A program made the position numbers and the translations under genes. The notes beneath the pieces were generated by a model, which was not told where the DNA came from, searched no databases, and was given only the letters and a program-made list of their open reading frames with translations. Below are positions 1 through 64,000 of a stretch of DNA of 64,000 bases, piece after piece. Within the stretch, counting starts at the first letter, position 1. The number at the start of each line of letters is the position of its first letter. The stretch lies in the IMG/VR virus record IMGVR_UViG_3300018411_000017, one strand, 5' to 3'. The stretch comes from a virus (Duplodnaviria > Heunggongvirae > Uroviricota > Caudoviricetes).

Positions 1-243
1 AAAAGCAAGCTATATGCTTGCTTTTTATATTTCCAACAAGCGTTGGTGATACATTTGTCTATCTTATGATTTTTATGCATATACTCCATCAAACTATATC
101 TCCATATGCGTATTAATACATCTGAATCAATATAAGAAGTCGGATATGTTTTTATGCAATATTTAACTTCTTCTTTTTGTAGATGTATAATTCCTATATA
201 AATCACACAAACAAATATTAATAAAACTATTATTCCAATCATA

Positions 244-585
244 TTATTCAATTAAATCTAGTCTTATAAGATCTGTTAATATTTGCATCATAGATCCTAA
301 ATTTCCAGCCGTTAAATTGGAACCAAAAGAATATTCATCAAAGAAGTCTGAAACTTTCATTTGGCCTTTAATAAGCTTTTCTAAATCTTCGGTCATATTA
401 GATATATATTTTTTATATAAATCACTTTTTTCACCAAATTTAGCTAGTTCTAATCCTAGCGATTTTTCTACCAAATATAATACTTCCTCTTCTGAAATAC
501 TCCTTGTTAGATTAAATCCGAACGGTATACCGCTTTCGGAATATATAACTTTAAAAGGTTTTAATTCTATGGTTTTTTCTTTCAT
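244..585 (-). CDS. hypothetical protein
   Basis: 113-aa ORF at the 3' end of the long minus-strand array; no recognisable motif. Confidence 0.45.
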   Translation of the reverse strand: MKEKTIELKPFKVIYSESGIPFGFNLTRSISEEEVLYLVEKSLGLELAKFGEKSDLYKKYISNMTEDLEKLIKGQMKVSDFFDEYSFGSNLTAGNLGSMMQILTDLIRLDLIE

Positions 586-596
586 ATCTATTTATT

Positions 597-1151
597 TTAT
601 GATAATCTTCTTATCATTAAATTAAAAAAAGCTTCATTTGATGAAGCCTCTCGTGCTATATCTTTAATAACTTTTGAATTTCTACGTTTTCTTAGCTTTA
701 AAAAGTCCAACGGTATTCCGTGGTGATTAACAGAGCTTAAGAGATCTGCATTAGGCCCTATGTCGAATACAATTGATCCATTAGGTTTATCAGATACATA
801 AGATTCATCACTATAGACAACGTCATTGTCGCACAGGTTTTGCAAACAATCTATTAATTTGGCTATGGTTTGAAACTTTCGTTTTAATACGGAATGTCTC
901 TCTTCATTTAAAATTCTTAATTGTTTTTGCAATTCTATAATCATATTATCAGTTGGATCAATTTTATACATAGAATATATCAACCATCCTCCTTGACCAA
1001 GATTTAAAGATTCTCTTGTTCCTTTATCTATTGGTAATGAAAAATATCGCATAAATAAAGGATTTTTATATATAGCTATAACACATTCAGTTATATTGCC
1101 TTTAAAGAAAATAAAATCGTTTAGATTATATTCATTCTTTATTATTTTCAT
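597..1151 (-). CDS. hypothetical protein, paralog family A (1 of 3)
   Basis: 184 aa; N-terminus MKIIKNEYNLNDFIFFKG..IAIYK..FMRYFSLP is shared with the next two ORFs. Confidence 0.55.
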   Translation of the reverse strand: MKIIKNEYNLNDFIFFKGNITECVIAIYKNPLFMRYFSLPIDKGTRESLNLGQGGWLIYSMYKIDPTDNMIIELQKQLRILNEERHSVLKRKFQTIAKLIDCLQNLCDNDVVYSDESYVSDKPNGSIVFDIGPNADLLSSVNHHGIPLDFLKLRKRRNSKVIKDIAREASSNEAFFNLMIRRLS

Positions 1152-1707
1152 GATCTAATATTGTATTTAATAAATATTTAAAAACCGTAGAATCGCCTAA
1201 TGCTGTATATGCGAAATTTCTGATATATTCATTGTTCTTTATTCCCATAAAAGATTTTATTGGAATATCACCATGATTTATTTTTATAATAGATGGGCAA
1301 TAACGAGGACTATTTTCAGTAAATAAAGGTGAATCAATTTTCCCATTTGAAATATAGTCTCCGTATTTGAAAATAATATCTTTTGAAGAAAAATCGAACA
1401 ACACATCCACTAAAGAAACAAGCGCTTTAAACTCTGTATTCAACCTTGAATATGGCTCTGTTTCTATTAAACGAAGGCAAGATTTTAAAGCTGAAACCAT
1501 TTCGGGTATAGGTTTTATTTGGTCCATTCGATCTTGAACCCAATCCTTAGATCCAATTTGTAAATTGTCATATTTATTAGTCAATATTGGAAATGAAAAG
1601 AATTCCATAAAGATTTTCACTTTATATACAGCTATAATAGTCCCAGTTGATCTTCCTTTATAAAATAAAAAATCATTTACATCGTATTTACTTTTTAATA
1701 TTTTCAT
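1132..1707 (-). CDS. hypothetical protein, paralog family A (2 of 3)
   Basis: 191 aa; MKILKSKYDVNDFLFYKG..IIAVYK..FMEFFSFP. Confidence 0.55.
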   Translation of the reverse strand: MKILKSKYDVNDFLFYKGRSTGTIIAVYKVKIFMEFFSFPILTNKYDNLQIGSKDWVQDRMDQIKPIPEMVSALKSCLRLIETEPYSRLNTEFKALVSLVDVLFDFSSKDIIFKYGDYISNGKIDSPLFTENSPRYCPSIIKINHGDIPIKSFMGIKNNEYIRNFAYTALGDSTVFKYLLNTILDHENNKE

Positions 1708-2257
1708 AATTTATCATAGTCTCTAAAAGTGGGCTCATTAATCCTGGCTCTGAAAGAACATCAAATATAAGCTCTTGAGTATCTGCGCAGCTTTGAGATT
1801 CAACAAAAACCATGTCATTTGTTTGTTCTAAAAAGGCTTTAACTGAGCGATCTTCATATATATTCAAAGCAATATCAGAATCTATTTTATTGGTAATAAG
1901 GTATTTATGTGCATATGTTGTTTTGCTACATGCTAAATCACATAGAAAATCCATAAGCTTTACTAGGCTATTAAATTTTTCCACAAGTACAACATTAAGA
2001 GTTGTCTCCATTTTGTGTATTTGTCTCTTTAATTCGGATATCATTTCTTGATCTGGTTCAATGTCACTAAACCGATATATATCCCAGTCATTTCCGCCTA
2101 ATCTATCTTCCACTTCTTGCGTTATAGGCTTTTTTATAGGAAATGTAAACAAACCCAATCCAGCCATTGTACCATAGGTAGCAAGTATTCTTCCAGTTTC
2201 AATACTCCTACAAAAAAGAAAGTTGTCTAATTTATATTTAGATTTTAATATTTTCAT
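1688..2257 (-). CDS. hypothetical protein, paralog family A (3 of 3)
   Basis: 189 aa; MKILKSKYKLDNFLFCRS..ILATYG..FTFP. Confidence 0.55.
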   Translation of the reverse strand: MKILKSKYKLDNFLFCRSIETGRILATYGTMAGLGLFTFPIKKPITQEVEDRLGGNDWDIYRFSDIEPDQEMISELKRQIHKMETTLNVVLVEKFNSLVKLMDFLCDLACSKTTYAHKYLITNKIDSDIALNIYEDRSVKAFLEQTNDMVFVESQSCADTQELIFDVLSEPGLMSPLLETMINYENIKK

Positions 2258-2697
2258 AATATAAAACTTTTAAGATAAGTAATGCCATTTGGAATTTCAA
2301 AATTCAATTCATTTTTATTAAAACGCAAGGCATGCTCAAATGTATGAATTCTTTTCTCTCCTATATATTTAGTTTCACATGTTATAAAATTTTCATACAG
2401 ACGAATTTCATATTCATCTTTTAGTAACATAAATGACGGTGTTTCAAGAATGCCTAAATGAGAAAAAGCATCTTCATATGTTGTTTCTATTAATGAAATT
2501 TTTCTAATTTCTAAACGGCCTATTTGCGGGAAAAGGGCATCATATAAAAATCTATGACCATTTAATAAATTAATACCATCATCAGAAAGCTCTGACCCGT
2601 AAATAATTTTAGGCATATCTTTAAATAAAACAGGATCATCTCCATAGCTTTTAGATATAAATAAATTTATTTCAATTGGTTTCCTTGTTATTTTCAT
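2254..2697 (-). CDS. hypothetical protein
   Basis: 147-aa ORF starting MKI, tightly packed in the array. Confidence 0.5.
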   Translation of the reverse strand: MKITRKPIEINLFISKSYGDDPVLFKDMPKIIYGSELSDDGINLLNGHRFLYDALFPQIGRLEIRKISLIETTYEDAFSHLGILETPSFMLLKDEYEIRLYENFITCETKYIGEKRIHTFEHALRFNKNELNFEIPNGITYLKSFIL

Positions 2698-2701
2698 GTG
2701 T

Positions 2702-3013
2702 TTATTTATTATAATGATACCAGTCCAAGGATGCTTGTAACCAGAATTCGTGACCTTCAGGAGTGTTATCCCAGTTAAAACATCTTGTAAGAAATCCTGA
2801 TTTCATTCTTTCATCAAAAAACGAACTAAAATTATTTATTTTATTTGTTTTCTCTTTTGAAAAATTGTAAATATATTTATCTAAAAGATTATGATCGATT
2901 AAAAATTCTTTAAACGAAATTGGCATAAAATCTTCTAAACTATTTTTTCCTTTTATTTTCATATTAACAACATTTAGCCAACTGATACCATTGATAGTCA
3001 TTCTCAATTGCAC
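2702..3013 (-). CDS. family B small protein (W..T.EG..YW motif), divergent member
   Basis: 103 aa; C-terminal FNWDNTPEGHEFWLQ matches the family B motif. Confidence 0.5.
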   Translation of the reverse strand: MQLRMTINGISWLNVVNMKIKGKNSLEDFMPISFKEFLIDHNLLDKYIYNFSKEKTNKINNFSSFFDERMKSGFLTRCFNWDNTPEGHEFWLQASLDWYHYNK

Positions 3014-3209
3014 ACCAAAAGGTAAAGCCTTCTTTTGAGAGAGAAAAAGAAAAGGAATTTATTGATGTGATTTTATGTCTAACGTTACCTTTTTCAAATT
3101 TAATTACATTATCTATAAATATATCTAATATATCCCATCCCTTTAAGAATGCTAGCAAATCAGAGTCTATTCTAGATATAACTAATTCTTTATTTTTAAT
3201 TATTTTCAT
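2964..3209 (-). CDS. family B small protein
   Basis: 81 aa; LAFLKGWDILDIFIDN ... FSLSKEGFTFWCAI. Confidence 0.55.
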   Translation of the reverse strand: MKIIKNKELVISRIDSDLLAFLKGWDILDIFIDNVIKFEKGNVRHKITSINSFSFSLSKEGFTFWCAIENDYQWYQLAKCC

Positions 3210-3475
3210 CTTTTTTCAATCCAAATATTAAAGTCATCATATATTTCACTCCAATAAGCATTTCCTTCTTTTGATTGTGTCCAAATAAATCCTTGGCGTG
3301 GTGTATGTACCGATTTGTTTTTATACTCTTTAAAAGATGTATAATTAACAAGATTATCGATAAAAATATCCAAGATTCCTTTCCAATTTAAAAACAATAT
3401 AAGATTGTCATCTAATTTATTTAGGGCTTCTTTGTCTAATCTAACTATTTTCATTAGTGCATTTCCATTTACCAT
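3206..3475 (-). CDS. family B small protein
   Basis: 89 aa; internal MKIVRL is the probable start; LFLNWKGILDIFIDN ... WTQSKEGNAYWSEI. Confidence 0.55.
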   Translation of the reverse strand: MVNGNALMKIVRLDKEALNKLDDNLILFLNWKGILDIFIDNLVNYTSFKEYKNKSVHTPRQGFIWTQSKEGNAYWSEIYDDFNIWIEKR

Positions 3476-3698
3476 ATTCTAAATCAATCTGGTCCCAATA
3501 TCTATAACCTTCTCTTGTTTCACTCCAAGTAAAAGCCTCAATTGGCCTAGATATACTTTTGTGTTTTGCTACAGAAAACACAGTATCACTAATAAAATTA
3601 TATATAAATATATCTAGTAATCCTTTCTCTTTCAAAAAAAGTATCAAATGATCTGATAACTTAGATAAGGCTTCTCCGTTTTGTTTTTTAATTTTCAT
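3441..3698 (-). CDS. family B small protein
   Basis: 85 aa; LFLKEKGLLDIFIYN ... FTWSETREGYRYWDQI. Confidence 0.55.
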   Translation of the reverse strand: MKIKKQNGEALSKLSDHLILFLKEKGLLDIFIYNFISDTVFSVAKHKSISRPIEAFTWSETREGYRYWDQIDLEYGKWKCTNENS

Positions 3699-3927
3699 TT
3701 TCTAAAACTTTTAGCCATTTACTCAATATTGCACACCAAAAATCAAAGTCTTCTTCTCTCCATGAAAAAGCTGCTGCTAATAAAACTTGAGGTGATGTTG
3801 TTTCAACATATTCTCTAAGGAATTCTTCATTTTTTTGATCAAACCCACCTTCTTCAAGAAATTTATTTAAACAATCTGTTTCAAATAAAAACTCTATAAA
3901 ACGATCGTAGATTTTATTTTTATCCAT
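3688..3927 (-). CDS. family B small protein (divergent)
   Basis: 79 aa; FLFETDCLNKFLEE ... FSWREEDFDFWCAI. Confidence 0.45.
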   Translation of the reverse strand: MDKNKIYDRFIEFLFETDCLNKFLEEGGFDQKNEEFLREYVETTSPQVLLAAAFSWREEDFDFWCAILSKWLKVLENEN

Positions 3928-4183
3928 GCTTTTCTTTAAGTTTTTGAATTATATAATTATCAAAATCAATCTGTATTTTTCTCCAATAAGAAGGTCCTTC
4001 TGGAGTATCCCTGAAGACAATAGTGCCTGCTATAGAATAAAATTTCATTCTTTCACTATAGCCCATAGCCTCTATATTTTTCACAAATTTATCTAAGCAA
4101 TTATTTTTCTGTAAAAACTCTAATAATATTGGCGATATTCTATTTACTATGCTTTTGTTTAATTTAACTATTTTCATATTCAT
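3920..4183 (-). CDS. family B small protein
   Basis: 87 aa; EFLQKNNCLDKFVKN ... FRDTPEGPSYWRKI. Confidence 0.55.
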   Translation of the reverse strand: MNMKIVKLNKSIVNRISPILLEFLQKNNCLDKFVKNIEAMGYSERMKFYSIAGTIVFRDTPEGPSYWRKIQIDFDNYIIQKLKEKHG

Positions 4184-4427
4184 TCCAATAATCTACCAAT
4201 TTATCATGCAACTCTCCCCAATAAATACCACCTTCGACAGTTTCGTCCCAAGTAAAAGAAAATAATATAGAATCTTCAATTCTATATTTAGAAATTACAG
4301 ATAATGGATCTTTATGTTGACTATTAATATTATTAAGGAATTTATGCAATGCATCATGTTCTATTAAAAAAGAAACCAAATTTTCGTTTAAATCCTCTTT
4401 TCGCAGAGTTCTTTTCCCTATTTTCAT
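4164..4427 (-). CDS. family B small protein
   Basis: 87 aa; SFLIEHDALHKFLNN ... FTWDETVEGGIYWGEL. Confidence 0.55.
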   Translation of the reverse strand: MKIGKRTLRKEDLNENLVSFLIEHDALHKFLNNINSQHKDPLSVISKYRIEDSILFSFTWDETVEGGIYWGELHDKLVDYWNEYENS

Positions 4428-4429
4428 AA

Positions 4430-4675
4430 TTAAAATTCTTTTTCTATTTTTTCTTGCATTTCAGACCAATAATGAAAGCCTTCAGGAGTAATGCTCCATG
4501 CAAAAGCAGTCCATAATATTACTTTTGGTTTATATTCTTTTATTTTAGATATAGGATCTTCATGAGAGTTATTGAAATTGTCTATAAAACTGTACAAAGC
4601 TCCATTCTTTCTTAAAAAAGAAGCAAATATGCAATCTAAATCTGATTCAGTTATTTTTCTTTTAGTTATTTTCAT
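4430..4675 (-). CDS. family B small protein
   Basis: 81 aa; SFLRKNGALYSFIDN ... FAWSITPEGFHYWSEM. Confidence 0.55.
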   Translation of the reverse strand: MKITKRKITESDLDCIFASFLRKNGALYSFIDNFNNSHEDPISKIKEYKPKVILWTAFAWSITPEGFHYWSEMQEKIEKEF

Positions 4676-4998
4676 AATAAATAAATTTAGTACCCCAAAT
4701 TGGATTCAAACCAATGTTTTAACCTTGAAGAGTTACGCCCTAGATCACTAGACGATTGGGGCTTATTAATAGTAGCAAGTATAAAATACACATAGGCCAA
4801 GTTAAAAGCGAAGACAAAGACCAGCTTCTAAACTAAGGCAAAGACAAAGTATTTTTTGTTTATTTTCTTAGAAGCTGTCGGTTTTTTGTTTGCTCATATA
4901 GCGTATATATTTTCGTCGCAAAACGCGTCGATCACGGTTTTGTATTTCATACTTGCTCAAAGTATAATATTAAATCTAATTTGATTTTAATTATACAC

Positions 4999-5889
4999 CT
5001 ATTTTATTAATGAATTTAATTCATCAAACAACTTTTGGAAATCAGATGGTATAACAATCTTGAGTTCAAGAAGCTCTTTCTTTTGTTCTTCAATAAAAGC
5101 TTCAGCCTGTTTGGCATATGTAGCAATAACTCTGTCATATTCTTCTGATTGAGCAGCATATTCCCTTTTAGCTTTAAGATTATGATCATCCATGATCTGC
5201 TTAACCTTAAACTTTAAAGAATTAAGCTGCTTATTTGCCGTTCTATGAGCAGACTGTAATTGCATGAATGTTTCATTCACCTCATCGACATCTGCTGATG
5301 GGGAATAAGTGTAGACTAGAGCATCACTCCCAGATCCAACCAGTTTAATTGGTTCTTTTCTTTTCAGTTCTAATTTGCGCCTCGCTTCAGCAAATGATTT
5401 GCCAGGATGAATCCGATTGCCTATAGCCGCTGAGGTAGCTTCTAAGATAAGATATCTTATTCTTTCTTGTTGAGATAATAATGCAATAGCATCATCTTCT
5501 GTCATAAAATCAAGACTGTGCGAACTTCTAGGATCAACAATTTCAATGCCTTTAATTTTTAAGAATTTTGAAGTAGAAATTCCTTCTATATAATCCAATT
5601 CTTCTTCTTTAGCTTTGATAGCTTCACGTAAATATGCGATCAAAGCGTTGCATTCTGCAACCTTATTAATTGATAAAACAATATTTCCTAATTCATCAGT
5701 ATCATAACCTTTTTCGGTAAGTTTTGATACATCTGAGGAAATTAAGCCAACATTGCAATTAACAAATGTAATATTTTCAAGTAGTGCTCTACTCTCTTCC
5801 ATTACTTCTTTTGCTATATTTGCGATGTGATTTGCGGAAGTTGAGGTTATACCTTTTGTTCCAAAAAATATCTTATTTTTCTCTTTCAT
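4999..5889 (-). CDS. hypothetical protein
   Basis: 296-aa ORF with a coiled-coil-rich C-terminus; no motif recognised. Confidence 0.55.
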   Translation of the reverse strand: MKEKNKIFFGTKGITSTSANHIANIAKEVMEESRALLENITFVNCNVGLISSDVSKLTEKGYDTDELGNIVLSINKVAECNALIAYLREAIKAKEEELDYIEGISTSKFLKIKGIEIVDPRSSHSLDFMTEDDAIALLSQQERIRYLILEATSAAIGNRIHPGKSFAEARRKLELKRKEPIKLVGSGSDALVYTYSPSADVDEVNETFMQLQSAHRTANKQLNSLKFKVKQIMDDHNLKAKREYAAQSEEYDRVIATYAKQAEAFIEEQKKELLELKIVIPSDFQKLFDELNSLIK

Positions 5890-5960
5890 ATTTCTATAAA
5901 TAAAAAATAGAACACCTATATGTATAGATGCTCTATTTTAATATATTTATTTATTTATTC

Positions 5961-6758
5961 TTACTTTGTAATTCTTAGGAATTCAGGAACAACTCCATAT
6001 AACGGGGCAGACCCATTCCACTTGTCGATAAATTGCTTGTATAGAATTTCCTTTGTCAAACCTCGGCTTGCGATAATAGCTTGTTGGGTTTTAAGTTCTT
6101 CAAGCTCATTTCGTTTTCGCTGTTCAATAATCTGTTGTTCTAAAACTGTAACATTTGTATTAACCTCATTACGGTTGTCGATTTTAGCTTTTACTTTCTG
6201 ACTAAATTCTAACTGTGCTGAAAATGTTAACAATTCAAAGCCTCGTTTAGCAAACTCTTGCTTGACTATTGCTTCTAAACGTTTTTCAAATAATAAAGAA
6301 CCTTGGTTTGCCATAAGTGTATCTGTTGAATACTTTCGGCTTTCCTCTTTCATTAAATCATAAATTCTTGGTTCTAGTATATTATCTTCTACTGCGTCAA
6401 GAAAATCATCGCCTATGCCTATATGTTTATTATCGAATATAACATCAATAGGCTTATCCGGCATAACTTTATAAGAATAAACTGGACGAGCAGAAAACTC
6501 TGTATTATCAGCCGCTTTTAGAGTATCAGGATTATCAAACTCTCCACGTTGCTCGAACGCTGGAACTTGATATAGCTCAGTACCCCAAGCCATCACATTG
6601 ACTTTACCGGTTACAATACGAAAATCGCTTTTACCTGCCTTACCATAATTTGTCATTAAGACCCCATAATGGTTCAGTTCAACTCTTTCACAACTCTGGA
6701 AAATAAAAGTGAGCATTAGCAAACTAATTGCTAAAAAGCTCTTAAAGAAATTTTTCAT
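5961..6758 (-). CDS. putative lipoprotein with SPFH/band-7 (prohibitin-like) domain
   Basis: Signal peptide plus lipobox (..IFQSC); HYGVLMTNYGK..GTELYQVP resembles the SPFH N-terminal motif; C-terminal coiled coil (EQQIIEQRKRNELEELK). Confidence 0.45.
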   Translation of the reverse strand: MKNFFKSFLAISLLMLTFIFQSCERVELNHYGVLMTNYGKAGKSDFRIVTGKVNVMAWGTELYQVPAFEQRGEFDNPDTLKAADNTEFSARPVYSYKVMPDKPIDVIFDNKHIGIGDDFLDAVEDNILEPRIYDLMKEESRKYSTDTLMANQGSLLFEKRLEAIVKQEFAKRGFELLTFSAQLEFSQKVKAKIDNRNEVNTNVTVLEQQIIEQRKRNELEELKTQQAIIASRGLTKEILYKQFIDKWNGSAPLYGVVPEFLRITK

Positions 6759-6908
6759 AAATTTTTTGAATTAAAAAACTTGTAAATATTAATAATATAA
6801 AAAATAAAAATATAGCTAACCATGGGTCTATAAAATTAAAGAGCCATGCTATTATATTTATGTCTAAGATAATCGCAACAGCAATTATCATTATAAGCGC
6901 AAATTGTT

Positions 6909-7094
6909 TCATGTTGTTTTTGTTGTTTTAGAATCTTCCATAATAACAATCCACATTACTCCCCATAAGAAAAAAAACAATGAATCTCCAAGAGATAGTA
7001 AATTTAATTGTTCACTATCTACATATTCAGCAAATTTAAACCCACTTGCAAAAACGATTCCAATTAACAATATATAATTAAAAATTTTGCTCAT
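6909..7094 (-). CDS. small membrane protein
   Basis: 61 aa, two hydrophobic segments. Confidence 0.4.
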   Translation of the reverse strand: MSKIFNYILLIGIVFASGFKFAEYVDSEQLNLLSLGDSLFFFLWGVMWIVIMEDSKTTKTT

Positions 7095-7303
7095 TTGAAT
7101 ATGTTATTTATAAAATTGTAAAATAAATTTTTAATCTGGTTCATATATATAACTAATATTATTAATGATATACATGAGATTAGAAAAATAAAAGCGTTTT
7201 CTCCATGTGATTTTGTTACTATTACAAAACAAAGCAACAGCAATGCTATATGAATAACATTGACTATTATTGTAATTAATAGTTTTTTAAGGTTTTCTTT
7301 CAT
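7091..7303 (-). CDS. small membrane protein
   Basis: 70 aa, highly hydrophobic. Confidence 0.4.
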   Translation of the reverse strand: MKENLKKLLITIIVNVIHIALLLLCFVIVTKSHGENAFIFLISCISLIILVIYMNQIKNLFYNFINNIFK

Positions 7304-7312
7304 AATACTAAA

Positions 7313-7714
7313 TTATTTGATTTCTTCCATCCATTGTTGGATGGTAATTTCCATTGAGCTAGTTCTTTTTGCTAGTTTCGGGAAAATACCGCTATAAACA
7401 GATTCAACTTCTACTTCTTCTCCTTTTATAAATAATGCCAGATCTGTTTCATCTTTAACATAAGCCTCTTCAGATATATCAACGACGACTGTCCTCGTTA
7501 AAGGGTTTTCAGAACTAACGGTCATGGTCCTTTTAATCTTATTTTTTGTAATGATTTTAGATTTATTCGCTACAGGAATACTTGTAGCCGTTTCAAATAG
7601 AATATCTAAAGCAGATTCATGTTGTTCTTCCGGTAAAAATGAAATTAAATTTGCAACGGCAGAATTTTCAATTTTAGCAGTTTCTAATATTTTTTTAATT
7701 AGTTTTGAATTCAT
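7313..7714 (-). CDS. hypothetical protein
   Basis: 133-aa ORF. Confidence 0.5.
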   Translation of the reverse strand: MNSKLIKKILETAKIENSAVANLISFLPEEQHESALDILFETATSIPVANKSKIITKNKIKRTMTVSSENPLTRTVVVDISEEAYVKDETDLALFIKGEEVEVESVYSGIFPKLAKRTSSMEITIQQWMEEIK

Positions 7715-8067
7715 AATTCTTTATTTTTAATATAATTATTTATTTTTTCTTTCAGATTTTCAAGATCATTTGTATAATCTTTTAGATATACTATCTCAAT
7801 ACGAGATCCTTTAATTGAGCTTTCGCCTATTTGTTCGGTATAATATTTTATATTATTAATTCTTTTAGCAGACAATCTAAACCCGGCAACTGAGGAGACA
7901 ACTTGATCTTTTAATGATTTCTCCATACGCTCATGGGTTGAGTGAGCAAACACGCATCTCACATCTTTAAGTATTCTCATTAAAATCTCAACTTCTGTTC
8001 CGTTTTGTACGGCAATAACAACATCATGATCAAGATTAAAATGTTCAATTTGTTTTGTTATCTTCAT
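7711..8067 (-). CDS. hypothetical protein
   Basis: 118-aa ORF starting MKI. Confidence 0.5.
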   Translation of the reverse strand: MKITKQIEHFNLDHDVVIAVQNGTEVEILMRILKDVRCVFAHSTHERMEKSLKDQVVSSVAGFRLSAKRINNIKYYTEQIGESSIKGSRIEIVYLKDYTNDLENLKEKINNYIKNKEL

Positions 8068-8254
8068 TTGTTATTTCTTTAGCGTATTTCCATTTTTCAG
8101 TTGTTTCACTCCATGCGGCTTCTTCAAATGTTTCCGCTCCATGCCAAGCTTCATATCCACCCGTTATTTCCTGAATAACAACTCTTTTAAAGCCCTTATT
8201 TTCCGATGTTATTTCTTGATTAGAAACCATCATAATTTTTGGATATTCATTCAT
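8045..8254 (-). CDS. hypothetical protein
   Basis: 69-aa ORF. Confidence 0.4.
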   Translation of the reverse strand: MNEYPKIMMVSNQEITSENKGFKRVVIQEITGGYEAWHGAETFEEAAWSETTEKWKYAKEITNEDNKTN

Positions 8255-8282
8255 AATGTTTAAGTTTTTTAGTTAATAGTAG

Positions 8283-8351
8283 TTCCCCTTATAGGATTCA
8301 AACCTATGAAATAAACATTTGTTTATTGTTTTATCTCTAAACTAAAGAGGA
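8283..8351 (-). ncRNA. tRNA-like element with miniaturised anticodon arm
   Basis: Minus-strand fold: acceptor TCCTCTT/AAGGGGA, D-arm GTTT-AGAGATA-AAAC, T-arm ATAGG-TTTGAAT-CCTAT, but only a 4-bp/4-nt hairpin (AAAC-AAAT-GTTT) where the anticodon arm should be. Confidence 0.45.
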
Positions 8352-8647
8352 TTCCGATTTCTTTAAACATAAATTAGCATTCTATGCAAGCGCATTTTAC
8401 GTTTTGGATGAAATCAATCCAGCAAATTAAGTTAGATTAACCGTATTCTGGTCATGTAACTTATCTTAGGCTATTTGCAAGCCTATGTAGATAACCAAGT
8501 CTACCGCTTGCCTATTGATCAGATAGGTTTTTTCAAAGCACATGATAAGACAATATATAATCTTATAATCGGCTTTTAGAGATATGTCATCAACGTACGC
8601 GCTATTCATTTATTGTCCGTTTTTGTTTGCATATCTCTATTCTTTAT

Positions 8648-9061
8648 TTAAATTTCATATTTAAAATATACGAAATTATCACTTTGTTTAATTATCTTAA
8701 AGTCATTTTTTAAATGCCAATTAATAGATGGAGTATTTGATACTTCTGCTATACTATATAAATCCATTGGAAAATTCATTATAAAACTTTTAAATAACAT
8801 TGTCGCCAACCCTATCCGTTTTATATTAGAACTCAAGTCACATAGCATATATGAATTTGGTTTTAACCAATCTAAATAATCGTCCAATTCTGGTTCTTCA
8901 AATTTTATAGTATAAATTAATTTAACTTCAAATTTGCTTCGTGGTGCGTGAATACCTAGATTAAGATGGCTTTTAATTGCTGAATAACATTTAAAAGTTT
9001 CATCATTTATATCAAAACAAAAATCAAATGTTTCATTACTGTTTTTATCAAAGCATTTCAT
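8648..9061 (-). CDS. hypothetical protein (weak GNAT-like RxxGxA motif)
   Basis: 137 aa; KRIGLATMLF resembles GNAT motif A, but this is weak. Confidence 0.4.
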   Translation of the reverse strand: MKCFDKNSNETFDFCFDINDETFKCYSAIKSHLNLGIHAPRSKFEVKLIYTIKFEEPELDDYLDWLKPNSYMLCDLSSNIKRIGLATMLFKSFIMNFPMDLYSIAEVSNTPSINWHLKNDFKIIKQSDNFVYFKYEI

Positions 9062-9065
9062 GATA

Positions 9066-9485
9066 TTATGGTTTTACAAATAAAACTCCATGTTTTGCAT
9101 TGTCTCTAAATCTAACCAATCTAACAAATCCCCTAAGTATTACCAAGCAAGGAATTTCTCTTTTTTGTTTTTTTGATTTAGACCAAAAAAAAGCGGATTG
9201 ACCTACTCCGTTAGTGATTGATTCAAAACAATATCCAGATAACGGAAGCTTTAGGCATTTATTTTCATCATTTAAATCTATTAAATTATTTGCAAAATAA
9301 CAGTATTCATTTTTAATAACATATGGGGATTTGCTTAATAATTCAAGTTCTGATTCAGTTGGCAATCTTTTAATTCCTGTATTCTCCATGAGCATAGCAT
9401 CCTTATAAAAATATAAATCTTTTCCAACATCTTTATAGAAATCAATGCCAGCTATATTTATTATATAACAATATCCTATTTTCAT
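9066..9485 (-). CDS. family C: FISUMP-like domain protein (no signal peptide)
   Basis: GIKRLPTESELELL ; LKLPLSGYCF ; AFFWSKS ; C-terminal VRLVRF. Confidence 0.55.
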   Translation of the reverse strand: MKIGYCYIINIAGIDFYKDVGKDLYFYKDAMLMENTGIKRLPTESELELLSKSPYVIKNEYCYFANNLIDLNDENKCLKLPLSGYCFESITNGVGQSAFFWSKSKKQKREIPCLVILRGFVRLVRFRDNAKHGVLFVKP

Positions 9486-9901
9486 AACTTATTCATTAAT
9501 AGAAAAGACAATTCAACGTCATAAGCTGCTGCCTGTACTCTTAATTCACGTTTATTTGAAAACGTAAAACATTTATCTCCATCCCCAAATCTATAAAATC
9601 CAGTATCATCGTGAACAATTGAGCTGGCTAACCATCTAAACCCCGTTGGAGGTAGTATTAATCTTTGGCTTGGTATATCAAGATTTTCTAAAGATTCAGC
9701 TATAAGTAAATGATTCTCGCTTATTTTGTGAGGTAATTTCAACAAAGCATTAAAAGCTTCTTCTGTTAATAATTGCATATTATGAGACTTTGCCATCTCT
9801 AAAGTTTCTTCGTAAGAAGATAATCTAAATGCTGTTTTATGGATAAAGAATCCTCCTAATTTAATTGAATTTGGATTTGGATTTTTAGCTTCTATTTTCA
9901 T
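9482..9901 (-). CDS. family C: FISUMP-like domain protein (divergent)
   Basis: QLLTEEAFNALLKL ; LILPPTGFRW. Confidence 0.45.
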   Translation of the reverse strand: MKIEAKNPNPNSIKLGGFFIHKTAFRLSSYEETLEMAKSHNMQLLTEEAFNALLKLPHKISENHLLIAESLENLDIPSQRLILPPTGFRWLASSIVHDDTGFYRFGDGDKCFTFSNKRELRVQAAAYDVELSFLLMNKL

Positions 9902-10332
9902 GGCGTTTTTAATAATATAGGTTGTCCATAAGATGAATCCGAATAAAATATTCTAATTCTATTATCTTTATTAAAACATAAATATGGCTGATTCTCCGTT
10001 GGATTTGGATTAGTGTTTTGTAACCAATAATAGCCGCCTATGTTTTTTCCAATAAATCGTTTTTGATTCAAATGATTATTATAATATCCCAATCTAGGGA
10101 ATTCAATCCTTCTATTTTCATCATCTAACCAAATACCTTGTTCTGCTATATAAAGACTAGTTGAGTCGTGTTTCCTTGGAAGAGTTAAAAGCAGTTCCAT
10201 TTCATGTTTACTAATCAATACTTTTCCAACAGACTCGGCGTACTCAATAGCTTGCTTATAGTTGAAATAGCCATTAATGGGTTTTTGATCAAACTTAATC
10301 CCTTTTATCTCAAATTGTTTTCTTATTTTCAT
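9898..10332 (-). CDS. family C: FISUMP-like domain protein
   Basis: EFPRLGYYNNH ; GGYYWLQN. Confidence 0.5.
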   Translation of the reverse strand: MKIRKQFEIKGIKFDQKPINGYFNYKQAIEYAESVGKVLISKHEMELLLTLPRKHDSTSLYIAEQGIWLDDENRRIEFPRLGYYNNHLNQKRFIGKNIGGYYWLQNTNPNPTENQPYLCFNKDNRIRIFYSDSSYGQPILLKTP

Positions 10333-10346
10333 AATTATTGTTGGTT

Positions 10347-10793
10347 TTATAAATCTGAAACAAAACGAACTGTAAATTTATATTCGCGAAAATACCTATC
10401 TACACCAGGGATTGAATCGCTATCAAAATATAGATGAGTTGCATTGTCTTCTGATAAAGAAGAATCAGCCCAATATATTCCAATGTCATAAACGCCATAA
10501 TTAGGCGTAATACTTTTGGGAGGGCAATACCCGCCAGAAGGTAAAAACAATGAATAGTTTGTTTTTAAATCTCTAACATCATTTGCATACCAAATTCCAC
10601 GATTATCTTTATCATATAAATAATGTAATTTATTAAGATTGCGAAATTCTTCTGGAGTTGGCAGTCTCTTATTTCTTATATAAGCTTGATGCATCGCATC
10701 TTTATGAGTGAAATGAGCTATATCTCCATCTTTAAAATTAGATATATCCCATTTCAATCCATTTAATATAACATAATCACCTCCTATCTTCAT
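10347..10793 (-). CDS. family C: FISUMP-like domain protein
   Basis: ILNGLKWDISNF ; KRLPTPEEFRNL ; SLFLPSGGY ; IYWADSS ; C-terminal FTVRFVSDL. Confidence 0.6.
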   Translation of the reverse strand: MKIGGDYVILNGLKWDISNFKDGDIAHFTHKDAMHQAYIRNKRLPTPEEFRNLNKLHYLYDKDNRGIWYANDVRDLKTNYSLFLPSGGYCPPKSITPNYGVYDIGIYWADSSLSEDNATHLYFDSDSIPGVDRYFREYKFTVRFVSDL

Positions 10794-11053
10794 AATCTAT
10801 AATAATTGTTTTCACTTTTATAAAAGAAGAATGTAGGATTCCCTTTAATTTGACATATCTGCAACCATTCCGTTTGGAATAAAGTGTAAGAATAAGCCAC
10901 AGACACATATGTATTGTCAGTTATATCATATAAAAAAACTTCTTTACTAGGAATATTTACCATTAGAAACATTACCTCATGTTTTTCTATGGTTTCCTGT
11001 TTTACGCAACTAGTTAATAAAACAAGTAATAATAATATGACTAAATGTTTCAT
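10790..11053 (-). CDS. small lipoprotein
   Basis: 87 aa; signal peptide with lipobox LLTSC. Confidence 0.45.
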   Translation of the reverse strand: MKHLVILLLLVLLTSCVKQETIEKHEVMFLMVNIPSKEVFLYDITDNTYVSVAYSYTLFQTEWLQICQIKGNPTFFFYKSENNYYRL

Positions 11054-11065
11054 GTTTTTAATATT

Positions 11066-11482
11066 TTAATAAATTGATTTTATTATAAAATTACGATCGT
11101 TACCTTTTGGTATAAGTTTATTTAACTTTTCTTTATCTTCTATATCACAAACGCTTGTTTGGCTTCTTTTAAGATTGTTAATAGATGAATTAATTTCTAA
11201 AACTATTCTGCTTTCATTATCATCATATACAGATCTATATATATTTAATAGCAAATAATCCGAATTGGAAATAGAAAAAGGTTTATTTACTATTTCTAAC
11301 AACGCAACTTTATAAGTTCCATATGGAATATCTAATCTATGAAAATATTGGAATAAACAACCTGCGCTATATGGATCATGAGCAATTCCGAATTCAGGTT
11401 TGCAAAACTTAATTCTTAACATTTTAAAATGGTCATAATATATATAAGCTTTTATGCAATTATTTGAATTTATTATTTTCAT
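11066..11482 (-). CDS. hypothetical protein, family G (1 of 2)
   Basis: 138 aa; KAYIYYDHFKMLRIKFCKPE resembles the N-terminus of the neighbouring ORF. Confidence 0.5.
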   Translation of the reverse strand: MKIINSNNCIKAYIYYDHFKMLRIKFCKPEFGIAHDPYSAGCLFQYFHRLDIPYGTYKVALLEIVNKPFSISNSDYLLLNIYRSVYDDNESRIVLEINSSINNLKRSQTSVCDIEDKEKLNKLIPKGNDRNFIIKSIY

Positions 11483-11880
11483 AAAACAATTTTAAATCTA
11501 TAATATTTTCCTGTCTTAAATCCGAATTCATCGTATATATCAAAATAAGTAGTCCAATTAGAAAATAGAGAAAAAGCATTTCTGGCTTGAAATTTTATCC
11601 GATTAAGAGATGCACTAAAAATAGATATCATAAATTCCGTTTCTATAAGAAATGTCAAATCGTCCATTTCAATTAACAATACCTCTCTACATTCTCCTGG
11701 CAAAATTTGAGGGAAAAAGTAATTATCAATACTCTGATATGGACCGTTATAACAATGGTATACTATTTGACCTTCGCCAACCGATCTACATTCCGGTTTA
11801 TAATAAGATATACTTAGATTATTATTTGAATTTCTATATAAATACATCTTTAACCCATTACCTTTTGATGATATTTTCAT
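11479..11880 (-). CDS. hypothetical protein, family G (2 of 2)
   Basis: 133 aa; KMYLYRNSNNNLSISYYKPE. Confidence 0.5.
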   Translation of the reverse strand: MKISSKGNGLKMYLYRNSNNNLSISYYKPECRSVGEGQIVYHCYNGPYQSIDNYFFPQILPGECREVLLIEMDDLTFLIETEFMISIFSASLNRIKFQARNAFSLFSNWTTYFDIYDEFGFKTGKYYRFKIVL

Positions 11881-12317
11881 AACTTTATTAATTTTAAAGA
11901 CAATTGATATTCCATATTAAAGGATGGAGCAGAATCGGCATGAATAAATCCGTTTGATAACATAATAAAGCAACATTTTCCTTCTTCTTTTTCTTTTGCC
12001 CAATAAAATCCACTTCCTAATGCTATTGGAGGCCTATTTTGTTGCCTATAACCTTGTATTGTGTTAAACCTCAAACATTTGTTAGGATCAGATAAATATT
12101 CTTTTTTTGGAGATAGATGACACCATCCATCTTCATATATTCTTTGCAGCTTAATAAGACCTGAAAAATCCTCCTTATCTGGTATTCTGGCATCAAATCT
12201 TTCGGCTAGAAATAAAGCTTCTTCATAAAGCATATGAGGACATCCTTTTAATGTAATGTCTTCTTTAATCCAAAAAAAACCATTTATTTCAATTGTCTCA
12301 ACTTTTTTTATTTTCAT
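11877..12317 (-). CDS. family C: FISUMP-like domain protein
   Basis: INGFFWIKEDI ; ARIPDKEDFSGL ; GFYWAKE ; C-terminal LSLKLIKL. Confidence 0.55.
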   Translation of the reverse strand: MKIKKVETIEINGFFWIKEDITLKGCPHMLYEEALFLAERFDARIPDKEDFSGLIKLQRIYEDGWCHLSPKKEYLSDPNKCLRFNTIQGYRQQNRPPIALGSGFYWAKEKEEGKCCFIMLSNGFIHADSAPSFNMEYQLSLKLIKL

Positions 12318-12757
12318 AATTTAATTAGCTTTAAACTAAATAAAAAATCCTGTACTCGAATATTTGATGGTGATTGGACTTTGGATTCATTGAAAAATAA
12401 ATAAGATCCATATTCATTTTCTATATCATCCAAATCGCACCAATAACAGGCTGTTGTTGCATTACTATCATCCGATTTTACATATATCCATCCATTAAAT
12501 TTAAATCTTAAAACATTGAATCCTTTTTTGAGTTCCTCATTTGTTTCAGCAAAAATCCATTCGCTTGTTTCTGGAATAAATTTATGAGATAATTTTAATA
12601 GTTTTTTATAATCGTCTGAATTCGGAATTCTTGCTTTATACTTTTTAGCCAAATGTAAAGCTTCTATATTAGAAACATTAACTCGCCCTTCAAATGATAT
12701 GTCTTCTTTAATCCACGTAATACCATTTAAGGTTATACAACTTTGTCCTATTTTCAT
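12314..12757 (-). CDS. family C: FISUMP-like domain protein
   Basis: LNGITWIKEDI ; ARIPNSDDYKKL ; CYWCD ; C-terminal FSLKLIKL. Confidence 0.55.
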   Translation of the reverse strand: MKIGQSCITLNGITWIKEDISFEGRVNVSNIEALHLAKKYKARIPNSDDYKKLLKLSHKFIPETSEWIFAETNEELKKGFNVLRFKFNGWIYVKSDDSNATTACYWCDLDDIENEYGSYLFFNESKVQSPSNIRVQDFLFSLKLIKL

Positions 12758-12837
12758 TACTTTTCTTTATTAAAAACCCCTCAAGCTATTACTAGCATTG
12801 AAGGGTTAAACAATTTATATAATAGAATTGAAGTTTT

Positions 12838-13065
12838 TTATTCACTTATATATGCCATAGATTTGATATCTTTCAAAAATCCTATTTCAATGCCATATAC
12901 GCCATCTTCTGTTATTTCCGATACATCTTCTATTAAGCTTTCCGAATCATCCTCATACAGCCTATAAATAGGCTCTACGTTTAAACTGTATATCTTTCTA
13001 GCGCAATCAGTGTTTATGACTTTCCAAACAAACTCATCGTCTTTAGTTATTTTTAAATTCAACAT
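12838..13065 (-). CDS. hypothetical protein
   Basis: 75-aa acidic ORF. Confidence 0.4.
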   Translation of the reverse strand: MLNLKITKDDEFVWKVINTDCARKIYSLNVEPIYRLYEDDSESLIEDVSEITEDGVYGIEIGFLKDIKSMAYISE

Positions 13066-13070
13066 AATAA

Positions 13071-13358
13071 TTATTTTATAGTATCACCAACAGATATTGA
13101 ATTATATTCGTAATCTGTAATAATTAAATGTACATAAGTAAAGTTATTACCCAATGTTATTGCACCGGATTGCTTTTTACTTAATACGACGAATCCAGTA
13201 AAACAAGCCAAAGGTCTATTCTTTATTATTCTTATAGTATCAGTCTCAATTTTTGTAGATTTTATTGGTTTTTTACCTTCTTGAAATCCAATATAATAGC
13301 TTATTCCAGCTATCATAGATGTCAATATTAAAATTGTTATTAATATTCCTGTTTTCAT
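13071..13358 (-). CDS. membrane-anchored small protein
   Basis: 95 aa; N-terminal TM or signal segment. Confidence 0.45.
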   Translation of the reverse strand: MKTGILITILILTSMIAGISYYIGFQEGKKPIKSTKIETDTIRIIKNRPLACFTGFVVLSKKQSGAITLGNNFTYVHLIITDYEYNSISVGDTIK

Positions 13359-13359
13359 A

Positions 13360-13560
13360 TTATGTAAATAAATTTATTCTATTTTTTAAACATTCAAGAT
13401 AAATCCCCATAGCACCGGATTGCATGGTTAACAAGCTTTTATAAATTGGATCTATTTGATTTGATTTTTCACATATTAAAAAATCATTCAATTCATTTAA
13501 TTTCAATTCCAACTCATATGCTTCATTTATTAAATCTTTTTTGATAATAAATTTTTCCAT
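13360..13560 (-). CDS. hypothetical protein
   Basis: 66-aa ORF. Confidence 0.4.
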   Translation of the reverse strand: MEKFIIKKDLINEAYELELKLNELNDFLICEKSNQIDPIYKSLLTMQSGAMGIYLECLKNRINLFT

Positions 13561-13582
13561 ATTTTATTATTTTAAAATAACC

Positions 13583-13686
13583 AGTGGAGAGAGTAGGAAT
13601 CGAACCTACATAAGTTGTCAAGCTTAATACATCTAGGGTTGACAATCCCATCATTGAGTATTTGCGTTTCCACTCCGCCATCTCCC
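13583..13686 (-). tRNA. atypical long tRNA-like gene (about 104 nt, class-II-like, anticodon unresolved)
   Basis: Minus strand: acceptor GGGGAGA/TCTCTCC (Ser-like), D-arm GCG-GAGTGGAAA-CGC, T-arm GTAGG-TTCGATT-CCTAC. The central region carries a perfect 7-bp hairpin TTGTCAA(17 nt)TTGACAA and is too long for a standard tRNA. Confidence 0.4.
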
Positions 13687-13761
13687 CTTTAAAACACTTT
13701 TTAATTATAATGGCAAAAAGTGCAAAATCCTTAGTCGAAAACGCAAAAGAAGGTTTATCGA

Positions 13762-13947
13762 CTAATAATTATCTGTAATAGATTTTTCTAATTCACGTTT
13801 TAGATAAACTCTAAGCTTTTTGGATATTATCTTTCTAATTCGTTTCTTGCGATCAGATTGATAATCTCGTGTGCCCCATGTTTTCGTACGAAAAACAGCT
13901 AATCCAGAATTATCTATTGTACTAATTAACTTTTTACCGGTTGCCAT
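13762..13947 (-). CDS. small basic protein, possibly ribosomal protein bL33-like
   Basis: 61 aa; MATGKK..FRTKT..R....KLRVYLKRELEK has the same residue spacing as bL33 (MAKG..FYTTTKN.R..KLEL.K..HVIYKE.K); call is tentative. Confidence 0.3.
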   Translation of the reverse strand: MATGKKLISTIDNSGLAVFRTKTWGTRDYQSDRKKRIRKIISKKLRVYLKRELEKSITDNY

Positions 13948-13973
13948 AATTTAAATTGAGTGTTTTTTGTAAA

Positions 13974-14228
13974 TTAATTATAGTCAATTATACGAACCCA
14001 GAGATAAAAAGGCTTATCAAAGCTGATATGTTCTCCATATTCGTTAACCGTCCCAGGCGCATAGTGAGCGTGTCCAAAGTCCACTTCTATAGTGTAATAA
14101 TCAATTTCATAATATCCTTTTTTATATCCAACAATTGGATAAAATTTGCCATTAAACTCGAATTTAATTGAGTCTCCTATTTTATATTTAAAATAATCAT
14201 CGATTCTTTTTTTTTTCAGTATTTTCAT
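13974..14228 (-). CDS. family E small protein (1 of 2)
   Basis: 84 aa; MKILKKKRIDDYFKYKIGD...IVGYKKGYY, paralog of 23562..23813. Confidence 0.5.
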   Translation of the reverse strand: MKILKKKRIDDYFKYKIGDSIKFEFNGKFYPIVGYKKGYYEIDYYTIEVDFGHAHYAPGTVNEYGEHISFDKPFYLWVRIIDYN

Positions 14229-14514
14229 CAGTTAGTATTTCAAAATGCACACATTTTCCATCAGATCTTTCTAAACAACTACATTGGCCTCTAACTTCTT
14301 TTATTTTTTCTATAGTACAATTGTATAATATGTTATTTATTTTAAAATAGCATTTATCACAAGATAAACCAGGAGATTCTAAACAAATAAATGGAAGCCC
14401 ATCATAAGTAAAAACTTCTCCTATTTCTCTTTCTTCTTTGAACATTTTTAATATTTTCATATCATATTTTTTCAACAAAACATACAAACATGAAATCTTC
14501 TCTTCCACCGGCAT
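14197..14514 (-). CDS. family D Cys-rich mini-protein
   Basis: Internal MKILKMFKEEREIGEVF is the probable start; Cys pattern C..C..C..C. Confidence 0.5.
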   Translation of the reverse strand: MPVEEKISCLYVLLKKYDMKILKMFKEEREIGEVFTYDGLPFICLESPGLSCDKCYFKINNILYNCTIEKIKEVRGQCSCLERSDGKCVHFEILTDENTEKKKNR

Positions 14515-14689
14515 AGCATGATCCAGTTATATCTTCATCTCTATTTCCACAGTCTAAACTATAAGATGTATTAAAAATGCACATTTCACATGATGAGGAA
14601 TCCGCTTGAACACATTCCAATAATTTTCCTTTATGATAAAAAGTCTCTCCGATTTTTCTTTCCTGAACTTTTTTTTGTTCTATTTTCAT
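14462..14689 (-). CDS. family D Cys-rich mini-protein
   Basis: 75 aa; IGETFYHKGKLLECV...CEMCIF...C...GSC...FMFV. Confidence 0.55.
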   Translation of the reverse strand: MKIEQKKVQERKIGETFYHKGKLLECVQADSSSCEMCIFNTSYSLDCGNRDEDITGSCYAGGREDFMFVCFVEKI

Positions 14690-14910
14690 AATATTTTTTT
14701 ATATATTATATAGCACTTATCGTCTCTAAAAGTTTCACTGCAAGAGTGAAAAAAAGGAAGCCAAGGCTTTGCACAACTAGCACGCATAGACCCTTCATTT
14801 CTTTGAAAGCAACATCCATTACATCTATTTTCTTTCGATGCTCTATCTAATACTCCATATCTATCGCCTTGAAATCTTATTACTTCTTTATATTTAGGAA
14901 GTATTTTCAT
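14686..14910 (-). CDS. family D Cys-rich mini-protein
   Basis: 74 aa; Cys-rich (CNGCCF..C..C). Confidence 0.5.
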   Translation of the reverse strand: MKILPKYKEVIRFQGDRYGVLDRASKENRCNGCCFQRNEGSMRASCAKPWLPFFHSCSETFRDDKCYIIYKKIL

Positions 14911-15146
14911 TCTGTTACTTCTTTAAAAATAACATTCTCTTTATCTCCTCTGGAAGTCCCAACGCAAGAACCTAATACTTTTCTTCCTGGTTTAAGACAC
15001 ACTATGCCTTTACTATAAAAACAACACCCAGAGCATACATAAGTATTAGGATTGTACTTTTGACATGTATATTTTTTTCCGCGATATTCAATGGTATCTC
15101 CTATTCTAATATAATAATCTTCTAAAGGTATTTTTTCTATTTTCAT
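14907..15146 (-). CDS. family D Cys-rich mini-protein
   Basis: 79 aa; IGDTIEYRGKKYTC...CSGCCF..C...GSC...VIF. Confidence 0.55.
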   Translation of the reverse strand: MKIEKIPLEDYYIRIGDTIEYRGKKYTCQKYNPNTYVCSGCCFYSKGIVCLKPGRKVLGSCVGTSRGDKENVIFKEVTE

Positions 15147-15367
15147 TATCTTACTTTTTTAAAAATAACTCCTGTTAAATCATATCTACTTATATTAGAG
15201 CAATATCCAGTTATATGTTTAATATTATTGCAATTTATTTCCATATCAGAGAAGTAACAGTCGATACAGCTATACGCTTCTTCGACACATTCTAATTGGG
15301 TCCCATCTTCTAATGTAAACCTATCTCCAATAGAATGCTTGTCTTTATTTATTTTAGATATTTTCAT
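15146..15367 (-). CDS. family D Cys-rich mini-protein
   Basis: 73 aa; IGDRFTLEDGTQLECV..CIDCYF..C...GYC...VIF. Confidence 0.55.
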   Translation of the reverse strand: MKISKINKDKHSIGDRFTLEDGTQLECVEEAYSCIDCYFSDMEINCNNIKHITGYCSNISRYDLTGVIFKKVR

Positions 15368-15560
15368 ATTGTTTCTTTTTTTTACTGTTTTTCCAAGATC
15401 TAAAACCTGTTTTAAAGCGAATTCTTTTAGGCCTATTACATCCTCTATGTAACTTACATATAGTACAAAAAAATTCTTTTTGTTTTATGTAAGTCTTATA
15501 ACAAACATTAAAAACGTGTCTATTATCAGTTGTTTCATAATTGTATTTTAGTCTATGCAT
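15354..15560 (-). CDS. small basic Cys-containing protein
   Basis: 68 aa; FCTICKLHRGCNRPKR; lysine/arginine-rich. Confidence 0.4.
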   Translation of the reverse strand: MHRLKYNYETTDNRHVFNVCYKTYIKQKEFFCTICKLHRGCNRPKRIRFKTGFRSWKNSKKKKQYENI

Positions 15561-15675
15561 AATATTTTGTTTTAGATAAAATAAATAAAGAGTGATACAT
15601 TGTGTACCACTCTTTTCACATATTAGTCTTCACAGATTTGTATGCGACTAAACTTATAAAATATGAAAAATATAG

Positions 15676-15747
15676 TACCGCGTAGAGGAGTCAAACCTCT
15701 TTTCTGCATTTGAGAGATGCAAGTCCTAATCGGTAGACGAACGCGGC
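15676..15747 (-). tRNA. tRNA, anticodon CTC (Glu-type), non-canonical D/T loops
   Basis: Manual fold on minus strand: acceptor GCCGCGT/ACGCGGT (6 WC pairs plus G-U); D-stem GTCT/GGAC with D-loop ACCGATTA (no GG); anticodon stem TGCAT/ATGCA with loop CTCTCAA; 4-nt variable loop; T-arm AGAGG-TTTGACT-CCTCT (U in place of C56). Confidence 0.55.
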
Positions 15748-15774
15748 GGAGGGCTAACGACGTAGCCCATATCG

Positions 15775-16194
15775 TTAAACAAGTTCTTTTACAACTCGTT
15801 TCTTTACAATTTTATATTGAATATCAATCCAATCCATTATATCTTTTGATGTTTTAAAAACGTCATGAGAAGTATAATCCATTGGACTTTTTTCCTTCTT
15901 TAAATACAGTGCAGAGTTATGAGCGATATTATATCCAACTTGTATGATAACATTTTTGTATTTAAAGCCTTCAAAAGACCTTAATGCGTCACATAAATCA
16001 AGGCATGTTTTGTAGTCATCAAAATAAAGTATTTCGTCTTTAAAATATGTTTTATTTAAGGCATTTACATGATTAGTACATTTAATTGGATAATCATACC
16101 ATTTGAAGAATCCTCTTTTTTGTATATTATATTTGTTTTGAGTTTTCCCTAATCCATTTATTATTGAGGTTTCTATAATTCTGAATTTCTTCAT
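15775..16194 (-). CDS. hypothetical protein, family F (1 of 2)
   Basis: 139 aa; MKKFRIIET... is a distant paralog of 25344..25757 (MKMKRYRIVEIV..., shared ..IIQVGY/IIIGYD and C-terminal K..V.KE). Confidence 0.5.
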   Translation of the reverse strand: MKKFRIIETSIINGLGKTQNKYNIQKRGFFKWYDYPIKCTNHVNALNKTYFKDEILYFDDYKTCLDLCDALRSFEGFKYKNVIIQVGYNIAHNSALYLKKEKSPMDYTSHDVFKTSKDIMDWIDIQYKIVKKRVVKELV

Positions 16195-16195
16195 G

Positions 16196-16387
16196 TTATT
16201 CTTTTAAGTCATTTTCGGATTCTTCTTTGGAATCTTTTTTTATTTGATTATTTACATTAATACATTTATAAACTATAAATACAGCTCCTATTACCTCTAT
16301 AATTATTACCATAGAAATAATTGCGAATATCCAAATTGCAATCATATTTTTTCCTTTTTTTTTACATTGTTCTATATTATCTTTCAA
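16196..16387 (-). CDS. small membrane protein
   Basis: 63 aa with one TM segment. Confidence 0.4.
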   Translation of the reverse strand: MKDNIEQCKKKGKNMIAIWIFAIISMVIIIEVIGAVFIVYKCINVNNQIKKDSKEESENDLKE

Positions 16388-16620
16388 ATTTAAAAAGGTA
16401 TTTCTAAAATAGTAGAATTAACTACTCAAAACTAAATACCAAGACTCTTAGAGTTAGTTTTCTATGAAAGCATATCTAATTACGTATATAGTCTTCCTGT
16501 GCTTATCCTCTTTATATATTCACATACTTAAAGATTGGAAGCGTACCCATTATGACTATCATGTATTCAAAATAACTTATTGGGATATTTTGTTTTTACA
16601 ATGTATATTAATTTATTTAA

Positions 16621-16821
16621 TTATTTCTTTAGCACCGGTATCTCCATCCAATGTGTGACACCTATAAGTTCATAATCTTCAGCCCAATTAGAATACCATT
16701 TATTATCAGACTTATCGTAATAACCAACAGTAGACGCGTGATTAAATACTAATACATCTTCTGACCAAACCTGACCATCAACACATTCAGGTAATCTTTC
16801 ATTTACAGGTATCCAATTCAT
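16621..16821 (-). CDS. DUF551-like phage protein
   Basis: 66 aa; MNWIPVNERLPE...VTHWMEIP matches the DUF551 signature (WI.V.ERLPE ... THWMPLP). Confidence 0.5.
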   Translation of the reverse strand: MNWIPVNERLPECVDGQVWSEDVLVFNHASTVGYYDKSDNKWYSNWAEDYELIGVTHWMEIPVLKK

Positions 16822-17212
16822 TTTCGTCTGTTTTAGTTTTATCGACTTTAACGCTATCTTTAAAACAAAAATCAGGAACCTTAATTATTGGCCTATCAAA
16901 CACTTTAGAATGAAAAGCTCCAACAAACCAGTTACTTTTTAATTCTGACTGATCTTCGAGAATCCGATTGACTTCATATAAATTCTTAACATCTTTTAGA
17001 GAAAGATGATTGTTGGATATTTTATAATTTAAATCGTCATAATTATCTTTGATAAATGTACGATTATCATTAGTGACGCTAAACGTTCCTACTATTATAA
17101 AGAAAAATATAATAGTTAATGCCAAAAACAATAAACCAAAGCAATCGTTATCTGTTATTGTACAAATTATAAATAAACAAAGGCATACTGTAAATATAAT
17201 TATTATTCCCAT
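16799..17212 (-). CDS. membrane protein
   Basis: 137 aa with two N-terminal TM segments. Confidence 0.45.
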   Translation of the reverse strand: MGIIIIFTVCLCLFIICTITDNDCFGLLFLALTIIFFFIIVGTFSVTNDNRTFIKDNYDDLNYKISNNHLSLKDVKNLYEVNRILEDQSELKSNWFVGAFHSKVFDRPIIKVPDFCFKDSVKVDKTKTDENELDTCK

Positions 17213-17241
17213 ATCTGTTTTAATTATTATTTTTTTATATT

Positions 17242-17700
17242 TTAAACATCTTGAACAAGTCTAATGCTTAACATTTGACTAAAACTCCCATATTCTAAAT
17301 CATGGTTTTTATCTCTAAACCATAAATAATATGGAGTATTTCCTTTATTAGTGCTAGCAGACCAATATCGGCCTTTAAAGCCTATATCAAACCCTTCATT
17401 TGGTGCAAGTATCGAAGAACTCCCCATGGCTGGAAGAAATAAAGACTTACTAGTACCTAATTCGTTATGTTTATTAGCGAACCATACGCCTTTTCGCTCT
17501 CCGTCCCATTGATGGCACAAGTCAAATAAATCTGATAATTCTTCGTTCGTAGGTAATCTCTTATTCTTATGATTGATTAATTCTACAGCTTCATCTCGAG
17601 TGAAATAAATTTTATTTAAATAAAGTTTATTGTTTATAGAGAAATTTTCAGTATCCCATAAAATTCCATTTAATTCTATCCTTCTATCACCTATTTTCAT
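17242..17700 (-). CDS. family C: FISUMP-like domain protein
   Basis: ELNGILWDTENF ; KRLPTNEELSDLF ; SLFLPAMG ; RYWSAST ; C-terminal LSIRLVQDV. Confidence 0.6.
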   Translation of the reverse strand: MKIGDRRIELNGILWDTENFSINNKLYLNKIYFTRDEAVELINHKNKRLPTNEELSDLFDLCHQWDGERKGVWFANKHNELGTSKSLFLPAMGSSSILAPNEGFDIGFKGRYWSASTNKGNTPYYLWFRDKNHDLEYGSFSQMLSIRLVQDV

Positions 17701-18062
17701 ACTTTAAAATTTGAAATTTTCGAATATTCATTATTTTGTCTTTCTATAGACACTTTAACGTGGTCCCAACAAAGGGTTAGTGCTTTTAGGTATTTAATAT
17801 CATATTCTGGTAGTTTCTTTTTACCACTTAAATAATTATCAAACTTATAATCATCAGAACTTCTTTCTTCTGTTATAACTTTATAGAATCCAGGGTGCCA
17901 TTCTGTTAACATTATTTTATTTTCATTCGCTTTTATTGTTAGATATAAATCATCTTCTACTTTGATTTTTAAATTCCAATAAAAGTGATAATGTGATTTA
18001 ATCCATTTACAAATAGACATCCAATTCTCGATTAAACATATATCTATTTCTTTACCTTTCAT
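17697..18062 (-). CDS. hypothetical protein
   Basis: 121-aa ORF. Confidence 0.45.
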   Translation of the reverse strand: MKGKEIDICLIENWMSICKWIKSHYHFYWNLKIKVEDDLYLTIKANENKIMLTEWHPGFYKVITEERSSDDYKFDNYLSGKKKLPEYDIKYLKALTLCWDHVKVSIERQNNEYSKISNFKV

Positions 18063-18073
18063 TTCTTTATGTT

Positions 18074-18565
18074 TTAAATGTCTTTCACCAACCTAAGAGG
18101 AAACTTTAATCCAGCTACATACATGACATTACTCATATTTACTTTATTAAACCAAAAGCAATTTTTTTCACCAAATGGATAAATATTCGCAATTCTCCAA
18201 TATATACCGATATTGTATTTTGAATGTATTTTATTATCGCAACAATCGAACCACCCTTCAAATGGCATATGTATAAACATATTCTCATCTAAATCTTTAT
18301 CAATATAAAATTTAGCTCCATTATTTAGTCCTTTATTGTTGTCTGCGACCATTTCTAGTTCAAATAAATCTTTTACATCATCCTTATTCGGCAGTCTTTT
18401 ACCTAAACTATTAGCTATTTCCATAGCCTCCTCATAAGTAAAATACTTATGATCTCCTACAATGGTATTTGTTAAATCCCATATTGTATTATTGATTCTA
18501 ATCCCTTTAGATATTTTCATCGACAAATTTATTTGTAATATTAAAATAAGCTTTAATTTTATCAA
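18074..18565 (-). CDS. family C: FISUMP-like domain protein
   Basis: Internal MKISKGIRINNTIWDL is the probable start; KRLPNKDDVKDLF ; IYWRIAN ; C-terminal PLRLVKDI. Confidence 0.55.
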   Translation of the reverse strand: MIKLKLILILQINLSMKISKGIRINNTIWDLTNTIVGDHKYFTYEEAMEIANSLGKRLPNKDDVKDLFELEMVADNNKGLNNGAKFYIDKDLDENMFIHMPFEGWFDCCDNKIHSKYNIGIYWRIANIYPFGEKNCFWFNKVNMSNVMYVAGLKFPLRLVKDI

Positions 18566-18836
18566 AGTCAGGAAATCCTGAAGCTCTTATCCTACTACCT
18601 ACTATAGTATCGGCTGAAATATTATTATATAAATAATCTATTAATTTTGAAAAAGCTTCTTCTTCGGAGTCACCCGTAAATATTTCACTATATTTAAGGC
18701 CTACCAACCAATTACTAGATATATACCATTTTTTATTATATTTATCAAAATAAGTACATGGATAAATCTTAGAATTAGCTTCTTCAATAAAACTTAAAAA
18801 ATCATTTAATGCTATTTTCTTCTTTAATATTTTCAT
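18507..18836 (-). CDS. hypothetical protein
   Basis: 109-aa ORF starting MKILKKK. Confidence 0.45.
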   Translation of the reverse strand: MKILKKKIALNDFLSFIEEANSKIYPCTYFDKYNKKWYISSNWLVGLKYSEIFTGDSEEEAFSKLIDYLYNNISADTIVGSRIRASGFPDFDKIKAYFNITNKFVDENI

Positions 18837-19052
18837 AATATAAAAATTAAATAATAAAAGGCGTGTTGTTAAACCAAAAGATGCTTTACTAGCAATTATG
18901 AAGATAATTTACCCACTACTAATAATACATTATACAATTATTTATTCTGTCTTTTTCAACTTATAATTGCGTGATTGTATAACTATATTAGTTCTTCTAC
19001 GTGTTCTACTCTTTAAACGATGGACACTTCCAATCCTACGTACCTTTTATTA

Positions 19053-19529
19053 TTAAATTAAATTACACATTTCTTGTAATGCATCATTCAAAGCTTCTTC
19101 ATAAGATGAAAAATCTTTTCCGCATACACCATCATAAGGAGGTCGCTCTATTTCATTTTGTGGATCTAATTGCACATCTATGATCTTATAAGTATAACCC
19201 GCAAATGTTGGTATAATGGCTGGATGTAACTTATGTTTGTCTCTGAACCATTTCTGAGCTACGTGTAATTCTAGCAATGGAACGACAATCTGTCTTTTAA
19301 TGGCTCCATTATCTAGTTTTTCTTCATAGCTATCACAGAAAGGGTCATAAGACTCTATTTCTTCCCATTCAGTCCAATTGGTTGGATCTTTTCTTTCTTC
19401 AGGATTCATTGATTCACAATGAAAGTTGATTCTACGTAGAATCATTTTGCAAGGTTTATTATAACCTTTTGCTTTAATTCTTTTTGCAGTTTCAAAGCTT
19501 GCATAACCATTAAATGTCAAGTTTGTCAT
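19053..19529 (-). CDS. hypothetical protein
   Basis: 158-aa ORF. Confidence 0.5.
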   Translation of the reverse strand: MTNLTFNGYASFETAKRIKAKGYNKPCKMILRRINFHCESMNPEERKDPTNWTEWEEIESYDPFCDSYEEKLDNGAIKRQIVVPLLELHVAQKWFRDKHKLHPAIIPTFAGYTYKIIDVQLDPQNEIERPPYDGVCGKDFSSYEEALNDALQEMCNLI

Positions 19530-19555
19530 AAGTGTTTATTTTATAAATTATTAAG

Positions 19556-19627
19556 TACTCAAACCAGGAGTTGAACCTGGGCTTCATGGATATAAGCCGT
19601 GCGTGCTAACCGTTACACCATTTGAGC
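19556..19627 (-). tRNA. tRNA, anticodon TAT (Ile-type, AUA decoder)
   Basis: Manual fold on minus strand: acceptor GCTCAAA/TTTGAGT; D-arm GTGT-AACGGTTA-GCAC; anticodon stem CACGG/CCATG (one C-A mismatch) with loop CTTATAT (U33, A37); 4-nt variable loop; T-arm CCAGG-TTCAACT-CCTGG. Confidence 0.55.
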
Positions 19628-20010
19628 GTTTGCCTTTTACACCTAAAACTAATTATACACCGTACGCCTACATAGTAGATTACGATTAATCAGAAACTGG
19701 TGTTCTCGAGGTCTTGAAAAGTTATTGAGTTTTTTAACCTAAAAACAGCTTACGAATATAGTATAAATGGGATTTAATATTATTTAATATTATTACCAAA
19801 CACATCAAGTATGTTACTATACTTAAGCTGAAAAAACTGACATTAATTATTAGTTTTTACTCCCTTAGTCATGCCCCTAAGCAGGCTTTGTAATCATAGG
19901 TCTTCGTAAGCCTATAATTGGTTTCATGCACAATATAGTATTTCAACTATATTTACTAAATAGATAGCTTTAAGCCTCTATTCACTCCAGTGCACTAGAA
20001 CATTATATAA

Positions 20011-20049
20011 CCATGTTTCTCAATAGTCCAAGAAACATGGGCGTTTTTA
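20011..20049 (+). terminator. strong hairpin followed by T-run (intrinsic-terminator-like, plus-strand orientation)
   Basis: CCATGTTTCT-caatagtcca-AGAAACATGG then GCGTTTTTA; lies in an ORF-free gap inside the minus-strand gene block. Confidence 0.4.
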
Positions 20050-20272
20050 CAATATATCATGAACACAACGGTCTAGATGTTTGATCATTGTGTTTAATCC
20101 ATAATATAGAAAAACTATACTTTTCTTTTATTCTCCAGAGCTTTAATGATGTTTGCAACCATTACTAAAGATGTTGGATAAGAGGATCTATCTCTTGCCA
20201 GGACTTTATATCCACACTATTATCCTAACTTTAATAGTGTGAATCTAGTTTTAAAGGATCTAGAAACCTAAT

Positions 20273-20620
20273 CTATAAATCTAATCGCTCTAATATCGGA
20301 GTTAATTTATCTTTCAACTCAGGATAATAGCGATACATGGTCGTTCTTGCATTCAATGATTTATCAGGTTTTGTTAAAGAACTGCACTCCCAATCTATTA
20401 TCATTGAAGTATAGTTTTTCCAAACAATGCTTTCAGGATGATGAGAGCTGAATTTGCGGTGAATCTTTTGTACGTATTTATATGGCATAATTAATCTAAG
20501 CCAAGGCTTATACCAATCATGAAATAAATGATACGGTTTCCAAACACCTAACAACACAGCGGTCATATTAAAAGCCAACCAATGAGCAAACCAATAAGAA
20601 AAAGACGATTTTTTATACAT
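20273..20620 (-). CDS. hypothetical protein
   Basis: 115 aa, Trp/Tyr-rich. Confidence 0.45.
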   Translation of the reverse strand: MYKKSSFSYWFAHWLAFNMTAVLLGVWKPYHLFHDWYKPWLRLIMPYKYVQKIHRKFSSHHPESIVWKNYTSMIIDWECSSLTKPDKSLNARTTMYRYYPELKDKLTPILERLDL

Positions 20621-20625
20621 AACAG

Positions 20626-21087
20626 TTATTCTAAATCTTTAACACAGCGAACTGTAAATTGATAATCGCCACTAATATAACCTTTTGAGATATAATCTCT
20701 AGCTCCACAAAAATAAAAACGATTACCTCTGATTGCTTCATCTCTTCCAGATCCCCAAAATTGAAAAGAATTAGGTTCATCTATAATATCACATTCATAA
20801 CGGCTTTTATAGCCTAAAAATGGTAAAAATAAAGATTGATCTGTTTTTAAAAGTTTTTTCTTTTCAGCAAACCATATTCCACGTAACTCCTTGTCTTCAA
20901 TTCTATATAAATTTCGTAATTGATCAATATCAAAACGATCTGGAAGTCTTTTCCCTTCTTGCAAAGCCAATCTTGTGGCTTCTTCATGCGTAAAATGGAC
21001 TTGACCAGAAACAGTTAAATTAGATCTGTCCCAAGCTGTGCCATTTAATATGATAATATCGTTTTCGGGTTTTTTAACAATCTTCAT
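20626..21087 (-). CDS. family C: FISUMP-like domain protein
   Basis: ILNGTAWDRSNL ; KRLPDRFDIDQL ; SLFLPFLGY ; C-terminal FTVRCVKDLE (canonical FISUMP end motif). Confidence 0.65.
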   Translation of the reverse strand: MKIVKKPENDIIILNGTAWDRSNLTVSGQVHFTHEEATRLALQEGKRLPDRFDIDQLRNLYRIEDKELRGIWFAEKKKLLKTDQSLFLPFLGYKSRYECDIIDEPNSFQFWGSGRDEAIRGNRFYFCGARDYISKGYISGDYQFTVRCVKDLE

Positions 21088-21405
21088 TTAAGGTAACCTT
21101 TCAATTATAACATTCGACTTAGCCCACTCCCATGTATCATAGCTAATAAAACCCCAATTTGGATTGTCTTCATCTGGATCAAATGTGTAATATTCAAACG
21201 TATAATTTTTATGCATACCCCAGTCACAAGATTCATATATTTCTTGAGCTAATTTCGTATCAATAGCTTGTCCAAAGTTATTAAGCAAAGTAACTCGATA
21301 TATTGGCTTGCCATGATTTCTATCAAAATCAACTTTTCGATCACATCCATGACAACTGCAAATTAAAAGGACAAGCGTTATTAACAATAATATCTTTTTT
21401 ATCAT
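21088..21405 (-). CDS. lipoprotein
   Basis: 105 aa; signal peptide with lipobox LLICSC. Confidence 0.5.
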   Translation of the reverse strand: MIKKILLLITLVLLICSCHGCDRKVDFDRNHGKPIYRVTLLNNFGQAIDTKLAQEIYESCDWGMHKNYTFEYYTFDPDEDNPNWGFISYDTWEWAKSNVIIERLP

Positions 21406-21731
21406 TTTTCTTTCATGTTTTTAAGAATGTTATAGACTTTAATCTTGTTATATATTCTAGACACTAAAATATATATCAGACAAAACATTATAAATATAGA
21501 TTCAATGGTTATAGCAAACCAAGAGAATAAACCAGATAGTATAACCAATATCCATTGAATATGGCTAGTGTAATACAAATCTTTGATTCCTAATAGACTT
21601 ACCATAATACTCATGGAAATGATAGAACCAATTCCATAAAGTAATATGCCAAATAAAATTAACATTATCATACTATAATCTCCATAAAAGATATAACATG
21701 TAAATAAGAAATATCGTAGCAAAAATGCCAA
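21402..21731 (-). CDS. membrane protein
   Basis: 109 aa, multi-TM. Confidence 0.4.
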   Translation of the reverse strand: MAFLLRYFLFTCYIFYGDYSMIMLILFGILLYGIGSIISMSIMVSLLGIKDLYYTSHIQWILVILSGLFSWFAITIESIFIMFCLIYILVSRIYNKIKVYNILKNMKEK

Positions 21732-22032
21732 AAGAAACGAAGAATCCTATTGAAAGTATTGTATCTATAACAGGATAAACTTTTATTTCTGGAATTTGGC
21801 ATATTACAAATGGTACAAATAATGTTGCGGCTATTTTAGCTGACACGACAGCTATACGTAAAAAGAATTCAGCTATTTTAGTCATAAAGCTTATCAATAT
21901 CATAGTCAAATAAATAATCAAATAAATTACCGATCTTATGAAACCAATTCTTTTTGGGTTTAAATCGGAAGTATTTATTTGGATCTTCTTCAGGATATGG
22001 ATATACTCTTCGAACTTTCCAACCTTTTTCAC
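21673..22032 (-). CDS. membrane protein (overlaps next ORF; one of the two is probably shorter)
   Basis: 119 aa, multi-TM; 155-nt overlap with 21878..22267. Confidence 0.35.
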   Translation of the reverse strand: MKKVGKFEEYIHILKKIQINTSDLNPKRIGFIRSVIYLIIYLTMILISFMTKIAEFFLRIAVVSAKIAATLFVPFVICQIPEIKVYPVIDTILSIGFFVSFGIFATIFLIYMLYLLWRL

Positions 22033-22267
22033 TGTAAATCTTCATTAACTCTGATACAACATCTTCAGACATATCTTTTTCAATACTTATAAAATCTGGA
22101 GATTTTTTAGCTAAATCCAATATTTCATAATCATAAATGTCAACCCATCCTTTTTTATATTTTCTTACTAGTAAAAGGTTGATAGTTTCAATTATCAGGC
22201 TAGGATCAGTTTTTTTAAGCGACTTAACCTCATCAGGTGTTAACGCTTGAGATCTACTAATTTTCAT
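21878..22267 (-). CDS. hypothetical protein
   Basis: 129 aa starting MKISRSQ. Confidence 0.45.
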   Translation of the reverse strand: MKISRSQALTPDEVKSLKKTDPSLIIETINLLLVRKYKKGWVDIYDYEILDLAKKSPDFISIEKDMSEDVVSELMKIYSEKGWKVRRVYPYPEEDPNKYFRFKPKKNWFHKIGNLFDYLFDYDIDKLYD

Positions 22268-22273
22268 AATAAT

Positions 22274-22645
22274 TTATCTTATTTCTTCAAAATCAACACC
22301 AACAGAATAATAACCATTTGACTCTCCGTACCATCTGATTGTTACATCTCCTTTAAAGGTAGACAATTTATAAAAAGTCCAGCAATAAAGATCATCGTGG
22401 TATTCTTTGTTAACATCTATAGGATCTTCGTCGCTCGTTTCTTTTTCAGCTAATAATATAGGAGAGTTTAGTAAGTCGTTAATATCTCCACAGACATCTT
22501 CTATAGAAACTCTTTCGCAACAGTCTTGGCTATGTTTCATCTCAAATCTACGTCCTTCAGACGTCGTGAAAATGACTTCAGCAGAGTCGTCTTCCAATCC
22601 ATCAATAGATGTAATCGTAAGTCCTTTTAATATACTAAAATTCAT
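22274..22645 (-). CDS. hypothetical protein
   Basis: 123-aa acidic ORF. Confidence 0.45.
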   Translation of the reverse strand: MNFSILKGLTITSIDGLEDDSAEVIFTTSEGRRFEMKHSQDCCERVSIEDVCGDINDLLNSPILLAEKETSDEDPIDVNKEYHDDLYCWTFYKLSTFKGDVTIRWYGESNGYYSVGVDFEEIR

Positions 22646-22648
22646 AAT

Positions 22649-22873
22649 TCATTTTTGTTTAAGTTCAACAAATATAATATCTTGTTTATCCGATCGACTC
22701 TCCCGGCCACATGGCCCAGTGAAATTATTTGGGCACTCATCCATATTTTGATCTGTAAAAATACATTTTTCACAACTGTAATTTTCTGATTCTACAGAAA
22801 CACATTGCAGCATCTTTAACCCAAAAGCAAACACCTCTCCAATGTTATATTCTGTTTTCTGTTTTATTTTCAT
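22649..22873 (-). CDS. family D Cys-rich mini-protein
   Basis: 74 aa; IGEVFAFGLKMLQCV..CEKCIF..C...GPC...IIFV. Confidence 0.55.
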   Translation of the reverse strand: MKIKQKTEYNIGEVFAFGLKMLQCVSVESENYSCEKCIFTDQNMDECPNNFTGPCGRESRSDKQDIIFVELKQK

Positions 22874-22880
22874 ATTATTT

Positions 22881-23099
22881 TTACTCTTCTGATTTCACAA
22901 AAATAACATCAGTTTTATCATCTCTTTTCCGCTTACCACATAATCCAATAACTTCCGTATATTTTTCATGGCAATTAATATCACAAAAAAAACAACCAAC
23001 ACAAAAATTCTCTTTTTCACTAGTAACGCATTTTAATCTTATTAGTCCAAACTGAAATGTTTCTCCAATTTGAAACTGATTTTTCTTATTTATCTTCAT
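22881..23099 (-). CDS. family D Cys-rich mini-protein
   Basis: 72 aa; IGETFQFGLIRLKCV..CVGCFFC..C...GLC...VIFV. Confidence 0.55.
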   Translation of the reverse strand: MKINKKNQFQIGETFQFGLIRLKCVTSEKENFCVGCFFCDINCHEKYTEVIGLCGKRKRDDKTDVIFVKSEE

Positions 23100-23105
23100 A
23101 ACCCA

Positions 23106-23543
23106 TTATTCTAATATACATATTACACTGTGCCCGTATTTTATATTATAGTCATGAGTGAATAGCCGGTGTTTGCCAAAGGTTAAAGAAGTCTTATAAT
23201 ATTCATATTTGTCAGAAGAACTCCAATAATATCCATATTGATTAAATTCTTTTATTATCGTAGAAGGAGGATCTATAAAACCATCAGCAGGTAAAAATAA
23301 AGACTTATCAGATGCAATATCTTCTGGATTTTCTGCGAACCACATACCATTTTTTGTATCGTCCCATAAGTTCGGAAGATTAATCAAATCCTCAAACTCC
23401 TCTTTAGTAGGGAGACGTCTATTTGAACTATTGAGAATGTCAATCGCTTGTTGATATGTGAAATAAGTTTGCCCATGAACCTCAAGAGCTATTGTGCTCC
23501 ATTTTAAACCATTTAAGATAACATGTGTTTTTTTTATTTTCAT
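23106..23543 (-). CDS. family C: FISUMP-like domain protein
   Basis: ILNGLKWSTIAL ; RRLPTKEEFEDLINL ; SLFLPADGF ; YYWSSS. Confidence 0.65.
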   Translation of the reverse strand: MKIKKTHVILNGLKWSTIALEVHGQTYFTYQQAIDILNSSNRRLPTKEEFEDLINLPNLWDDTKNGMWFAENPEDIASDKSLFLPADGFIDPPSTIIKEFNQYGYYWSSSDKYEYYKTSLTFGKHRLFTHDYNIKYGHSVICILE

Positions 23544-23561
23544 ATTAAATTCTCCATGTTT

Positions 23562-23813
23562 TTATTTTTTATAATATTTTGCTGAAACGAACCAACAATT
23601 AAATTTACTACAATCAATCGGATCGCCATATTCATCTATAGATCCCTCGCCATTATGCCCTCGAGTAGGAATTTGGATGCAATAATAAAGCCCATAACCA
23701 GATTTCGTGTGATATCCTATAATACAACAACGATCTCCATCATGATAAATATAATCTCCGATCTTATATTTAAAATCACCATCTATACGCTTTCTTTTAC
23801 CTATTATTTTCAT
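23562..23813 (-). CDS. family E small protein (2 of 2)
   Basis: 83 aa; MKIIGKRKRIDGDFKYKIGDYIY...IIGYHTKSGY. Confidence 0.5.
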   Translation of the reverse strand: MKIIGKRKRIDGDFKYKIGDYIYHDGDRCCIIGYHTKSGYGLYYCIQIPTRGHNGEGSIDEYGDPIDCSKFNCWFVSAKYYKK

Positions 23814-23874
23814 GATTTGTCAGTTTAATAAAAATAGCTTATAGTACTTTGTAATCATACTATAAGCCAATTAT

Positions 23875-24219
23875 TTATTTCAATACAAAATGACGAGTTT
23901 TTTGCTCAATTGATAATCCAGACAGTTTTAATAAATCTATTGGTATATCGTAAATATAGGCAGTGTAAAAGGTTTCGGATATTTTTTTATATGATCCATT
24001 AAAACCTCTTACTCTTTTTGCATTTTTCTTTTCTATATTATATACCCTTATAGTATTTTCGCTTCTAAATGAAGCCAAACCAGAAAAACTTATGTGTTTA
24101 CCTGAATTAATGTTTATAACACCTCGAGTATAAACATGATCTAATGCAATTCTTTTTTTTAGATTAACAATAGAAGCTCCGCAAAGAATCTGTTTGTTAA
24201 CTTTTATTCTTATTTCCAT
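23875..24219 (-). CDS. hypothetical protein
   Basis: 114-aa ORF. Confidence 0.45.
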   Translation of the reverse strand: MEIRIKVNKQILCGASIVNLKKRIALDHVYTRGVININSGKHISFSGLASFRSENTIRVYNIEKKNAKRVRGFNGSYKKISETFYTAYIYDIPIDLLKLSGLSIEQKTRHFVLK

Positions 24220-24234
24220 ATCTTTATTTTTTAT

Positions 24235-24696
24235 TTATTTCTTTAAAAGACATCCAGCCCATTTATCGTAATAATTATCAAGTTTAAAATCAATTGGATT
24301 TTCATTCTCAATCTCTTTCAAATAAAAAGTATCTTCCATTGAAATCCTTGTTAAATAATAAGGGATCTGATGCTTATCACAATAATCATAAATGAGCTTT
24401 TTCAACCTCTTAAACCTTTTATTAAAAGGAGAATTAGCTTTGAATAAGCCATAATCACTTGGAATAGATCCAAAATAACAATAGTTTAACTTACAAACCA
24501 ATGAGTTAGTATCACATCCGTTAGAAGTTAAATGAGAACAACGAGCGCAACATAATCCTGCTCTGTTTTTAAAACAACCATTGCACGTAACAGAATCATC
24601 TACTTTTCTTATATCACATGGATTATACAACTCGTTATATAAATCCAAAATTCTACAAGCTTGCAAATACTTGCGTTTCTTCTTTTCTATATCCAT
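24235..24696 (-). CDS. Cys-rich protein (putative zinc-binding)
   Basis: 153 aa; CNGCF..CCARCSH..C..C..C cluster. Confidence 0.45.
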   Translation of the reverse strand: MDIEKKKRKYLQACRILDLYNELYNPCDIRKVDDSVTCNGCFKNRAGLCCARCSHLTSNGCDTNSLVCKLNYCYFGSIPSDYGLFKANSPFNKRFKRLKKLIYDYCDKHQIPYYLTRISMEDTFYLKEIENENPIDFKLDNYYDKWAGCLLKK

Positions 24697-24715
24697 ATCT
24701 TATAAGTTTAAATTT

Positions 24716-24779
24716 GTCCGCTTGCAAGAATCGAACTTGCATTCCTTAAACTAAGGTTCTACCATTGAAATAAAGCGGG
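24716..24779 (-). ncRNA. tRNA-like element with miniaturised anticodon arm
   Basis: Minus strand: acceptor CCCGCTT/AAGCGGA (C1-A72 mismatch), D-arm TTTC-AATGGTA-GAA(C), T-arm GCAAG-TTCGATT-CTTGC; the anticodon position is only CCTTA-GTT-TAAGG, giving 64 nt total. Confidence 0.45.
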
Positions 24780-24957
24780 TGCCACTCCATCACTTAATTT
24801 AATAAATAATATATTAAAACATAAGCGATTATAGGAGTAAAAGGACTAAATCACCAGTTAATGCAATATTTATAATCTGGATAAGAGCTCGTCACCAATC
24901 TATAAATCTATGCGCGATTGTTTAGATTTAATCCTTATATTGTAATACTGTAATACA

Positions 24958-25338
24958 TCAACAGCAAGATGCCAGTTGAATGTTTTTTTGTAATTCCGTA
25001 ACCAATTTCTGTTTATTGTATATTAAAAATCCGATTCTTTCAATCTCATCCAAAATTCCAAGTGGGACAGGAACGGTTGGCTCTTGCCAAAATACACTAT
25101 TATCTTTTTCTTTTATAGGAAATTTGCGACTTAAACGTAAAGTCAAGTTACGTTTACCATCATAAAAGGTAACTACTGAACTGCTAACAAAATAATCAGG
25201 ACATTCAGCAAAAGCCTCCATAATCTTTGTTGGAATGGAACTTATAACGAAAGGAATTAAAATAGATTCTTTCTCTTTAGATAAATGAGAAATCTCATCC
25301 ATAAGAGACTTAAGCGTTTGTTTATTACCCGTTTTCAT
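24958..25338 (-). CDS. hypothetical protein
   Basis: 126-aa ORF. Confidence 0.45.
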   Translation of the reverse strand: MKTGNKQTLKSLMDEISHLSKEKESILIPFVISSIPTKIMEAFAECPDYFVSSSVVTFYDGKRNLTLRLSRKFPIKEKDNSVFWQEPTVPVPLGILDEIERIGFLIYNKQKLVTELQKNIQLASCC

Positions 25339-25343
25339 AATTA

Positions 25344-25757
25344 TTAAAATTCTTTTATAACAGAAATTTTAGAAGTTTTAATGGATTTATCTATAAAATC
25401 ATACAAACTCTTCAAATTGTCAAAAGATCTTTCACAAGAATAGTCTCCATATGAATCTTCCATCAAATAAATAATGCAATTCTTAATAGTGTCATACCCA
25501 ATGATAATTGAAATTCCTCTATATTTAAGATCTTTAAGATATTCTTGCAAAAATAAATGAGCTTCTTTATAACTTCTAAATTGATATTTCTTTCTTTCAA
25601 AACTGTTTAAACGCCCATTCAGATGATAAAAAGTACAAAGAATTGACCATTCATACCACCAAAACCAAACTCTTTCCTGAATAGCATAAGTGACTTCTTT
25701 ATTATTTAATAAATCAGTTGAAACAATTTCAACTATCCTATATCTCTTCATCTTCAA
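25344..25757 (-). CDS. hypothetical protein, family F (2 of 2)
   Basis: 137 aa; distant paralog of 15775..16194. Confidence 0.5.
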   Translation of the reverse strand: MKMKRYRIVEIVSTDLLNNKEVTYAIQERVWFWWYEWSILCTFYHLNGRLNSFERKKYQFRSYKEAHLFLQEYLKDLKYRGISIIIGYDTIKNCIIYLMEDSYGDYSCERSFDNLKSLYDFIDKSIKTSKISVIKEF

Positions 25758-26094
25758 TTACTATTCTGGTAATCTCCTTAAACAATTTACAAGGAAGACT
25801 TATCAATTCGGCAGATCCGTTACCATAAGCTATTACTATCTCATGATGTTTCTTAACATAGTCAAGCTCGGTGAAATCTTCCGGATATTGAGCTTTGGTA
25901 ATATTCCACATAGCTATATATGGATGATCAACCCTTTCATGCTTAGATTCTTTACCGTAGCTTTCATATAACCTTGTTATATGTTTATTTGGAACAGTTC
26001 TAATCTCAATCTTCTTACTAGTAGGAATAATTTCACCATATTTATTCTTATACGGTGAAATCAACTGAGCATAATACCTTATCTTCGTTTTCAT
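25738..26094 (-). CDS. hypothetical protein
   Basis: 118-aa ORF. Confidence 0.45.
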   Translation of the reverse strand: MKTKIRYYAQLISPYKNKYGEIIPTSKKIEIRTVPNKHITRLYESYGKESKHERVDHPYIAMWNITKAQYPEDFTELDYVKKHHEIVIAYGNGSAELISLPCKLFKEITRIVIEDEEI

Positions 26095-26100
26095 AATCTC

Positions 26101-26616
26101 TTATTTTCTTTTTTTTAAACAATCCATAGCGAATGGATAAGCTTCAGGATATAACTCTTTAATATCTTCAAGAATATCACAATCCAATAATTTAGATATA
26201 ATAGAAGAATGAGTACAAGTCATCTCTTCTGCATTAAGAGCCATAGCATTATTAAAACTTCTAAGAGAAGTCAATTCTTCTAAGCTTACTTCAAACTCAG
26301 GTTTGGACGGATTTATAGGATATCTTACAGTACCTTCATATTGAAACCTGTGATCTCCATTGACAAAAATTGCAGTAGTAGAAAATTTAGCCATAATTGG
26401 ATTAATACGAATTACATTGAGAATATCGTTATTTGACATTCCCTTAGTAATCGAATCGCTTAAAAGAGCTTTACGGAAAAAATCTTCATCTATTTTACTT
26501 AAAATTAAACCGTTAACAAAAGATCTACATTTATTTTTCAACCGATTATCCTTAATCATAAAAGATTTAGTCATATCATCAGCGATTTGAACCGCCAAAC
26601 TCATTGTCATTTTCAT
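26101..26616 (-). CDS. hypothetical protein
   Basis: 171-aa ORF. Confidence 0.5.
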   Translation of the reverse strand: MKMTMSLAVQIADDMTKSFMIKDNRLKNKCRSFVNGLILSKIDEDFFRKALLSDSITKGMSNNDILNVIRINPIMAKFSTTAIFVNGDHRFQYEGTVRYPINPSKPEFEVSLEELTSLRSFNNAMALNAEEMTCTHSSIISKLLDCDILEDIKELYPEAYPFAMDCLKKRK

Positions 26617-26647
26617 ATCTTAAAAGTTTTAATTGCTATAACAAATA

Positions 26648-27163
26648 CTAACTGTTTTTAGCCAAAGCCAATATGTTCTTAATCTCCATAACAGAAGGAG
26701 ACTCAACAGGAACACTAGCTCTTGCCATTTCCAAATATTTATAAGCTTCAGGAAACTCAGACTGAACCCTTTTATAAGTACCAAGCTTCAATAAGGTAGA
26801 CTCAATCTTATTAATTAAATCCATCTTAACCTTATAAAGAGCTTTTAACTCATCATGCAATGCCTTGATCTGAGCGAAAACTTTAGGAGAAACAGTAATT
26901 ACGGCCTGCTCACTAGGAAGCCTTCTACATTTTATATAGTTCAATCTGTTAACTCCATCTGATAAATTAACCTCACTCCTAGTAATAAAATACTTCGGAT
27001 ATTTCTTACTTATTTCCAATACTTCTATCGGAGTATTAGCAATAACTTCATCAGATACCATATCCAATAATTTAGACTCCAAAGGAGCAATCTTTGAATC
27101 ATATGCCGAATTAGACATCTCCTTAGAGATAATCTCGGCGATCTTTATTGTTATCTTTGACAT
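26648..27163 (-). CDS. hypothetical protein
   Basis: 171-aa ORF. Confidence 0.5.
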   Translation of the reverse strand: MSKITIKIAEIISKEMSNSAYDSKIAPLESKLLDMVSDEVIANTPIEVLEISKKYPKYFITRSEVNLSDGVNRLNYIKCRRLPSEQAVITVSPKVFAQIKALHDELKALYKVKMDLINKIESTLLKLGTYKRVQSEFPEAYKYLEMARASVPVESPSVMEIKNILALAKNS

Positions 27164-27182
27164 AATATTTATTTTAACTGTT

Positions 27183-27473
27183 TTACATAACTAAAAAATC
27201 GAAGCCTATCTCAATGTTAATCTCAGAGAAGTTTTTAATTACCTCATCCTGTATAGAAGTGATAACCAATGCCTCTCTGTCTTTAATCATCAAAGACCTA
27301 ATAATACCCTCTCTCGGAATGTTATCTGAGTTGTTGAAATAAAAACATTTTATACCATTTTTCTTAGAAACACAACGGTTCAAAGCATCCAATATCCTCT
27401 CGTCAATAATCTGCTCTAACGATATTAAGAAAAACTCTGTATGTAATGATTTCTGTTCGTGAAAACTTTCCAT
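27183..27473 (-). CDS. hypothetical protein
   Basis: 96-aa ORF. Confidence 0.45.
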   Translation of the reverse strand: MESFHEQKSLHTEFFLISLEQIIDERILDALNRCVSKKNGIKCFYFNNSDNIPREGIIRSLMIKDREALVITSIQDEVIKNFSEINIEIGFDFLVM

Positions 27474-27668
27474 TATTCTTTTTTTTTATACTTAATCATT
27501 CTTATCTATATCATAGGGCTCGCGCCGAAACCCGCACTAGCAAAGGGCTTGAGCGATTTTTGAGCTTGTTTTTGAAGCGGAAAAGTTGGGAGATGGTGAT
27601 AGCCACCATCCCTCAACCTCCCATTAAATTAACACAAATTAACTTAATGTAACTAATTAAAAACAAAC

Positions 27669-27851
27669 CTACTTATGAACTATTTCTGCCTCTATTATGA
27701 ATTTAATTGTTTCGAACGCAATGTCCGGATTTTGTTCGGCCTCCATAACAGATTTTATTAATTCCTTTTTAATATTGAAGTCATCGAGTTTAACTTGTTT
27801 GATTATTATTTTGTTATTCTCGACTTCGACTTGTAATGTTTCTATTTTCAT
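27669..27851 (-). CDS. hypothetical protein
   Basis: 60-aa ORF starting MKI; first gene of the minus-strand block. Confidence 0.4.
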   Translation of the reverse strand: MKIETLQVEVENNKIIIKQVKLDDFNIKKELIKSVMEAEQNPDIAFETIKFIIEAEIVHK

Positions 27852-27918
27852 ATTTATATTGGTTTTATTTTTTTTCTATTACGTATAGTTCTAGTACGTA
27901 TAGGTAAGTATAGTTAGT

Positions 27919-27967
27919 GTGTATCTGTTGCACTCGCTATCAATTATTGATGTATCTGTTGCACTCG
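27919..27967. repeat. two perfect 18-bp direct repeats TGTATCTGTTGCACTCGC
   Basis: Copies at 27919..27936 and 27950..27967 (31-bp spacing) in the divergent intergenic region; adjacent TACGTATAG x2 at 27879..27902. Confidence 0.8.
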
Positions 27968-28073
27968 CATTTTTTTTACAAATTTAATTCAGTATAAAAT
28001 AGCAGTCAAAAGATTCTTCTTTTGATGGGTATACTTCTGTATATTTGTATATTGTATACTTTAGTATCATGGA

Positions 28074-28142
28074 TGATATTTCGGTGTGCATAACTGATAT
28101 GTCATGTATCACAATTGATATTTCATGTATCATAACTGATAT
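28074..28142. repeat. iteron-like array: TGATAT hexamer four times at exact 21-bp spacing within TCATGTATCAnAAnTGATAT units
   Basis: TGATAT at 28074, 28095, 28116 and 28137; lies directly upstream of the wHTH gene 28240..28959. Confidence 0.75.
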
Positions 28143-28203
28143 GTTGTATTATATTTTATGTTTTATTAACATAATATATGAACGGTATATGAACAATAAT
28201 TAT

Positions 28204-28211
28204 TATATTTG
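28204..28211 (+). promoter_or_regulatory. Bacteroidetes-type -7 promoter element (TATATTTG)
   Basis: TAnnTTTG motif about 30 bp upstream of the ATG at 28240. Confidence 0.45.
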
Positions 28212-28239
28212 TATATTATTAATTCAAATATAATTTATT

Positions 28240-28959
28240 ATGGACGAACAAGAAGTAAAACAAAAGCCGAAATTCTTTTTACAACCAAATAAAAGCGCGC
28301 TATTACAATCTGGACTGCAATACCGTGACGTATTAACCTACGGAACGTTATTGTCTTTTTGCAATAAAAATTTAGAATGTTATCCCTCATTAAGATCTTT
28401 AGCTGAAAGATCTAAACTATCGGTTGGATTTCTATCTTCTTCAGTTGAAAGGTTGAAAAAAGCCAATTGGATAACTATTGAAAAGAAGTTAAACGGAAAA
28501 AGATCTTTTAATTATTATAAATGCAAACCGTTTGATGATTTTAAGATGGTTCCAATAGAAATCTTTGAGTCTGATTTACAAGCTGAAGATTTAGCAATAT
28601 TATTATGCATAAGGCAATTTTATTATGACGAAACGTTGATAACAGATATTAATATTGTAGAAATGTCTGATATACTTGGAGTATCTTATCCTACATTCTA
28701 TAGAAGATATGATATTCTTAAGAAGAAAGGATATATAACTATCAAAGTAAAAAATAATACATCTTTATCTAAATTAGAAGATAAAGACTTTGAGTGGAGG
28801 GTTAACATTGAGAAGAAGCTTAATGATACATATGATATGACTAAGAGAAATTCCGAAGAGATAGAGATGCTTAAAAATTTATTATATAAAACCATTAAAG
28901 CTGATAAGAAAGGTTCTAAGGAAGAATACTTTAAGTCACTGAAAAATAAGTCTGAATAA
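28240..28959 (+). CDS. DNA-binding protein with two wHTH-like domains (putative replication initiator or regulator)
   Basis: 239 aa; the two wHTH-like segments are SLRSLAERSKLSVGFLSSSVERLKKANWI and MSDILGVSYPTFYRRYDILKKKGYI; N-terminus is related to the N-terminus of the HNH protein at 32694; iterons lie upstream. Confidence 0.5.
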   Translation: MDEQEVKQKPKFFLQPNKSALLQSGLQYRDVLTYGTLLSFCNKNLECYPSLRSLAERSKLSVGFLSSSVERLKKANWITIEKKLNGKRSFNYYKCKPFDDFKMVPIEIFESDLQAEDLAILLCIRQFYYDETLITDINIVEMSDILGVSYPTFYRRYDILKKKGYITIKVKNNTSLSKLEDKDFEWRVNIEKKLNDTYDMTKRNSEEIEMLKNLLYKTIKADKKGSKEEYFKSLKNKSE

Positions 28960-29024
28960 TATCAAAAAGCGATGGGTCTCTTTATAAGAATATAGAACAT
29001 ATTACTTATCCCATCGCTTTTCTC

Positions 29025-29255
29025 CTATTTGTCATTGATATATAAATAAGCTAGATAGCCAGACATACAAACCGGTATTCCTATCCATACTATTAACAGA
29101 ATAACCATTAATGTATGGAATACAATCTCTCCAATGTTATTAAAATCCGCATGTGATATATATAATGAGACAAATAAATATCCCAAGTATATTAATCCTA
29201 CTGATATGATAAAGAATATTGCAGATAGTATCTTGCTAAAGATTCTCTGTTTCAT
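29025..29255 (-). CDS. small membrane protein (two TM)
   Basis: 76 aa, hydrophobic. Confidence 0.45.
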   Translation of the reverse strand: MKQRIFSKILSAIFFIISVGLIYLGYLFVSLYISHADFNNIGEIVFHTLMVILLIVWIGIPVCMSGYLAYLYINDK

Positions 29256-29524
29256 AGCTTATTCAGTTGATCCTTAACGGTGATAATTATCATACCAATC
29301 AGAAATGCTATACCCATTAGGTATAAAGCTATAATGATTGAGTAGAATAATATGAATCCTGCTAAGGTATCATAGAACTCGTTATTGGCAAGATCTACCT
29401 GAAGTAATGCTGGATTACTAATGATATGATCTATGTCAATACATGTAGTTATAAGAGCGACTGCAATGCTTATCGCACTTACCGCCATCCACGCGATGGC
29501 TATTATTCTGATCACATGTTTCAT
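29252..29524 (-). CDS. small membrane protein (three TM)
   Basis: 90 aa, hydrophobic. Confidence 0.45.
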   Translation of the reverse strand: MKHVIRIIAIAWMAVSAISIAVALITTCIDIDHIISNPALLQVDLANNEFYDTLAGFILFYSIIIALYLMGIAFLIGMIIITVKDQLNKL

Positions 29525-29739
29525 AACCTTTCTTTTTTCGTTTTCAGTTCTCTTAACCGATTAATTAGACTATCAGTAGGATAAACGCCATCGTTATACA
29601 ATAAAGCCTTCTCAGTGACATCTATGTCGATATCTAGCTGAACCTTATCCTTATAAGCTTTGACATCATCCTTGCTATTGCAAGATCCCACAACGCTAAC
29701 AATGCATAGGATTGTGATGAATAATAGTATATACCTCAT
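29521..29739 (-). CDS. small lipoprotein (paralog pair)
   Basis: 72 aa; lipobox VVGSC; C-terminal DSLINRLRELK is shared with the next ORF. Confidence 0.5.
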   Translation of the reverse strand: MRYILLFITILCIVSVVGSCNSKDDVKAYKDKVQLDIDIDVTEKALLYNDGVYPTDSLINRLRELKTKKERL

Positions 29740-29741
29740 AA

Positions 29742-29966
29742 TTATCTTATCTCTTTAAAGTATATACGATTTAATTCGTGCAATCTATCCATTAGACTAT
29801 CCTTTGGCAACGTGTTTAGCGTATCTGTCAGATAATACTCAGTCATCGCCATATCGGCGGTGATTTTCTCAAAGTAAAACTTTTTATACTTCTTCTGCTC
29901 TCTTGTCTCGCAAGAGGATAAAACAGCCATCATTAAGACAGCTATTACCAATGCAATGTATTTCAT
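29742..29966 (-). CDS. small lipoprotein (paralog pair)
   Basis: 74 aa; lipobox VLSSC; C-terminal DSLMDRLHELN. Confidence 0.5.
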   Translation of the reverse strand: MKYIALVIAVLMMAVLSSCETREQKKYKKFYFEKITADMAMTEYYLTDTLNTLPKDSLMDRLHELNRIYFKEIR

Positions 29967-30013
29967 ATCTTAAAAGTTAAAGTCAGCCCGAATTAACGGA
30001 CTGACATATGTTA

Positions 30014-30451
30014 TTAATCTATTACTACCACGTTACCACACTGATACTTCGCCCATCGTTCATATGAGCAGCAATCAGTCAAGATTTCATCAGATACACG
30101 ATCAAGAGCATTATTCTTGAATTCTTCAGCTAGTCCCTTTCTTTCAGCGTCCCACTTAGTTAGGAATTCTCCTTTGTGCTCAAGAGTTCTTACAACTCTT
30201 TGATAAGTGTAGCAAACTCTCATCTTAACCTTATTAAATGATTTAAAGGTTAAATTAATTTGGTCTCCGCTGAAAGGTTTTGCACTCTCTTTTATGACTG
30301 GTGTTGTATAAACTCCAGCTAATAAGGCAACGATATTATCAAACTCCTCTGAAGAGAAAGCTTCAGATTCTGACAATACTTCAACTACTGTAGCAACGTT
30401 GTTTTGGTCAACCATTTTGCTAACCAAAGCTTTAAATAATTCTTTGTTCAT
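30014..30451 (-). CDS. hypothetical protein
   Basis: 145-aa ORF. Confidence 0.5.
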   Translation of the reverse strand: MNKELFKALVSKMVDQNNVATVVEVLSESEAFSSEEFDNIVALLAGVYTTPVIKESAKPFSGDQINLTFKSFNKVKMRVCYTYQRVVRTLEHKGEFLTKWDAERKGLAEEFKNNALDRVSDEILTDCCSYERWAKYQCGNVVVID

Positions 30452-30541
30452 ATCTTATAAATTTTTAATTAGTTAATTTAAAAGTCGAGACCAGAGTGTA
30501 TCACTACAGTCTGATCCATAATGATTAATCAACATAATATT

Positions 30542-30814
30542 TTATCTAACTTTCTTTAGCTCGTTGAAAGCCTTCCTAGCGGCAATACCGCAAGGATATG
30601 GAAAGCTAGTGTCTTTATTTTTATCTTGGATAATAACATTATAACCGAACGCATGTTGCCCGGTTAAGGTAATGGTTCTACCCCATTTGTCTGTGAAAGA
30701 GTCTCTGACTCTTCGCTCACATCTCACTGGATTATATGTTCTCATATCTGTATTATTTAGAAGGGGAAAAAAGAAACCTAGAACTACAAGATAAATCTTG
30801 CTCTTATCCGACAA
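30542..30814 (-). CDS. hypothetical protein
   Basis: 90-aa ORF. Confidence 0.4.
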   Translation of the reverse strand: MSDKSKIYLVVLGFFFPLLNNTDMRTYNPVRCERRVRDSFTDKWGRTITLTGQHAFGYNVIIQDKNKDTSFPYPCGIAARKAFNELKKVR

Positions 30815-30919
30815 TTATTCTAGAATCATCCAGTGACGTGTTTATTTATACTCTATAACTGGACTAAGAGTTTAAAAGAGAGACTTTAATATTCGCCTCT
30901 CTCTATATTGTGTAATACT

Positions 30920-31099
30920 GCTATAAGTCGCAGTATTTTATTGTCTTTACCATCCTTTGAATTGGGCTTCTTTTGTCGCGATACACGACCTTTAGACCTT
31001 CAATTGTAGGATCAATTCCTACAACCTCGATGTCCCAATCTGAATGCGCAGGGATAGCCTGCAACATTTCTGTTATCTTAACGACTAATTCTTTTTGCA
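30920..31099 (-). CDS. small hypothetical protein (59 aa, below ORF-track threshold)
   Basis: ATG at 31099 (MQKELVVKITEMLQAIP...). On the minus strand it is followed by two hairpins: AATACTGC-tataagtc-GCAGTATT and AGAGAGAG..CTCTCT then TTTT. Confidence 0.35.
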
Positions 31100-32027
31100 T
31101 ATCTATAAGTTTTAATTAATTAATCTAAAAAAAATGAGTATCTCTAACACATATCGCCACTAAATAGAAAAGATTATACAGTTCTTATTTGCTTTGTATA
31201 TACCAACTTAATACTCTGAAGTTTAGGACAATTCTTACTAGTCCCTTTAGCCGAAACCCTTCTACGATTACAGAAACGGATTTCGTTGAATTCCTGTAAA
31301 AGAATTAATAGTAGATTCCACATCTTTAACACGTTTTGGGCATTAGCCCCACGCCAACTTGATGATATTCTACTACAGTTTATAAATTGTTGGATCTTCT
31401 TGATCCATGTCACCAGTCATCCTCTCAACTGGAGCAGTCATTTTTTTTATTACTACCAAAAATGACGGAAACTTAGCTAGACTAATCACTCCTGTCTAGG
31501 TTAATAGAGTGTTGCTTCGTTATTTATACTCTGAGCCAACCTGGAGCTTCAAGATAAACTTTTTAGGATTATCATGATATGTTTAAATGAGTATCTCTAA
31601 TTTAGCGCCTACAATTAGTAAGCGGTTATAACTTGATACTCTAAAGTTTAAGATGACAGTCATGACCACTGTCTAGATCCCAATCATTATCATAGGTTCA
31701 CTTTAATACGCAAACGATGTGGATAAACCATATTAAAGCTATACAATCTCTAACCCATAACCTTCCTAGGTGTTATAGCAACTTGATTGTCAATAGTTAA
31801 TTGATCTCTATACCTAAACAAATAAGTACAGAGAGATGACCTTTGGGTAGTCATCGTGAGGCCTATGCCAACCGGAAAACTTATTTATATGCCTGGGTAA
31901 AGACACGCTTATACCAGACTCCGTTGATCTTTTTCATAACTGTTCTTAATTATACTTGGTTATTCTTGGCCGGTTTCATACGGGAAGAACTATCAACAGC
32001 GTTAGCTGTTGACAGTCCTTAGACCGA

Positions 32028-32474
32028 TTACACGATAGTGTAATCAATCTTAATGATGCTACGGTCGTTAGCATCCCTTCCAAGGTTCTCGTACTGAGAA
32101 ACCTTGATAGTTTTGCCTACAAGAGAATTCTTAATAGTTCCGTAAGTCCCAAGGAGACCTCCTCTTTGCGCGGCCGACATATTCCTTTTCAAAGTTCCGA
32201 GGAAGATTCTCACAGGTAATCCAGTAGACGCCTCAGCAGCGTCAATCCAGATTACGTTTGCGTCAATCTTTTGTTTGACATTGTTTCTGGTTGTTTCAAT
32301 CTTACCCGCTTGAGACCCAAATCCAAGGATCTCGTAATCTTTTCCTGCCTCGATTTGGGCAAGACTAGTGGTGTTAAAGTCTTCCTTGACTTCTCCAGTA
32401 ACATCCTGGAGGAATGTTGGCTTAATACCAGCCAATAATGCCTTAGCGGCATCTTTTTTACCTTGTTCTAACAT
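32028..32474 (-). CDS. hypothetical protein
   Basis: 148-aa ORF. Confidence 0.5.
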   Translation of the reverse strand: MLEQGKKDAAKALLAGIKPTFLQDVTGEVKEDFNTTSLAQIEAGKDYEILGFGSQAGKIETTRNNVKQKIDANVIWIDAAEASTGLPVRIFLGTLKRNMSAAQRGGLLGTYGTIKNSLVGKTIKVSQYENLGRDANDRSIIKIDYTIV

Positions 32475-32651
32475 AATCTTTTTATTTAATTGTTAAAAAT
32501 CCTGGAGGAAAACTCTAAAATATTTTGGTTTCCAATCTCCAAAGTAGGGAGGGGGTGAAATACAAACAACCTCCACGGGTGTACTACAAACATGTTTTAC
32601 GCAATTAATTAATCTCTGGCATGATTTATTCTTTTATAAAAACATATTGCG

Positions 32652-32659
32652 TATATTTG
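32652..32659 (+). promoter_or_regulatory. Bacteroidetes-type -7 promoter element (TATATTTG)
   Basis: 34 bp upstream of the ATG at 32694. Confidence 0.45.
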
Positions 32660-32693
32660 CATTTAAAATTATTAATTAACAATAAGAAATATT

Positions 32694-33638
32694 ATGGGTA
32701 TTATAAAAAACAAACGGTTTAGTAATTTATTTATGTTATCGGCTTTAAGTTATTTTAAAGAAGATGATGGGTTCTGTTATTTTAGCAAAAAAGGCTTAAT
32801 AGAGACTTTTTGTTATAGTAAAAAAGATATTGTTTCAAGTAATTTAAAACATTTACAGAATATTGGTTTAATAGAAAATCATACAGTTAATGGATATTAT
32901 AACAAAATAAAGATACTTGATGATTCTATAGTTTGCTATGATTTTATGTTAAATAAAGATCTAACAATATATCAAAGGGGGTTTTTATATGCAATAAAAG
33001 ATCTAGATGTTCCATATGGCAAAAATAAATATCCTATTAAATATATATCGAGAAATCTGTCTACGGAAATTAAGCATACTGAATCTTATTTAAGTAGAAT
33101 AAGAAAAATTATAAATATTGAAGATTCTTTATTAAACAAAAAAATAGCTCATGGTATCATAAAGACAGATGCAGGTAATTTAGTAAAAAACGAATGCGGA
33201 TATAGGCTTTCATTTAAAGAATTAAAAGTTTGTAAATACTGCGGAGAGACTAATCAAGAGTCATTTTTTTATTTAACAAAAAATGTATGTAATAAATGCA
33301 TTGGATCTTATTCTATTGCGAGAGATGAATCTTATGCTGATTTATTGTATAAGAAATCAAAGTCAAGTCTTAAAAATAAGACATTTAATTACACGTTGAC
33401 CAGAGAATACATAATTGAGGTGTTAAAATCTCAAAATGGGAGATGTGCTTATTCTGGTATGGAGTTTAGTTTGCATGATAAAAGGTCCGCTCCAACTATC
33501 GATCGTATAGATTCGAGTAAGGGTTATGAGATTGGTAATATCGCAATTGTTAGATTAGATGTAAATATAATGAAGTCGAATTTAAGTTTTAGTGATTTTA
33601 AAATTTTAATAGATAACTTATTCCACAATCTATCATAA
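32694..33638 (+). CDS. HNH endonuclease with N-terminal wHTH domain (free-standing homing-endonuclease-like)
   Basis: C-terminal NGRCAYSGMEF...PTIDRIDSSKGYEIGNIAIV..VNIMKSN is an HNH motif; N-terminal FCYFSKKGLIETFCYSKKDIVSSNLKHLQNIGLI is wHTH-like and related to the 28240 protein. Confidence 0.65.
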   Translation: MGIIKNKRFSNLFMLSALSYFKEDDGFCYFSKKGLIETFCYSKKDIVSSNLKHLQNIGLIENHTVNGYYNKIKILDDSIVCYDFMLNKDLTIYQRGFLYAIKDLDVPYGKNKYPIKYISRNLSTEIKHTESYLSRIRKIINIEDSLLNKKIAHGIIKTDAGNLVKNECGYRLSFKELKVCKYCGETNQESFFYLTKNVCNKCIGSYSIARDESYADLLYKKSKSSLKNKTFNYTLTREYIIEVLKSQNGRCAYSGMEFSLHDKRSAPTIDRIDSSKGYEIGNIAIVRLDVNIMKSNLSFSDFKILIDNLFHNLS

Positions 33639-33783
33639 CCCCATTCTAATCCACTCTATCAAGTTTGAATTAATTCCTAATACAATTTACCCACAAAAAA
33701 TTATCATCTCTTAAATCGCTTTAAAATAAGCAATAGGGGGGTATATATTTTTATGTTTTATTTTATATAAAAAAATAAAATAT

Positions 33784-33791
33784 TATCTTTG
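33784..33791 (+). promoter_or_regulatory. Bacteroidetes-type -7 promoter element (TATCTTTG)
   Basis: 38 bp upstream of the ATG at 33830. Confidence 0.45.
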
Positions 33792-33829
33792 CATAATCAC
33801 GATGTTGTGATGTTTTAAAAGTTTACGTT

Positions 33830-34423
33830 ATGTATTTGAGTCAAATAAATAAGTTATTAAAGTTCTGTGGTCCATTTGGATTTGATGTTGTTTATGACGG
33901 TAATGTCATAGTATTTTCAAGAGAGTTAAGTGTTTTGTTGTTAGTCCCTGGTGTTAATGAGTATATATTGGATGATGGTAGTATATATGGCATTAATGAT
34001 ATTTACGACTTATTATATTTGTTGCGCCTTTTAGGCATTATAGATGACAATGACTACTCGTATTTATTATTTAGATCAGAGTTATTGTTTAAGGAGTCTG
34101 GTTATGTTTATTATATGGTTCAAAAGAGGTTGCCCGGTTTTTTTGTTAAGGAATTTTCTCTGGAGGAAATTTGTTCTGGTGAGACGTTTATTTATAAGTC
34201 AGAGGAGGGGGTTATGTTGCCGGCGTTTGATTATGAAGATTGGAATGGTGCTAATGCTCTTACGTTTGAGTTGGATGATTTTGATGGTGAGTATCAGGAT
34301 GGTCATATCGAGAGATATTTGAAAGAGTTCTTTTGTGGTAATATAGTTAAGGGATTAGCTGTTATTACTGGTTACGATGAAAGTTTTTTAATAAAAAGAT
34401 TAAGTTTCTTTTGGAGAGATTAA
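33830..34423 (+). CDS. hypothetical protein (compositionally atypical, GT-rich coding strand)
   Basis: 197-aa ORF; DNA is strikingly G+T-rich and C-poor compared with its neighbours. Confidence 0.5.
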   Translation: MYLSQINKLLKFCGPFGFDVVYDGNVIVFSRELSVLLLVPGVNEYILDDGSIYGINDIYDLLYLLRLLGIIDDNDYSYLLFRSELLFKESGYVYYMVQKRLPGFFVKEFSLEEICSGETFIYKSEEGVMLPAFDYEDWNGANALTFELDDFDGEYQDGHIERYLKEFFCGNIVKGLAVITGYDESFLIKRLSFFWRD

Positions 34424-34535
34424 AAAATGTATTATCTTTGTGAAGGTCATCTGATCGATTTCTTTTAATAGATGGGAGGTTGTTCATGTTGTTTTTCTTT
34501 TCATTGGTCAGATGGCCTATTGTTTTTTCTTTTCT

Positions 34536-34558
34536 CGCATCGGCGGATGCGATCTTTT
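34536..34558 (+). terminator. intrinsic terminator
   Basis: CGCATC-ggcg-GATGCG followed by ATCTTTTC. Confidence 0.5.
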
Positions 34559-34575
34559 CATAAATAAATAAATAA

Positions 34576-34613
34576 ACCCGGTCATGATAGCGTTCATGCC
34601 GGGTTTTCTTTTT
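34576..34613. terminator. bidirectional intrinsic terminator between convergent genes
   Basis: ACCCGG-(17-nt loop)-CCGGGT followed by TTTTCTTTTT on plus; A/T-rich run on the other side. Confidence 0.5.
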
Positions 34614-34908
34614 ATATATACTGTTTCCAGTTATTTTTTGGTCTTGTTTTAATATAGGTTTTATCTGATTGATTTAGATAAGCTTCTTTTTCAAATGGGT
34701 TATTTCTATATCCATATAAGCTATAGTAGTATAGGTATTTTATATAGAATGGTATATAGAATAGTTCTCTCATTTGTTTAGAGTGTATTGTTTCGTGTGT
34801 AATTATCTTTTCGGATAGTTTCACGTTTTTCCTTACGAATAATACTCCAAATAGATTTATCGCCGAGAATCCTTTGAATGGTATTATATTGTTTCTTATA
34901 ATAATCAC
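34612..34908 (-). CDS. small HExxH zincin-like protein (DUF4157-like motif)
   Basis: 98 aa; ITHETIHSKQ (HExxH) with a downstream FEKEAY glutamate. Confidence 0.4.
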   Translation of the reverse strand: MIIIRNNIIPFKGFSAINLFGVLFVRKNVKLSEKIITHETIHSKQMRELFYIPFYIKYLYYYSLYGYRNNPFEKEAYLNQSDKTYIKTRPKNNWKQYI

Positions 34909-35400
34909 TTATGGTTTATTTTTGATATCATTTATTGCTCCTATCTGTCCATTTATTCCATAGTAAGAAGTTGCCATATCCCATCCTCTGTTTATTGTTC
35001 TCATTGCTGGTCTTTTCAGTGGTTCTGGTAATCGTTTCACTACTTCTTTACTCGTCTTGATTACTATGGCTTTTGCTGAGTTTCTTACCGCGTCATTTAT
35101 TGTCTCGCCTGTATTTGACGCTTGCTCAAGTCCTTTGGTTAGTTTATCTTTTATTTGTCTGGATGTTATTCCATTTGCTGTTGATATGGCTGAGTCTTTA
35201 AAAGAAGGTAATGCTCCGGTTAATCCAGCTCTAACAAATCCTGTTAAGGCCATTTCTGGGTATACATTTTTCAGGCCTTGTTCAAGCGGTCTTCCATCTG
35301 GCGAGCGATTTGTGAGTGCAAATAGTTGAGATTTAAAAGACCCTCCTGATTGGTATTTAGATCTTTGTTCTATACCAGTTTTTGTTCGGGTTATATCCAT
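34909..35400 (-). CDS. hypothetical protein
   Basis: 163-aa ORF. Confidence 0.45.
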   Translation of the reverse strand: MDITRTKTGIEQRSKYQSGGSFKSQLFALTNRSPDGRPLEQGLKNVYPEMALTGFVRAGLTGALPSFKDSAISTANGITSRQIKDKLTKGLEQASNTGETINDAVRNSAKAIVIKTSKEVVKRLPEPLKRPAMRTINRGWDMATSYYGINGQIGAINDIKNKP

Positions 35401-35845
35401 ATTTCTTTTGTGTTAATGAATCAGTCATTGCTCTATTTACTTTATCTACAAAAGCGTTTTTCTTTTCCTCGCTTGAGAATCCATATTCCTTGCCGCCTAT
35501 ATTAGCTACATATCTTTTGGCTACTACTTCTACTCCTGGTAGATTTACTGTTGCAACTGGAGTATTATCATCTATGGGCTTGTTTGATTCTCTTATGTTT
35601 CCTTGCTTAGTTTTTACTCCTGCAACTATTCCTTTGCCCATTGCTTCTGTTTCTCCTTTTAGTTGTGTGCCATACTTCTTCCCTTTATAATCAAATACTT
35701 TTACTCCAGCTTTTCTTGCAGCAGAAAAGGCTTGCGCAAATGTTTGCGGAGTTGTTGTGATCGGTTGAATAATGCTTGGAGTCACTGGTGTTGACTCGGG
35801 AATAAGGTTTAATGGTGATACTGGTTTGTTTAATAGATTGTCCAT
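35357..35845 (-). CDS. hypothetical protein
   Basis: 162 aa; overlaps the previous ORF by 44 nt in another frame. Confidence 0.45.
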   Translation of the reverse strand: MDNLLNKPVSPLNLIPESTPVTPSIIQPITTTPQTFAQAFSAARKAGVKVFDYKGKKYGTQLKGETEAMGKGIVAGVKTKQGNIRESNKPIDDNTPVATVNLPGVEVVAKRYVANIGGKEYGFSSEEKKNAFVDKVNRAMTDSLTQKKYGYNPNKNWYRTKI

Positions 35846-35846
35846 A

Positions 35847-36551
35847 TTATAAATTATTGTCTCTAAGAATTTGCAAGATTGCTGGAATCTTTTTATTTCT
35901 AACGCAATCCTCGTCCGTTAATTCTACTATCTTAACATTTTCATTATCTTTAAATATTTCGCATATCTTTTTAAGGCAAGACGTTTTCTTATCTTTTAAG
36001 TCTATCTGTTCTATATCTCCAAGAAATATCATTTTAGAATTATCACCTAATCTTGATATAATTGTTTTAAACAAATCAGTTGAAAAATTTTGTGATTCGT
36101 CTATAATTATGATAGCATTCTCTATATTAATTCCTCTAATAAATGCTAGAGGAAGAACTTCTATTACACCATCACTTATAAGTTTGCTAGCTTTGCCTTT
36201 TTTCTCAAATATCTTGTCTAAAAGATAAGTAAACGAATACATATAAGGAGCCATTTTTTCATCTACTGTCCCAGGAATAAAACCAATCGATTCCTCTTTT
36301 ACAGAGGTGACTGATTTGACTAATATGATTTGTTTAAATTGATCTTCCTTTTTTAGAAGATGTAAGGATTGCAATAAAGATACATGAGTTTTCCCTGTCC
36401 CTGCCGGTCCTGTACATATAACTATTTCATGCTCTTTAATAGCTTTGCATAATAGTTTTTGGTTTGGTGTTTTACAATTAATTTTAGGTAATTTATCAAG
36501 AGGTTTATAGTCTAAAACTTCTTTAGCTTGGAGTTCTTTGCCTTTTTTCAT
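35847..36551 (-). CDS. phoH: PhoH-like ATPase
   Basis: Walker A ICTGPAGTGKTHV; IIIIDESQN (Walker B); GDIEQIDL; length about 234 aa, typical of PhoH. Confidence 0.8.
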   Translation of the reverse strand: MKKGKELQAKEVLDYKPLDKLPKINCKTPNQKLLCKAIKEHEIVICTGPAGTGKTHVSLLQSLHLLKKEDQFKQIILVKSVTSVKEESIGFIPGTVDEKMAPYMYSFTYLLDKIFEKKGKASKLISDGVIEVLPLAFIRGINIENAIIIIDESQNFSTDLFKTIISRLGDNSKMIFLGDIEQIDLKDKKTSCLKKICEIFKDNENVKIVELTDEDCVRNKKIPAILQILRDNNL

Positions 36552-36557
36552 AATTGA

Positions 36558-36971
36558 TTATTTTTGTTCAAGTTCAATCTTGTCTTCTTCATCTTTTATA
36601 TTCTTAATAGTTTCTTTTGCTATTGCTTCATAGCATTTGTCTACTATCCATCCAAGTAAATATTCAAATGTCTCATGCGCTGATGGTTCAGCTCCGATAT
36701 ATTCAAATAAATCTTTTGCTGCGTGAGAAGCTTCGTGTGCAACAACCCCAGGCTTTAGATGGTCAGGATGTAGTATGATTAGAGAAGCGCTTTCTCCTAC
36801 ATCCGACAAAGGATAGCACAATCCTTTATATCCGCAAGTTATTTTCTCAAGACTTTGAGAATCTATCTGTTTTAGTTGATTCAATATACTATCCGGATCA
36901 TCGGATATAGCTACATAAAACGTATAAGAATATATCTCTGTTTTATATTTATAGATTTTTGTTTTTGCCAT
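36558..36971 (-). CDS. putative zinc metallopeptidase-like protein (HExxH)
   Basis: 137 aa; VVAHEASHAAKD and a second HETFEYL. Confidence 0.4.
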   Translation of the reverse strand: MAKTKIYKYKTEIYSYTFYVAISDDPDSILNQLKQIDSQSLEKITCGYKGLCYPLSDVGESASLIILHPDHLKPGVVAHEASHAAKDLFEYIGAEPSAHETFEYLLGWIVDKCYEAIAKETIKNIKDEEDKIELEQK

Positions 36972-37197
36972 TATTCCATATATTGGTTATTGTTTCCAGT
37001 CCTAATAGAGCTGAAGAGCATATTGCTAATGTATCAGCCATTAATGGAGCTTGAGTCTCTTGTATGGTGCAATATATTATCACCCATATAAAAGATATCC
37101 ATCCTATTATTCCTGCGACTCTTTTTGAGCTGACTCCAGATCCTGAAGTTAGCATTTGTTTTAAGAACTCAATTGCTTTATTAAAAAACGTTTTCAT
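36949..37197 (-). CDS. small membrane protein (holin-like)
   Basis: 82 aa with two TM segments; immediately upstream of the SLT-like gene. Confidence 0.4.
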   Translation of the reverse strand: MKTFFNKAIEFLKQMLTSGSGVSSKRVAGIIGWISFIWVIIYCTIQETQAPLMADTLAICSSALLGLETITNIWNNGKNKNL

Positions 37198-37814
37198 TTC
37201 ATACCCTTTAATATGTGATTAATATAGTTAGCGAAATATACTCTTTGTTGCATATCTGGTTTACCAGGTCTTAGAAATTTCTCTGTAAATGTTACTGTAG
37301 CTTGTGACGGTGAGTCTGATTTTAAGAATGACTGTCTATTCTTTTCACCAAGCCATGCGTTGCTTAATATGGAAGAATCGTTTGAGAACATTTCTTCTGC
37401 TAAATGGTTTGCTTGAAACGTTAAATCATTTATATTTGATTTATTTTGTTTGGCTGAATTTATCAGGTGTTTATATCTTTCAGACCCTTTTGTGTATTGA
37501 GGTAGGCCATATCCTTGTCCTCCTGATTGATGTATTGCAGGGTTTAATTTAGACTCTTGATATAGAGATCCGATAACTCCTGCTATAGCTGTATTGTTTA
37601 ATCCTTTTGAGGCTAAAGCATCTTTTATTGTTTTGATCTGAGGTTTTAGTTTGTCAAGATTTTCTCTATGTCTTAAATCTATTAAGCCTCTATATTCTTC
37701 TGTTTTTGGTTTAAACTGAAGAGATTCATTTAAGTCTATTAGTGGATTACTATTTGGTCGTGGCATTATTATTGAATTTAAAATAATGTAAATGCATAAT
37801 AGCATCTGCTGCAT
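37194..37814 (-). CDS. lysozyme-like / lytic transglycosylase (SLT-like) domain protein
   Basis: AGVIGSLYQESKLNPAI..GGQGYGLPQYT resembles the SLT catalytic ES...GLMQ region. Confidence 0.45.
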   Translation of the reverse strand: MQQMLLCIYIILNSIIMPRPNSNPLIDLNESLQFKPKTEEYRGLIDLRHRENLDKLKPQIKTIKDALASKGLNNTAIAGVIGSLYQESKLNPAIHQSGGQGYGLPQYTKGSERYKHLINSAKQNKSNINDLTFQANHLAEEMFSNDSSILSNAWLGEKNRQSFLKSDSPSQATVTFTEKFLRPGKPDMQQRVYFANYINHILKGMK

Positions 37815-38247
37815 CGTTATCTTTTTTTGTTAACTGGATCTTATATATGTTATTTATAACATTGATCGTTCTGGTTTTCACATCTAATTCTTTGTCTGGA
37901 TCGTCTTTTAAGGTCCATGCTCGGACTCTATTTACATTCTGATGGATTATAGGTTTATCATATTTAGATCTTAGCATAGAGCTTATAATAGTGTTTATGA
38001 TTATAAGTTTGTTCACTGTTGATCTGTTAGAAGAATTAAGTAATGGTTCTTCTATTACAATAGTATCTATATTGATATCTGGTATTGTTTTAATTAATTC
38101 TTCTGCTATTCTATAATACGAATTAAAAGTTGAATCAGATGATGTTTCTGCTTTTATCTTCTTTGTATTAAAACTATAATAAATAAGTTTCGGAGCGTCT
38201 ATTGCTACTCCGATCATGCTTGTTGATATATCCAATGATAAAATCAT
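37750..38247 (-). CDS. ruvC: RuvC-like Holliday junction resolvase
   Basis: N-terminal ILSLDISTSMIGVAI (RuvC motif I with catalytic D) and C-terminal DAADAIMHLHY (RuvC DAADA motif). Confidence 0.65.
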   Translation of the reverse strand: MILSLDISTSMIGVAIDAPKLIYYSFNTKKIKAETSSDSTFNSYYRIAEELIKTIPDINIDTIVIEEPLLNSSNRSTVNKLIIINTIISSMLRSKYDKPIIHQNVNRVRAWTLKDDPDKELDVKTRTINVINNIYKIQLTKKDNDAADAIMHLHYFKFNNNATTK

Positions 38248-38321
38248 AATAATTTATTTTAATATTAGAATGCAAATATATTGTTTTTTATCCGATTTAT
38301 TTGTATGGCCCATCGTTTTTT

Positions 38322-38329
38322 CTTACTTT
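38322..38329 (+). promoter_or_regulatory. Bacteroidetes-type -7 promoter element (TACTTTTG)
   Basis: About 30 bp upstream of the in-frame ATG at 38360. Confidence 0.4.
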
Positions 38330-38359
38330 TGCAAGAAAATATTAATTAAATTTTATATT

Positions 38360-38692
38360 ATGATTACAAGTGTTATTGAGAATGAAAAAATGTATTATGA
38401 CTTTAAGTCATTATGTAATGTGTTAGATATCAAACCGGCGAATAGAACAAGATTAGGTAGATTGGTAAAGAGTTCTTCTATTCGGATTATAGAAGTAAAT
38501 CAAACCGGTAAAGAATTATCTTATGCTTATACGAGTAATGAGGGTATATCTATCATGTTAAATGAATTTAAAGGTTTAACTAAGATATTAAAAGCTTTTA
38601 AATTAAGAAAAGCTATTTATGACAAATGTTTGTTTAAAGGCTTTTTCAAGATGATTCTAACCGGGGAAATCCCATTAACTTATTTTAATTAA
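38360..38692 (+). CDS. hypothetical protein (first gene of plus-strand late block)
   Basis: The track ORF 38216..38692 runs back into the RuvC gene; the in-frame ATG at 38360 (MITSVIENEK..) has a promoter motif upstream. Confidence 0.45.
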   Translation: MITSVIENEKMYYDFKSLCNVLDIKPANRTRLGRLVKSSSIRIIEVNQTGKELSYAYTSNEGISIMLNEFKGLTKILKAFKLRKAIYDKCLFKGFFKMILTGEIPLTYFN

Positions 38693-38694
38693 CT

Positions 38695-39087
38695 ATGGCA
38701 AATATTCCAGTCCCAAACATCTCCCAGGTTTTAAATGGAGATAATTTCAAGCATTATATTACTATTGGAGATATAGTAGATGGCGTGAAACAAATATTAG
38801 ATTTAAGTGACATTGACATAACAGTTACTTACTTGACATTGAATTCTGTTAAGACATATGTAGCTTCAAAAGTTGGTTCAGTATATACAAATTGCTCATT
38901 AGATGTAACATTGAAAAAGCTAAAAGTTGTATTTGATAATTATGATTTAGACAATGGTGTTGTCCATTGTAGAGTAACTATTAAGATTGCTGACTCTGAT
39001 TATCCTGATGGCTTTGCTACTTTTAATAGATATATATGTACAGGTGTTGAGTTGGTAAGTGATACCTATTTTACTGATGGAATTTAA
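38695..39087 (+). CDS. hypothetical protein (possible virion or fiber-associated)
   Basis: 130-aa ORF immediately upstream of the tail fiber gene. Confidence 0.45.
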   Translation: MANIPVPNISQVLNGDNFKHYITIGDIVDGVKQILDLSDIDITVTYLTLNSVKTYVASKVGSVYTNCSLDVTLKKLKVVFDNYDLDNGVVHCRVTIKIADSDYPDGFATFNRYICTGVELVSDTYFTDGI

Positions 39088-39625
39088 TACTGAGTTAATA
39101 TTGTTATCGGATAATATTTCAACATCAGTTATATTACCTTTGGATAACACTAGCTATTCTAATATAAATTATTGTTATTATAACAATGTGTATTTATCTT
39201 GGGATAGCTATTTTAGTTTAAATGACAATATTCTGTTTTCTTATATAGAAAATATAGAATCAAATAATGCTATTTTAAATATAGTTAAAACTATTAGATC
39301 AAATATTGCTTTATCTTTTATAAGCGATTTGATTATTTCTGCAAAAACAGTAAGTTCTCATATAGAATTATTAACAGTAATCCTTTCTTCTTTAAAAGTT
39401 TGGAATGCTATAATCCTATCAAGGGTTTATTTGTTAAGCAATATAAGCAGTAATATTATATTTAAAAGTTCCTTTTTAAAAGGATGTACAATACCAAGAT
39501 TAGATATTAGAAACAGTTTACTTATAAAATATTACGGTGTAATTCCTAGACTGGCATATAAACTTATAAGTATTGGTAAGCGTTTCTTTTTCTTTAATAA
39601 CAAATTCTTATCAATGAAAAAATGA
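39059..39625 (+). CDS. hypothetical protein
   Basis: 188-aa ORF, Ser/Ile/Leu-rich. Confidence 0.45.
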   Translation: MIPILLMEFNTELILLSDNISTSVILPLDNTSYSNINYCYYNNVYLSWDSYFSLNDNILFSYIENIESNNAILNIVKTIRSNIALSFISDLIISAKTVSSHIELLTVILSSLKVWNAIILSRVYLLSNISSNIIFKSSFLKGCTIPRLDIRNSLLIKYYGVIPRLAYKLISIGKRFFFFNNKFLSMKK

Positions 39626-42600
39626 CAGAAGAAGAAAAAACACTTTTAATAAATGAGATTGTAGACTATTTAATCTCTCATTCTCAATCAGTGGAAGGCA
39701 TTCCTATTCAAGAGAATTTGGATGGCGTTAGTTCTTTCCCGGCTATAAAAGAAATATTAAACGAAGAGTCTCAAGTTGTTAGAGTGTCTTTAGACTCTAT
39801 ATTACCTGAGTTTAGATATTACAACGGACATGTACAGTATCGTTTTTCAAGTGGAAATTGGATAAATCTATTTCAAGTATCCACATCATTAGACGGTTAC
39901 GCTACAAAAGATTATGTGGATTTAAAAGTTAACGAGGTTATATCAAATGCGCCTGTAACTTTGAACACATTAAATAAGATTGCGGCTGCTTTAAATTATG
40001 ATCCCAGTTTTTATCAGAATATATATCAAGCTATTAATACCAAATGGACTACCAACCCTGTTAAGATAGCTAATTGGGATCAGGCTTTTGCGGATAGGCA
40101 TGCTCATGATAATATGTCTTCCTTAAATCTTATAACAGATATTTTAGTAGGGAAATGGAATGAAGCTTATTCTTGGGGTGATCACTCTGAGGCTGGGTAT
40201 GAACATGGATTAGGTAATCCATCGTCTAATGGTCAAATATTATCTTCTAATACAGATGGCACTAGGTCTTGGGTTGATCAATATACTCATCCTCAATCAA
40301 CTGTCGTTCCTGGAATTTATACAAAAGTAACTGTTGATTTGAACGGACATGTTACTTATGGAAATGGATTATCTCAAACTGACATACCTGGTATTAGCTG
40401 GAATCAAGTTCCTTTTGACAGACCAACTACTTTATTAGGTTATGGTATCACAGATGCTTATACTAAAAATTATATCGATAAGTATTTGCAGAGGAAATAC
40501 TCTGGCGTTGTTGATATAAGTGAAATTTTACTAAATGAAAACACTGTTACTGTACCTGCTTCTAAAGTAAATTTATATTCCAATTCAAAGTTTGAAGGGT
40601 ATGTCTCTGAGTATGAAATAGCCGAAAAAACATTTACTATTACAGGTATAGATGTCAAGTATATAGTTGTTTCTTATAATAACGGTTCTCCAGAATATAT
40701 AATCACCCAAGAAAGAGGTATGATTAATTATTCAAATGTAATTCCTATTATTACTCTCATTTATGATGGCGTAAAAATTCATTCCGTGAACTGGGATGAA
40801 CAAGCAAATGGATTATCAGAACGATTATTAAAAAGACTAAATAGGACTCAAAGATTCCAAAGAGATGGAGGTTTACTTATTAATGTTGACGGCAGTAGAA
40901 CTATAACAATTAGTCAGTCTACGATATATTTTGGAGCATCTGAGGTTGTTTATCCGTCGTCATCTAGCTCTACAAATTTGATATACCAATATCATCATAG
41001 TGATGGAGTGTGGACATATACAAGAAGTCAGTTCTTGAATAATTTAGAATATGATAATGGAACTAGTTTAGTTTCATTAAGCAGCGATAACAGATATACT
41101 GTAAATTGGGTTTATGCTGGCGTTGGAGATGATGGAGATATTATCACTGTACTTGGAACTGGTGATTATAAATTGGATGAAGTCGTTAATGCTCAACCGC
41201 CGTCAATATTACCAGATATAATTAGGTTTCACGGTATATTGGTTGGCAAAGTTATATATCAAAAAGGGTTAAATACTCCATATCAAGTAATTAGCATATC
41301 TGAACAATCTATTTCATCAGGAGGATCTGTAGTAGAACATAATAATTTAAATGGATTACAAGGAGGCAATCTAGAAGAGTTTTATCATTTGAGCCACAGC
41401 GAATATTTAAATGCTCAAGACTCTTTGTCTTTTAGTTCTACTCCTGGAACTTATAGATCCGTTACAACAGATTTAAAAGGGAGAATTATTTCTGGTACAA
41501 ATCCAACCACGCTATCAGAATACGGTATATCTGATGAAGATGTTACAAATAGCTTGCTGACTGGATATGTGCCAGGTCCTAATTCCGAAGTTTCATCTAC
41601 TGATAATATAATAGAAGCTATTGGTAAATTACAAGCTTACATTAACGCCAGACAAGGAACCGTTACCTCTGTTGGAATTAGTGTTCCATTAGGCTTTACA
41701 GTGTTAAACTCTCCTATTACAACAAATGGGATTATTGGACTTGGGTATGCCGAAGGGTATTCATTGCCTTCCAATTCCATACAATCTAATTGGTCATCGG
41801 CTTATGATTATTCCTTAATAGGACATCTTCCATTAACAGGAGGAAATCTATCTGGAAATTTAGGGATAACTGGCGATCTTAATATATCTGGGAATATCTA
41901 TCAATCTGGTTCTGTTTATGAGACTCATGCTGAAAATATATATTCTAAAAACGATTATATATACATGAGAGATGGATCTTCTACTGGATTGCTAGATGGT
42001 TATTACTCCGGATTGGAGTTCGTTAAGTACGATGGTGTAAATAACGGAAGATTAGCTATTGATTCATATGGAGTCGCTAGAGTTGGCGACGTTGGTGATG
42101 AACAGCCATTGGCCACAAGAGAGGAAACTCCTTTATCAAATGGGTATGCTTATTGGGATGGATTAAATAAAAGATTTGGCACAAAGCTGATACCGTTTTT
42201 TGAAATAGTAAATAGGCCTACAACTTTAACTGGATATGGCATTACAGATGGACAACCATTAGATGCCGATTTATCTGCGATAGCCAACTTAAGTGACACT
42301 AGTGGTTTACTTAGAAAAACATCTATCAATACCTGGGTGTTAGATACTAATATATATTTAACTGCAATAACAAAAGCACAAGTTGAAGCTGTATTAACAG
42401 GTGATATTGCAACTCATACTCATAGTCAATACTTAACAGGAAACCAAACTATTACAGTATCAGGTGATGCAACAGGTAGTGGAATCACTTCTATAGCTCT
42501 AACATTAGCAAACAGTGGAGTAGCAGCCGGAACATATAATAATGTTGCTACTCAAGTTAGACCTTTTACCGTTGATTCTAAAGGACGGATAACTAGTATT

Positions 42601-45600
42601 GGTACTGCCGTTACAATTACACCTGATTGGGTTAATATAACAAGCAAACCTACAACTTTAGCAGGTTACGGTATCACTGATGCTTATACAACATCTTCTG
42701 CCGATAATACATTCTTGAAATTGGCTGGTGGTACATTAACCGACAGTCTTACCATCGAAGGTAATGGTGAATATCGACTTTTAACTATTGGCGATAGTGA
42801 CGGTATAAATATTAAATTGCATAATGCTTATTGGCTAGGGATCGGCACTGGTAGATGCGCATCTTTAAGCACTTATAACAATACAACGCATTTAGGTTCT
42901 ATTAGTGTTTATGAGTATCCTTTCTTTACAAATGGAGCTGGTACGAACTATACTATTTGGCACGCTGGTAATATGGGTTCAGGTAGCGGATTGGATGCTG
43001 ATTTACTAGATGGATTAAATAGCTCTTTCTTTTTTAGAACAAATGGAGGTGTAAAAGGGAATTTTAATGACGCATCTACTTTAGTAGACAATTCGACTTG
43101 TTATTGGACACCAACAACTGTTGGTAGTCCAAATGGTGCGTATGGAGTTTTAATGAGTGTTTCGGATAATATAGGATGGTATAATCAACTTGGCTTTGGA
43201 ACTGATACTCGTATTTATTTTAGACAATCTATTAATAGTCCTACAAATTTTGGAGGTTGGAATACCTTAGCATTTACTACTGATAATGTTGCATCTGCTA
43301 CAAAACTTGCTACAACTAGAAGTATTTGGGGGCAAAATTTTGATGGTAGTGGGAATGTTAGTGGTGCAATGACTGGGGTGAGCACAATTTCAGCTAGCGG
43401 AAATATCACAACAAGTGGAATTGTTTATACAAACGGAAAAGCTAACACTGGTGATCAAGATTTATCTAATTTATCTACTTATGATTATGTAGATAATACA
43501 TTCTTGAAATTGGCTGGTGGAACAATGACAGGAACTCTTGATTTTTCAGTAGCAGGAAATAATGTTGCTAATTTTAAATCTAGCAGTTCTATTGGCGTTG
43601 TAACACTTGCTGGTAATGGTACTTATGGTACAAGATTAGATATAAAAAATGCAACAAATACAGCAAATGTAATACAACTTAATTTTGATGGTAGTGGTTA
43701 TTTTGCGTCAAATGTTACTGCCGCTAATTATCTAAGAGCCGATGGTGCTACTGTTTGGCATTCAGGCAACGATGGTGCTGGTAGTGGATTAGATGCTGAT
43801 TTACTAGATAATATGGATTCAACTTATTTTGACCATCGTTATTATATAGGATCACATCCTGATTATAGAAATATAGTCATATTACTTTTTGATATTAATG
43901 CGTGGAATCAGCATCGTATTAATGGAAGATTTTATTCAGAATCAGGTGGAGGTGGTCGTTATATATCCACCGATGTAGATATATGGTATTCACGATGGAA
44001 CGTTGATACAAATTATGATAAAAGTATTAATATAGTTAATAAAAGTATTTTTGGTTCTTTGGATTTAGTTACTTGTGTATATAATGGGATTACTTATTTG
44101 GCTTTAAAATATGATGATAACGATCAGGCAAAATCTTGGCATTTCAGTGGAACTGGAACAGAATCTTTTACTATGGTGGAATACTATAATCGTCAAACTA
44201 GTACTGCTATTAATAGTGAGATATATAATAGCTTGACTGACGTAAATAGTTGGAATACTTATAGTATAAGACACGGAGCAAAATCATTTGCTTATACTGA
44301 TTCAAACGTTGCTTCTGCTACTAAACTACAAACAGGTAGATATTTATTTGGTCAATATTTCGATGGAACAAGTGATGTAAATGGTGATTGCGTTATTAAT
44401 CGTAATGGTGCAGATACAGGTATTAAAATTTATAATGATAGTGACACATATAGTTCTATTAGATTTAATGATACATCAGGTCTTTTTGCAACTATACACG
44501 CCTTTACACAATCAGCACATATATATAATGGAGAAAAATCAATTAACCTTGATGCAGCAGCAATAACATTTGGGTATTGGGACGATCCAACTTTATATAT
44601 TAAAAGACCTGCTAAGAGAGTAGGTATTAATACAACTAATCCTCAATCAGCTTTAGATATAGCAAGCGGTTCTTTAACCTTGAGATCATTTGTTAGCCGT
44701 GACGCTAATACTGGTGAAGGTTTTGAAATTGGATATTCAAACGGTGGCGTATTGCAAGCTTATGATAGAACAGCATCTGCTTATAAACCGATTACTTACA
44801 ATGCTTCACAGCATACATTTAATATTGGTAATGTATTAATCGGTACTGAAATTGATTCAGGTTATAAATTAGATGTTGCTGGCACATTAAGAACAACAGG
44901 TGCTGCTACTTTTAATTCTTTAGGAATCGCAAATACAAGTTCCACTTCGGGAAATGGCATATCTCTATATGGTGGAGCTAATTCTGGTAAACCAACATAC
45001 GGACTATTTTTTGGAGGAACATCAACTTTTGGAACTCACGGAGGTGTTAGTGCAGATTGGGCAACATATTTTACTATGGATAATACTCCAGCTAGAGGTT
45101 GGATATTTAAAAGAGATACTGTAAACGTTGCTTCTATTAGTGCAGGAGGCAATGCTAACTTTAATGGCATTTTAAGAGTTGGTAGTTATATTTCTACTGG
45201 CGAAGCCGCCGATGATTCTTATGGGTGGATTAATGTTACAAGAAGCGCCTCGATTGAAAATGCATCTTATTTTTCAATGGTAAGAGCTGGAAGTTATGCG
45301 GTAGGATTTGGTATAGCGACTGATAATAGTATTATTATTGGAGGTGCTGCTAATGATAGAACTATTGTAGATACTTATTTAAAATTAAGTAGTCAGCACG
45401 TATCAACAACTAAGCCATTTAGTTCTAGTAATAGAATATTTACAGGCTATGACTCAGGCGTAGCAAATTCAATAAGTTGTTCAGGGTGGTTCAGAAGTGA
45501 AAGTACGACAGGGTGGTACAATGCAACTTATGGTGGTGGCATTTGGATGAATGGCAATACGTATGTAGAAGTATATGGTAATAAAGCTTTTAAAGTTACT

Positions 45601-46089
45601 TCAACGGCTAGTGATAGTATTAATACGGATGGGGGAATAGACGCATCCGGTTCAATAACCACCGATTCTGGATTTATAAATACTAGCTATCCAGCAGACG
45701 CAATATTATTAGCTGGTGGTGGTGCTACAGCTCAATCTGCTTTACCATTTAAAACTGGAACTCTTATAAACGCTGGAACTGTATATTTAACTAATCCATC
45801 TCCATCTGCATCGACTGGATTGGTAATAAATTCATTTGCAATAGGTCCATATGAGTCGCAAGATGGAATTGACTATGATATAACATTTAATGTTAACTCA
45901 GGATATTCAAGTTTTGATGAAACAGCTTTAAAGAATGGGAAATATGTTATAAGTATAACATCGTTAGCTACTGGCCAAAATAGTTATTTACCTAACGTCC
46001 CTAATATATCTTATATTAACACTAATAATTTTACTGTTACAGCATATTACAACGGACCATATATTGTTAATATATTATATAGAGTTTAA
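39622..46089 (+). CDS. giant tail fiber protein (2155 aa) with phage-fiber GYGITDA repeats
   Basis: Four copies of the tail-fiber repeat (PTTLLGYGITDAYTK, PTTLTGYGITDGQP, PTTLAGYGITDAYTT, NTFLKLAGGT..); GSGLDADLLDG x2; internal duplicated module NVASATKL.T.R...GQ.FDG x2. Confidence 0.8.
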   Translation: MTEEEKTLLINEIVDYLISHSQSVEGIPIQENLDGVSSFPAIKEILNEESQVVRVSLDSILPEFRYYNGHVQYRFSSGNWINLFQVSTSLDGYATKDYVDLKVNEVISNAPVTLNTLNKIAAALNYDPSFYQNIYQAINTKWTTNPVKIANWDQAFADRHAHDNMSSLNLITDILVGKWNEAYSWGDHSEAGYEHGLGNPSSNGQILSSNTDGTRSWVDQYTHPQSTVVPGIYTKVTVDLNGHVTYGNGLSQTDIPGISWNQVPFDRPTTLLGYGITDAYTKNYIDKYLQRKYSGVVDISEILLNENTVTVPASKVNLYSNSKFEGYVSEYEIAEKTFTITGIDVKYIVVSYNNGSPEYIITQERGMINYSNVIPIITLIYDGVKIHSVNWDEQANGLSERLLKRLNRTQRFQRDGGLLINVDGSRTITISQSTIYFGASEVVYPSSSSSTNLIYQYHHSDGVWTYTRSQFLNNLEYDNGTSLVSLSSDNRYTVNWVYAGVGDDGDIITVLGTGDYKLDEVVNAQPPSILPDIIRFHGILVGKVIYQKGLNTPYQVISISEQSISSGGSVVEHNNLNGLQGGNLEEFYHLSHSEYLNAQDSLSFSSTPGTYRSVTTDLKGRIISGTNPTTLSEYGISDEDVTNSLLTGYVPGPNSEVSSTDNIIEAIGKLQAYINARQGTVTSVGISVPLGFTVLNSPITTNGIIGLGYAEGYSLPSNSIQSNWSSAYDYSLIGHLPLTGGNLSGNLGITGDLNISGNIYQSGSVYETHAENIYSKNDYIYMRDGSSTGLLDGYYSGLEFVKYDGVNNGRLAIDSYGVARVGDVGDEQPLATREETPLSNGYAYWDGLNKRFGTKLIPFFEIVNRPTTLTGYGITDGQPLDADLSAIANLSDTSGLLRKTSINTWVLDTNIYLTAITKAQVEAVLTGDIATHTHSQYLTGNQTITVSGDATGSGITSIALTLANSGVAAGTYNNVATQVRPFTVDSKGRITSIGTAVTITPDWVNITSKPTTLAGYGITDAYTTSSADNTFLKLAGGTLTDSLTIEGNGEYRLLTIGDSDGINIKLHNAYWLGIGTGRCASLSTYNNTTHLGSISVYEYPFFTNGAGTNYTIWHAGNMGSGSGLDADLLDGLNSSFFFRTNGGVKGNFNDASTLVDNSTCYWTPTTVGSPNGAYGVLMSVSDNIGWYNQLGFGTDTRIYFRQSINSPTNFGGWNTLAFTTDNVASATKLATTRSIWGQNFDGSGNVSGAMTGVSTISASGNITTSGIVYTNGKANTGDQDLSNLSTYDYVDNTFLKLAGGTMTGTLDFSVAGNNVANFKSSSSIGVVTLAGNGTYGTRLDIKNATNTANVIQLNFDGSGYFASNVTAANYLRADGATVWHSGNDGAGSGLDADLLDNMDSTYFDHRYYIGSHPDYRNIVILLFDINAWNQHRINGRFYSESGGGGRYISTDVDIWYSRWNVDTNYDKSINIVNKSIFGSLDLVTCVYNGITYLALKYDDNDQAKSWHFSGTGTESFTMVEYYNRQTSTAINSEIYNSLTDVNSWNTYSIRHGAKSFAYTDSNVASATKLQTGRYLFGQYFDGTSDVNGDCVINRNGADTGIKIYNDSDTYSSIRFNDTSGLFATIHAFTQSAHIYNGEKSINLDAAAITFGYWDDPTLYIKRPAKRVGINTTNPQSALDIASGSLTLRSFVSRDANTGEGFEIGYSNGGVLQAYDRTASAYKPITYNASQHTFNIGNVLIGTEIDSGYKLDVAGTLRTTGAATFNSLGIANTSSTSGNGISLYGGANSGKPTYGLFFGGTSTFGTHGGVSADWATYFTMDNTPARGWIFKRDTVNVASISAGGNANFNGILRVGSYISTGEAADDSYGWINVTRSASIENASYFSMVRAGSYAVGFGIATDNSIIIGGAANDRTIVDTYLKLSSQHVSTTKPFSSSNRIFTGYDSGVANSISCSGWFRSESTTGWYNATYGGGIWMNGNTYVEVYGNKAFKVTSTASDSINTDGGIDASGSITTDSGFINTSYPADAILLAGGGATAQSALPFKTGTLINAGTVYLTNPSPSASTGLVINSFAIGPYESQDGIDYDITFNVNSGYSSFDETALKNGKYVISITSLATGQNSYLPNVPNISYINTNNFTVTAYYNGPYIVNILYRV

Positions 46090-46119
46090 TTAAAATTTTA
46101 TTATTATTGATATTTTTTA

Positions 46120-46127
46120 TATCTTTG
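46120..46127 (+). promoter_or_regulatory. Bacteroidetes-type -7 promoter element (TATCTTTG)
   Basis: About 34 bp upstream of the ATG at 46162. Confidence 0.45.
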
Positions 46128-46161
46128 CAAAAAATAGATTTGATTTTTATATTTAAATATT

Positions 46162-46611
46162 ATGATTATGAATTTGAACGATGTTTTAATGAGACAAAGC
46201 TTTTTTGTTAATTTAGCTTTAAAAAATGGGAGTAAAGAACTTAGTAAAGAGCTAAAATTTAAGATTATAAACAATAGGACCAAGTTGAATAAATACAGAA
46301 AAGAGTTTGAAGAATTTATTCAGGAGTCTATTGAAGAGTTTAAGACTGATGAATACAAAGAGTTATCAGCTAAAGAAGGTAAGACCGAGAAAGAATCGGA
46401 AGAATTAAAAGGTATGACAAATAAACTTCAAAGCGAAGTAGATGGATTTATAAACAAAGTGTTATCTGAAGAGAAAGATTTTGAATTAAAGTTTACAGAT
46501 GAAGAATTGAGTGAATTAATTGATGTTAACTCCGGGATTGATGCTTCAGTAAATGGAGTTAAACTTAAATCAGAAGACTTTTTGGAACAGGTATATATAA
46601 TGTTTTCTTAA
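46162..46611 (+). CDS. hypothetical coiled-coil protein
   Basis: 149 aa; Glu/Lys-rich predicted coiled coil. Confidence 0.5.
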   Translation: MIMNLNDVLMRQSFFVNLALKNGSKELSKELKFKIINNRTKLNKYRKEFEEFIQESIEEFKTDEYKELSAKEGKTEKESEELKGMTNKLQSEVDGFINKVLSEEKDFELKFTDEELSELIDVNSGIDASVNGVKLKSEDFLEQVYIMFS

Positions 46612-46842
46612 TATTAGATTATAAAATAGTTGTATGTCAAAATATATATGTTATTCATTGGTGGTTCTTGGATAAACATAAATTCAGATAGCTTTGGTGG
46701 TTCTAGCTATTCTTCTATTTATAGAAAAAATACTTTTTAAATATACAAGAATGAACTGTTTTGATGAATTTGCTATTAAACTACAATTATATAGCCCGAT
46801 TCTTTTTAATGGTATTTAATAATATAATAAACTTTAAATAAC

Positions 46843-47103
46843 ATGAAAAAGGAAAATGTGATAGGGTGGATTTTAACTGTTTTAATTTCTATAGCTGGCG
46901 CATGGTATGCTATAGATTCACGTGTTTACTCTGTTGAAAAGAAAATTGAATTACTGCAAATGCAGATAGATAATTCGAATAAAGTTCTTGACAAACAGCA
47001 AAGGGACATGGAGGATGTTAAAGATATGTTCAATAGAATCGATAAAAATATTGTAGAAATTAGAGGTGTGTTAAACACAAAAGCCGATAAAAGTTATCGG
47101 TAA
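46843..47103 (+). CDS. small TM plus coiled-coil protein (holin/XhlA/spanin-like)
   Basis: 86 aa; N-terminal TM VIGWILTVLISIAGAWYAI followed by a coiled coil. Confidence 0.45.
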   Translation: MKKENVIGWILTVLISIAGAWYAIDSRVYSVEKKIELLQMQIDNSNKVLDKQQRDMEDVKDMFNRIDKNIVEIRGVLNTKADKSYR

Positions 47104-47114
47104 TAAAAAAAAAA

Positions 47115-47140
47115 GGGAGCACAATCGTGTTCCCTTTTTC
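47115..47140 (+). terminator. intrinsic terminator
   Basis: GGGAGCAC-aatc-GTGTTCCC followed by TTTTTCTG. Confidence 0.6.
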
Positions 47141-47293
47141 TGTTTAATGTTTAAAAGACTTTGCGTTCTTAGCAAAAGATCCACACTTAGGTCTTTTTAT
47201 GAATACACCACTGTTTGCAGGCTTTTTAATTAAAAGATTTAGATTTAATGCCATAATAACTTAGTTTGATTTGTTTTGTTGTTAAAATTGTGT

Positions 47294-47301
47294 TATTTTT
47301 G
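47294..47301 (+). promoter_or_regulatory. Bacteroidetes-type -7 promoter element (TATTTTTG)
   Basis: About 28 bp upstream of the ATG at 47330. Confidence 0.45.
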
Positions 47302-47329
47302 CAGCAAATATAATTAAAAAATAATTAAT

Positions 47330-48256
47330 ATGAATATGAACAATGAATTGTCTTATGATAAAATAAATGGAGATGTTTATTTTATAGAAGAATCTCATAA
47401 GTATGGGAACGTGAAATATCCAAATATAGAATACTTATCTGTTACAACTGCTATAGGAAAATATCATGAGAAGTTTGATGATGACTTTTGGTCTTCTTAT
47501 AAGGCTATAGAAAAAATATTTGGAATAAAAACCTTTAAAAACAGTGGAATAAGAAAAACTCTATTAAACACTAAAAAATGGAAAGATGATTATTTGGATT
47601 TAGTTGATATAGACAAGAATCTATTCTTTGATATAAAAAGAGGAATACTATTAGAATATGAAACAAATAGAAGAGAGTCTTGTGAGATAGGTACTGCTTA
47701 TCATTTAAAACGTGAGTTGGAATTTTATAATAAACCAACCATTAAAATACCTAATCTAATAGGTGACGAGACCGAATTCCAATGTGAAAAACATAATTGG
47801 GATTTATCAAGAGAAAATGCTATATTGCCAGAGTATTTAGTTTATTATCATTCTGATGATGGGTTGCTAAATATTGCAGGCCAAGTAGATTTGCTTATTA
47901 AAAAAGGCAATGAGATATCAATATATGATTATAAAAGTAATAAAAACGGTATTGATAAGAAAGCTTATTTTAATAAGTCGACTAATAGAACTAAAAGGAT
48001 GTTTTATCCTTTGACTCACATAGATGATACCACATATAATCACTATGAATTACAGCTTTCTTTTTACGCTTGGATGTTAAAAAAGGTTAATCCTAATTTT
48101 GAAATAAAACAATTAGTGTTATTACATAACCCAAGAGGAGAAGGTGAAGAAACTAGATTCGATTTGGTTTATAGAGAAAAAGAAATCGAAGCTTTAGTTC
48201 ATGATTTATGGAAACAAAAATATTTAGATAAACAAAAAAATGTTATTATGATGTAA
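47330..48256 (+). CDS. PD-(D/E)xK family exonuclease (Cas4/RecB/lambda-exo-like)
   Basis: ISIYDYKSNK (hhDYK core) and YELQLSFYAWML (QxxxY motif III). Confidence 0.6.
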   Translation: MNMNNELSYDKINGDVYFIEESHKYGNVKYPNIEYLSVTTAIGKYHEKFDDDFWSSYKAIEKIFGIKTFKNSGIRKTLLNTKKWKDDYLDLVDIDKNLFFDIKRGILLEYETNRRESCEIGTAYHLKRELEFYNKPTIKIPNLIGDETEFQCEKHNWDLSRENAILPEYLVYYHSDDGLLNIAGQVDLLIKKGNEISIYDYKSNKNGIDKKAYFNKSTNRTKRMFYPLTHIDDTTYNHYELQLSFYAWMLKKVNPNFEIKQLVLLHNPRGEGEETRFDLVYREKEIEALVHDLWKQKYLDKQKNVIMM

Positions 48257-48263
48257 AATGTAA

Positions 48264-49853
48264 ATGTATATGATTAATGAAAATGTATTATTTGGTTTAA
48301 ATGCCAAAAAAGAGATTAAGATTGGTATTGATATTGTATCAGATGCCGTTAAAAGCACTTTAGGGCCTCAAGGTAAGAACGTTATTATAGATAAATATAA
48401 TGGGTCTCCCCATATCACTAAAGACGGTGTAACGGTCGCTAAAGAGATTATATTAAAAGAAAAGTACCAATCTATGGGAGCTAGACTTATACAGGATGTA
48501 GCTGATAAAACCTGTCAAGAAGTCGGAGACGCTACAACTACATCAGTTGTTTTAGCTCAAGCTATTATAAAAGAGGGGTTGAATGTTTTGCAGAATGGAT
48601 CTGTTAATCCAACTGATCTAAGAAAAGGGATAGAAAAAGCGTCTCAAATAGTAACCGATTTTATATCTAAATCGTCTATCAGTTTAGATGATGATATTAA
48701 AATGGTAAAAGACGTAGCCACTATTTCTGCTAATAATGATGAATATCTTGGTGATATTATTAGCAATGCTATTTCAATGGTTGGTAAATATGGAGCAGTT
48801 AGAGTAGAGTCTTCTAATAATAATGAGACTTATTTAAAAACTGTTGAAGGTTTCAATATTAAAGAGCGAGGATATTTATCTCCTTATTTTATAACAAATG
48901 ACGCTACTCAGGAATGCATCCTAGAAGGAGTTGTTATTTATATCACTGACGATAAAATAGAAAAGTCTATTGATGCTATTTCTATATTAAACAACTTCGC
49001 TGCATTAATGAAAAACAACAAGAATATTAAATCATTATTAGTTATTGCTGAAGATGTAACTGGAGAAGCGTTTTCTACATTTGTCATTAACAAAGTACAG
49101 GGTGATCTTAACTTATGTGTTATAAAAGGTCCCGAATTTGGACAGAATAGGAAAGACTCCATGGAAGATATCGCTATTCTTACCAATGGAGGCGTTGATA
49201 GTATTATAAAGAAAGAAGGCAAATTTGGTTATGCTGAAAAGGTTATTGTCGGTAAGGATTCGACAATTGTATATTGTAAAAACCAAAACGATAGAGTTTT
49301 GCAACGGATTAATATTCTTAAAAGTTTAATTTCCGCTTCAAAGAATGAGTTTGATAGCAATCTATTAAAGGAAAGATTATCTCGTTTCTCTGATGGAGTG
49401 GCTACTATATATGTTGGGGCTAAAACGGAGATAGAGCTTAAAGAAAAAATGGATAGAATTGATGATGCCTTGTGTGCTACTCGTGCAGCATTAGAGGATG
49501 GAGTCGTTCCTGGCGGAGGCGTTGTGTTCTTAAAAGCTAAAGTGGAACTGTTAAAGAATAAGACTTTATTCTCTGATAACGAAAAAGCCGGATGGAATGT
49601 TATAAATGAAGCTTTACAAGCTCCTATTAGTCAACTTCTAATTAATGCTGATTTACCGGCTACTGAGATTGTAGAGGAAATACTTTCAAAAAGAACGCTT
49701 AATTATGGGTATAATGCCAAGAGTGGCAGATATGGAAATTTAATAAAGTTTGGAGTAATTGATCCTGCTAAGTCATTGAAGGTTTCATTCCAAAATGCAG
49801 TATCTATTTCTACTTTATTTTTAACTACCGAATGCGCTATAAGCTGTGTTTAA
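48264..49853 (+). CDS. groL: chaperonin GroEL (Cpn60) homolog
   Basis: 529 aa; AVKSTLGPQGKNVIIDKYNGSPHITKDGVTVAKEI closely parallels the GroEL N-terminus; GGG..VVPGGG-type C-terminal region. Confidence 0.9.
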   Translation: MYMINENVLFGLNAKKEIKIGIDIVSDAVKSTLGPQGKNVIIDKYNGSPHITKDGVTVAKEIILKEKYQSMGARLIQDVADKTCQEVGDATTTSVVLAQAIIKEGLNVLQNGSVNPTDLRKGIEKASQIVTDFISKSSISLDDDIKMVKDVATISANNDEYLGDIISNAISMVGKYGAVRVESSNNNETYLKTVEGFNIKERGYLSPYFITNDATQECILEGVVIYITDDKIEKSIDAISILNNFAALMKNNKNIKSLLVIAEDVTGEAFSTFVINKVQGDLNLCVIKGPEFGQNRKDSMEDIAILTNGGVDSIIKKEGKFGYAEKVIVGKDSTIVYCKNQNDRVLQRINILKSLISASKNEFDSNLLKERLSRFSDGVATIYVGAKTEIELKEKMDRIDDALCATRAALEDGVVPGGGVVFLKAKVELLKNKTLFSDNEKAGWNVINEALQAPISQLLINADLPATEIVEEILSKRTLNYGYNAKSGRYGNLIKFGVIDPAKSLKVSFQNAVSISTLFLTTECAISCV

Positions 49854-50082
49854 TATTATTAAAGGTCATATAAATGAAGTCTTAAAAAAAGAACAAGATT
49901 TATATTTATATAGAATAGGAATATGTAAAGAGTGTCCATTGTATACAAACACAAAAATAGGACATTTATGTGACAAAGCTAAGTATATCAATAAAGATGA
50001 TAAAATAATCCACGGTTGTGGATGTAGATTAGATGCTAAAGCAAGATTGTTTGATGAGAAATGTATATTAAATAAATGGTAA
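49846..50082 (+). CDS. small Cys-rich protein
   Basis: 78 aa; CKEC..C..HGCGC..C; sits between groEL and groES. Confidence 0.4.
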   Translation: MFNIIKGHINEVLKKEQDLYLYRIGICKECPLYTNTKIGHLCDKAKYINKDDKIIHGCGCRLDAKARLFDEKCILNKW

Positions 50083-50447
50083 TGATTATGAAAAATTTAG
50101 TAAAAGGTAAAAAGGTTACTCCATTGTATAACCACGTAGTAGTAAGAGATTTGAATGATAGCTCTAGATATTTTCCAGTTAAAAATGAAGCTGGTATCAT
50201 AAGAGCTAATGGATCATCTTTTGATGATGGAATTGAAGAGTACAATGTAGCTTCTAGTATAATGGGAATTGGAGAGGTTATTGCGGTTGGGCCAGAAGTT
50301 AAAATGGTTAAACCCGGAGATGAGGTTATGTATGATATCCGATCTATGTTGCCAATGCCAATTAAATTTGATGAAGATGAAGAACTTATGCCAAGGGTAA
50401 GACATATTAGTGAACAGAATATTAAATGTATATTTATTGATGAATAA
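50076..50447 (+). CDS. groS: co-chaperonin GroES (Cpn10)-like
   Basis: PLYNHVVVRDL ... GEVIAVGPEVKMVKPGDEV mirrors GroES (PL.DRVLVK ... GKVVAVGPG..VKVGDKV). Confidence 0.7.
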   Translation: MVMIMKNLVKGKKVTPLYNHVVVRDLNDSSRYFPVKNEAGIIRANGSSFDDGIEEYNVASSIMGIGEVIAVGPEVKMVKPGDEVMYDIRSMLPMPIKFDEDEELMPRVRHISEQNIKCIFIDE

Positions 50448-50449
50448 CT

Positions 50450-50668
50450 ATGGAAGATAAGAAGTTTTTTTCGCCTGGAGACATTGTTATGTTGAACAAG
50501 AGTCTTTCTAATCAACCTTTGCGAATGATGATTATAGGTAAAGAGGTTGATAGTTGTGGCATGCTTCTTGGCTTTAGATGTTTATTTTTTGATTATACAG
50601 GCGCACCTCACGAGTGCGTCTTTAATACGAAAGACTTAATACTGGAGGATATAGAATATGCTAAATAA
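50450..50668 (+). CDS. hypothetical protein
   Basis: 72-aa ORF. Confidence 0.4.
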   Translation: MEDKKFFSPGDIVMLNKSLSNQPLRMMIIGKEVDSCGMLLGFRCLFFDYTGAPHECVFNTKDLILEDIEYAK

Positions 50669-51230
50669 ATACTTCGTTTACGAAGATTTTAAAATTGATC
50701 TAAATAGACCAGAGCTCCTTCTAGTGAAGGAGTTCGAGTCTTTAATGGATATTAAATATAATAAATGTGATGAAGATAAGACTGGAAAGTTAAGATTGAA
50801 AGCGTTTAATATATTCAAATATCTTTTTTTGTTTCATGACAGTAGCTCACCTTATTCGGATGAACCGAGAGAGAAGAGAATGGAATATTCTCTTGCTGAT
50901 GCAGGTTTAACGAATAAGATATTGTTAGACCCTATTTTTAAAGCTGCTGAACAGAAATATGAACAACTCACAAAAACTAGATTAATGAAAACTCTTGAAG
51001 CTGCACAAGTTGCAGTGGATAAGTTTTCTATGTATTTTCATATGGTTGATTATACTGAAATAGATCCTGAGACTGGTAAAGCTAGATATAATATTAAAGA
51101 CGGCATAGCTGCTGTTTCAAACTTAGACAAATTAGTATCTGGACTTAATAAATTAGAAGAACAAGTAAAGAAAGAATCTGAAGGCGAAAGCGGAATACGC
51201 GGAGACGCTGAAAGAGGATTAATGGATTAA
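50658..51230 (+). CDS. hypothetical protein (positional candidate terminase small subunit)
   Basis: 190-aa helical protein immediately upstream of terL; no diagnostic motif. Confidence 0.3.
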   Translation: MLNKYFVYEDFKIDLNRPELLLVKEFESLMDIKYNKCDEDKTGKLRLKAFNIFKYLFLFHDSSSPYSDEPREKRMEYSLADAGLTNKILLDPIFKAAEQKYEQLTKTRLMKTLEAAQVAVDKFSMYFHMVDYTEIDPETGKARYNIKDGIAAVSNLDKLVSGLNKLEEQVKKESEGESGIRGDAERGLMD

Positions 51231-51234
51231 TATT

Positions 51235-52128
51235 ATGAATGAATTTAAAGATTGGGACGTAAAGATTGATGATCAGATAGACTTTTTTGACCCTAGTCTA
51301 TCTTATGAATTAACTGGGTATAGACCAATAACAGAAACGGAAGGATTAGACTTTGACCCTTCATGGTTTATGGAGGTTGTTGATTATAAAAATAAAAAAG
51401 GAGTACATTGTCCTAACCCTCCTGGCTCTTATGCTTTTAAAAACTTTTGGCTTGGAGAATATGATAAATGCAAAAATGGCTATAGCGTTAACGGTTATAG
51501 GATAACAGGCCATCATTATTTCTTTTTAAACTTTTATAAGCTTCTTAATGCGAATAATGTTGGCAAAGCAGGTTCTGGCCGTGAATATAGCAATCCTAAT
51601 TTTTGGGCTAAACACTATGAGTATTTTCATTATTTAGAAATGTGCGAATTGTTAGAAAAAGATGCTTGCGCTCTGAAAAGTCGTGGAGTCGGTTTTTCGG
51701 AGATTGGAGCTAGCATAGGGGCCTGCACATACTCAGTTGTGCAAAACTCAAAAACAATGTATATTGCCTCTGCTGAGAATTACTTATTGAAAAATGGTGT
51801 ATTACAGAAAGTATGGGATTGCCTTGAAACTCTTAACCAAGAAACAGAAGGAGGCTTAAGGCATTTGACGCAAAAGAAAAAAGAGCCAATGTGGAGAAGA
51901 GCTTCTGTGCTAGATAAACAAGGTCAGGAGTCTGGATGGATGTCTGAGGTATTTGGACAGGTTGTAGACAATTCAAGAAAATTAAGAGGTGTTCGTTTGG
52001 AATATTTACTATTCGAAGAATCAGGTTCTTTTAATGGATTAGTCACTGTGTATAATAAATCTGAAGCGCTAGTAAATTTGCTTGGGAAAAAGATCGGAAC
52101 AAGAATACTCTGGGGAACCGGTGAATAA
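51235..52128 (+). CDS. terL: terminase large subunit, N-terminal ATPase segment (upstream part of split gene)
   Basis: Walker-A-like KSRGVGFSEIGAS and Walker-B-like LEYLLFEESGS; ends with a stop just before the 1.1 kb insert. Confidence 0.6.
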   Translation: MNEFKDWDVKIDDQIDFFDPSLSYELTGYRPITETEGLDFDPSWFMEVVDYKNKKGVHCPNPPGSYAFKNFWLGEYDKCKNGYSVNGYRITGHHYFFLNFYKLLNANNVGKAGSGREYSNPNFWAKHYEYFHYLEMCELLEKDACALKSRGVGFSEIGASIGACTYSVVQNSKTMYIASAENYLLKNGVLQKVWDCLETLNQETEGGLRHLTQKKKEPMWRRASVLDKQGQESGWMSEVFGQVVDNSRKLRGVRLEYLLFEESGSFNGLVTVYNKSEALVNLLGKKIGTRILWGTGE

Positions 52129-52169
52129 CATTTTCTCCACCTGTTTGTTTTTTTTTATAATATTTTTTG

Positions 52170-52177
52170 TATATTTG
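52170..52177 (+). promoter_or_regulatory. Bacteroidetes-type -7 promoter element (TATATTTG) for the homing endonuclease
   Basis: 15 bp upstream of the ATG at 52192. Confidence 0.4.
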
Positions 52178-52191
52178 CATCTTAATATTAA

Positions 52192-53052
52192 ATGCGTAAT
52201 AAAATGGAAAATGTACAAAAACTGGAGATGGCTTTAATTGCGGCTGAAGAATATATAAATTCTAAAAAAGGAAGCATTAGTCTTACTCAATTGCAAAACA
52301 AATATGGTGTTAGAAGACAAGTTATTTCTAAAATTTTAAAAAATAAAGGAATTGAAGTTATAAATTATCAAAATCTGTCAAGAATAAATGAAAATATTTT
52401 TGACAATATTGATACAGAAGAAAAAGCCTATTGGCTTGGATTCATATATGCGGATGGATGTATATCCAATAATGGATATCGCTTTGAAGTTAGGTTGTCA
52501 AAAAAAGATGAAGATCATTTAATGAAATTGACTAGTTTTTTTAATGATGAAGGCAATTATAGATATGCAGAATCAAATGGGCATCAAGCTGTTCATTATT
52601 CTGTAAGAAATAAGCATTTGTGGGAAACATTAAATAATTATGGATGTACCCCAAGAAAGTCATTAACTGTCGTATTCCCTGATGAATCTATATTCTCAAG
52701 AAAAGAATTTATAAAAGACTTTATTCGAGGATATTGCGATGGGGATGGTTCATTAGGTGTTTATTTAGTTAAAAATAAAAATAGGATGCTAGAGCATTTA
52801 AGCTTTTGTGGTTCTGAAATGTTTTTAAACAAAATGGATGAATATCTTCCACGTCATTCTTCTGTATATGAAAAGAAAGACAATAAAATACATGTGATAA
52901 AATATTCAGCTTTTAAGGCAAGACTAAACGCTAGATTTATATACGAAAATTCCAATATTTACATGAATAGGAAATATAATGTTTTTGAAAATTTTTGCCG
53001 TCTTGAATTGGAAAATTCAAGATTACGACAGAGCAAAAACGGTGAAAGCTGA
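52192..53052 (+). CDS. LAGLIDADG homing endonuclease (double-motif) with N-terminal HTH
   Basis: KAYWLGFIYADGCIS (motif 1) and FIRGYCDGDGSLG (motif 2). Confidence 0.8.
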   Translation: MRNKMENVQKLEMALIAAEEYINSKKGSISLTQLQNKYGVRRQVISKILKNKGIEVINYQNLSRINENIFDNIDTEEKAYWLGFIYADGCISNNGYRFEVRLSKKDEDHLMKLTSFFNDEGNYRYAESNGHQAVHYSVRNKHLWETLNNYGCTPRKSLTVVFPDESIFSRKEFIKDFIRGYCDGDGSLGVYLVKNKNRMLEHLSFCGSEMFLNKMDEYLPRHSSVYEKKDNKIHVIKYSAFKARLNARFIYENSNIYMNRKYNVFENFCRLELENSRLRQSKNGES

Positions 53053-53235
53053 GATGCTGATACCGTGCTAAATCTTTCTATTTCGAAAGGAGAAAGATCA
53101 GTGTAACGCATAGATGCTGAATAAATATAATGCATCCACGAGTGCTCTGCACCCAGGACGGGTGAAAATATATGCTGAACTTATATGAATTCAAATATAA
53201 GAACATATGGATAAAAAGCCATATGGGTAACACAA

Positions 53236-54444
53236 TTGGGAGACTCGGGACCGGCCTTGGCGGGTCTTGAAAAAATATTTTTAAATCCTCAAAACTTTAA
53301 CATACTCCCTTATTATCATAATCATTTTGAGAATGGAGAGTATAGATTAACTGGATTTTTTATTCCTGCTTATAGCTGTCTACCTCCTTTAATGGATAGT
53401 AGAGGCGTTACTAATCAGGAAAAAGCTAAAGAGCATTATAATAAGATTAGAGCTCAAAAAGTAAGCACACCACAAAACTGGCTAGAATATTGTTCTGAGT
53501 TTTGTTTTTATCCGGAAGAGGCATTGTCTAAACAAGGAGAGAATCAATTTGATCAGGTAAAAATAACAGAACAGATAACAGAAGTTAAGATATTAAAAAA
53601 TACACCAAAAACGTTAAAGGTAGGGAAACTGACATGGAATTATAAAGATAATTCTGAAGAGATAATCGGAGTTACATTTAGACCTGATCCTAGTGGTAAT
53701 ATCATTGTATTAGAGGAGCCATTAACAGATGACATAGGAAAACCTTTTGAAGGGTTGTATGTCGGAGGAATCGACTCTATTGACCACGCAGAAGGAGACT
53801 CCGTTGTAGGTTCTGATGGTTCTAAATTTGCTATAACAATTAAGAAAAGGACATTTGGTAATGAAGGCAACAAGTATGTTTGTATGTATATAGAAAGACC
53901 AAAGGATGTAAGAACAGCGTACGAAAATGCAGCTAAAATATTATGGTGGTATGGATGTAAAGCAAACTTAGAAGATACTAAGATCGGATTTAGAATGTAT
54001 TTACAAGAGCGAAAATTACTTTATAAAATGTTAATGAAAAGACCTGTTTCAGCTCAATCATCTATCAAGCGTTCTTCTACATTATGGGGTACTCCAGGGT
54101 CTGAGAAGATGATACAACACGGATTAGATCTCGTTGCTCAATATGTTGATGACTTTTATTTTAATATATGGTTTATAGATATGTTAGAGCAATTACAAAA
54201 GTTTTCATATGAAGCAAAAGGTCGATTTGATATTATATTGGCTATGGTTTATACGGAAATAGCAGATGAAGATATGATGGGAATTGTAGTTAAAAAAGAT
54301 AATCCGATGCAATCAGACTGGGAAGAGTATGGCGAGATTGGTTGGTTTACAGATAGTAGAGGTTATAAATATTTTGGCTACGAAAAGCAATATGACAATT
54401 ACTCAAGCGAACGAAATCCGAGAATTCATTCTAACATATTTTAG
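53236..54444 (+). CDS. terL: terminase large subunit, C-terminal nuclease segment (downstream part of split gene)
   Basis: Frame is open from 53215; the first possible start is TTG at 53236 and there is no in-frame ATG; LYVGGIDSIDHAEGDS is an RNase-H-like nuclease Asp motif. Confidence 0.6.
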   Translation: MGDSGPALAGLEKIFLNPQNFNILPYYHNHFENGEYRLTGFFIPAYSCLPPLMDSRGVTNQEKAKEHYNKIRAQKVSTPQNWLEYCSEFCFYPEEALSKQGENQFDQVKITEQITEVKILKNTPKTLKVGKLTWNYKDNSEEIIGVTFRPDPSGNIIVLEEPLTDDIGKPFEGLYVGGIDSIDHAEGDSVVGSDGSKFAITIKKRTFGNEGNKYVCMYIERPKDVRTAYENAAKILWWYGCKANLEDTKIGFRMYLQERKLLYKMLMKRPVSAQSSIKRSSTLWGTPGSEKMIQHGLDLVAQYVDDFYFNIWFIDMLEQLQKFSYEAKGRFDIILAMVYTEIADEDMMGIVVKKDNPMQSDWEEYGEIGWFTDSRGYKYFGYEKQYDNYSSERNPRIHSNIF

Positions 54445-54658
54445 AAATATAGAAGAAGAAGAATATATAGGTAAGATGGAACTAGATGAAGTTAATGGGG
54501 TTTACATGATTTCATTGGCTCAAGGAAACCCAGACAGACCTGTGAAAATGTTTATAGAGGCTGAAACGATGGGAGAATTATATATAAAAATAGAATCGGA
54601 ATTAAGAAGTCGAGTATTCCCTCGTGTAAGATATGGTACATTATATAAATACAAATAA
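54329..54658 (+). CDS. hypothetical small protein
   Basis: 109-aa ORF overlapping the terL 3' end; the true start is probably the internal Met. Confidence 0.35.
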   Translation: MARLVGLQIVEVINILATKSNMTITQANEIREFILTYFRNIEEEEYIGKMELDEVNGVYMISLAQGNPDRPVKMFIEAETMGELYIKIESELRSRVFPRVRYGTLYKYK

Positions 54659-54663
54659 ATAGA

Positions 54664-56919
54664 ATGGAAGATAATACGACCAATATATTTGCAGAACTGA
54701 TTCCTGAAAAAAATAAAGAAGACGAAAAATATATTCAGAGAAAGGCTGACCAGATAATATCTGCATTAGTATACGATAAAGATCATTTAAGAAAAGCTTA
54801 CAACTATTACAATGGAGTAATGGATAAAGATCAATATCGCTATATAGAAGAAAACTACGGAATTGGGTCTCCAACATCTGTTCAGTTTATTCCTTTGATA
54901 AGAAGACACGTAGATGCTCTTGTTGGTAGGCATTTGCAAACAAAGGTAAAACCAAAAGTAACCTGCAAAGATTCAAAAACTCTCACTAATATATTTAGAG
55001 AGAAGCAATTAAAAATAAATGAAGAAGTTCATAAAAGATATATGGATCAGTTAAATAATAACTTGATGTATGCTTTTATGGATGAATCAGAAAAGAAATC
55101 AAAACAGCCTCCTGTAGATAAAGCCACTGAGCTTGAAATACAAAAGCTTCGAGACGATATAGATAAAAATTTTATATCAGAATATGAGTTGTCAGTACAG
55201 AATGTACTTACTTTTATAGATCAAAATAAGCATGTTGATTTATATAACAAGAAAAAGATCTTATATCTTGATTTGTTAATCGCTGGACAATGTTATTACC
55301 GAACAACTCTTAAAAGAAAAGGAGAGACTCCGGAGATAGAGATATTAAATCCAATGGATGTTTTTTATGAAAAGAATGCGAATTCTCCATATGTAAAAAA
55401 TTCTACGAGAGCTGTTGTCAGAAAGTACATGAACAAACAGCAGATTATTACGAAATATGGTCATTTATTATCAAAAGAAGAACTGGAGAAACTGGATTCA
55501 AGACTTGAAACTACTACTGATTATAATAGCAATATTGTATATGTAAGAACAAGTGAAGGTTCTCTTGTATCTAATTTAGGCGTTACAACTGTTGATTCGC
55601 TACAAGATTCTGACAAGACAAATCTGTTTAACAACTATTACGCAGTTTATGAAGTCGAGTGGATTTCTAATAATAAGTATAAAAATGATAAGGGAGAGGA
55701 CTGTTTTAGAGCTGATAGATACGAAGCGGTTAGAATAGGTAATGATATTTATATAGAGCTTGGTAAATCAGAAAACACTATTAGAAGTGCAGAACATCCT
55801 GATGAATGTTGTTTATCTATTAACGGTATAGCTTATTCCGATAGAAATGGAGCTCCATATTCTTTAGTATTAGCTACAGCAAGTTTGCAGGATAAATATA
55901 ACTTATTATTTTATTATAGAGATGCTTTGATCGCAAGCTCAGGTATTAGAGGAGACTTTTTGGATGTATCTAGGCTTCCTGAATGGCTTGGTAAAACTCC
56001 ACAAGAAAGGATATTAAAATATCATGCTTATAAAAAGAAAGTTGGAATAGCTTTAATAGACACGAATCAGCCAGGAGATGGTCAGCTAAATACTATATAT
56101 CATGGATATGATGATACTGTAGATGGAAACGCTATTAATGCAATACAACAAGCAATATCTCAAATAGAGGATACTTGTTCATCTATAACGGGAGTGTATA
56201 GGGAACAGCTTGGTGGGATCGAACAGAGAGATGCTGTTACAAATGTGCAAGTTGGAATTAATCAATCTACTATAGTCACAAAGCAGTATCATCAAATGAT
56301 GGACAATATTACAACTGAGATCTTAATTGATATGGTTAACATGTGTAAGATTGCTTATTCTGAGGGAATGATTGGATCTGTGATACTTGGTGATAAACTT
56401 CAAAAAGTATTTTCTATTGATCCGTTATATTTTTCATTTACTGATTATGATATACATATAGCTGATAGCGGAGACATTATACAGCAAATGACAGAGATAA
56501 AGCAAATATCATATGAGTTAATAAAATCTGGACAAGTTGATATAGATGTTGTGTTTGAAGCTATTACCGCTGAAAGTTTAGGCGAAATGAAATCTGATAT
56601 ATTAAAAGCTTATAAAAAGCGTAGAGAAGAGAATAATCAATTGGAACAAGCTACTCAAGCTGTTCAACAATATGAAAATCAGATTAAGCAATTGCAGGAT
56701 GAACTTAATAAAACTAAAAACGATTTCGATCAATATAAAGCTAAAGAGATAGAGCTTAAAGCTACAAAGATTCAACGTGATTATGAAATCGCAAAAGAAG
56801 CAAATGCTATTAAAAACACGACAGATTCTAAAAAGATGGAGAATGACGCCAAGAAAGTAGAGCTTGAAATGGCTCAACTGTTTGACCAAAATCCTTATAA
56901 CAATAAAATAAAAGACTAA
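54664..56919 (+). CDS. putative portal protein
   Basis: 751 aa immediately downstream of terL; call rests on size and position; C-terminal coiled-coil tail. Confidence 0.5.
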   Translation: MEDNTTNIFAELIPEKNKEDEKYIQRKADQIISALVYDKDHLRKAYNYYNGVMDKDQYRYIEENYGIGSPTSVQFIPLIRRHVDALVGRHLQTKVKPKVTCKDSKTLTNIFREKQLKINEEVHKRYMDQLNNNLMYAFMDESEKKSKQPPVDKATELEIQKLRDDIDKNFISEYELSVQNVLTFIDQNKHVDLYNKKKILYLDLLIAGQCYYRTTLKRKGETPEIEILNPMDVFYEKNANSPYVKNSTRAVVRKYMNKQQIITKYGHLLSKEELEKLDSRLETTTDYNSNIVYVRTSEGSLVSNLGVTTVDSLQDSDKTNLFNNYYAVYEVEWISNNKYKNDKGEDCFRADRYEAVRIGNDIYIELGKSENTIRSAEHPDECCLSINGIAYSDRNGAPYSLVLATASLQDKYNLLFYYRDALIASSGIRGDFLDVSRLPEWLGKTPQERILKYHAYKKKVGIALIDTNQPGDGQLNTIYHGYDDTVDGNAINAIQQAISQIEDTCSSITGVYREQLGGIEQRDAVTNVQVGINQSTIVTKQYHQMMDNITTEILIDMVNMCKIAYSEGMIGSVILGDKLQKVFSIDPLYFSFTDYDIHIADSGDIIQQMTEIKQISYELIKSGQVDIDVVFEAITAESLGEMKSDILKAYKKRREENNQLEQATQAVQQYENQIKQLQDELNKTKNDFDQYKAKEIELKATKIQRDYEIAKEANAIKNTTDSKKMENDAKKVELEMAQLFDQNPYNNKIKD

Positions 56920-57368
56920 TGAATACACCTAAATATATTATTATACATTGTTCTGCGACTAAGGTTACTTCTAATTTTACAGTAGAACAGATTATCGATA
57001 TGCATAAACAGCGAGGATTTAACACCATTGGATATCATTATTATATAACTAAAGACGGAGTTATTCATAAAGGAAGAGATGAATCTATCAATGGAGCGCA
57101 CTGTTTAGGGTATAATTCAAAATCTATAGGCGTTTGTTACGAGGGTGGGCTTGATAAAAACGGAAAGGCAAAAGATACTAGAACTGACGCGCAAAAAGAA
57201 TCTCTCATTAGTTTGATTAAGCAATTAAAAGGTAAATATAAAATAGATAAAGTAATGGGACATAGAGATACTTCGCCTGATAAAGACGGTGACGGTATTG
57301 TAGAACCTCATGAATGGATAAAGCAATGTCCTTGTTTTAATGCTATAGATGAATATAAAACTATTTAG
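56919..57368 (+). CDS. N-acetylmuramoyl-L-alanine amidase (Amidase_2 / T7 lysozyme family)
   Basis: IIIHCSAT..GYHYYI..GAHC..NSKSIGVCYEGG..GHRD..CPCF aligns with the Zn ligands and catalytic residues of T7 lysozyme. Confidence 0.9.
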   Translation: MNTPKYIIIHCSATKVTSNFTVEQIIDMHKQRGFNTIGYHYYITKDGVIHKGRDESINGAHCLGYNSKSIGVCYEGGLDKNGKAKDTRTDAQKESLISLIKQLKGKYKIDKVMGHRDTSPDKDGDGIVEPHEWIKQCPCFNAIDEYKTI

Positions 57369-57370
57369 AT

Positions 57371-60300
57371 ATGTCAACAATAAACATAGAATCAGGAGGC
57401 AAATCAATCCCTATCGCAAAGGTAGGGATTATTGACTCCCAAGAAAAGATATTATTAGGTAGCCTTGAAAGAGATTTAGTATTGCAAACATTAGGCAATA
57501 TATCAATTCAAGCTGGTAATATGTTCTATAAGCTATCATTTGATAGTTCTGGGAATATTTCTACTTCTAACAATAATATGGTAGAGTTACAGAGTCTTGA
57601 TAATTTCTCTATATCGTCTTATGATAATGGCACTTTTATATTTGATTTATCAACTGAATCATTGTATTTAGTATATAGCAAAGACCTAATCCCTATTGCA
57701 GGAGTCAGTGCATCTGACTATATTTATTTATCATTTATAAATGAACAGACATTAACAGGCGAACAAAAACAAAGACTTGTATTAAATTCAGGTGCTTATG
57801 TTAAGTCATTAAACGATGTCGCCTATTTTTCTCGTGCTGATGTTTATGAGAATCAGATCATATTTGTAGAAGACGAAAAACAGCATTATATATTAACCGA
57901 TATAAACAATCCAAACGGTAAGTCCGCTTGGACTACATTTTATATAGGAATGAATGGAGGTATAATATATAATGGTCTTGAAATACAAAATACAAATAGA
58001 GAGAATCTATTGCATTTAAATGGAGTAGATGATTTTACCCCAGGACGATTTAATGGGTTAAAAATAGGAAATTCTGAAAAAAGCGTAAAGCTATCTGTCA
58101 ATACGAAAAATCAAACAGTAATAGATTCTAATACAGAATCATTAATTATAAAAACTGCTAAAGCCGATATATTATATTATCACGATGGAAATCTTGGTAT
58201 ATATGGAGAGCCAGCAACATCAGATAAATACAAAATAGCCATTAATGGTACAACCAAGTTCAGTGATTCAGTATTTTTAGAAAGACGATTAACGTCGACT
58301 GACTTTATAACTACTAATATAACTCATTGGGATGGCGGGCAAGGATTTGGGTTGATAAAGACTGTTAATAATAAGTGGTTCTTTGAATGCGATGATATGG
58401 TAGTTAGAGGATCGTTAGTTGCCAATAAATTAAAACTTAAGGAATTAGAAGTTGAAAGGGCTTACGCTACAGGCGGGCATATGCTTATAACAGATGGTGC
58501 GGATGTAGATGCTGTTTATTATAGGTTGCCAACTGCTGAAGAATTGGAAACTGCTAATATTGCTAATAATGGCAATTACGGGACTTTGGATGCTAATACC
58601 TATTATTACTTTATAACATTTAAAGACTCCACAGAGAAAGACGATAGTAATGCTTATGTAGCTTTAGATACAACACCAAATGCTACGACTTCAACATCTG
58701 GAGAAGGATCTAGTATAGAAGAGGATACATTAGATGCAGAAAACTATTGTCCATTTATCAATGGAGATGTACTTCTTTGTCAAACAGCGTCTGGCAAATC
58801 GGCTAAAAAATACTATTGTTTAGTAACTTATTCTACTAATAAATACGCTGTTGTTAAAGCTAATGATTTTAGAAATAACATTATATATCAATATAATGAA
58901 CTCGGTGAAATCGTAAATGTTGATACAAGATTTTTGGTTGAATCAGGAGATACATTAATAAGAGTTACTAATATATTATATAAGAATGGTATTTATGAAT
59001 ATAAAAATAGGCGCAGATTCATAGATATAGACGGTACTAGAAATCAAATAACGATGTATGATAATTTAGGTGATCCAAATCTGTTTACTAGTACACCTAC
59101 AGAATTTAATACATACGATGATATAAATATAATTACCGGCATAGGTCCCAATGGAGCTTTGAGGCTAAGAATGGGCGAATTATCCGATTTAAACATACCC
59201 GGTTTAACAGGTTATGGGTTATATGGAGATAATGTCTATTTGAAAGGTAGGCTAATAGTAAAAACTGATGATTATGAAGAGATCGTAGGAGCTAATAGAG
59301 GGTCTTGGGTTTTTGGTAATCTAAATAAATATTATATTAATGATTTAGTCACTTATAATGGATCTGTTTATAGATGCATTGTAGAACATCAAAATACGAT
59401 TTCATCTAGCTCAATACCTGGCGTTTCTGATTTTTGGGAGATATGGGTTCAAAAAGGAACAGACGGTACTCCTGGGTCTAACTTTAGTTACGTTGATATT
59501 GTTGGAGATCAAGTATTTATATACAATTCAGGTTCTGGGACATATGATAAAACTGTGATTCCATTGACTTGTACGGCTTTTAATGTCGATTACGATAGCT
59601 TAATTAATATAAAATTTGAATGGGTTATATCAGGAGCTGTAATATACTCTCATACTTATTTAAAATCAGAAGTTACAGCAGGTTCTATTTCTGATTCTAA
59701 AAATATATATGTTACTGGTATAAACGAAGGAATGGATTGGTCTAGCTTGTGGAATGGAGATTCGTCTTTAACGGTTTCTTGTAGGGTTTATATAAATGAT
59801 TCAACGGATTATAATTCAGATGTGTTTTCTGTTTACAAAGTTCAAAATGGTGCAGACGGAGAAACTCCATTGACTGGTTATATCACAAATGACGCTATAT
59901 CTTTGAGCGCTGATACTAACAATAATGTTATTAGCTATTCTTATGCGAATGGATATTTCAAAGTATTTTATGGATTAACTGATGTAACTAGTGGTTGTAC
60001 GTTTTCGTCTACATCTATAAATTGCACAGGGTCTATTAATACGTCTGGATATTATAATGTAACGGATATGACTCAAGCTGCTACTATTGCTACATTAACA
60101 TTAACAGCGACGTACAACGGAACTACTATTACAAAAGAATTTTCATTGTCTAAGTCAAGAACAGGATCTTCTGCTATTTTATATGAGGTTAAACCAAGTG
60201 TTTATACTGTGACCAAAAGTATAACAAATACTTTTACTCCTACGAGCGTTGTTTTCTCATTCTATAAAACAGAAGGATCTTCTACCGTTTCTTATTCAGG

Positions 60301-63300
60301 ATATTATAGAACTTATTCGTCAACAGATGGGACCGTATATAGCTTGATAACAAGTTCAAGTGGCACTTCGGCGTCTGTAACGCCTAATTCTACTTATAGA
60401 TCATTTAAATGTGAATTATATACAGACTCGAGTTATACAACAAAGGTTGATGAACAGTCGGTTTTAGTGGTTAGCGATGGAGCAACTGGATTAAACTCTG
60501 TAAATGGAGTATTGACAAATGATGCTGTTACGGTTTTTGCGGCAACTGATGGAACCGTGTCAGACTTTTCATATGCTGCTGGGACTTTTAAAATGTATTA
60601 TGGGACTACAGATGTAACGGCTTCTTCTACTTTTAGTTCTACTGCGACTAATTGTACTGGATCGATTGCGTCTAATGGAGTCTATTCTATTACGGCATTC
60701 CCTGCTGCTAATAACAATGGATATCTAAATTTAACTGGAACATATAATGGAGTTTCTATTACACGAATATTTTCTATATCAAAATCAAAAACTGGATCGA
60801 CTGGAGCAGATGCTGTTATATATGAAATACAATCAAGTACTTCTACAATAGCTAAAAATATAAGCAATGTATTTTCTCCTACATCAGTAACTTTTACATT
60901 TTATAGAAGATATGGTTCAGGAAATAGGTCTTTATTTACGGGATATTATAAAACGTTTTATTCTACTGATGGGGTTAATTACACCCAGATATCTTCAACA
61001 TCTGGTTCCTCTGTGTCTGTAACACCTGGAACATCGTATAGATCAATTAAGTGCGATCTTTACTCTGATTCTGGTTACGTAAATCTTGTAGATTCTCAAA
61101 CCTGTTTAATTGTTTCTGATGGAAATACTGGGGCTGCTGGCCAAGATGCATTCACTGTAATATTAAGCAATGAGGCTATGACTGTGCCGGCTATGTATTC
61201 CGGTGCTTTCCCTGCAAATATATTCTCTGATTATGACTACAGTTCTAATGTTGTAGTATATAGAGGGTCTACCAAATTAAATTATGCAGCCACATCAGGA
61301 TATAGCTATACAGTTGGTTTATTGACTGGTTCTAGGTTTAGTACAACCATTTCAACATCAGGCACAGAATGTAAAATTAGAATAAACAATATTACTCAAG
61401 ATTTATCTGGTGGATTATATATCCCAGATTATATGGTTGCTAATTTTTACGTTTCCATATTATATAATAACGTAGCTACTGGCACTGCTTTCACTAAAAC
61501 AATAGCTGTTTCCAAAGCAAAACAAGGTCCATTGTTGGATTGGATAAAAGAATGGGATAGCAATTCAACTTTAGTAGGTTCTCAATATGTTATATCTCCT
61601 AAGATATTTGCTGGTACAAATAATGGCGGATCTCCTACTGGTGTTATAGTTGGTAGAAATGCATTTAATTTAACAGAGATTGGAGTTGCTGGATATTATA
61701 ATGGAAATAATACGTTCTATTTAAGCGCTCTAGACGGATCTTTTAAATTCGGACAAGGCAATAGTTCTATTGTTTATAATCCTTCAGCTAATACTGTTAC
61801 GTTTGGCTCTAACGTATCTTTGAATTGGACTAATTATACAGATACTGCTGTTAATAATGTCCAAGTTGGCGGGAAAAATATAATAAGAAATTCCTTTAAT
61901 TGGCAGGATTTTAGCTACTGGGAAGGCAATGGGTCCACGATGTCTATAGTCGGTATAGATGGCTCTAATTGCATGAGATTGACAGGTGTTTATGGTGTCG
62001 GTCAATATATTGGCAAGCAATTAAAACCAAATACATATTACACCTTTAGCGCATATGCAAGATCTTCTGTTGATCTACCAGGTGGAGCTGATCAACAGTT
62101 GCATATCCAGATATGGAGAGTTGAAGATACTGGAAATGTACACCAAGATAGCGCCGTTAATTCAGATACCAATTTCTCTGCTAATGTATGGAAAAAAGCT
62201 TGGTATACATTTAAAACTCCTGCTAGTTCGGAATTGTGTTATTGTCGACTATATTTTTATCCATTATCATCTGGTACATTTGATGTTAGATATTGCCAAT
62301 TAGAAGAAGGTAATAAACCTACAGATTGGTCTCCATGTCCTGATGACGTATCTAATTCCATTCTTATAGCAAAAAATGCTGCTGATGCTGCTCAGATTGA
62401 TGCTGATCAAGCGCAATATGATGCCAATATAGCTAATGGCAAGCTAAGTGATTTGGCAAATGACAATAAGCTTACTGCTGTCGAAAAACAACAGACTAAG
62501 ACAGAATGGGATATAATCGCGTCTGAGTATAGTAAAATAACTAGTCAAGCATCTACCTATGGAGTTGATTATAGTTCTTATACGAACGCTTATAATGCGC
62601 TGTCTTCTTACATAACTCCTTTATTAGGCGATTTAACAACTACATCTGATATAGCGGGATCTACCTTCAGATCAAATTTTAAATCTTATTACGACGCTCG
62701 AACTGATCTTTTAAATGTTATTGCTATAAAAGCAAAGACATTAGCTGGTAATGCTCAAGACGCTGCGGATAACGCTCAAACTTCTGCGAATAATGCAAAC
62801 TCGTTATTATCAGATATGTCAAATGACGGAAAGCTGACTTCTGTTGAAAAGCAACAAATCAAATTAGAATGGGATGGAATTAATGCTGAATATCAAAAGA
62901 ATGCAAATCAAGCATATGCATTTGGACAAGATTATACAGCTTATTACAATGCCTATAACGGGTTAAATGGATATTTGAGTCCATTATTAAGCAATTTAGC
63001 TTCAACATCAGATATCAATGGTACAACTTTTAGAAGTTATTTTAGTTCTTATTATGCCGCTAGAACTGATTTATTAAATGCTATTTCAATTGCGGCAAAA
63101 TCTCAAGCTATTAGTACAGCTTCGGATGACGCTACTGATAAGTCTAATACAGCTTATACTAATGCTAAAAATTATGTAGATGCTAATTATGTAAACAATA
63201 CGACATATTCTAACGGAATTGCTGGGGCTGTTAATAAAGCAGACGACGCTAGGGAGACTGCATTAGCAATGGCTTTTGGCAGAATGGTATATAGAGATCC

Positions 63301-64000
63301 AATGTTTATAGATGGGTTAAATGGATTAAGTGTTTATAATAATAATGGTGGTAGCGCCGTGACGTTAACGAGAATAGGGAGCTTATCAGGATGCCCTAAC
63401 CCATATGGATATGCAGTTCAAATACATTACGATGGCGGGTCTGTTAGCCCTGGTCTTGGAGGTTTCACATTCCAAACCCAATCAAGAGCTGGCGCTATTT
63501 TTATTACTAGATTTATAGCGAAAATACCGGTTGGATATTCTTTGGTATTTGCTTCAAATCCATTTGGAGATGGTGGCTCTTCTAAATGGTTGTCAAATAG
63601 TGTTGGAACTGGAGTTTGGACTGAATATGCATACAAAGTAACTTGTGGTTCTAGCGGTACGTTTTCATCTACAAATTTCTTTTACCTAAATGGTTCAGGA
63701 GCTGTAACTTGGTATTTGGCTTATGCAACTGTATTTGATATAACAGCAGGAGAAAAATATACAACAACTATAGATGAGAATGGAATTTATACTGGTACAT
63801 TAACAGCTTTACAAGTTAATGCTGTAGCTATTAACGCTAATTCTATTACCACTGGAACACTGAGCGCTGATAGAATAGCCGCCAATTCATTAACTGCCAA
63901 TCACATTCAAACTAATACAATTACAACATTAGGGAATGTTACTGCTGGATCATTTAATCTTGGTAATGGCAAGTTTATTGTTGATTCTAATGGCAATTTG
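57371..64000 (+). CDS. giant tail/adhesin-like structural protein, partial (>2200 aa, continues beyond window)
   Basis: ATG at 57371; frame is open to the window end; three tandem repeats of about 209 aa (about 59880..61530) and two of about 123 aa (about 62400..63130). Confidence 0.7.
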   Translation, partial: MSTINIESGGKSIPIAKVGIIDSQEKILLGSLERDLVLQTLGNISIQAGNMFYKLSFDSSGNISTSNNNMVELQSLDNFSISSYDNGTFIFDLSTESLYLVYSKDLIPIAGVSASDYIYLSFINEQTLTGEQKQRLVLNSGAYVKSLNDVAYFSRADVYENQIIFVEDEKQHYILTDINNPNGKSAWTTFYIGMNGGIIYNGLEIQNTNRENLLHLNGVDDFTPGRFNGLKIGNSEKSVKLSVNTKNQTVIDSNTESLIIKTAKADILYYHDGNLGIYGEPATSDKYKIAINGTTKFSDSVFLERRLTSTDFITTNITHWDGGQGFGLIKTVNNKWFFECDDMVVRGSLVANKLKLKELEVERAYATGGHMLITDGADVDAVYYRLPTAEELETANIANNGNYGTLDANTYYYFITFKDSTEKDDSNAYVALDTTPNATTSTSGEGSSIEEDTLDAENYCPFINGDVLLCQTASGKSAKKYYCLVTYSTNKYAVVKANDFRNNIIYQYNELGEIVNVDTRFLVESGDTLIRVTNILYKNGIYEYKNRRRFIDIDGTRNQITMYDNLGDPNLFTSTPTEFNTYDDINIITGIGPNGALRLRMGELSDLNIPGLTGYGLYGDNVYLKGRLIVKTDDYEEIVGANRGSWVFGNLNKYYINDLVTYNGSVYRCIVEHQNTISSSSIPGVSDFWEIWVQKGTDGTPGSNFSYVDIVGDQVFIYNSGSGTYDKTVIPLTCTAFNVDYDSLINIKFEWVISGAVIYSHTYLKSEVTAGSISDSKNIYVTGINEGMDWSSLWNGDSSLTVSCRVYINDSTDYNSDVFSVYKVQNGADGETPLTGYITNDAISLSADTNNNVISYSYANGYFKVFYGLTDVTSGCTFSSTSINCTGSINTSGYYNVTDMTQAATIATLTLTATYNGTTITKEFSLSKSRTGSSAILYEVKPSVYTVTKSITNTFTPTSVVFSFYKTEGSSTVSYSGYYRTYSSTDGTVYSLITSSSGTSASVTPNSTYRSFKCELYTDSSYTTKVDEQSVLVVSDGATGLNSVNGVLTNDAVTVFAATDGTVSDFSYAAGTFKMYYGTTDVTASSTFSSTATNCTGSIASNGVYSITAFPAANNNGYLNLTGTYNGVSITRIFSISKSKTGSTGADAVIYEIQSSTSTIAKNISNVFSPTSVTFTFYRRYGSGNRSLFTGYYKTFYSTDGVNYTQISSTSGSSVSVTPGTSYRSIKCDLYSDSGYVNLVDSQTCLIVSDGNTGAAGQDAFTVILSNEAMTVPAMYSGAFPANIFSDYDYSSNVVVYRGSTKLNYAATSGYSYTVGLLTGSRFSTTISTSGTECKIRINNITQDLSGGLYIPDYMVANFYVSILYNNVATGTAFTKTIAVSKAKQGPLLDWIKEWDSNSTLVGSQYVISPKIFAGTNNGGSPTGVIVGRNAFNLTEIGVAGYYNGNNTFYLSALDGSFKFGQGNSSIVYNPSANTVTFGSNVSLNWTNYTDTAVNNVQVGGKNIIRNSFNWQDFSYWEGNGSTMSIVGIDGSNCMRLTGVYGVGQYIGKQLKPNTYYTFSAYARSSVDLPGGADQQLHIQIWRVEDTGNVHQDSAVNSDTNFSANVWKKAWYTFKTPASSELCYCRLYFYPLSSGTFDVRYCQLEEGNKPTDWSPCPDDVSNSILIAKNAADAAQIDADQAQYDANIANGKLSDLANDNKLTAVEKQQTKTEWDIIASEYSKITSQASTYGVDYSSYTNAYNALSSYITPLLGDLTTTSDIAGSTFRSNFKSYYDARTDLLNVIAIKAKTLAGNAQDAADNAQTSANNANSLLSDMSNDGKLTSVEKQQIKLEWDGINAEYQKNANQAYAFGQDYTAYYNAYNGLNGYLSPLLSNLASTSDINGTTFRSYFSSYYAARTDLLNAISIAAKSQAISTASDDATDKSNTAYTNAKNYVDANYVNNTTYSNGIAGAVNKADDARETALAMAFGRMVYRDPMFIDGLNGLSVYNNNGGSAVTLTRIGSLSGCPNPYGYAVQIHYDGGSVSPGLGGFTFQTQSRAGAIFITRFIAKIPVGYSLVFASNPFGDGGSSKWLSNSVGTGVWTEYAYKVTCGSSGTFSSTNFFYLNGSGAVTWYLAYATVFDITAGEKYTTTIDENGIYTGTLTALQVNAVAINANSITTGTLSADRIAANSLTANHIQTNTITTLGNVTAGSFNLGNGKFIVDSNGNL

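Follow-up and report, generated by a model that had tools for sequence, protein, structure and literature searches.

The stretch of DNA analysed here (64 kb in total; hereafter, the window) belongs to a phage, as indicated by its genes for a portal, a split large terminase, GroEL and a 2155-aa fibre. The portal was 41–45% identical to those of uncultured human-gut phages and 22–25% identical to those of Crassvirales. The source genome is that of a crAss-related large gut-type phage of about 158 kb. Ten minus-strand ORFs of one protein family (139–153 aa) span positions 9066–23543, at the coordinates given in a preliminary description of this DNA. They are listed below, each named after its left coordinate. 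The E-values refer to the A5 HMM, which was built only from outside relatives (50 clade members) and serves as a surrogate for PF26707 (DUF8237).

9066–9485, minus strand: c9066, 139 aa; derived copy with a 4-nt overlap with c9482 (E = 2.9e-14; 129 bits with the family HMM)
9482–9901, minus strand: c9482, 139 aa; most divergent of the ten (E = 2.2e-8)
9898–10332, minus strand: c9898, 144 aa (E = 5.3e-21)
10347–10793, minus strand: c10347, 148 aa; canonical copy with the motifs ILNGLKW, KRLPTPEE and SLFLPSGG (E = 1.8e-39)
11877–12317, minus strand: c11877, 146 aa (E = 1.8e-16)
12314–12757, minus strand: c12314, 147 aa (E = 1.4e-19)
17242–17700, minus strand: c17242, 152 aa; canonical copy, structure modelled
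18074–18520, minus strand: c18074, 148 aa from the ATG/MKI start (E = 1.5e-24)
20626–21087, minus strand: c20626, 153 aa; canonical copy (E = 1.2e-38; 20 bits with TIGR02145)
23106–23543, minus strand: c23106, 145 aa; copy nearest to the clade consensus (E = 3.1e-49)

All ten copies have an intact reading frame and their own ATG start codon; for c18074, the ATG/MKI start at 18520 was preferred over a TTG at 18565. Four genes form one run (9066–10793) and c11877 and c12314 form a tandem pair (11877–12757), whose members are reciprocal best matches inside the window (33% identity). The remaining four are singletons, and unrelated genes lie between. Thus, the copies are in tandem, as had been described, in the run and the pair, but not in the case of the singletons. 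Upstream, c10347 shares 4 nt with a small leader-bearing gene (10790–11053), and c20626 adjoins another leader-bearing gene (21088–21405). A protein identical to that of c20626 (P0001) was found on contigs of up to 158 kb.

The ten genes are situated in a minus-strand arm of ~31 kb whose non-structural genes are small, tightly packed and in many cases overlapping. This arm contains 75 small genes, including at least eight paralogue families, and its transcription runs opposite to that of the structural genes; the fibre, terminase and portal are encoded on the other strand. The nearest structural gene is at least 16 kb from the family genes, and the GC skew changes sign near 31–32 kb. The MKI start, which had been regarded as a trait of the family, is common in the arm generally (28 of 75 genes). 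A sigma-70 promoter scan gave a result no better than chance, and it is from gene position only that we infer early expression of the family genes.

When all ORFs of at least 40 aa in the window were searched with the family HMM, exactly these ten were retrieved (next-best ORF, E = 0.046), and all-versus-all BLAST placed them in a single cluster. Pairwise identity among the ten was 16–37% (median 25%). The copies are therefore strongly diverged, as had been proposed, rather than near-identical recent duplicates, and they are true paralogues that were duplicated anciently. The preliminary description had assigned a shared, ordered set of motifs to all ten. This set (ILNGxxW, KRLPTxEE, SLFLPxxG, YWxxS and VRxVxD) is complete only in c10347, c17242, c20626 and c23106; the motifs are degenerate in the other six copies, and TVRCVKD occurs only in c20626. 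Residues M1, K2, I3, L, G and F do not vary among the ten, and no invariant polar residue common to all copies was found. The domain begins at about residue 5, without a preceding anchor or adaptor domain in any copy.

We examined the relationship of these proteins to the FISUMP family by HMM searches. TIGR02145 (curated cut-off, 41.65 bits) matched three of the ten copies at 22.9, 20.0 and 19.1 bits, and PF09603 (cut-off, 33.9 bits) matched one at 12.7 bits. PF07603 (gathering score, 34.9 bits) gave 23.6 bits for c17242 and 19.4 bits for c23106, with the other eight copies unmatched. In total, direct matches to any of these models, all below the cut-offs, were restricted to three copies, and seven had none. 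By the curated thresholds, none of the ten thus belongs to TIGR02145, the family suggested earlier, or to PF09603. The proposed relationship to FISUMP holds instead at the level of the C-type-lectin (CLec)-fold superfamily that contains FISUMP, Lcl_C (DUF1566) and DUF8237. The A5 HMM detected all ten copies (E = 3e-49 to 2e-8). Further, hhalign of the ten-copy profile against secreted FISUMP/Lcl_C domains, cut from proteins passing the Pfam gathering scores, yielded 99.1% probability (E = 4e-19, 126 columns). A family profile search of 1.84 billion proteins returned 2498 relatives, and the sampled matches were genuine Fib_succ_major/Lcl_C proteins exceeding the Pfam gathering scores. Among the 50 outside relatives, 42 matched TIGR02145 at E ≤ 0.01, 32 matched Lcl_C and 29 matched Fib_succ_major. 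Precomputed PF26707 matches are present for many outside relatives; the orthologues retrieved for four window copies had no precomputed Pfam match on record. The best outside matches of the copies were 26–43% identical (43% for c23106) and mostly leaderless, and no copy was close to any bacterial lipoprotein.

The AF2 monomer models had pLDDT values of 81.7 and 86.3, the latter for c9482, in whose model the strands and helices follow one another as in that of c17242. The predicted topology is that of the CLec fold, in which N-terminal strands and two helices are followed by a C-terminal sheet that includes a long loop region, and the models match the solved C-terminal domain of Lcl. We concluded that the ten proteins are small, single-domain CLec-fold proteins of a clade that links DUF8237, Lcl_C (DUF1566) and FISUMP (TIGR02145/PF09603).

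The absence of a signal peptide, as described previously, was confirmed. None of the ten copies has an N-terminal hydrophobic leader or lipobox according to a Kyte-Doolittle heuristic (not SignalP). The maximum 9-residue score within the first 35 residues was at most 1.9 in all ten, while it was 3.5–4.0 in the two abutting phage genes (10790–11053 and 21088–21405) and 2.6–3.4 in lipoprotein relatives. Cytoplasmic location, however, does not follow from the missing leader by itself, as had been assumed, because phage proteins may also leave the cell via lysis or as part of the virion; only gene position raises its probability here. Note that characterised members of the superfamily all act extracellularly, as adhesins, fimbrial tips or phage receptor-binding proteins (PMC11162425, PMC8143477, PMC12386605). 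All ten copies lack the Cys that precedes the G-W-R/H-x-P-T motif, and only c20626 has the Cys of the C-terminal VRC. We rejected these missing cysteines as support for an intracellular role, since the clade as a whole, lipoprotein members included, lacks the first Cys of the secreted-FISUMP pair.

The leaderless architecture had been thought unusual to this phage. In fact, leaderless standalone forms define a whole clade that is already catalogued (Pfam DUF8237; JGI "TIGR02145 family") and occurs in other large phages and a prophage. The other phages sampled hold one to four copies, compared with ten here. In L005/L013 and L012, the clade members neighbour regulatory and nucleotide-metabolism genes, and the member in a Paludibacter prophage lies between the CI repressor and DnaB/methyltransferase genes; in L014, some 5 kb separates the copies from a gene for an 1853-aa fibre. 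Like the window copies, PF26707 proteins are single-domain, leaderless and of the same length class (about 140–190 aa), and their motif order (NGLxWDxENL, GKRLPTKEEF, SLFLPAxGYR, YWSS and FSVRCV) is the same, although six window copies are far from the PF26707 consensus. The match to DUF8237 names the family without explaining its function.

Comparison with the related phages L006, L008 and L010 revealed that copies were gained, lost or truncated. The counterpart of c10347 in L010 is shortened to 118 aa, L006 is without c11877, and a c20626 orthologue was not found in the equivalent region of L010. Further, L010 has an additional paralogue (33% identical) beside the c18074 orthologue. Orthologues of the nine copies for which one was measurable are under purifying selection (dN/dS 0.13–0.47, with similar values for neighbouring genes), and gene-level dN/dS showed no positive selection. 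Values were 0.13–0.16 for c9066, whose orthologues are 81–94% identical, 0.19–0.47 for c9482, 0.29–0.37 for c9898, which has orthologues of only about 65% identity in related phages, and 0.42 for c23106 versus L010. Divergence is unevenly distributed along the protein. Identity among the paralogues fell from 30% in the N-terminal part to 19% in the C-terminal part. Among orthologues of c12314, 22 of 58 C-terminal sites and 9 of 89 N-terminal sites were variable (Fisher p = 1.3e-4). Variability was greater in the C-terminal part in all four orthologue sets measured, and the difference was significant for two of them (p = 1.3e-4 and 0.015) but not for the other two. The faster-changing part comprises the loop after the LFLPxxG strand and the strands that follow, and the N-terminal scaffold changes more slowly.

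The earlier proposal of a diversified binding family is, in our judgement, the best reading of these results. Specifically, the ten genes would constitute a repertoire of soluble CLec binding modules, duplicated and diverged, that is made in the infected cell and is accessory to host takeover or host range; we assign this reading a probability of about 0.5. The principal alternative, which we regard as possible but clearly less probable, is that the proteins act extracellularly, either as accessory adhesins or decoration proteins attached to the virion without a covalent link (to the 2155-aa fibre, for example) or as lectins freed at lysis. They would then bind host surface glycans, and ten copies would widen the host range, much as polyvalent phages do by carrying multiple receptor-binding proteins. 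In favour of this, structural proteins of phages do not require a signal peptide, the highly variable surfaces of Bacteroidales would favour a repertoire, and the L014 copies are near a fibre gene. However, the window genes are on the strand opposite to the structural genes, at a distance from them and within a block of small non-structural genes; the domain starts almost at the N terminus, leaving no anchor or adaptor; and the family HMM does not find the domain in the fibre protein. Further, clade members in four other phage contexts are found in regulatory, replication or early regions.

Three other explanations were far less probable. Bacteroidales hosts encode many FISUMP lipoproteins (TIGR02145), and the ten genes might be decaying or selfish passengers, that is, captured host lipoprotein genes that lost their leaders and are drifting with no role in infection. 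The degenerate motifs in six copies, the presence/absence variation and the truncated copy among related phages would fit such decay, yet we consider it very unlikely, given that the frames are all intact, every copy with an orthologue has a dN/dS value in the range of the neighbouring genes, and even c9482 yields a confident CLec-fold model. Nor is any copy near a bacterial lipoprotein, and the leaderless architecture is kept across a large clade in unrelated phages, unlike a recent capture. About as doubtful is a role as enzymes or cofactor-binding subunits, as in the FGE-sulfatase/EgtB branch of the CLec fold. Those proteins are far larger (260–700 aa) and align only across the shared CLec core, the top structural match and all sequence links point to the non-enzymatic Lcl_C/FISUMP branch, and the ten copies share no invariant polar residues. 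The least probable explanation is a programmed variation system, in which silent cassettes recombine into an expression site or the copies are targets diversified by diversity-generating retroelements (DGRs); the preliminary description had also raised a cassette-style system. Many copies lie within one region, DGRs classically target the CLec fold (PMC5758913), and they occur in crAss-like phages of the epsilon and zeta groups (PMC11054128, PMC12386605). Nevertheless, no TR/VR-type direct repeats were present in the 64-kb window, where the longest family-related repeats were 41–60 nt at 62–83% identity. No reverse transcriptase was found among the window ORFs tested, no reverse transcriptase or recombinase was identified among ORFs of at least 150 aa, and the inverted repeats seen were short, AT-rich and weak, with none meaningful. 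In addition, the copies are complete ORFs with their own start codons, nine are under purifying selection, and their protein identity is too low for homologous recombination. A programmed variation system is thus largely refuted inside the window.

DGR targets share several features with the window copies. DGRs target CLec domains of the DUF1566/Fib_succ_major type, around half of which are short standalone proteins (PMC5758913). The targets compared were category "d"/CLec2 targets such as Legionella LdtA, the Bacteroides "Bacuni" phage targets, the receptor-binding proteins or fibre tips of epsilon and zeta crAss phages, Mtd and TvpA. The fold and superfamily are the same, the varying part is likewise the C-terminal face, and category "d" likewise consists, to about one half, of short DUF1566-only proteins. 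Unlike DGR targets, the window copies are accompanied by no reverse transcriptase among the window ORFs tested and by no template/variable repeat pair in the window; their diversity is germline-fixed as ten paralogues rather than newly generated, and the genes are not beside tail genes.

The nearest solved structure, the C-terminal domain of Legionella pneumophila Lcl (PF07603, PDB 8q4e), is 18% identical in sequence to the phage copies. It is a glycosaminoglycan-binding CLec-like domain that has no disulfides and lacks the Ca2+/carbohydrate motifs (EPN/QPD, WND) of true C-type lectins (PMC11162425). Lcl is secreted, with a collagen-like stalk and a C-terminal domain that is trimeric at the cell surface, whereas the phage proteins are standalone, with neither stalk nor leader. 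[quoted passage not shown] The window family resembles the FISUMP surface lipoproteins of Bacteroidota/Fibrobacterota in its homologous domain, motif order and large paralogous families, but it is phage-encoded and has neither the lipoprotein leader nor the conserved CPxGW...VRC cysteine pair. The genomic setting is comparable with that of large virulent phages (T4-, T5-, SPO1-like and jumbo phages), which share packed, co-oriented small genes, several paralogue families and rapid gain and loss. Multigene families in early or accessory regions are a general phenomenon in such phages and are generally of unknown fold. In contrast, the expanded family in the window has a recognisable ligand-binding fold.

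In the favoured reading, that of an intracellular repertoire, each copy would be a soluble binding module, produced together with the products of other early or accessory genes. The scaffold would be provided by the conserved N-terminal half, which contains strands, two helices and KRLPTxEE, and the variable C-terminal half, the region that DGRs mutate in the CLec fold, would form the putative ligand-binding face. If so, the phage would therefore carry a hard-wired repertoire of about ten specificities, generated by duplication and divergence rather than by a DGR. The targets would most likely be strain-variable host molecules such as envelope glycans, their cytoplasmic precursors or host proteins, for example, defence components. 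The set would serve as host-takeover or host-range accessory factors that are reshuffled as hosts change. A more specific and tentative version is an antibody-like germline panel of intracellular CLec-fold binders, each neutralising or redirecting its own strain-variable target in the host, for example, a defence protein or a pathway for glycan precursors. If this is true, the panel would be a paralogue-based counterpart of DGR diversification, and DUF8237 proteins would form a class of early phage factors for host takeover or anti-defence that is widespread but has so far escaped recognition.

The ten ORFs of the preliminary description were all present, at 9066, 9482, 9898, 10347, 11877, 12314, 17242, 18074, 20626 and 23106 (minus strand, 9066-23543; 139-153 aa, n = 10). 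Each copy was a complete ORF, initiated separately; for 18074 we chose the ATG (MKI) start at 18520, and the alternative TTG upstream would overlap the preceding gene. When an HMM built from the ten copies was run against all stop-to-stop ORFs of at least 40 aa in the window, the same ten were recovered with 114-181 bits (next ORF, E = 0.046), and all-versus-all BLAST of the window ORFs gave a single cluster of ten. In a MAFFT alignment, the copies shared a common framework with a pairwise identity of 16-37% (median 25%). Thus, these ORFs form a genuine and old family, with ten as its full complement in the window. The motif string by which it was first recognized was found in four 'canonical' copies (10347, 17242, 20626 and 23106) but not in the others, and 'TVRCVKD', listed as a common motif, occurred once, in 20626. 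Further, the array described as tandem consists of one run of four copies plus two adjacent ones; the other four stand singly, and unrelated genes lie in between.

Direct hmmscan against Pfam and NCBIfam gave sub-threshold matches in three of the ten copies and none in the other seven; TIGR02145 matched three copies at 19-23 bits (cut-off 41.65), Lcl_C two at 19-24 bits (cut-off 34.9) and PF09603 one at 12.7 bits. Scans of the copies against PHROGs and PADLOC returned no match, and a PDB sequence search with the family profile returned nothing meaningful. An exhaustive search of 1.84 billion representative proteins with the ten-copy profile detected 2498 relatives (436 at E <=1e-10), and ten sampled relatives included multi-domain proteins above the Pfam gathering scores for Fib_succ_major and/or Lcl_C, often with Big_2. 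An HMM of 50 outside relatives, which included no orthologues of the window copies, detected all ten (E from 3e-49 for 23106 to 2e-8 for 9482), and hhalign matched the ten-copy profile to domains cut out of secreted relatives with 99.1% probability (E 4e-19, 126 columns). AlphaFold2 modelled the canonical copy 17242 with a pLDDT of 81.7 and a pTM of 0.77, and the most divergent copy, 9482, with a pLDDT of 86.3; strands and helices are ordered alike in both models. Taken together, the profile search, the outside HMM, hhalign and the models identify the family as a divergent branch of the FISUMP/Lcl_C (DUF1566) superfamily with the C-type-lectin (CLec) fold. Membership in FISUMP, as originally proposed, therefore holds at the level of superfamily homology, whereas the curated cut-offs of each single model were missed.

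The absence of signal peptides was upheld by a heuristic test, in which neither N-terminal hydrophobicity nor a lipobox was seen in any of the ten copies. Leaders were present in two small genes abutting family members.

Leader-bearing small genes abutting family members
10790-11053, minus strand: immediately upstream of the gene for c10347 (the protein of copy 10347; likewise below), 4-nt overlap; LTSC lipobox
21088-21405, minus strand: immediately upstream of the gene for c20626, 0-nt gap; hydrophobic leader

The phage thus puts leaders where they are needed. It is conceivable from this arrangement that the secreted small protein and the leaderless CLec protein form a functional pair in each case (10790-11053 with c10347, 21088-21405 with c20626).

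The leaderless state had been considered exceptional to this phage, but the same architecture occurs across a catalogued clade of leaderless standalone forms. Of the 150 best relatives, about 55 were standalone, with a length of about 140-190 aa and a domain start no later than residue ten; a textbook lipoprotein leader was present in a few close relatives. In a second database search, many standalone relatives had a precomputed match to PF26707 (DUF8237); JGI labels such relatives 'uncharacterized protein (TIGR02145 family)' and NCBI labels them 'DUF1566 domain-containing' or 'hypothetical'. At E <=0.01, 42 of 50 outside members of the clade matched TIGR02145, 32 matched Lcl_C and 29 matched Fib_succ_major, with modest best E-values (4.3e-9 to 5.5e-11), and one member shown in full fell under all cut-offs. 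These matches resemble those of the category 'd' targets of diversity-generating retroelements (DGRs), which were described as 'weak and mixed' (PMC5758913).

Secreted FISUMP domains possess a cysteine pair (C-P-x-G-W...V-R-C), the first cysteine of which is missing throughout the clade, including its lipoprotein members. Loss of the pair was therefore rejected as a sign of cytoplasmic location. Disulfides are likewise absent from Lcl-CTD (PMC11162425). The partners to which clade members are fused (proteins of about 250-360 aa) had no Pfam domain and provided no guilt-by-fusion clue. In an abundant class of relatives, P0267-P0380 (about 305-315 aa), the leaderless CLec domain precedes a conserved C-terminal extension (about 165 aa), which had no Pfam match; judged by this layout, the class is possibly a two-domain version of the same system.

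The window has genes for a portal, a 2155-aa fibre, a tail lysozyme, GroEL, PhoH and two tRNAs, and a large terminase gene interrupted by one for an endonuclease. The portal was 41-45% identical to those of uncultured human-gut phages and 22-25% identical to those of Crassvirales, and the c20626 protein was found on contigs of up to 158 kb. The window is divided into two arms of opposite orientation, and the sign of the GC skew switches near 31-32 kb. The family sits in the minus-strand arm (1-31.5 kb), which comprises about 75 small genes, is 82% coding with many 4-nt overlaps (ATGA), and harbors no structural genes. At least eight paralogous families were found in this arm, and the ten-copy family is the largest.

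Other features of the window
597-4675, 13974-15367, 22649-23099, 23562-23813 and 29521-29966, minus strand: paralogue regions of the arm's other small-gene families (at least seven)
597-2257, minus strand: paralogue family, three copies, 184-191 aa
2702-4675, minus strand: paralogue family, seven copies, 81-99 aa
14197-15367, 22649-23099 and probably also 29521-29966, minus strand: Cys-rich paralogue family, 72-105 aa
Within the minus-strand arm, minus strand: paralogue pairs (83-84 aa; 135-139 aa)
13360-13560: crAss001_48-family protein
15675-15747, minus strand: tRNA-Glu(CTC), among small accessory genes
19555-19627, minus strand: tRNA-Ile(TAT), among small accessory genes
39622-46089, plus strand: 2155-aa fibre, several tail-fibre PHROGs matched
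48264-49853, plus strand: GroEL-type chaperonin (phrog_5725, E 6e-130), adjoining an exonuclease gene
51235-52128 and 53236-54444, plus strand: large terminase in two ORFs, matching the N- and C-terminal parts of phrog_6681
52192-53052, plus strand: endonuclease gene between the terminase ORFs (phrog_4645)

The split terL suggests a putative homing-endonuclease or intron-type insertion. The fibre contains internal sequence repeats (e.g., 40419/42645, 42951/43749 and 42696/43485) and no copy of the family domain. The MKI start, initially regarded as characteristic of the family, was rejected as a family motif: MKI (ATGAAAATA) begins 28 of the 75 genes of the minus-strand arm and MK begins 45 of 75, and neither was found among the 17 genes of the plus-strand arm. 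It looks like an arm-wide translation-start context (ATGAAAATA), independent of family identity. A scan for promoters and terminators performed no better than on shuffled sequences.

Comparison with three related phage contigs (L006, L008 and L010), in which the arm is shared and most of its genes are 85-99% identical, revealed turnover in the family, one of the checks proposed at the outset. Both 11877 and 9066 are absent from L006; L010 has no 20626 orthologue in the corresponding stretch and a truncated 10347; extra divergent paralogues occur in L006 and L010; and the 9898 orthologues are only about 65% identical. The nine copies with orthologues are under purifying selection: dN/dS for family orthologue pairs (Nei-Gojobori) was 0.13-0.47, within the range of neighbouring genes and far from neutrality.

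The scaffold is conserved and its C-terminal face is variable. Identity among paralogues was 30% in the N-terminal part versus 19% in the C-terminal part, which holds an indel-rich, low-confidence loop (residues 96-105 of 17242). Four sets of orthologues at least 75% identical were compared for variable sites: C-terminal enrichment was significant for 12314 (p = 1.3e-4) and 20626 (p = 0.015), and the remaining two showed the same direction without significance. This part corresponds to the region of the fold that is mutated by DGRs (PMC5758913). In BLAST, eight of the ten copies matched a non-orthologous outside clade member better than any sister copy, a count that leaves out P0259, the top outside match of c9066 (92% identical), which is apparently a piece of an orthologue missed by the filter; for c11877, the match to its adjacent partner c12314 was a near tie with the best outside match. 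Duplication is therefore ancient, with the derived copies displaced from a conserved consensus. We regard the identity, fold and evolution of the family as close to certain.

Neither a repeat resembling the template and variable repeats (TR/VR) of a DGR in the 64-kb window nor a reverse transcriptase or recombinase among the window ORFs tested was detected, and inverted repeats in the window were short, weak and AT-rich. Within the 64 kb, variation by a DGR was therefore rejected, as was cassette switching, given also that each copy is a complete, separately initiated ORF. The cassette-style variation system suggested in the preliminary description thus found no support in the sequence of the window.

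Clade members in other phages occupied genomic places comparable to the non-structural arm of the window. One, in L005/L013 (a 107-kb phage), had genes for a nucleoside deoxyribosyltransferase and a transcription regulator as neighbours; in L012, a phage of about 161 kb whose length was constant across several samples, another lay among small genes. An unrelated 30-kb phage-like contig (L014; JGI 3300042603) carried four family members in two adjacent pairs (9511-10420 and 18053-19133), with thioredoxin, DnaJ and ABC-transporter-like genes nearby; small arrays thus occur in other lineages as well. In a prophage of Paludibacter sp. 221 (L015, 7629-10531; GCA_010501035.1), a 176-aa member lay in an early operon, just downstream of a divergent Phage_CI_repr gene and upstream of DnaB and methyltransferase genes. 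Neither megablast of the region nor tblastn of c17242, c23106 and P0131 (a canonical clade member) matched any of 50,697 GenBank phage records, so no deposited phage was usable for annotation transfer. A related-locus search in IMG/VR with the single copy c23106 found none, and a search with a tighter alignment found two viral loci and one genome locus, too few to estimate prevalence in those collections.

On this basis, we propose that the family is a repertoire of soluble binders, a reading to which we assign a probability of roughly 0.5. The copies would be binding modules made in the infected cell, and jointly they may form a hard-wired set of specificities against strain-variable host molecules; duplication would then achieve on the CLec fold what DGRs achieve by mutagenic retrohoming. 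That binding takes place inside the cell is put forward tentatively. The main rival places the action of the proteins outside the cell, where they would be bound to the virion or freed on lysis. All characterised relatives are extracellular, as this would predict, but the position of the genes argues against it and any anchor domain is absent; we consider extracellular action rather unlikely.

In phages, and crAss-like phages in particular, published accounts of the CLec fold place it at the tip of receptor-binding or fibre proteins, as a target of DGRs (PMC8143477, PMC11054128, PMC12386605, PMC7290462). Our literature search found no paper on DUF8237 or PF26707 and none describing a multi-copy, standalone array without a DGR. 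Thus, the fold, the superfamily and the catalogued, uncharacterised clade were already known, and the ten-fold expansion in a phage accessory arm is unreported.

The DUF1566/FISUMP-type CLec fold is the main DGR-hypermutated scaffold in phages and gut bacteria, and to our knowledge hardly any ligand has been assigned to it. This phage lineage diversified the scaffold differently, through duplication into about ten fixed paralogues in a non-structural arm with turnover between close relatives. The crAss-related phages dominate gut viromes. If the copies are intracellular binders, they would represent a new class of host-interaction proteins in these phages and provide a biological handle for the DUF8237 family; if they are instead lectins that dock on the virion or are freed by lysis, they would offer a compact model for the way in which large Bacteroidales phages deal with variable capsules and surfaces. 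In both cases, ten natural variants of a small, confidently modelled domain constitute a ready-made set for ligand screening.

Follow-up and report, generated by a model that had tools for sequence, protein, structure and literature searches.

Two clusters of four-cysteine mini-proteins in a large tailed phage belong to a very large, uncharacterised family

Multigene families are found in the hyperplastic accessory regions of large phages, and small zinc-binding modules are known to occur in tandem arrays. Small zinc-binding domains are told apart by the placement of their ligands. A classical zinc ribbon has two knuckles (CxxC-type turns), one on each of two beta-hairpins; in a treble clef, the third and fourth ligands are spaced by 2-3 residues and both belong to the opening turn of a single helix.

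The locus described here resembles the multigene families of large phages in several respects. It holds tandem paralogues with diverged surfaces whose copy number differs between close relatives, recombinant chimeras are found, and the same cysteine-rich domain occurs both as separate genes and as repeats within one chain. By analogy, this likeness suggests multivalent or diversified binding. With zinc ribbon and rubredoxin-knuckle domains, the encoded proteins share a small size, a cytoplasmic and mostly beta character and four Cys ligands, the first pair of which forms a CxxC knuckle after a beta-hairpin. The likeness stops at the second ligand pair. This pair forms no knuckle (C-x7-GxC in copy 5), and the predicted structure has two helices in the part that holds the ligands.

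The window, a stretch of 64,000 nucleotides from IMG/VR record IMGVR_UViG_3300018411_000017, comes from a large tailed phage whose G+C content is ~29%. Hallmark phage genes lie beyond 39 kb, where a tail-fibre-like protein of 2,155 aa, the portal protein, and the large terminase, interrupted by an endonuclease ORF, are encoded along with GroEL (48264..49853). The first ~32 kb contain ~80 small minus-strand genes, nearly all unannotated, which include many paralogue families. A megablast search of positions 13000..24500 against 50,697 phage records gave no match; thus, there is no close sequenced relative in that set. Synteny with the window is seen in two related metagenome contigs, one of 74 kb and the other of 153 kb. 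Among carriers of the Cys domain, the cultured phages nearest to the window are Bacteroides phages, and a Bacteroidota host is therefore likely. A sigma-70 promoter scan found 18 promoters where 18.7 were expected, which is the level of chance; such a scan carries no information for a phage that probably belongs with the Bacteroidota.

Seven genes of one family

The first-pass annotation of this DNA had placed five Cys-rich mini-protein ORFs at 14197..15367 and two more at 22649..23099, and all seven are present there on the minus strand. The first family member of the cluster 1 array is copy 5 (15146..15367; 73 aa), and it is followed by copy 4 (14907..15146; 79 aa), copy 3 (14686..14910; 74 aa), copy 2 (14462..14689; 75 aa), and copy 1 (14197..14460; 87 aa). 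Cluster 2 consists of copy 7 (22881..23099; 72 aa) and copy 6 (22649..22873; 74 aa), both of which belong to a second subtype, B. The open frame of copy 1 reaches 14514, but its start is most likely the internal ATG AAA ATA at 14460, giving the 87-aa protein; this ATG lies one base past the stop of copy 2. The genes are tightly packed: copies 5 and 4 meet in a TAATG stop/start overlap, the junctions of copy 4 with copy 3 and of copy 3 with copy 2 are ATGA overlaps, and the 3' end of copy 1 overlaps the start of the next gene, E1, by 32 nt in another frame.

The cluster 1 string is headed by a basic, Cys-containing ORF of 68 aa (15354..15560, minus strand), which overlaps copy 5 by 14 nt. This ORF is 87% identical in the syntenic relative L002, with a dN/dS of 0.06, and a Pfam scan of it gave no match. 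Further upstream, ARAGORN identifies a tRNA-Glu(CTC) gene on the minus strand (15675..15747), after which a terminator scan places a terminator-like hairpin (15587..15615, minus strand); together (15587..15747) they mark where the cluster 1 transcription unit is bounded on its upstream side. When ten neighbouring genes were scanned against Pfam, the only match was DUF7448 at 22274..22645.

Do these ORFs form a single family? A profile made from the seven copies finds only those seven in the window, but this test is circular. The profile was therefore rebuilt from 16 distant homologues, all from other phage lineages (alignment A5). Against the 818 six-frame ORFs of the window, the independent profile gave exactly seven matches, with E-values of 3.6e-20 (copy 6), 9.5e-19 (copy 7), 5.2e-16 (copy 2), 5.6e-15 (copy 4), 6.8e-15 (copy 5), 4.1e-13 (copy 1), and 1e-8 (copy 3, the most divergent); the next-best ORF reached only E 0.2. 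The family relationship first noticed in the sequence is thus borne out, and so is the view that the copies are diversified paralogues; they share only 22-45% identity. Their pI values extend from 5.0 to 9.3.

In an alignment of 112 diverse sequences (A6), four cysteines are in register (C34, 100%; C37, 100%; C46, 98%; C56, 100%), and all four are present in 7/7 window copies. The first-pass annotation had allowed that the Cys positions might fail to align, which is not what is found. Other positions conserved at 90% or more are G14, E15, F17, G54, R61 (98%), D63 (99%), and F69 (97%). The spacing in copy 5 is CxxC-x8-C-x7-GxC, and loop lengths differ across the family. In the motif originally proposed, CxxC, the third Cys, and GxC are in register, but some details need qualifying. 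The Cys of the proposed L.CV element occurs in only 43% of the family and marks a subtype. Copy 3 has no IGE, and HSC replaces its G.C. Only copies 4, 5, and 7 end in the exact C-terminal VIF; in the other four it is IIF, VHF, VCF, or IIY.

The seven ORFs are real, functional genes under purifying selection. For six orthologous pairs compared with L002, pooled pN is 0.142 and pooled pS is 0.318 (Fisher p = 6e-10), a pN/pS ratio of 0.45. Per-gene dN/dS is 0.29-0.38 for the Cys copies (0.38 for copy 5 against L002, 0.35 for copy 4, 0.29 for both copy 3 and copy 2, and 0.29-0.37 for copy 6), and ~0.04-0.2 for many neighbouring genes. Every paralogue has its own set of conserved orthologues in metagenomes: copy 2, for example, has 28, at 77-96% identity, and copy 6 has roughly 30. 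The copy 6 orthologues of L002 and of L006, the 153-kb relative (ena:ERZ27292795:k141_551394), are each 65% identical to it. No orthologue of copy 7 was found at the same position in either L002 or L006. It could be argued that ORFs so short, AT-rich, and unannotated are decaying, non-functional duplicates or chance frames in AT-rich DNA, all the more so as the copy 5 orthologue in L002 has no ATG start. Given the significant synonymous excess, the separate conserved orthologues of each paralogue in many metagenomes, the invariance of the functional residues across ~4,000 clusters, and the ordered start/stop coupling between the genes, such decay is very improbable indeed. The same selection speaks against the out-of-frame remnants that the first-pass annotation had held possible.

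How large is the family to which these genes belong? In an exhaustive profile search of 1.84 billion representatives of 50%-identity clusters, 4,356 proteins matched at E <= 1e-3, of which 572 also passed E <= 1e-10. Neither the Cys copies nor the neighbouring family E had a significant match in Pfam or NCBIfam. The only library family that matches the Cys copies is phrog_33085 (PHROGs v4, 'unknown function'). Its HMM matches copy 6 (E 2.7e-8), copy 7 (E 1.6e-4), and copy 4 (E 1.7e-3), is borderline for copy 2 (E 0.049), and does not match copies 1, 3, and 5 at E <= 0.1. The match spans the CxxC...GxC...R.D...VIF region, and multi-repeat relatives match as well, but phrog_33085 is narrower than the full family and has no function attached to it.

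Members of this family of ~65 residues take several forms. There are single domains of 63-80 aa. Others carry 2-6 tandem repeats in one polypeptide, joined by acidic or Q/P-rich linkers and ending in uncharacterised C-terminal domains (P0121, P0123, P0126, and P0166), and some are fused to DUF6378. Pfam and PHROG scans of the multi-domain relatives revealed only DUF6378 and further copies of the Cys domain. Every source context examined is a phage or prophage. A tblastn search of phage records with a Firmicutes-type member gave no match, an IMG/VR scan with a single protein gave no relative, and nothing relevant was found in the literature on csAssE and on cysteine-rich tandem phage proteins. 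The Cys family is already catalogued, by PHROG and in 'uncharacterized' UniProt entries, yet it is unnamed and unstudied. On the sequence comparisons made here, the seven genes are a lineage-specific expansion within this very large uncharacterised family.

A predicted fold with one probable metal site

A first AF2 model, made with 57 sequences, was mediocre (pLDDT 75.5). With 112 diverse sequences, copy 5 was modelled with a pLDDT of 86.7 and a pTM of 0.74, and the five models ranged from 84.5 to 86.7. In this model, strands 16-18 and 24-29 form a hairpin, and the short helix 38-41 comes directly after the CxxC at 34-37; another helix (46-53), which starts at the third Cys, is followed by Gly54-x-Cys56 and a final strand (67-71) that contains VIF. 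The N-terminal hairpin (IGExF...L.V) and the C-terminal strand (R.D...VIF) would thus make up a three-stranded sheet, to which the two helices would be held by the four invariant Cys. These most probably chelate one Zn2+ in a structural site. All seven copies are small and hydrophilic, with 4-7 Cys in ~75 residues, and none has a signal peptide, a hydrophobic N-terminus, or a membrane segment. Since the four invariant Cys occur in hydrophilic, leaderless, and probably cytoplasmic proteins, a single Zn(Cys)4 site is the simplest reading.

The first-pass annotation had described the proteins as small and zinc-ribbon-like, citing the missing signal peptide. They are indeed small and leaderless and have four Cys, but they do not appear to be classical zinc ribbons. 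Prediction of the zinc-binding topology, one of the checks proposed at the time, gives a single knuckle and a helix between ligands 3 and 4. With a single CxxC, and with 10 residues and a helix from ligand 3 to ligand 4, the proteins do not fit the definition of a zinc ribbon. A treble-clef zinc finger was also considered and rejected: C46 starts helix 46-53, and C56 lies past that helix, 10 residues later.

Might the copies nevertheless be classical zinc ribbons, with two knuckled beta-hairpins and a role in nucleic-acid binding or of the transcription-factor type? The four conserved Cys, one CxxC among them, the small size, and the predicted strands flanking the Cys region are what such a protein would show. 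This identity is improbable in view of the lone knuckle and of the predicted helix 46-53 between ligands 3 and 4, and a pI that ranges from acidic to basic is a poor fit to a uniform nucleic-acid binder. Moreover, a profile search of PDB sequences gave no match at E <= 10, and a structural comparison with solved zinc ribbons found no similarity; the solved zinc ribbon and rubredoxin-knuckle domains match the Cys family neither in structure nor in sequence. In the BFVD viral library, the best structural matches come from sipho-, myo-, herelle-, and crAss-like viruses, and none of these proteins is characterised. Another reading starts from the number of cysteines, 4-7 in ~75 residues, and from the ability of a Cys4 site to hold iron as well as zinc. 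The copies would then bind iron, in a rubredoxin-like or Fe-S manner, or be stabilised by disulfides, and would act as redox carriers or exported toxin-like peptides. Export is hard to reconcile with proteins that have neither signal peptide nor hydrophobic segment, and with a domain that is repeated in long proteins, of which no examined multi-domain member starts with a hydrophobic leader. The paired CxxCG knuckles of the rubredoxin type are absent, and no redox family in Pfam or NCBIfam is matched, which makes iron or disulfide chemistry a distinctly poor prospect. In the predicted model, both ligand spacing and fold differ from the known small zinc-binding classes that were tested.

Family E and the origin of the two clusters

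Each cluster had been thought to be flanked by a member of a second family, E, and the two families to form a duplicated module. The E genes are true paralogues (44% identity, E 4e-11), but their placement differs. E1 (13974..14228, minus strand; 84 aa, no Cys) lies directly downstream of cluster 1, whereas E2 (23562..23813, minus strand; 83 aa, 5 Cys) is found on the upstream side of cluster 2, with a gap between them that is occupied by a FISUMP-like gene (23106..23543, minus strand; TIGR02145 E 1.7e-3, Lcl_C E 1.4e-3). This intervening gene is one of 10 such paralogues in the window and belongs neither to the Cys family nor to family E. The order of transcription is therefore five Cys genes and E1 in cluster 1, and E2, the FISUMP-like gene, and two Cys genes in cluster 2. 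E1 has orthologues at 88-94% identity and a dN/dS of 0.07; the dN/dS of E2 is 0.32.

Is family E a partner of the Cys proteins? Its database relatives number 45, each of them an E1 or E2 orthologue from this phage lineage, whereas the Cys family has ~4,356 cluster representatives. The notion of a two-family module is not upheld by this distribution. No family E ORF was found beside the Cys genes in six more distant loci (L001, L004, L007, L008, L009, and L010), and family E is also absent at L005. Judged by gene content, family E is a lineage-specific neighbour and not an obligate partner of the Cys family. By a rough placement estimate, the chance that both E genes fall within two genes of a Cys cluster is ~1%, so there may be some linkage of E genes and Cys clusters that is specific to the lineage. 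The family E profile had only two chance-level matches among PDB sequences (E 1.6 and 2.5). The idea that family E is a degenerate member of the Cys family was rejected: hhalign gave a probability of 30.6% over the first 28 columns only, and this overlap includes the MKI start, which is common to ~31 unrelated genes.

Did one cluster arise from the other by segmental duplication, as the first-pass annotation proposed? The evidence points the other way. No DNA repeat longer than 65 nt links cluster 1 to cluster 2, their gene orders differ, their Cys copies belong to different subtypes, and copy number varies between relatives. Copies 6 and 7 are mutual best hits among the paralogues (68 bits) and score 12-29 bits higher on subtype B (KEFKIGExFQFGL), a subtype that many other phages carry; for copy 7 the scores are 79.1 bits for subtype B and 50.5 bits for subtype A. 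All copies of cluster 1 score higher on subtype A (ERKIGExF.Y.G). The split between the clusters is thus at least as old as subtypes that are common to many unrelated phages. The neighbour-joining tree has no bootstrap support and is indicative only.

Mapping synteny in related phages, another of the suggested checks, shows that both copy number and E content vary between the window, L002, and L006. L002 has five copies in cluster 1, counting the copy 5 orthologue that has no ATG, and just one in cluster 2. In L006, the orthologue of 18074..18520 lies right next to that of 10347..10793, so that a ~7-kb block with the whole of cluster 1 is missing at that position; at cluster 2, L006 carries a tandem pair of E genes together with a single Cys gene. 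A larger segmental duplication was also sought in the G-family pair (15775..16194 and 25344..25751), which is only 35% identical; both copies are absent from the two relatives and look like independent cassette insertions. The array would rather have arisen from old tandem duplications together with the gain and loss of single-gene cassettes, and the two clusters would be separate in origin, one of subtype A and the other of subtype B.

Possible roles of the diversified copies

What do the seven proteins do? Domain fusions, neighbours, and database entries give no functional hint, as all matches are 'hypothetical' or 'unknown'. Within each orthologue group, the N-terminal hairpin, the four Cys, and the R.D...VIF strand are constant. 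Variation falls at four sites: just before the CxxC, inside it, between it and the third Cys, and from the third Cys to a few residues beyond GxC. A rigid core may thus carry metal-site loops that vary in length and sequence, on paralogues that differ in net charge. It is this combination of variable loops and differing net charge that makes a set of different binding modules most likely. Each copy would be a small binding module with a target of its own, be it a protein of the host or the phage or a nucleic acid, and the copies would be made from a tightly packed, translationally coupled block of early or accessory genes. Gene position and strand suggest early expression of the arrays. Taken together, the proteins are probably cytoplasmic Cys4 mini-domains that serve as diversified small binding modules from an early/accessory gene block. 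That their targets are host proteins or defence systems is a tentative proposal. As dN/dS is below 1 in every copy, positive selection is not demonstrated, and the loop variability could be mere relaxed constraint.

The main alternative is that the Cys copies are replication-associated accessory factors that bind DNA, the replisome, or a host replication component. In other phages, members of the family are always found in the early or replication-gene region amid small unannotated genes. Where the domain is present as a single copy, its neighbours include genes for helicase, primase, DNA polymerase, sliding clamp, and methyltransferase (csAssE-Sib, L004, BT2, and BC679P1): in csAssE-Sib the neighbours are helicase and primase genes, and in L004, a 64-kb contig, the member sits between clamp/methylase genes and DnaB. 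One further member adjoins DUF3164 in the early region of a Mu-like prophage. Such a context is, however, unspecific, since all sorts of small unannotated genes cluster in the early and replication regions of phages. The arrays in the window are surrounded by unrelated paralogue families, dozens of them, and replication genes are absent from their vicinity; seven charge-divergent copies would be unexpected for a single replisome partner. A role in replication is therefore unlikely, and diversified binding modules remain the preferred reading.

Small genes without an assigned function dominate phage genomes, and the Cys family, with its thousands of clusters, is well defined but functionally blank. 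Cysteine-rich hypothetical ORFs in an accessory region will not surprise a phage specialist, and they reveal no new mechanism. The size of the family, its clean fold prediction, and the existence of cultured carriers nevertheless make it a reasonable target for study. The carriers are the Bacteroides phages BT2, in which the member is gp44 and gp43 gives a weak match, and BC679P1, which has three copies (genes 00028, 00031, and 00032); these make experiments possible. If the metal-site loops set binding, seven-copy arrays would offer a simple system for the diversification of host-directed phage effectors, and the domain might double as a small engineerable binder.

A bolder and rather doubtful extension of these ideas is that an undescribed zinc-binding fold serves phages as a compact scaffold with hypervariable loops. 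It would supply a varied set of proteins that bind host factors or the host's defence proteins, deployed in arrays or as 2-6 repeats; duplication, the exchange of cassettes, and recombination of paralogues with one another would keep the set changing. Two chimeras are present in metagenomes: P0055 has its N-terminal half from copy 7 and its C-terminal half from copy 5, and in P0056 the N-terminus of copy 7 is fused to a copy-6-like protein.

Gene starts across the early block

An exact ATG AAA ATA (MKI) start is found in 31 of the approximately 80 minus-strand genes of the early block (1..32000), for example in those beginning at 14460, 14689, 14910, 15146, 15367, 22873, 23543, and 23813. The genes with this start are distributed over at least six unrelated paralogue families, and none of the 29 genes past 32 kb in the window begins in this way. 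What might a common start signify? It may be a sign of a shared translation-initiation context, or of conserved gene boundaries that ease the exchange of cassettes. The phage encodes a tRNA-Ile(TAT), the reader of ATA, on the minus strand at 19555..19627 (ARAGORN, confirmed by Rfam).

Dispersed tRNA genes, all on the minus strand, are a feature of this accessory block. ARAGORN also predicts a tRNA-Glu(CTC) at 15675..15747, which is not listed by Rfam, while Rfam gives two additional matches, at 13585..13687 (103 nt long) and 4691..4762.

Paralogue families and cassettes

The largest paralogue expansion in the window is that of a FISUMP-like/Lcl_C-like family of approximately 145 aa. Its ten members are spread over 9066..10793, 11877..12757, 17242..17700, 18074..18520, 20626..21087, and 23106..23543, and it matches TIGR02145 (E 1.7e-3) and PF07603 (E 1.4e-3). 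The members seen have the MKI start, and no lipoprotein leader is evident in them. The dN/dS of the family, approximately 0.3, is close to that of the four-cysteine (Cys) mini-proteins.

Two tandem arrays are also present: three paralogues of approximately 190 aa at 597..2257, and seven or eight proteins of approximately 85 aa at 2702..4675, all of which have the motif W..T.EG..YW. A further family has only two members, of approximately 135-139 aa (15775..16194 and 25344..25751; 35% identity, E 7e-17), and each Cys cluster has one of them a few genes upstream. Neither copy is present in the syntenic metagenome contigs L002 and L006; the two genes therefore look like single-gene cassettes that were inserted independently.

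Two conserved, Cys-containing proteins have no Pfam match. One is a basic protein of 68 aa that heads the Cys array (15354..15560; dN/dS 0.06); the other, of 153 aa, carries a dense Cys cluster and is 93-97% identical in relatives (24235..24696).

The split large terminase and cultured carriers of the Cys domain

The large terminase is encoded by two ORFs, 51235..52128 and 53236..54444, both of which match phrog_6681. An endonuclease ORF (phrog_4645) lies between them at 52192..53052, and the split (51235..54444) therefore points to either an intron or the insertion of a homing endonuclease.

The Cys domain is also present, in two or three copies per genome, in the replication-gene modules of cultured Bacteroides phages. 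The copies, annotated as 'hypothetical protein', are located at 3980..4204 and 4188..4421 in phage BT2, and at 3971..4204, 4262..4489, and 6603..6818 in phage BC679P1. These two phages could serve as experimental systems for the domain.

Follow-up and report, generated by a model that had tools for sequence, protein, structure and literature searches.

A hairpin-rich gap beside a phage tRNA-Ile gene as a possible composite of a predicted leader RNA and lineage-specific spacer DNA

Introduction

What does a large gut or rumen phage keep in 645 nt of DNA that encode no protein and that lie immediately beside a tRNA-Ile gene? The stretch in question belongs to a 64,000-nt sequence of a tailed phage (Caudoviricetes; IMG/VR record IMGVR_UViG_3300018411_000017), which is called the window hereafter and whose genes include those for portal, terminase and GroEL. 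A reading based on the sequence alone had described an ORF-free gap with three strong hairpins, and had offered two explanations, namely small RNAs possibly transcribed antisense to the flanking genes, or one larger structured non-coding RNA (ncRNA) of the GOLLD or ROOL class. The follow-up analysis leads us to another reading, to which we give a probability of about 0.5. That is, the gap would be a composite made up of one motif copy, predicted to be a cis-acting leader RNA, and of a lineage-specific spacer, both within a minus-strand transcript.

Results

Extent of the gap and absence of coding capacity

The non-coding stretch between the 115-aa gene and tRNA-Ile extends from 19628 to 20272, and all flanking features lie on the minus strand (Table 1). 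Its description as ORF-free was borne out: the ORF list has no entry of 60 aa or more, in any frame, that extends into 19530..20272, the longest ORF within the gap has 33 aa and a TTG start, and no minus-strand ATG ORF reaches 20 aa. The TAA/TAG/TGA stops of the three minus-strand frames number 13/7/4, 9/5/4 and 9/8/2, and the presence of all three stop types in every frame ruled out single-stop recoding; the genetic code of the 64-kb window is the standard one. With plausible ORFs lacking from all frames, also when a single stop is recoded, we regard the gap as non-coding. Period-3 composition gave no signal in the gap, a measure that is uninformative here because small genes in mixed frames score alike. 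An apparent 3.3-kb ORF-free stretch elsewhere in the window, at 57.4-60.7 kb, was an artefact, in which an unlisted giant ORF runs off the window end.

Traces of a decayed gene were also sought. Six-frame scans of the gap against Pfam and PHROGs (E ≤ 10) found nothing, tblastn with the proteins of the relatives' neighbouring genes, among them those located after the 115-aa homologue in other phages, gave no signal, tblastx against 70 loci revealed no protein similarity, and tblastn and tblastx for the HNH endonuclease that is present at the site in relatives were likewise without signal. An intact ORF in homologous phages, which would make the gap a decayed gene, was seen for no part of it, and in no relative among those compared does an ORF occupy the spacer's position.

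Table 1. Features in and around the gap (positions in the window).
Feature	Position	Strand	Basis or remark
Downstream flanking gene, 158 aa	19053..19529	-	phrog_12005
tRNA-Ile (anticodon UAU)	19555..19627	-	ARAGORN; Rfam tRNA model, 60.5 bits
Two-block gut-phage RNA motif, diverged copy	19632..19735	-	blastn to crAss-like phages; ends 4 nt before the tRNA
Motif: A-run and hairpin 1	19735..19705	-	
Motif: ACACC	19703..19699	-	
Motif: stem CUGAUUA/UAAUUAG	19693..19687 with 19655..19649	-	7 pairs including one G-U; family-wide, the stem covaries
Motif: variable insert, 31 nt	19686..19656	-	resembles the insert of locus L163
Motif: 3′ block AGUUUUAGGUGUAAAAGGC	19650..19632	-	exact 19-mer
Spacer module M2	19736..19960	-	in the window, L018 and L067; absent from L070 and L020-L030
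Spacer module M1, 275 nt	19961..20235	-	deleted in L067, which joins 20236 to 19960
3′ trailer of the 115-aa gene, conserved, with a small UCUAG...CUAGA hairpin	20243..20272	-	common to L018, L067 and L070 (L070 without the insert)
Upstream flanking gene, 115 aa	20273..20620	-	ORF list
L numbers denote the loci compared.

Hairpins and folding energy

All three hairpins described beforehand are present, namely CCATGTTTCT/AGAAACATGG at 20011..20040, which is followed by GCGTTTTTA at 20041..20049, CACACTATTA/TAATAGTGTG at 20213..20241, and AACACAA/TTGTGTT at 20062..20094. The first two are stems with 10 of 10 pairs formed. Perfect 10-bp stems with loops of 3-14 nt occur seven times in the 64 kb, and two of the seven fall inside the 645-nt gap, where 0.07 are expected. 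Relative to dinucleotide shuffles, the minimum free energy (MFE) of 19658..20242 has a z-score of -3.3 on both strands (0 of 100 shuffles were as stable), that of 19961..20242 has z = -2.9 (minus) and -3.9 (plus), and that of 19716..19960 has z = -2.0 (minus) and -1.5 (plus). Folding energies like those of the gap are nothing unusual in this genome: z reaches -4.2 on the sense strand of the adjacent 158-aa coding gene, and when minus-strand RNA was ranked against GC-matched 150-nt segments of the whole window, the gap came out as only the third most structured stretch of ~625 nt. Fold prediction gives a succession of local hairpins, in which only module M1 has a notable z-score. An exact-pattern scan of IMG/VR for the two best hairpins found nothing, and that of the GTDB genomes gave 11 chance hits with no extended similarity.

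The spacer and its variants

The larger part of the gap, 19736..20242, varies among relatives. It is full-length in L018, has lost 275 nt in L067 and ~575 nt in L070, and L020-22 lack 939 nt. M1 contains both perfect 10-bp hairpins and the hairpin at 20062..20094, whereas the hairpins of M2 have little structure; among them is a stem of 9-12 bp at 19890..19922, and a Y-shaped domain at 19926..19996 lies partly within the module. No homologue of the spacer was found anywhere searched, none of M2 was present among 120 motif-bearing loci, and a covariance model built on 19922..20102, the core with the most structure, had no match in 295 kb of related loci. As judged from these sequence comparisons, the remainder of ~510 nt is a dispensable, lineage-specific spacer made up of two or more indel-prone modules. 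A protein-guided search for relatives in genome contigs returned none, the same approach in IMG/VR and JGI metagenomes retrieved distant, non-syntenic relatives and L067 only, and the homologues of the 115-aa gene occur in many large gut and rumen phages in unrelated contexts.

The spacer could be relic DNA with no function of its own, i.e. a decayed accessory gene or homing-endonuclease cassette whose hairpins are incidental or leftover terminators, an explanation that we consider rather doubtful. In its favour, this site is one to which mobile DNA has come repeatedly: an intact gene for a 180-aa HNH endonuclease sits at exactly the gap position in L027 and L028, and a 3′ remnant of the HNH gene is left there in L023 and L029. 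An endonuclease gene also interrupts the terminase gene of this phage (a group I intron considered for the split terminase had no Rfam match). Moreover, close relatives have the spacer whole, in part or not at all, and it shows neither covariation (0 of 148 predicted pairs) nor a homologue in any of the searches. Against this, the six-frame comparisons with Pfam, PHROGs, the relatives' neighbouring genes and the 70 loci uncovered no protein similarity, and two perfect 10-bp stems against 0.07 expected are unlike decayed coding sequence. Furthermore, substitutions preferentially keep the minus-strand stems, and the spacer has diverged from L018 by 2.2%, less than synonymous sites at 8.0% (p = 4e-5). 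The contrast is smaller with 4-fold sites, however, whose divergence (8 of 169 sites, 4.7%, a small sample) is only about twice that of the spacer, and the spacer value lies inside the gene-to-gene range of pS, 0.019-0.19. If the spacer stem-loops work at all, they would do so in a minus-strand transcript, most likely as 3′-end, stability or processing elements between the 115-aa gene and the leader; otherwise they may be part of tolerated relic DNA. The gap as a whole belongs to a region of small accessory genes, prone to recombination, in a large gut or rumen phage.

A conserved two-block motif next to the tRNA

The ~104 nt that end just before the tRNA are the only part of the gap with homologues outside the lineage. 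Blastn matched them to crAss-like phages with E = 8e-6 to 1e-3, the matches falling in unannotated gaps, and the comparisons identify 19632..19735 as a diverged member of a conserved structured element that is common to crAss-like and other gut phages and absent from Rfam 15. The element is composed of a 5′ block (A-run, 6-bp hairpin with a 13-nt loop, and CACC), a covarying stem whose enclosed insert varies from 25 to 120 nt, and a 3′ block that hardly varies. We defined the 5′ block as ...AAAAAACUCAAU-AACUUCCCAAGAC-AUUGAG-G(G/A)CACC-AGUUUC, the 3′ block as AGUUUUAGGUGUAAAA(U/G)GC (the 19-mer being AGTTTTAGGTGTAAAATGC) located 46-137 nt downstream on the same strand, and the stem as a Watson-Crick stem of at least 6 bp that closes the variable insert, set immediately after AGUUU and immediately ahead of UUUU.

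Both blocks were found in 13 of the 13 GenBank phage records fetched, and 13 or more GenBank crAss-like phages carry the motif. An exact 23-mer of the 5′ block occurs on more than 120 IMG/VR contigs, with the 3′ block 46-137 nt further on in 112 of 120, and the exact 19-mer of the 3′ block on its own retrieved more than 120 IMG/VR contigs as well. Two crAss-like families or more have the motif, as do gut phages of larger size (146-270 kb), with one motif per record in the complete crAss-like genomes among the matches listed. It matched neither RAGATH, Hatchet nor any other Rfam 15 family, and nothing relevant was found in the literature on the literal motif sequence or on crAss ncRNAs.

Evidence for folding comes from the stem that closes the insert, six of whose eight pairs show compensatory double changes. 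Cells with double changes number 48, against 21.8 ± 3.4 in shuffles (0/500), a covariation score of 0.181 compares with 0.080 in shuffles and no more than 0.067 with slid partners, and 92% of the stem cells are paired, as opposed to 30-46% when the partners are slid. In addition, a GNRA-capped hairpin is inserted in the loop of hairpin 1 in 21 of 95 unique elements, and a C>U change at 19708 in L067 restores a pair of hairpin 1. No covariation was detected for the other proposed pairings (hairpin 1, CACC/GGUG and AAAA/UUUU), the blocks being almost invariant.

The window holds a single copy, in which the 5′ block (19735..19693) reads AAAAAACUCAAU-AACUUUUCAAGAC-CUCGAG-AACACC-AGUUUC, with five differences over the 24-nt core. 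The distance to the 3′ block is within the family range, a stem of the kind defined above closes the insert, and tRNA-Ile, in the same orientation, begins 4 nt beyond the block. The copy is atypical in that hairpin 1 retains only 3-4 of its 6 pairs, and in reading GAACACC where the family has GGGCACC and AGG for the AUG of the 3′ block. In this lineage, the copy may be decaying rather than working. The relatives L019-L024 and L027-L029 have an identical 19-mer at 19632..19650, as do L018 and L067, both of which lack the tRNA that is present in L019-L030 and L070. The 5′ half has been lost in many close relatives, and the 3′ block is kept alone, 4 nt upstream of tRNA-Ile, in relatives without the rest of the motif (L020-L029).

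Two other identities for parts of the motif were ruled out. TATAAT at 19657..19652, a candidate -10 box, corresponds to the 3′ strand of the covarying stem in its window-specific form, and a gene start at the ATG of the 3′ block would give ORFs with a median of 8 codons, the window having AGG at this place.

RNA element or DNA signal

The conserved blocks might instead be DNA-level signals (a promoter for phage or host polymerase, an initiation site, an origin, or a protein-binding site) in which the hairpin is incidental. The 19-nt 3′ block is indeed perfectly conserved and survives alone beside tRNA-Ile and in ~9 of 36 extra IMG/VR loci, which suggests that it may have an autonomous role, perhaps as DNA. 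The next ORF usually begins 20-150 nt downstream of the block, which is present in one copy per genome, and a -10-like hexamer (TAAAAT/TAAAAG) is located 6-7 nt before the tRNA 5′ end. Single copies are, at the same time, unusual for a promoter class, and a block spacing of 46-137 nt ill suits a two-part promoter. The compensatory changes in the stem and the insertions of GNRA-loop hairpins point to selection on a folded transcript that spans both blocks, and we consider a pure DNA signal unlikely.

The preferred reading, a leader RNA, is consistent with the genomic context. In the loci examined, the motif is co-oriented with, and at the head of, a downstream unit. This unit is either a 1-2-kb ncRNA array, as seen in crAss-like loci (Hatchet ribozymes and RAGATH-6/-7/-14, then tRNAs), or consists of small, unrelated and variable ORFs. 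A same-strand tRNA is found downstream of the motif in 47 of 112 loci, and the next same-strand ORF of at least 50 aa begins within 150 nt of the motif in 76 of 127 contexts. The downstream genes share no common family, 71 of the proteins falling into 29 clusters.

The motif is most likely a cis-acting leader RNA, as its position and covariation suggest. It would act as the 5′ leader of the downstream unit, here tRNA-Ile and probably the 158-aa gene, and could control the downstream RNA at the level of read-through, processing, stability or translation. CACC would be able to pair with the GGUG of a Shine-Dalgarno (SD)-like AGGUG, and RNase P, by cutting at the tRNA 5′ end, would free the leader in this phage. 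Since the motif, the tRNA and both flanking genes are all on the minus strand, the gap is presumably transcribed in that direction; both the existence of an RNA from the gap and its strand are presumed from the sequence. Going further, we suggest tentatively, as an idea with a good deal less than even odds, that the motif could represent an undescribed functional RNA class, i.e. a new cis regulator (by processive antitermination or by masking of AGGUG), or even a new ribozyme that defines the 5′ ends of arrays.

A large ornate ncRNA over the whole gap

The idea of a structured ncRNA beside the tRNA held in part: a conserved structured element does adjoin tRNA-Ile, but a single large RNA spanning the gap is not supported. 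All 4227 Rfam 15 families were searched with cmscan, at the gathering score for the window and permissively (E ≤ 10) for 19400..20500 and 19640..20260. At the gathering score, the only matches in the window were tRNAs, and the Rfam models of Hatchet, twister, hammerhead, pistol, HDV-like ribozymes and RAGATH-6/-7/-14 had none. GOLLD (RF01998), ROOL (RF03087) and HEARO (RF02033), the families proposed for this search, had no match in the gap at E ≤ 10 even with permissive filters, and only chance matches of the miRNA-hairpin type were returned. The method works on such sequence, given that the same search finds RAGATH and Hatchet downstream of the motif in crAss-like loci.

It is very improbable that all 645 nt form one large ornate ncRNA, whose class would be new and comparable in function to that of ROOL or GOLLD. 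The setting fits, since ROOL RNAs average 581 nt, derive from the rumen and adjoin phage tRNAs (PMC5737381, PMC12286853), and the insert of ~585 nt of this rumen/gut phage is also tRNA-adjacent and has an MFE below that of shuffles. Context alone does not define a family, however, and variants exist without 275 nt (L067) or without all but the ends of the gap (L070, ~575 nt). Only the last 104 nt are conserved outside the lineage, local hairpins alone are predicted, a coding neighbour has a better z-score than M1, and, with no compensatory pair among the 148 predicted, there is nothing to indicate a whole multi-junction fold of the GOLLD/ROOL kind.

Antisense small RNAs

Small plus-strand RNAs ended by intrinsic terminators, as proposed by the sequence-only reading, are a far-fetched explanation: a terminator scan does pick the 20011..20040 stem with GCGTTTTTA (listed as a plus-strand site at 20011..20049 via an alternative 5-bp stem), but only 4 of the 10 pairs are G-C, the T-run begins 3 nt past the stem, and one terminator-like plus-strand site in 2.4 kb is within the shuffle expectation of 0.8 ± 0.9, the promoter count likewise being within its own shuffle expectation. 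Weak sigma-70-like matches occur on the plus strand, e.g. at 19734..19762. No plus-strand gene lies within 19 kb upstream of 20011..20049, and the conserved motif has the minus-strand orientation of the tRNA and flanking genes. Moreover, the substitutions of L018 leave G-U pairs that keep the stems of the two best hairpins in minus-strand RNA (from -14.2 to -12.3 and from -13.7 to -12.2 kcal/mol), whereas in plus-strand RNA they produce A-C mismatches that roughly halve the stability (from -12.4 to -6.2 and from -11.6 to -7.2 kcal/mol). The minus strand of the gap is also the more stable one after GC adjustment (mean z of -1.34 versus -0.57).

Discussion

Relation to known systems

Cis-acting leaders at the head of operons include the processive-antitermination put RNA of phage HK022, leaders that sequester the SD sequence, and riboswitches. 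The predicted leader resembles these in its position at the head of a unit, in combining conserved sequence with a variable peripheral stem, and in the possible pairing of CACC with the GGUG of the AGGUG-N4-AUG that is part of the 3′ block. It has no similarity to any of them in sequence or model, and its downstream cargo is heterogeneous, including non-translated RNAs.

RAGATH and Hatchet elements (RF02686 RAGATH-6, RF03159 RAGATH-7, RF03145 RAGATH-14 and RF02678) are orphan structured RNAs that cluster in non-coding arrays of phages and gut metagenomes. They share with the motif the same crAss-like arrays, in which the motif is co-oriented with them and lies 150-400 nt upstream. The motif is also, like them, compact, highly conserved and structured; it differs from both in coming first in the arrays, in being single-copy, and in lying also directly before ORFs or, as here, a tRNA. 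Theta (minimal HDV-like) ribozymes, reportedly described by Kienbeck and colleagues in 2024, are said to be located 3′ of gut-phage tRNAs and to cleave at their own 5′ end. The motif, too, is a predicted small structured RNA abutting a gut-phage tRNA, but it is 5′ of the tRNA, has no HDV-like Rfam match, and is mostly not tRNA-adjacent.

The likeness of the gap to ROOL and GOLLD is one of setting (phage-encoded, tRNA-adjacent, from rumen/gut or lake metagenomes, with an insert of ~585 nt), whereas this insert is modular and dispensable, only 104 nt are conserved, and no evidence of a multistem junction or pseudoknot extends across the region. Similarly, the block as a whole recalls the hyperplastic regions of T4-type phages, in which promoter-early stem-loops (PeSLs) are reportedly repeated many times per genome (as described by Arbiol and colleagues in 2010). 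Small accessory genes of early type, frequent indels, hairpin-bearing intergenic DNA and nearby homing endonucleases are common to both. Unlike PeSLs, nothing in the gap is repeated elsewhere in the window, where no repeat or promoter motif is shared with other intergenic regions.

Significance

CrAss-like phages are among the most abundant human gut viruses. The motif could offer a handle on the expression or processing of their ncRNA arrays, being near-invariant over distinct phage families, equipped with a covarying stem, and at the head of every array examined. Its presence in unrelated, larger phages, the present one among them, shows that a non-coding module is shared horizontally by different groups of phages. 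For annotation, the locus calls for caution, as hairpin-rich gaps beside tRNAs can be mosaics in which a short conserved RNA is embedded in dispensable spacer. The crAss-like ncRNA arrays headed by the motif carry no annotation in GenBank, and one instance of the motif is located 74 nt from an amber-suppressor tRNA.

Coding content and folding of the gap

The minus-strand gene encoding a 115-aa protein ends at 20273, leaving an intergenic region of 645 nt (19628..20272) before tRNA-Ile. As claimed in the sequence-only reading, this gap is free of ORFs: all three kinds of stop codon are abundant in six of six frames, and the longest ORF, with a TTG start, spans 33 aa. Nor did searches at the protein level reveal remains of a decayed gene in it. 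The three hairpins described there were likewise all recovered at their positions, and the enrichment is real, as two of the seven perfect 10-bp stems in the 64 kb lie inside the gap (0.07 expected), so that the original observation stands as a whole. The gap also has a lower folding energy than dinucleotide shuffles. Nevertheless, the adjacent 158-aa coding gene (19053..19529, minus strand) reaches z = -4.2 on its sense strand (0 of 150 shuffles), beyond any part of the gap, and therefore in this genome MFE z-scores alone cannot tell ncRNA and coding sequence apart. Together with the gap ranking third, not first, for structure in comparison with genome windows of matched GC content, this counts against the gap being strongly structured throughout.

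Rfam 15 gave only tRNAs on the window at gathering thresholds, and only chance miRNA-like hairpin matches on the gap at E<=10. Membership in GOLLD, ROOL or HEARO, which had been considered, is thereby excluded, as are all known self-cleaving ribozymes as a family assignment. ROOL RNAs, which are 581 nt long on average, of rumen origin and located beside phage tRNAs (PMC5737381, PMC12286853), are like the gap in context and size only.

Features of the gap and of the split terminase gene (folding energies in kcal/mol, window -> L018, a close relative)
Feature	Coordinates	Strand	Remarks
tRNA-Ile(UAU)	19555..19627	-	
Two-block motif, 104 nt	19632..19735	-	4 nt to tRNA
Lineage-specific spacer module	19736..19960		
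Lineage-specific spacer module	19961..20235		holds the striking hairpins
Conserved trailer of 115-aa gene, 30 nt	20243..20272		
Y-shaped domain	19926..19996		minus -21.6 -> -19.0; plus -14.6 -> -10.8
Hairpin	20011..20040		minus -14.2 -> -12.3; plus -12.4 -> -6.2
Hairpin	20213..20241		minus -13.7 -> -12.2; plus -11.6 -> -7.2
Terminase N-terminal half	51235..52128	+	phrog_6681 positions 79-333
286-aa endonuclease gene	52192..53052	+	phrog_4645
Terminase C-terminal half	53236..54444	+	phrog_6681 positions 341-731

A two-block RNA motif next to the tRNA

A sensitive blastn search of the gap insert against GenBank phages showed that many crAss-like phages share a match of 47-55 nt with it, in every case in DNA lacking annotation, and the tRNA-proximal 126 nt used as query gave two separate matching blocks with variable spacing. 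The same architecture was present in 13 of 13 fetched records, that is, AAAAAACUCAAU-AACUUCCCAAGAC-AUUGAG-G(G/A)CACC-AGUUU-[stem + insert]-UUUU-A-GGUGU-AAAAUGC. When IMG/VR was scanned by exact words for each block separately, at least 120 contigs were found per block, some of about 95-105 kb, the size of crAss-like phages, and others of 146-270 kb. Among the matches listed, both blocks occurred in 112 of 120 loci, 46-137 nt apart, representing 95 distinct elements, 21 of which carry an extra GNRA-capped hairpin within the loop of hairpin 1, the hairpin of the 5′ block. For the 36 loci reached via the 3′ block only, the 5′ block had diverged in 25 and was absent in about nine; several relatives retain just the exact 19-nt 3′ block.

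To test for covariation, 33 distinct cores were aligned with the inside of the insert left out. The insert-closing stem showed compensatory changes in six of its eight pairs, and double changes in 48 cells, as opposed to 21.8 +/- 3.4 in shuffled alignments (0 of 500). Its covariation score was 0.181 versus 0.080 when shuffled and at most 0.067 when the partners were slid by 1-3 columns, with 92% of the cells paired compared to 30-46% when slid. Hardly any variation is seen in hairpin 1, the CACC/GGUG pairing and a possible AAAA/UUUU pseudoknot, and therefore covariation neither supports nor contradicts these helices. The motif is the conserved part of the gap and, across the family, demonstrably under RNA-level selection. 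The interpretation offered in the sequence-only reading is partly right: a structured ncRNA element is present beside the tRNA, in the form of a small, minus-strand motif outside Rfam and not of a GOLLD or ROOL RNA. In the crAss-like loci, too, no Rfam family matched the motif, and its literal sequence was not found in the searchable literature, although it could be described outside the literature searched. The motif reached through the gap is more interesting than the gap itself.

The window copy has its 3′ block at 19650..19632 and an insert similar to that of another motif-bearing locus (L163). It has degenerated to some extent, since its hairpin 1 is weakened and AGG replaces AUG, and it is therefore uncertain whether the motif is active in this particular phage.

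The gap region is mosaic and dispensable

Diverged relatives were retrieved via the flanking proteins. L018 (97.3% identity upstream) has the whole gap with 14-15 substitutions, and L067 has it minus 275 nt, which are cleanly deleted from its interior (window 19961..20235). Both lack tRNA-Ile, and their downstream gene is more diverged (87-88% nucleotide identity versus 97% upstream), which indicates a recombination breakpoint at the tRNA. All other relatives have the tRNA: in L070 the 115-aa gene is followed by just 69 nt to it, L020-22 lack both that gene and the gap (939-nt indel), and six genes are missing from L023, L024 and L029. L027 and L028 encode, at the exact gap site, an intact HNH homing endonuclease of 180 aa (L027:2-547, L028:186-728) immediately ahead of the 3′ block and tRNA-Ile, a 3′ remnant of which persists at the gap site in L023 (about 600-690) and L029 (about 90-170). 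The region is therefore a hotspot of gain and loss, and these variants are hard to reconcile with one 600-nt functional RNA.

Window and L018 differ at 2.2% of gap positions versus 8.0% of synonymous sites (Fisher p = 4e-5) and 4.7% of 4-fold sites; as per-gene pS ranges from 0.019 to 0.19 and the gap value falls inside this range, the comparison gives only a hint of constraint. None of the 148 pairs of the RNAalifold consensus of the gap covaried. Substitutions at sites predicted to pair kept pairing in 8 of 13 cases on the minus strand (seven through G-U) versus 3 of 13 on the plus strand, and GC-adjusted stability of the gap is greater on the minus strand. The L018 substitutions weaken the plus-strand stems more, and the plus-strand terminators of the sequence-only reading have little else to support them; no evidence of antisense terminators was obtained. 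If functional, the spacer hairpins would work in the minus-strand transcript, perhaps as RNA-end marks or stabilisers. A serious alternative is that the spacer is relic DNA at a homing-endonuclease hotspot.

Possible role of the motif

The crAss-like phages examined carry one copy of the motif each. Co-oriented RAGATH-6, RAGATH-7, RAGATH-14 and Hatchet RNAs lie 150-400 nt downstream of it, in arrays that end in tRNAs. Unannotated 1-2-kb stretches with Rfam-significant Hatchet (at most two per array), RAGATH-6, RAGATH-7 and RAGATH-14 were seen in the GenBank records L083 (NC_055889 cr53_1), L084 (NC_055897 cr114_1), L086 (NC_055898 cr115_1), L087, L088 and L092. In 76 of 127 contexts the next same-strand ORF (at least 50 aa) starts no more than 150 nt away, and in 42 of these no more than 60 nt away; the remaining contexts are ncRNA arrays. 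These ORFs are mutually unrelated (71 proteins in 29 clusters). Given this heterogeneity, the motif is a generic element heading a transcription unit; the unit is tRNA-Ile in this jumbo-type phage, and a 160-aa gene in the tRNA-less L018 and L067. The canonical 3′ block (L082-L250), AGGUG-UAAA-AUG, resembles a Shine-Dalgarno site plus start codon, whose GGUG the conserved upstream CACC could mask; the AUG opens only mini-ORFs (median 8 codons). A CDS of 62 aa, labelled 'ribosomal protein' in the annotation, begins 48 nt past the 3′ block in cr10_1. Judged from position and architecture only, the preferred mechanism would be a cis-acting leader RNA, which RNase P would release in this phage.

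Other features of the genome

The window belongs to a large, AT-rich (about 30% GC) tailed phage using the standard genetic code. It encodes portal, terminase, GroEL and a fibre-like protein of 2155 aa, and small minus-strand genes make up a block of 32 kb. JGI contig Ga0075011_10000015 (109 kb) and contigs of two further samples match it with 0-1 mismatch across 5-12 kb, and its genes have more distant homologues in metagenomes of the rumen and the human gut. The large terminase gene (51235..54444, plus strand) is split in a way that looks like a homing-endonuclease insertion or intron; Rfam at E<=5 found no group I intron there. Just after the portal gene, 57359..64000 (plus strand) is taken up by one giant ORF, at least 2214 codons long and extending past the window end, and appears falsely ORF-free in the ORF listing, from which it was omitted. 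The Rfam tRNA model matches 13585..13687 and 4691..4762 (both minus strand, 44.4 bits each) without an ARAGORN call; the 103-nt length of the former suggests a long variable arm or intron. The most stably folding minus-strand stretch (31901..32525 and 28900..32000; rolling GC-adjusted z = -2.3), with no Rfam match at gathering score, lies near a strand-switch region, where a replication-initiator-like gene (28240..28959) and several ORF-poor gaps (30815..31173, 31414..32027) are located. Finally, a perfect 10-bp hairpin at 23837..23867 (minus strand), in a 61-nt intergenic gap and with UAUUUUUAUU after it on that strand, is a better minus-strand terminator candidate than any in the gap studied here.
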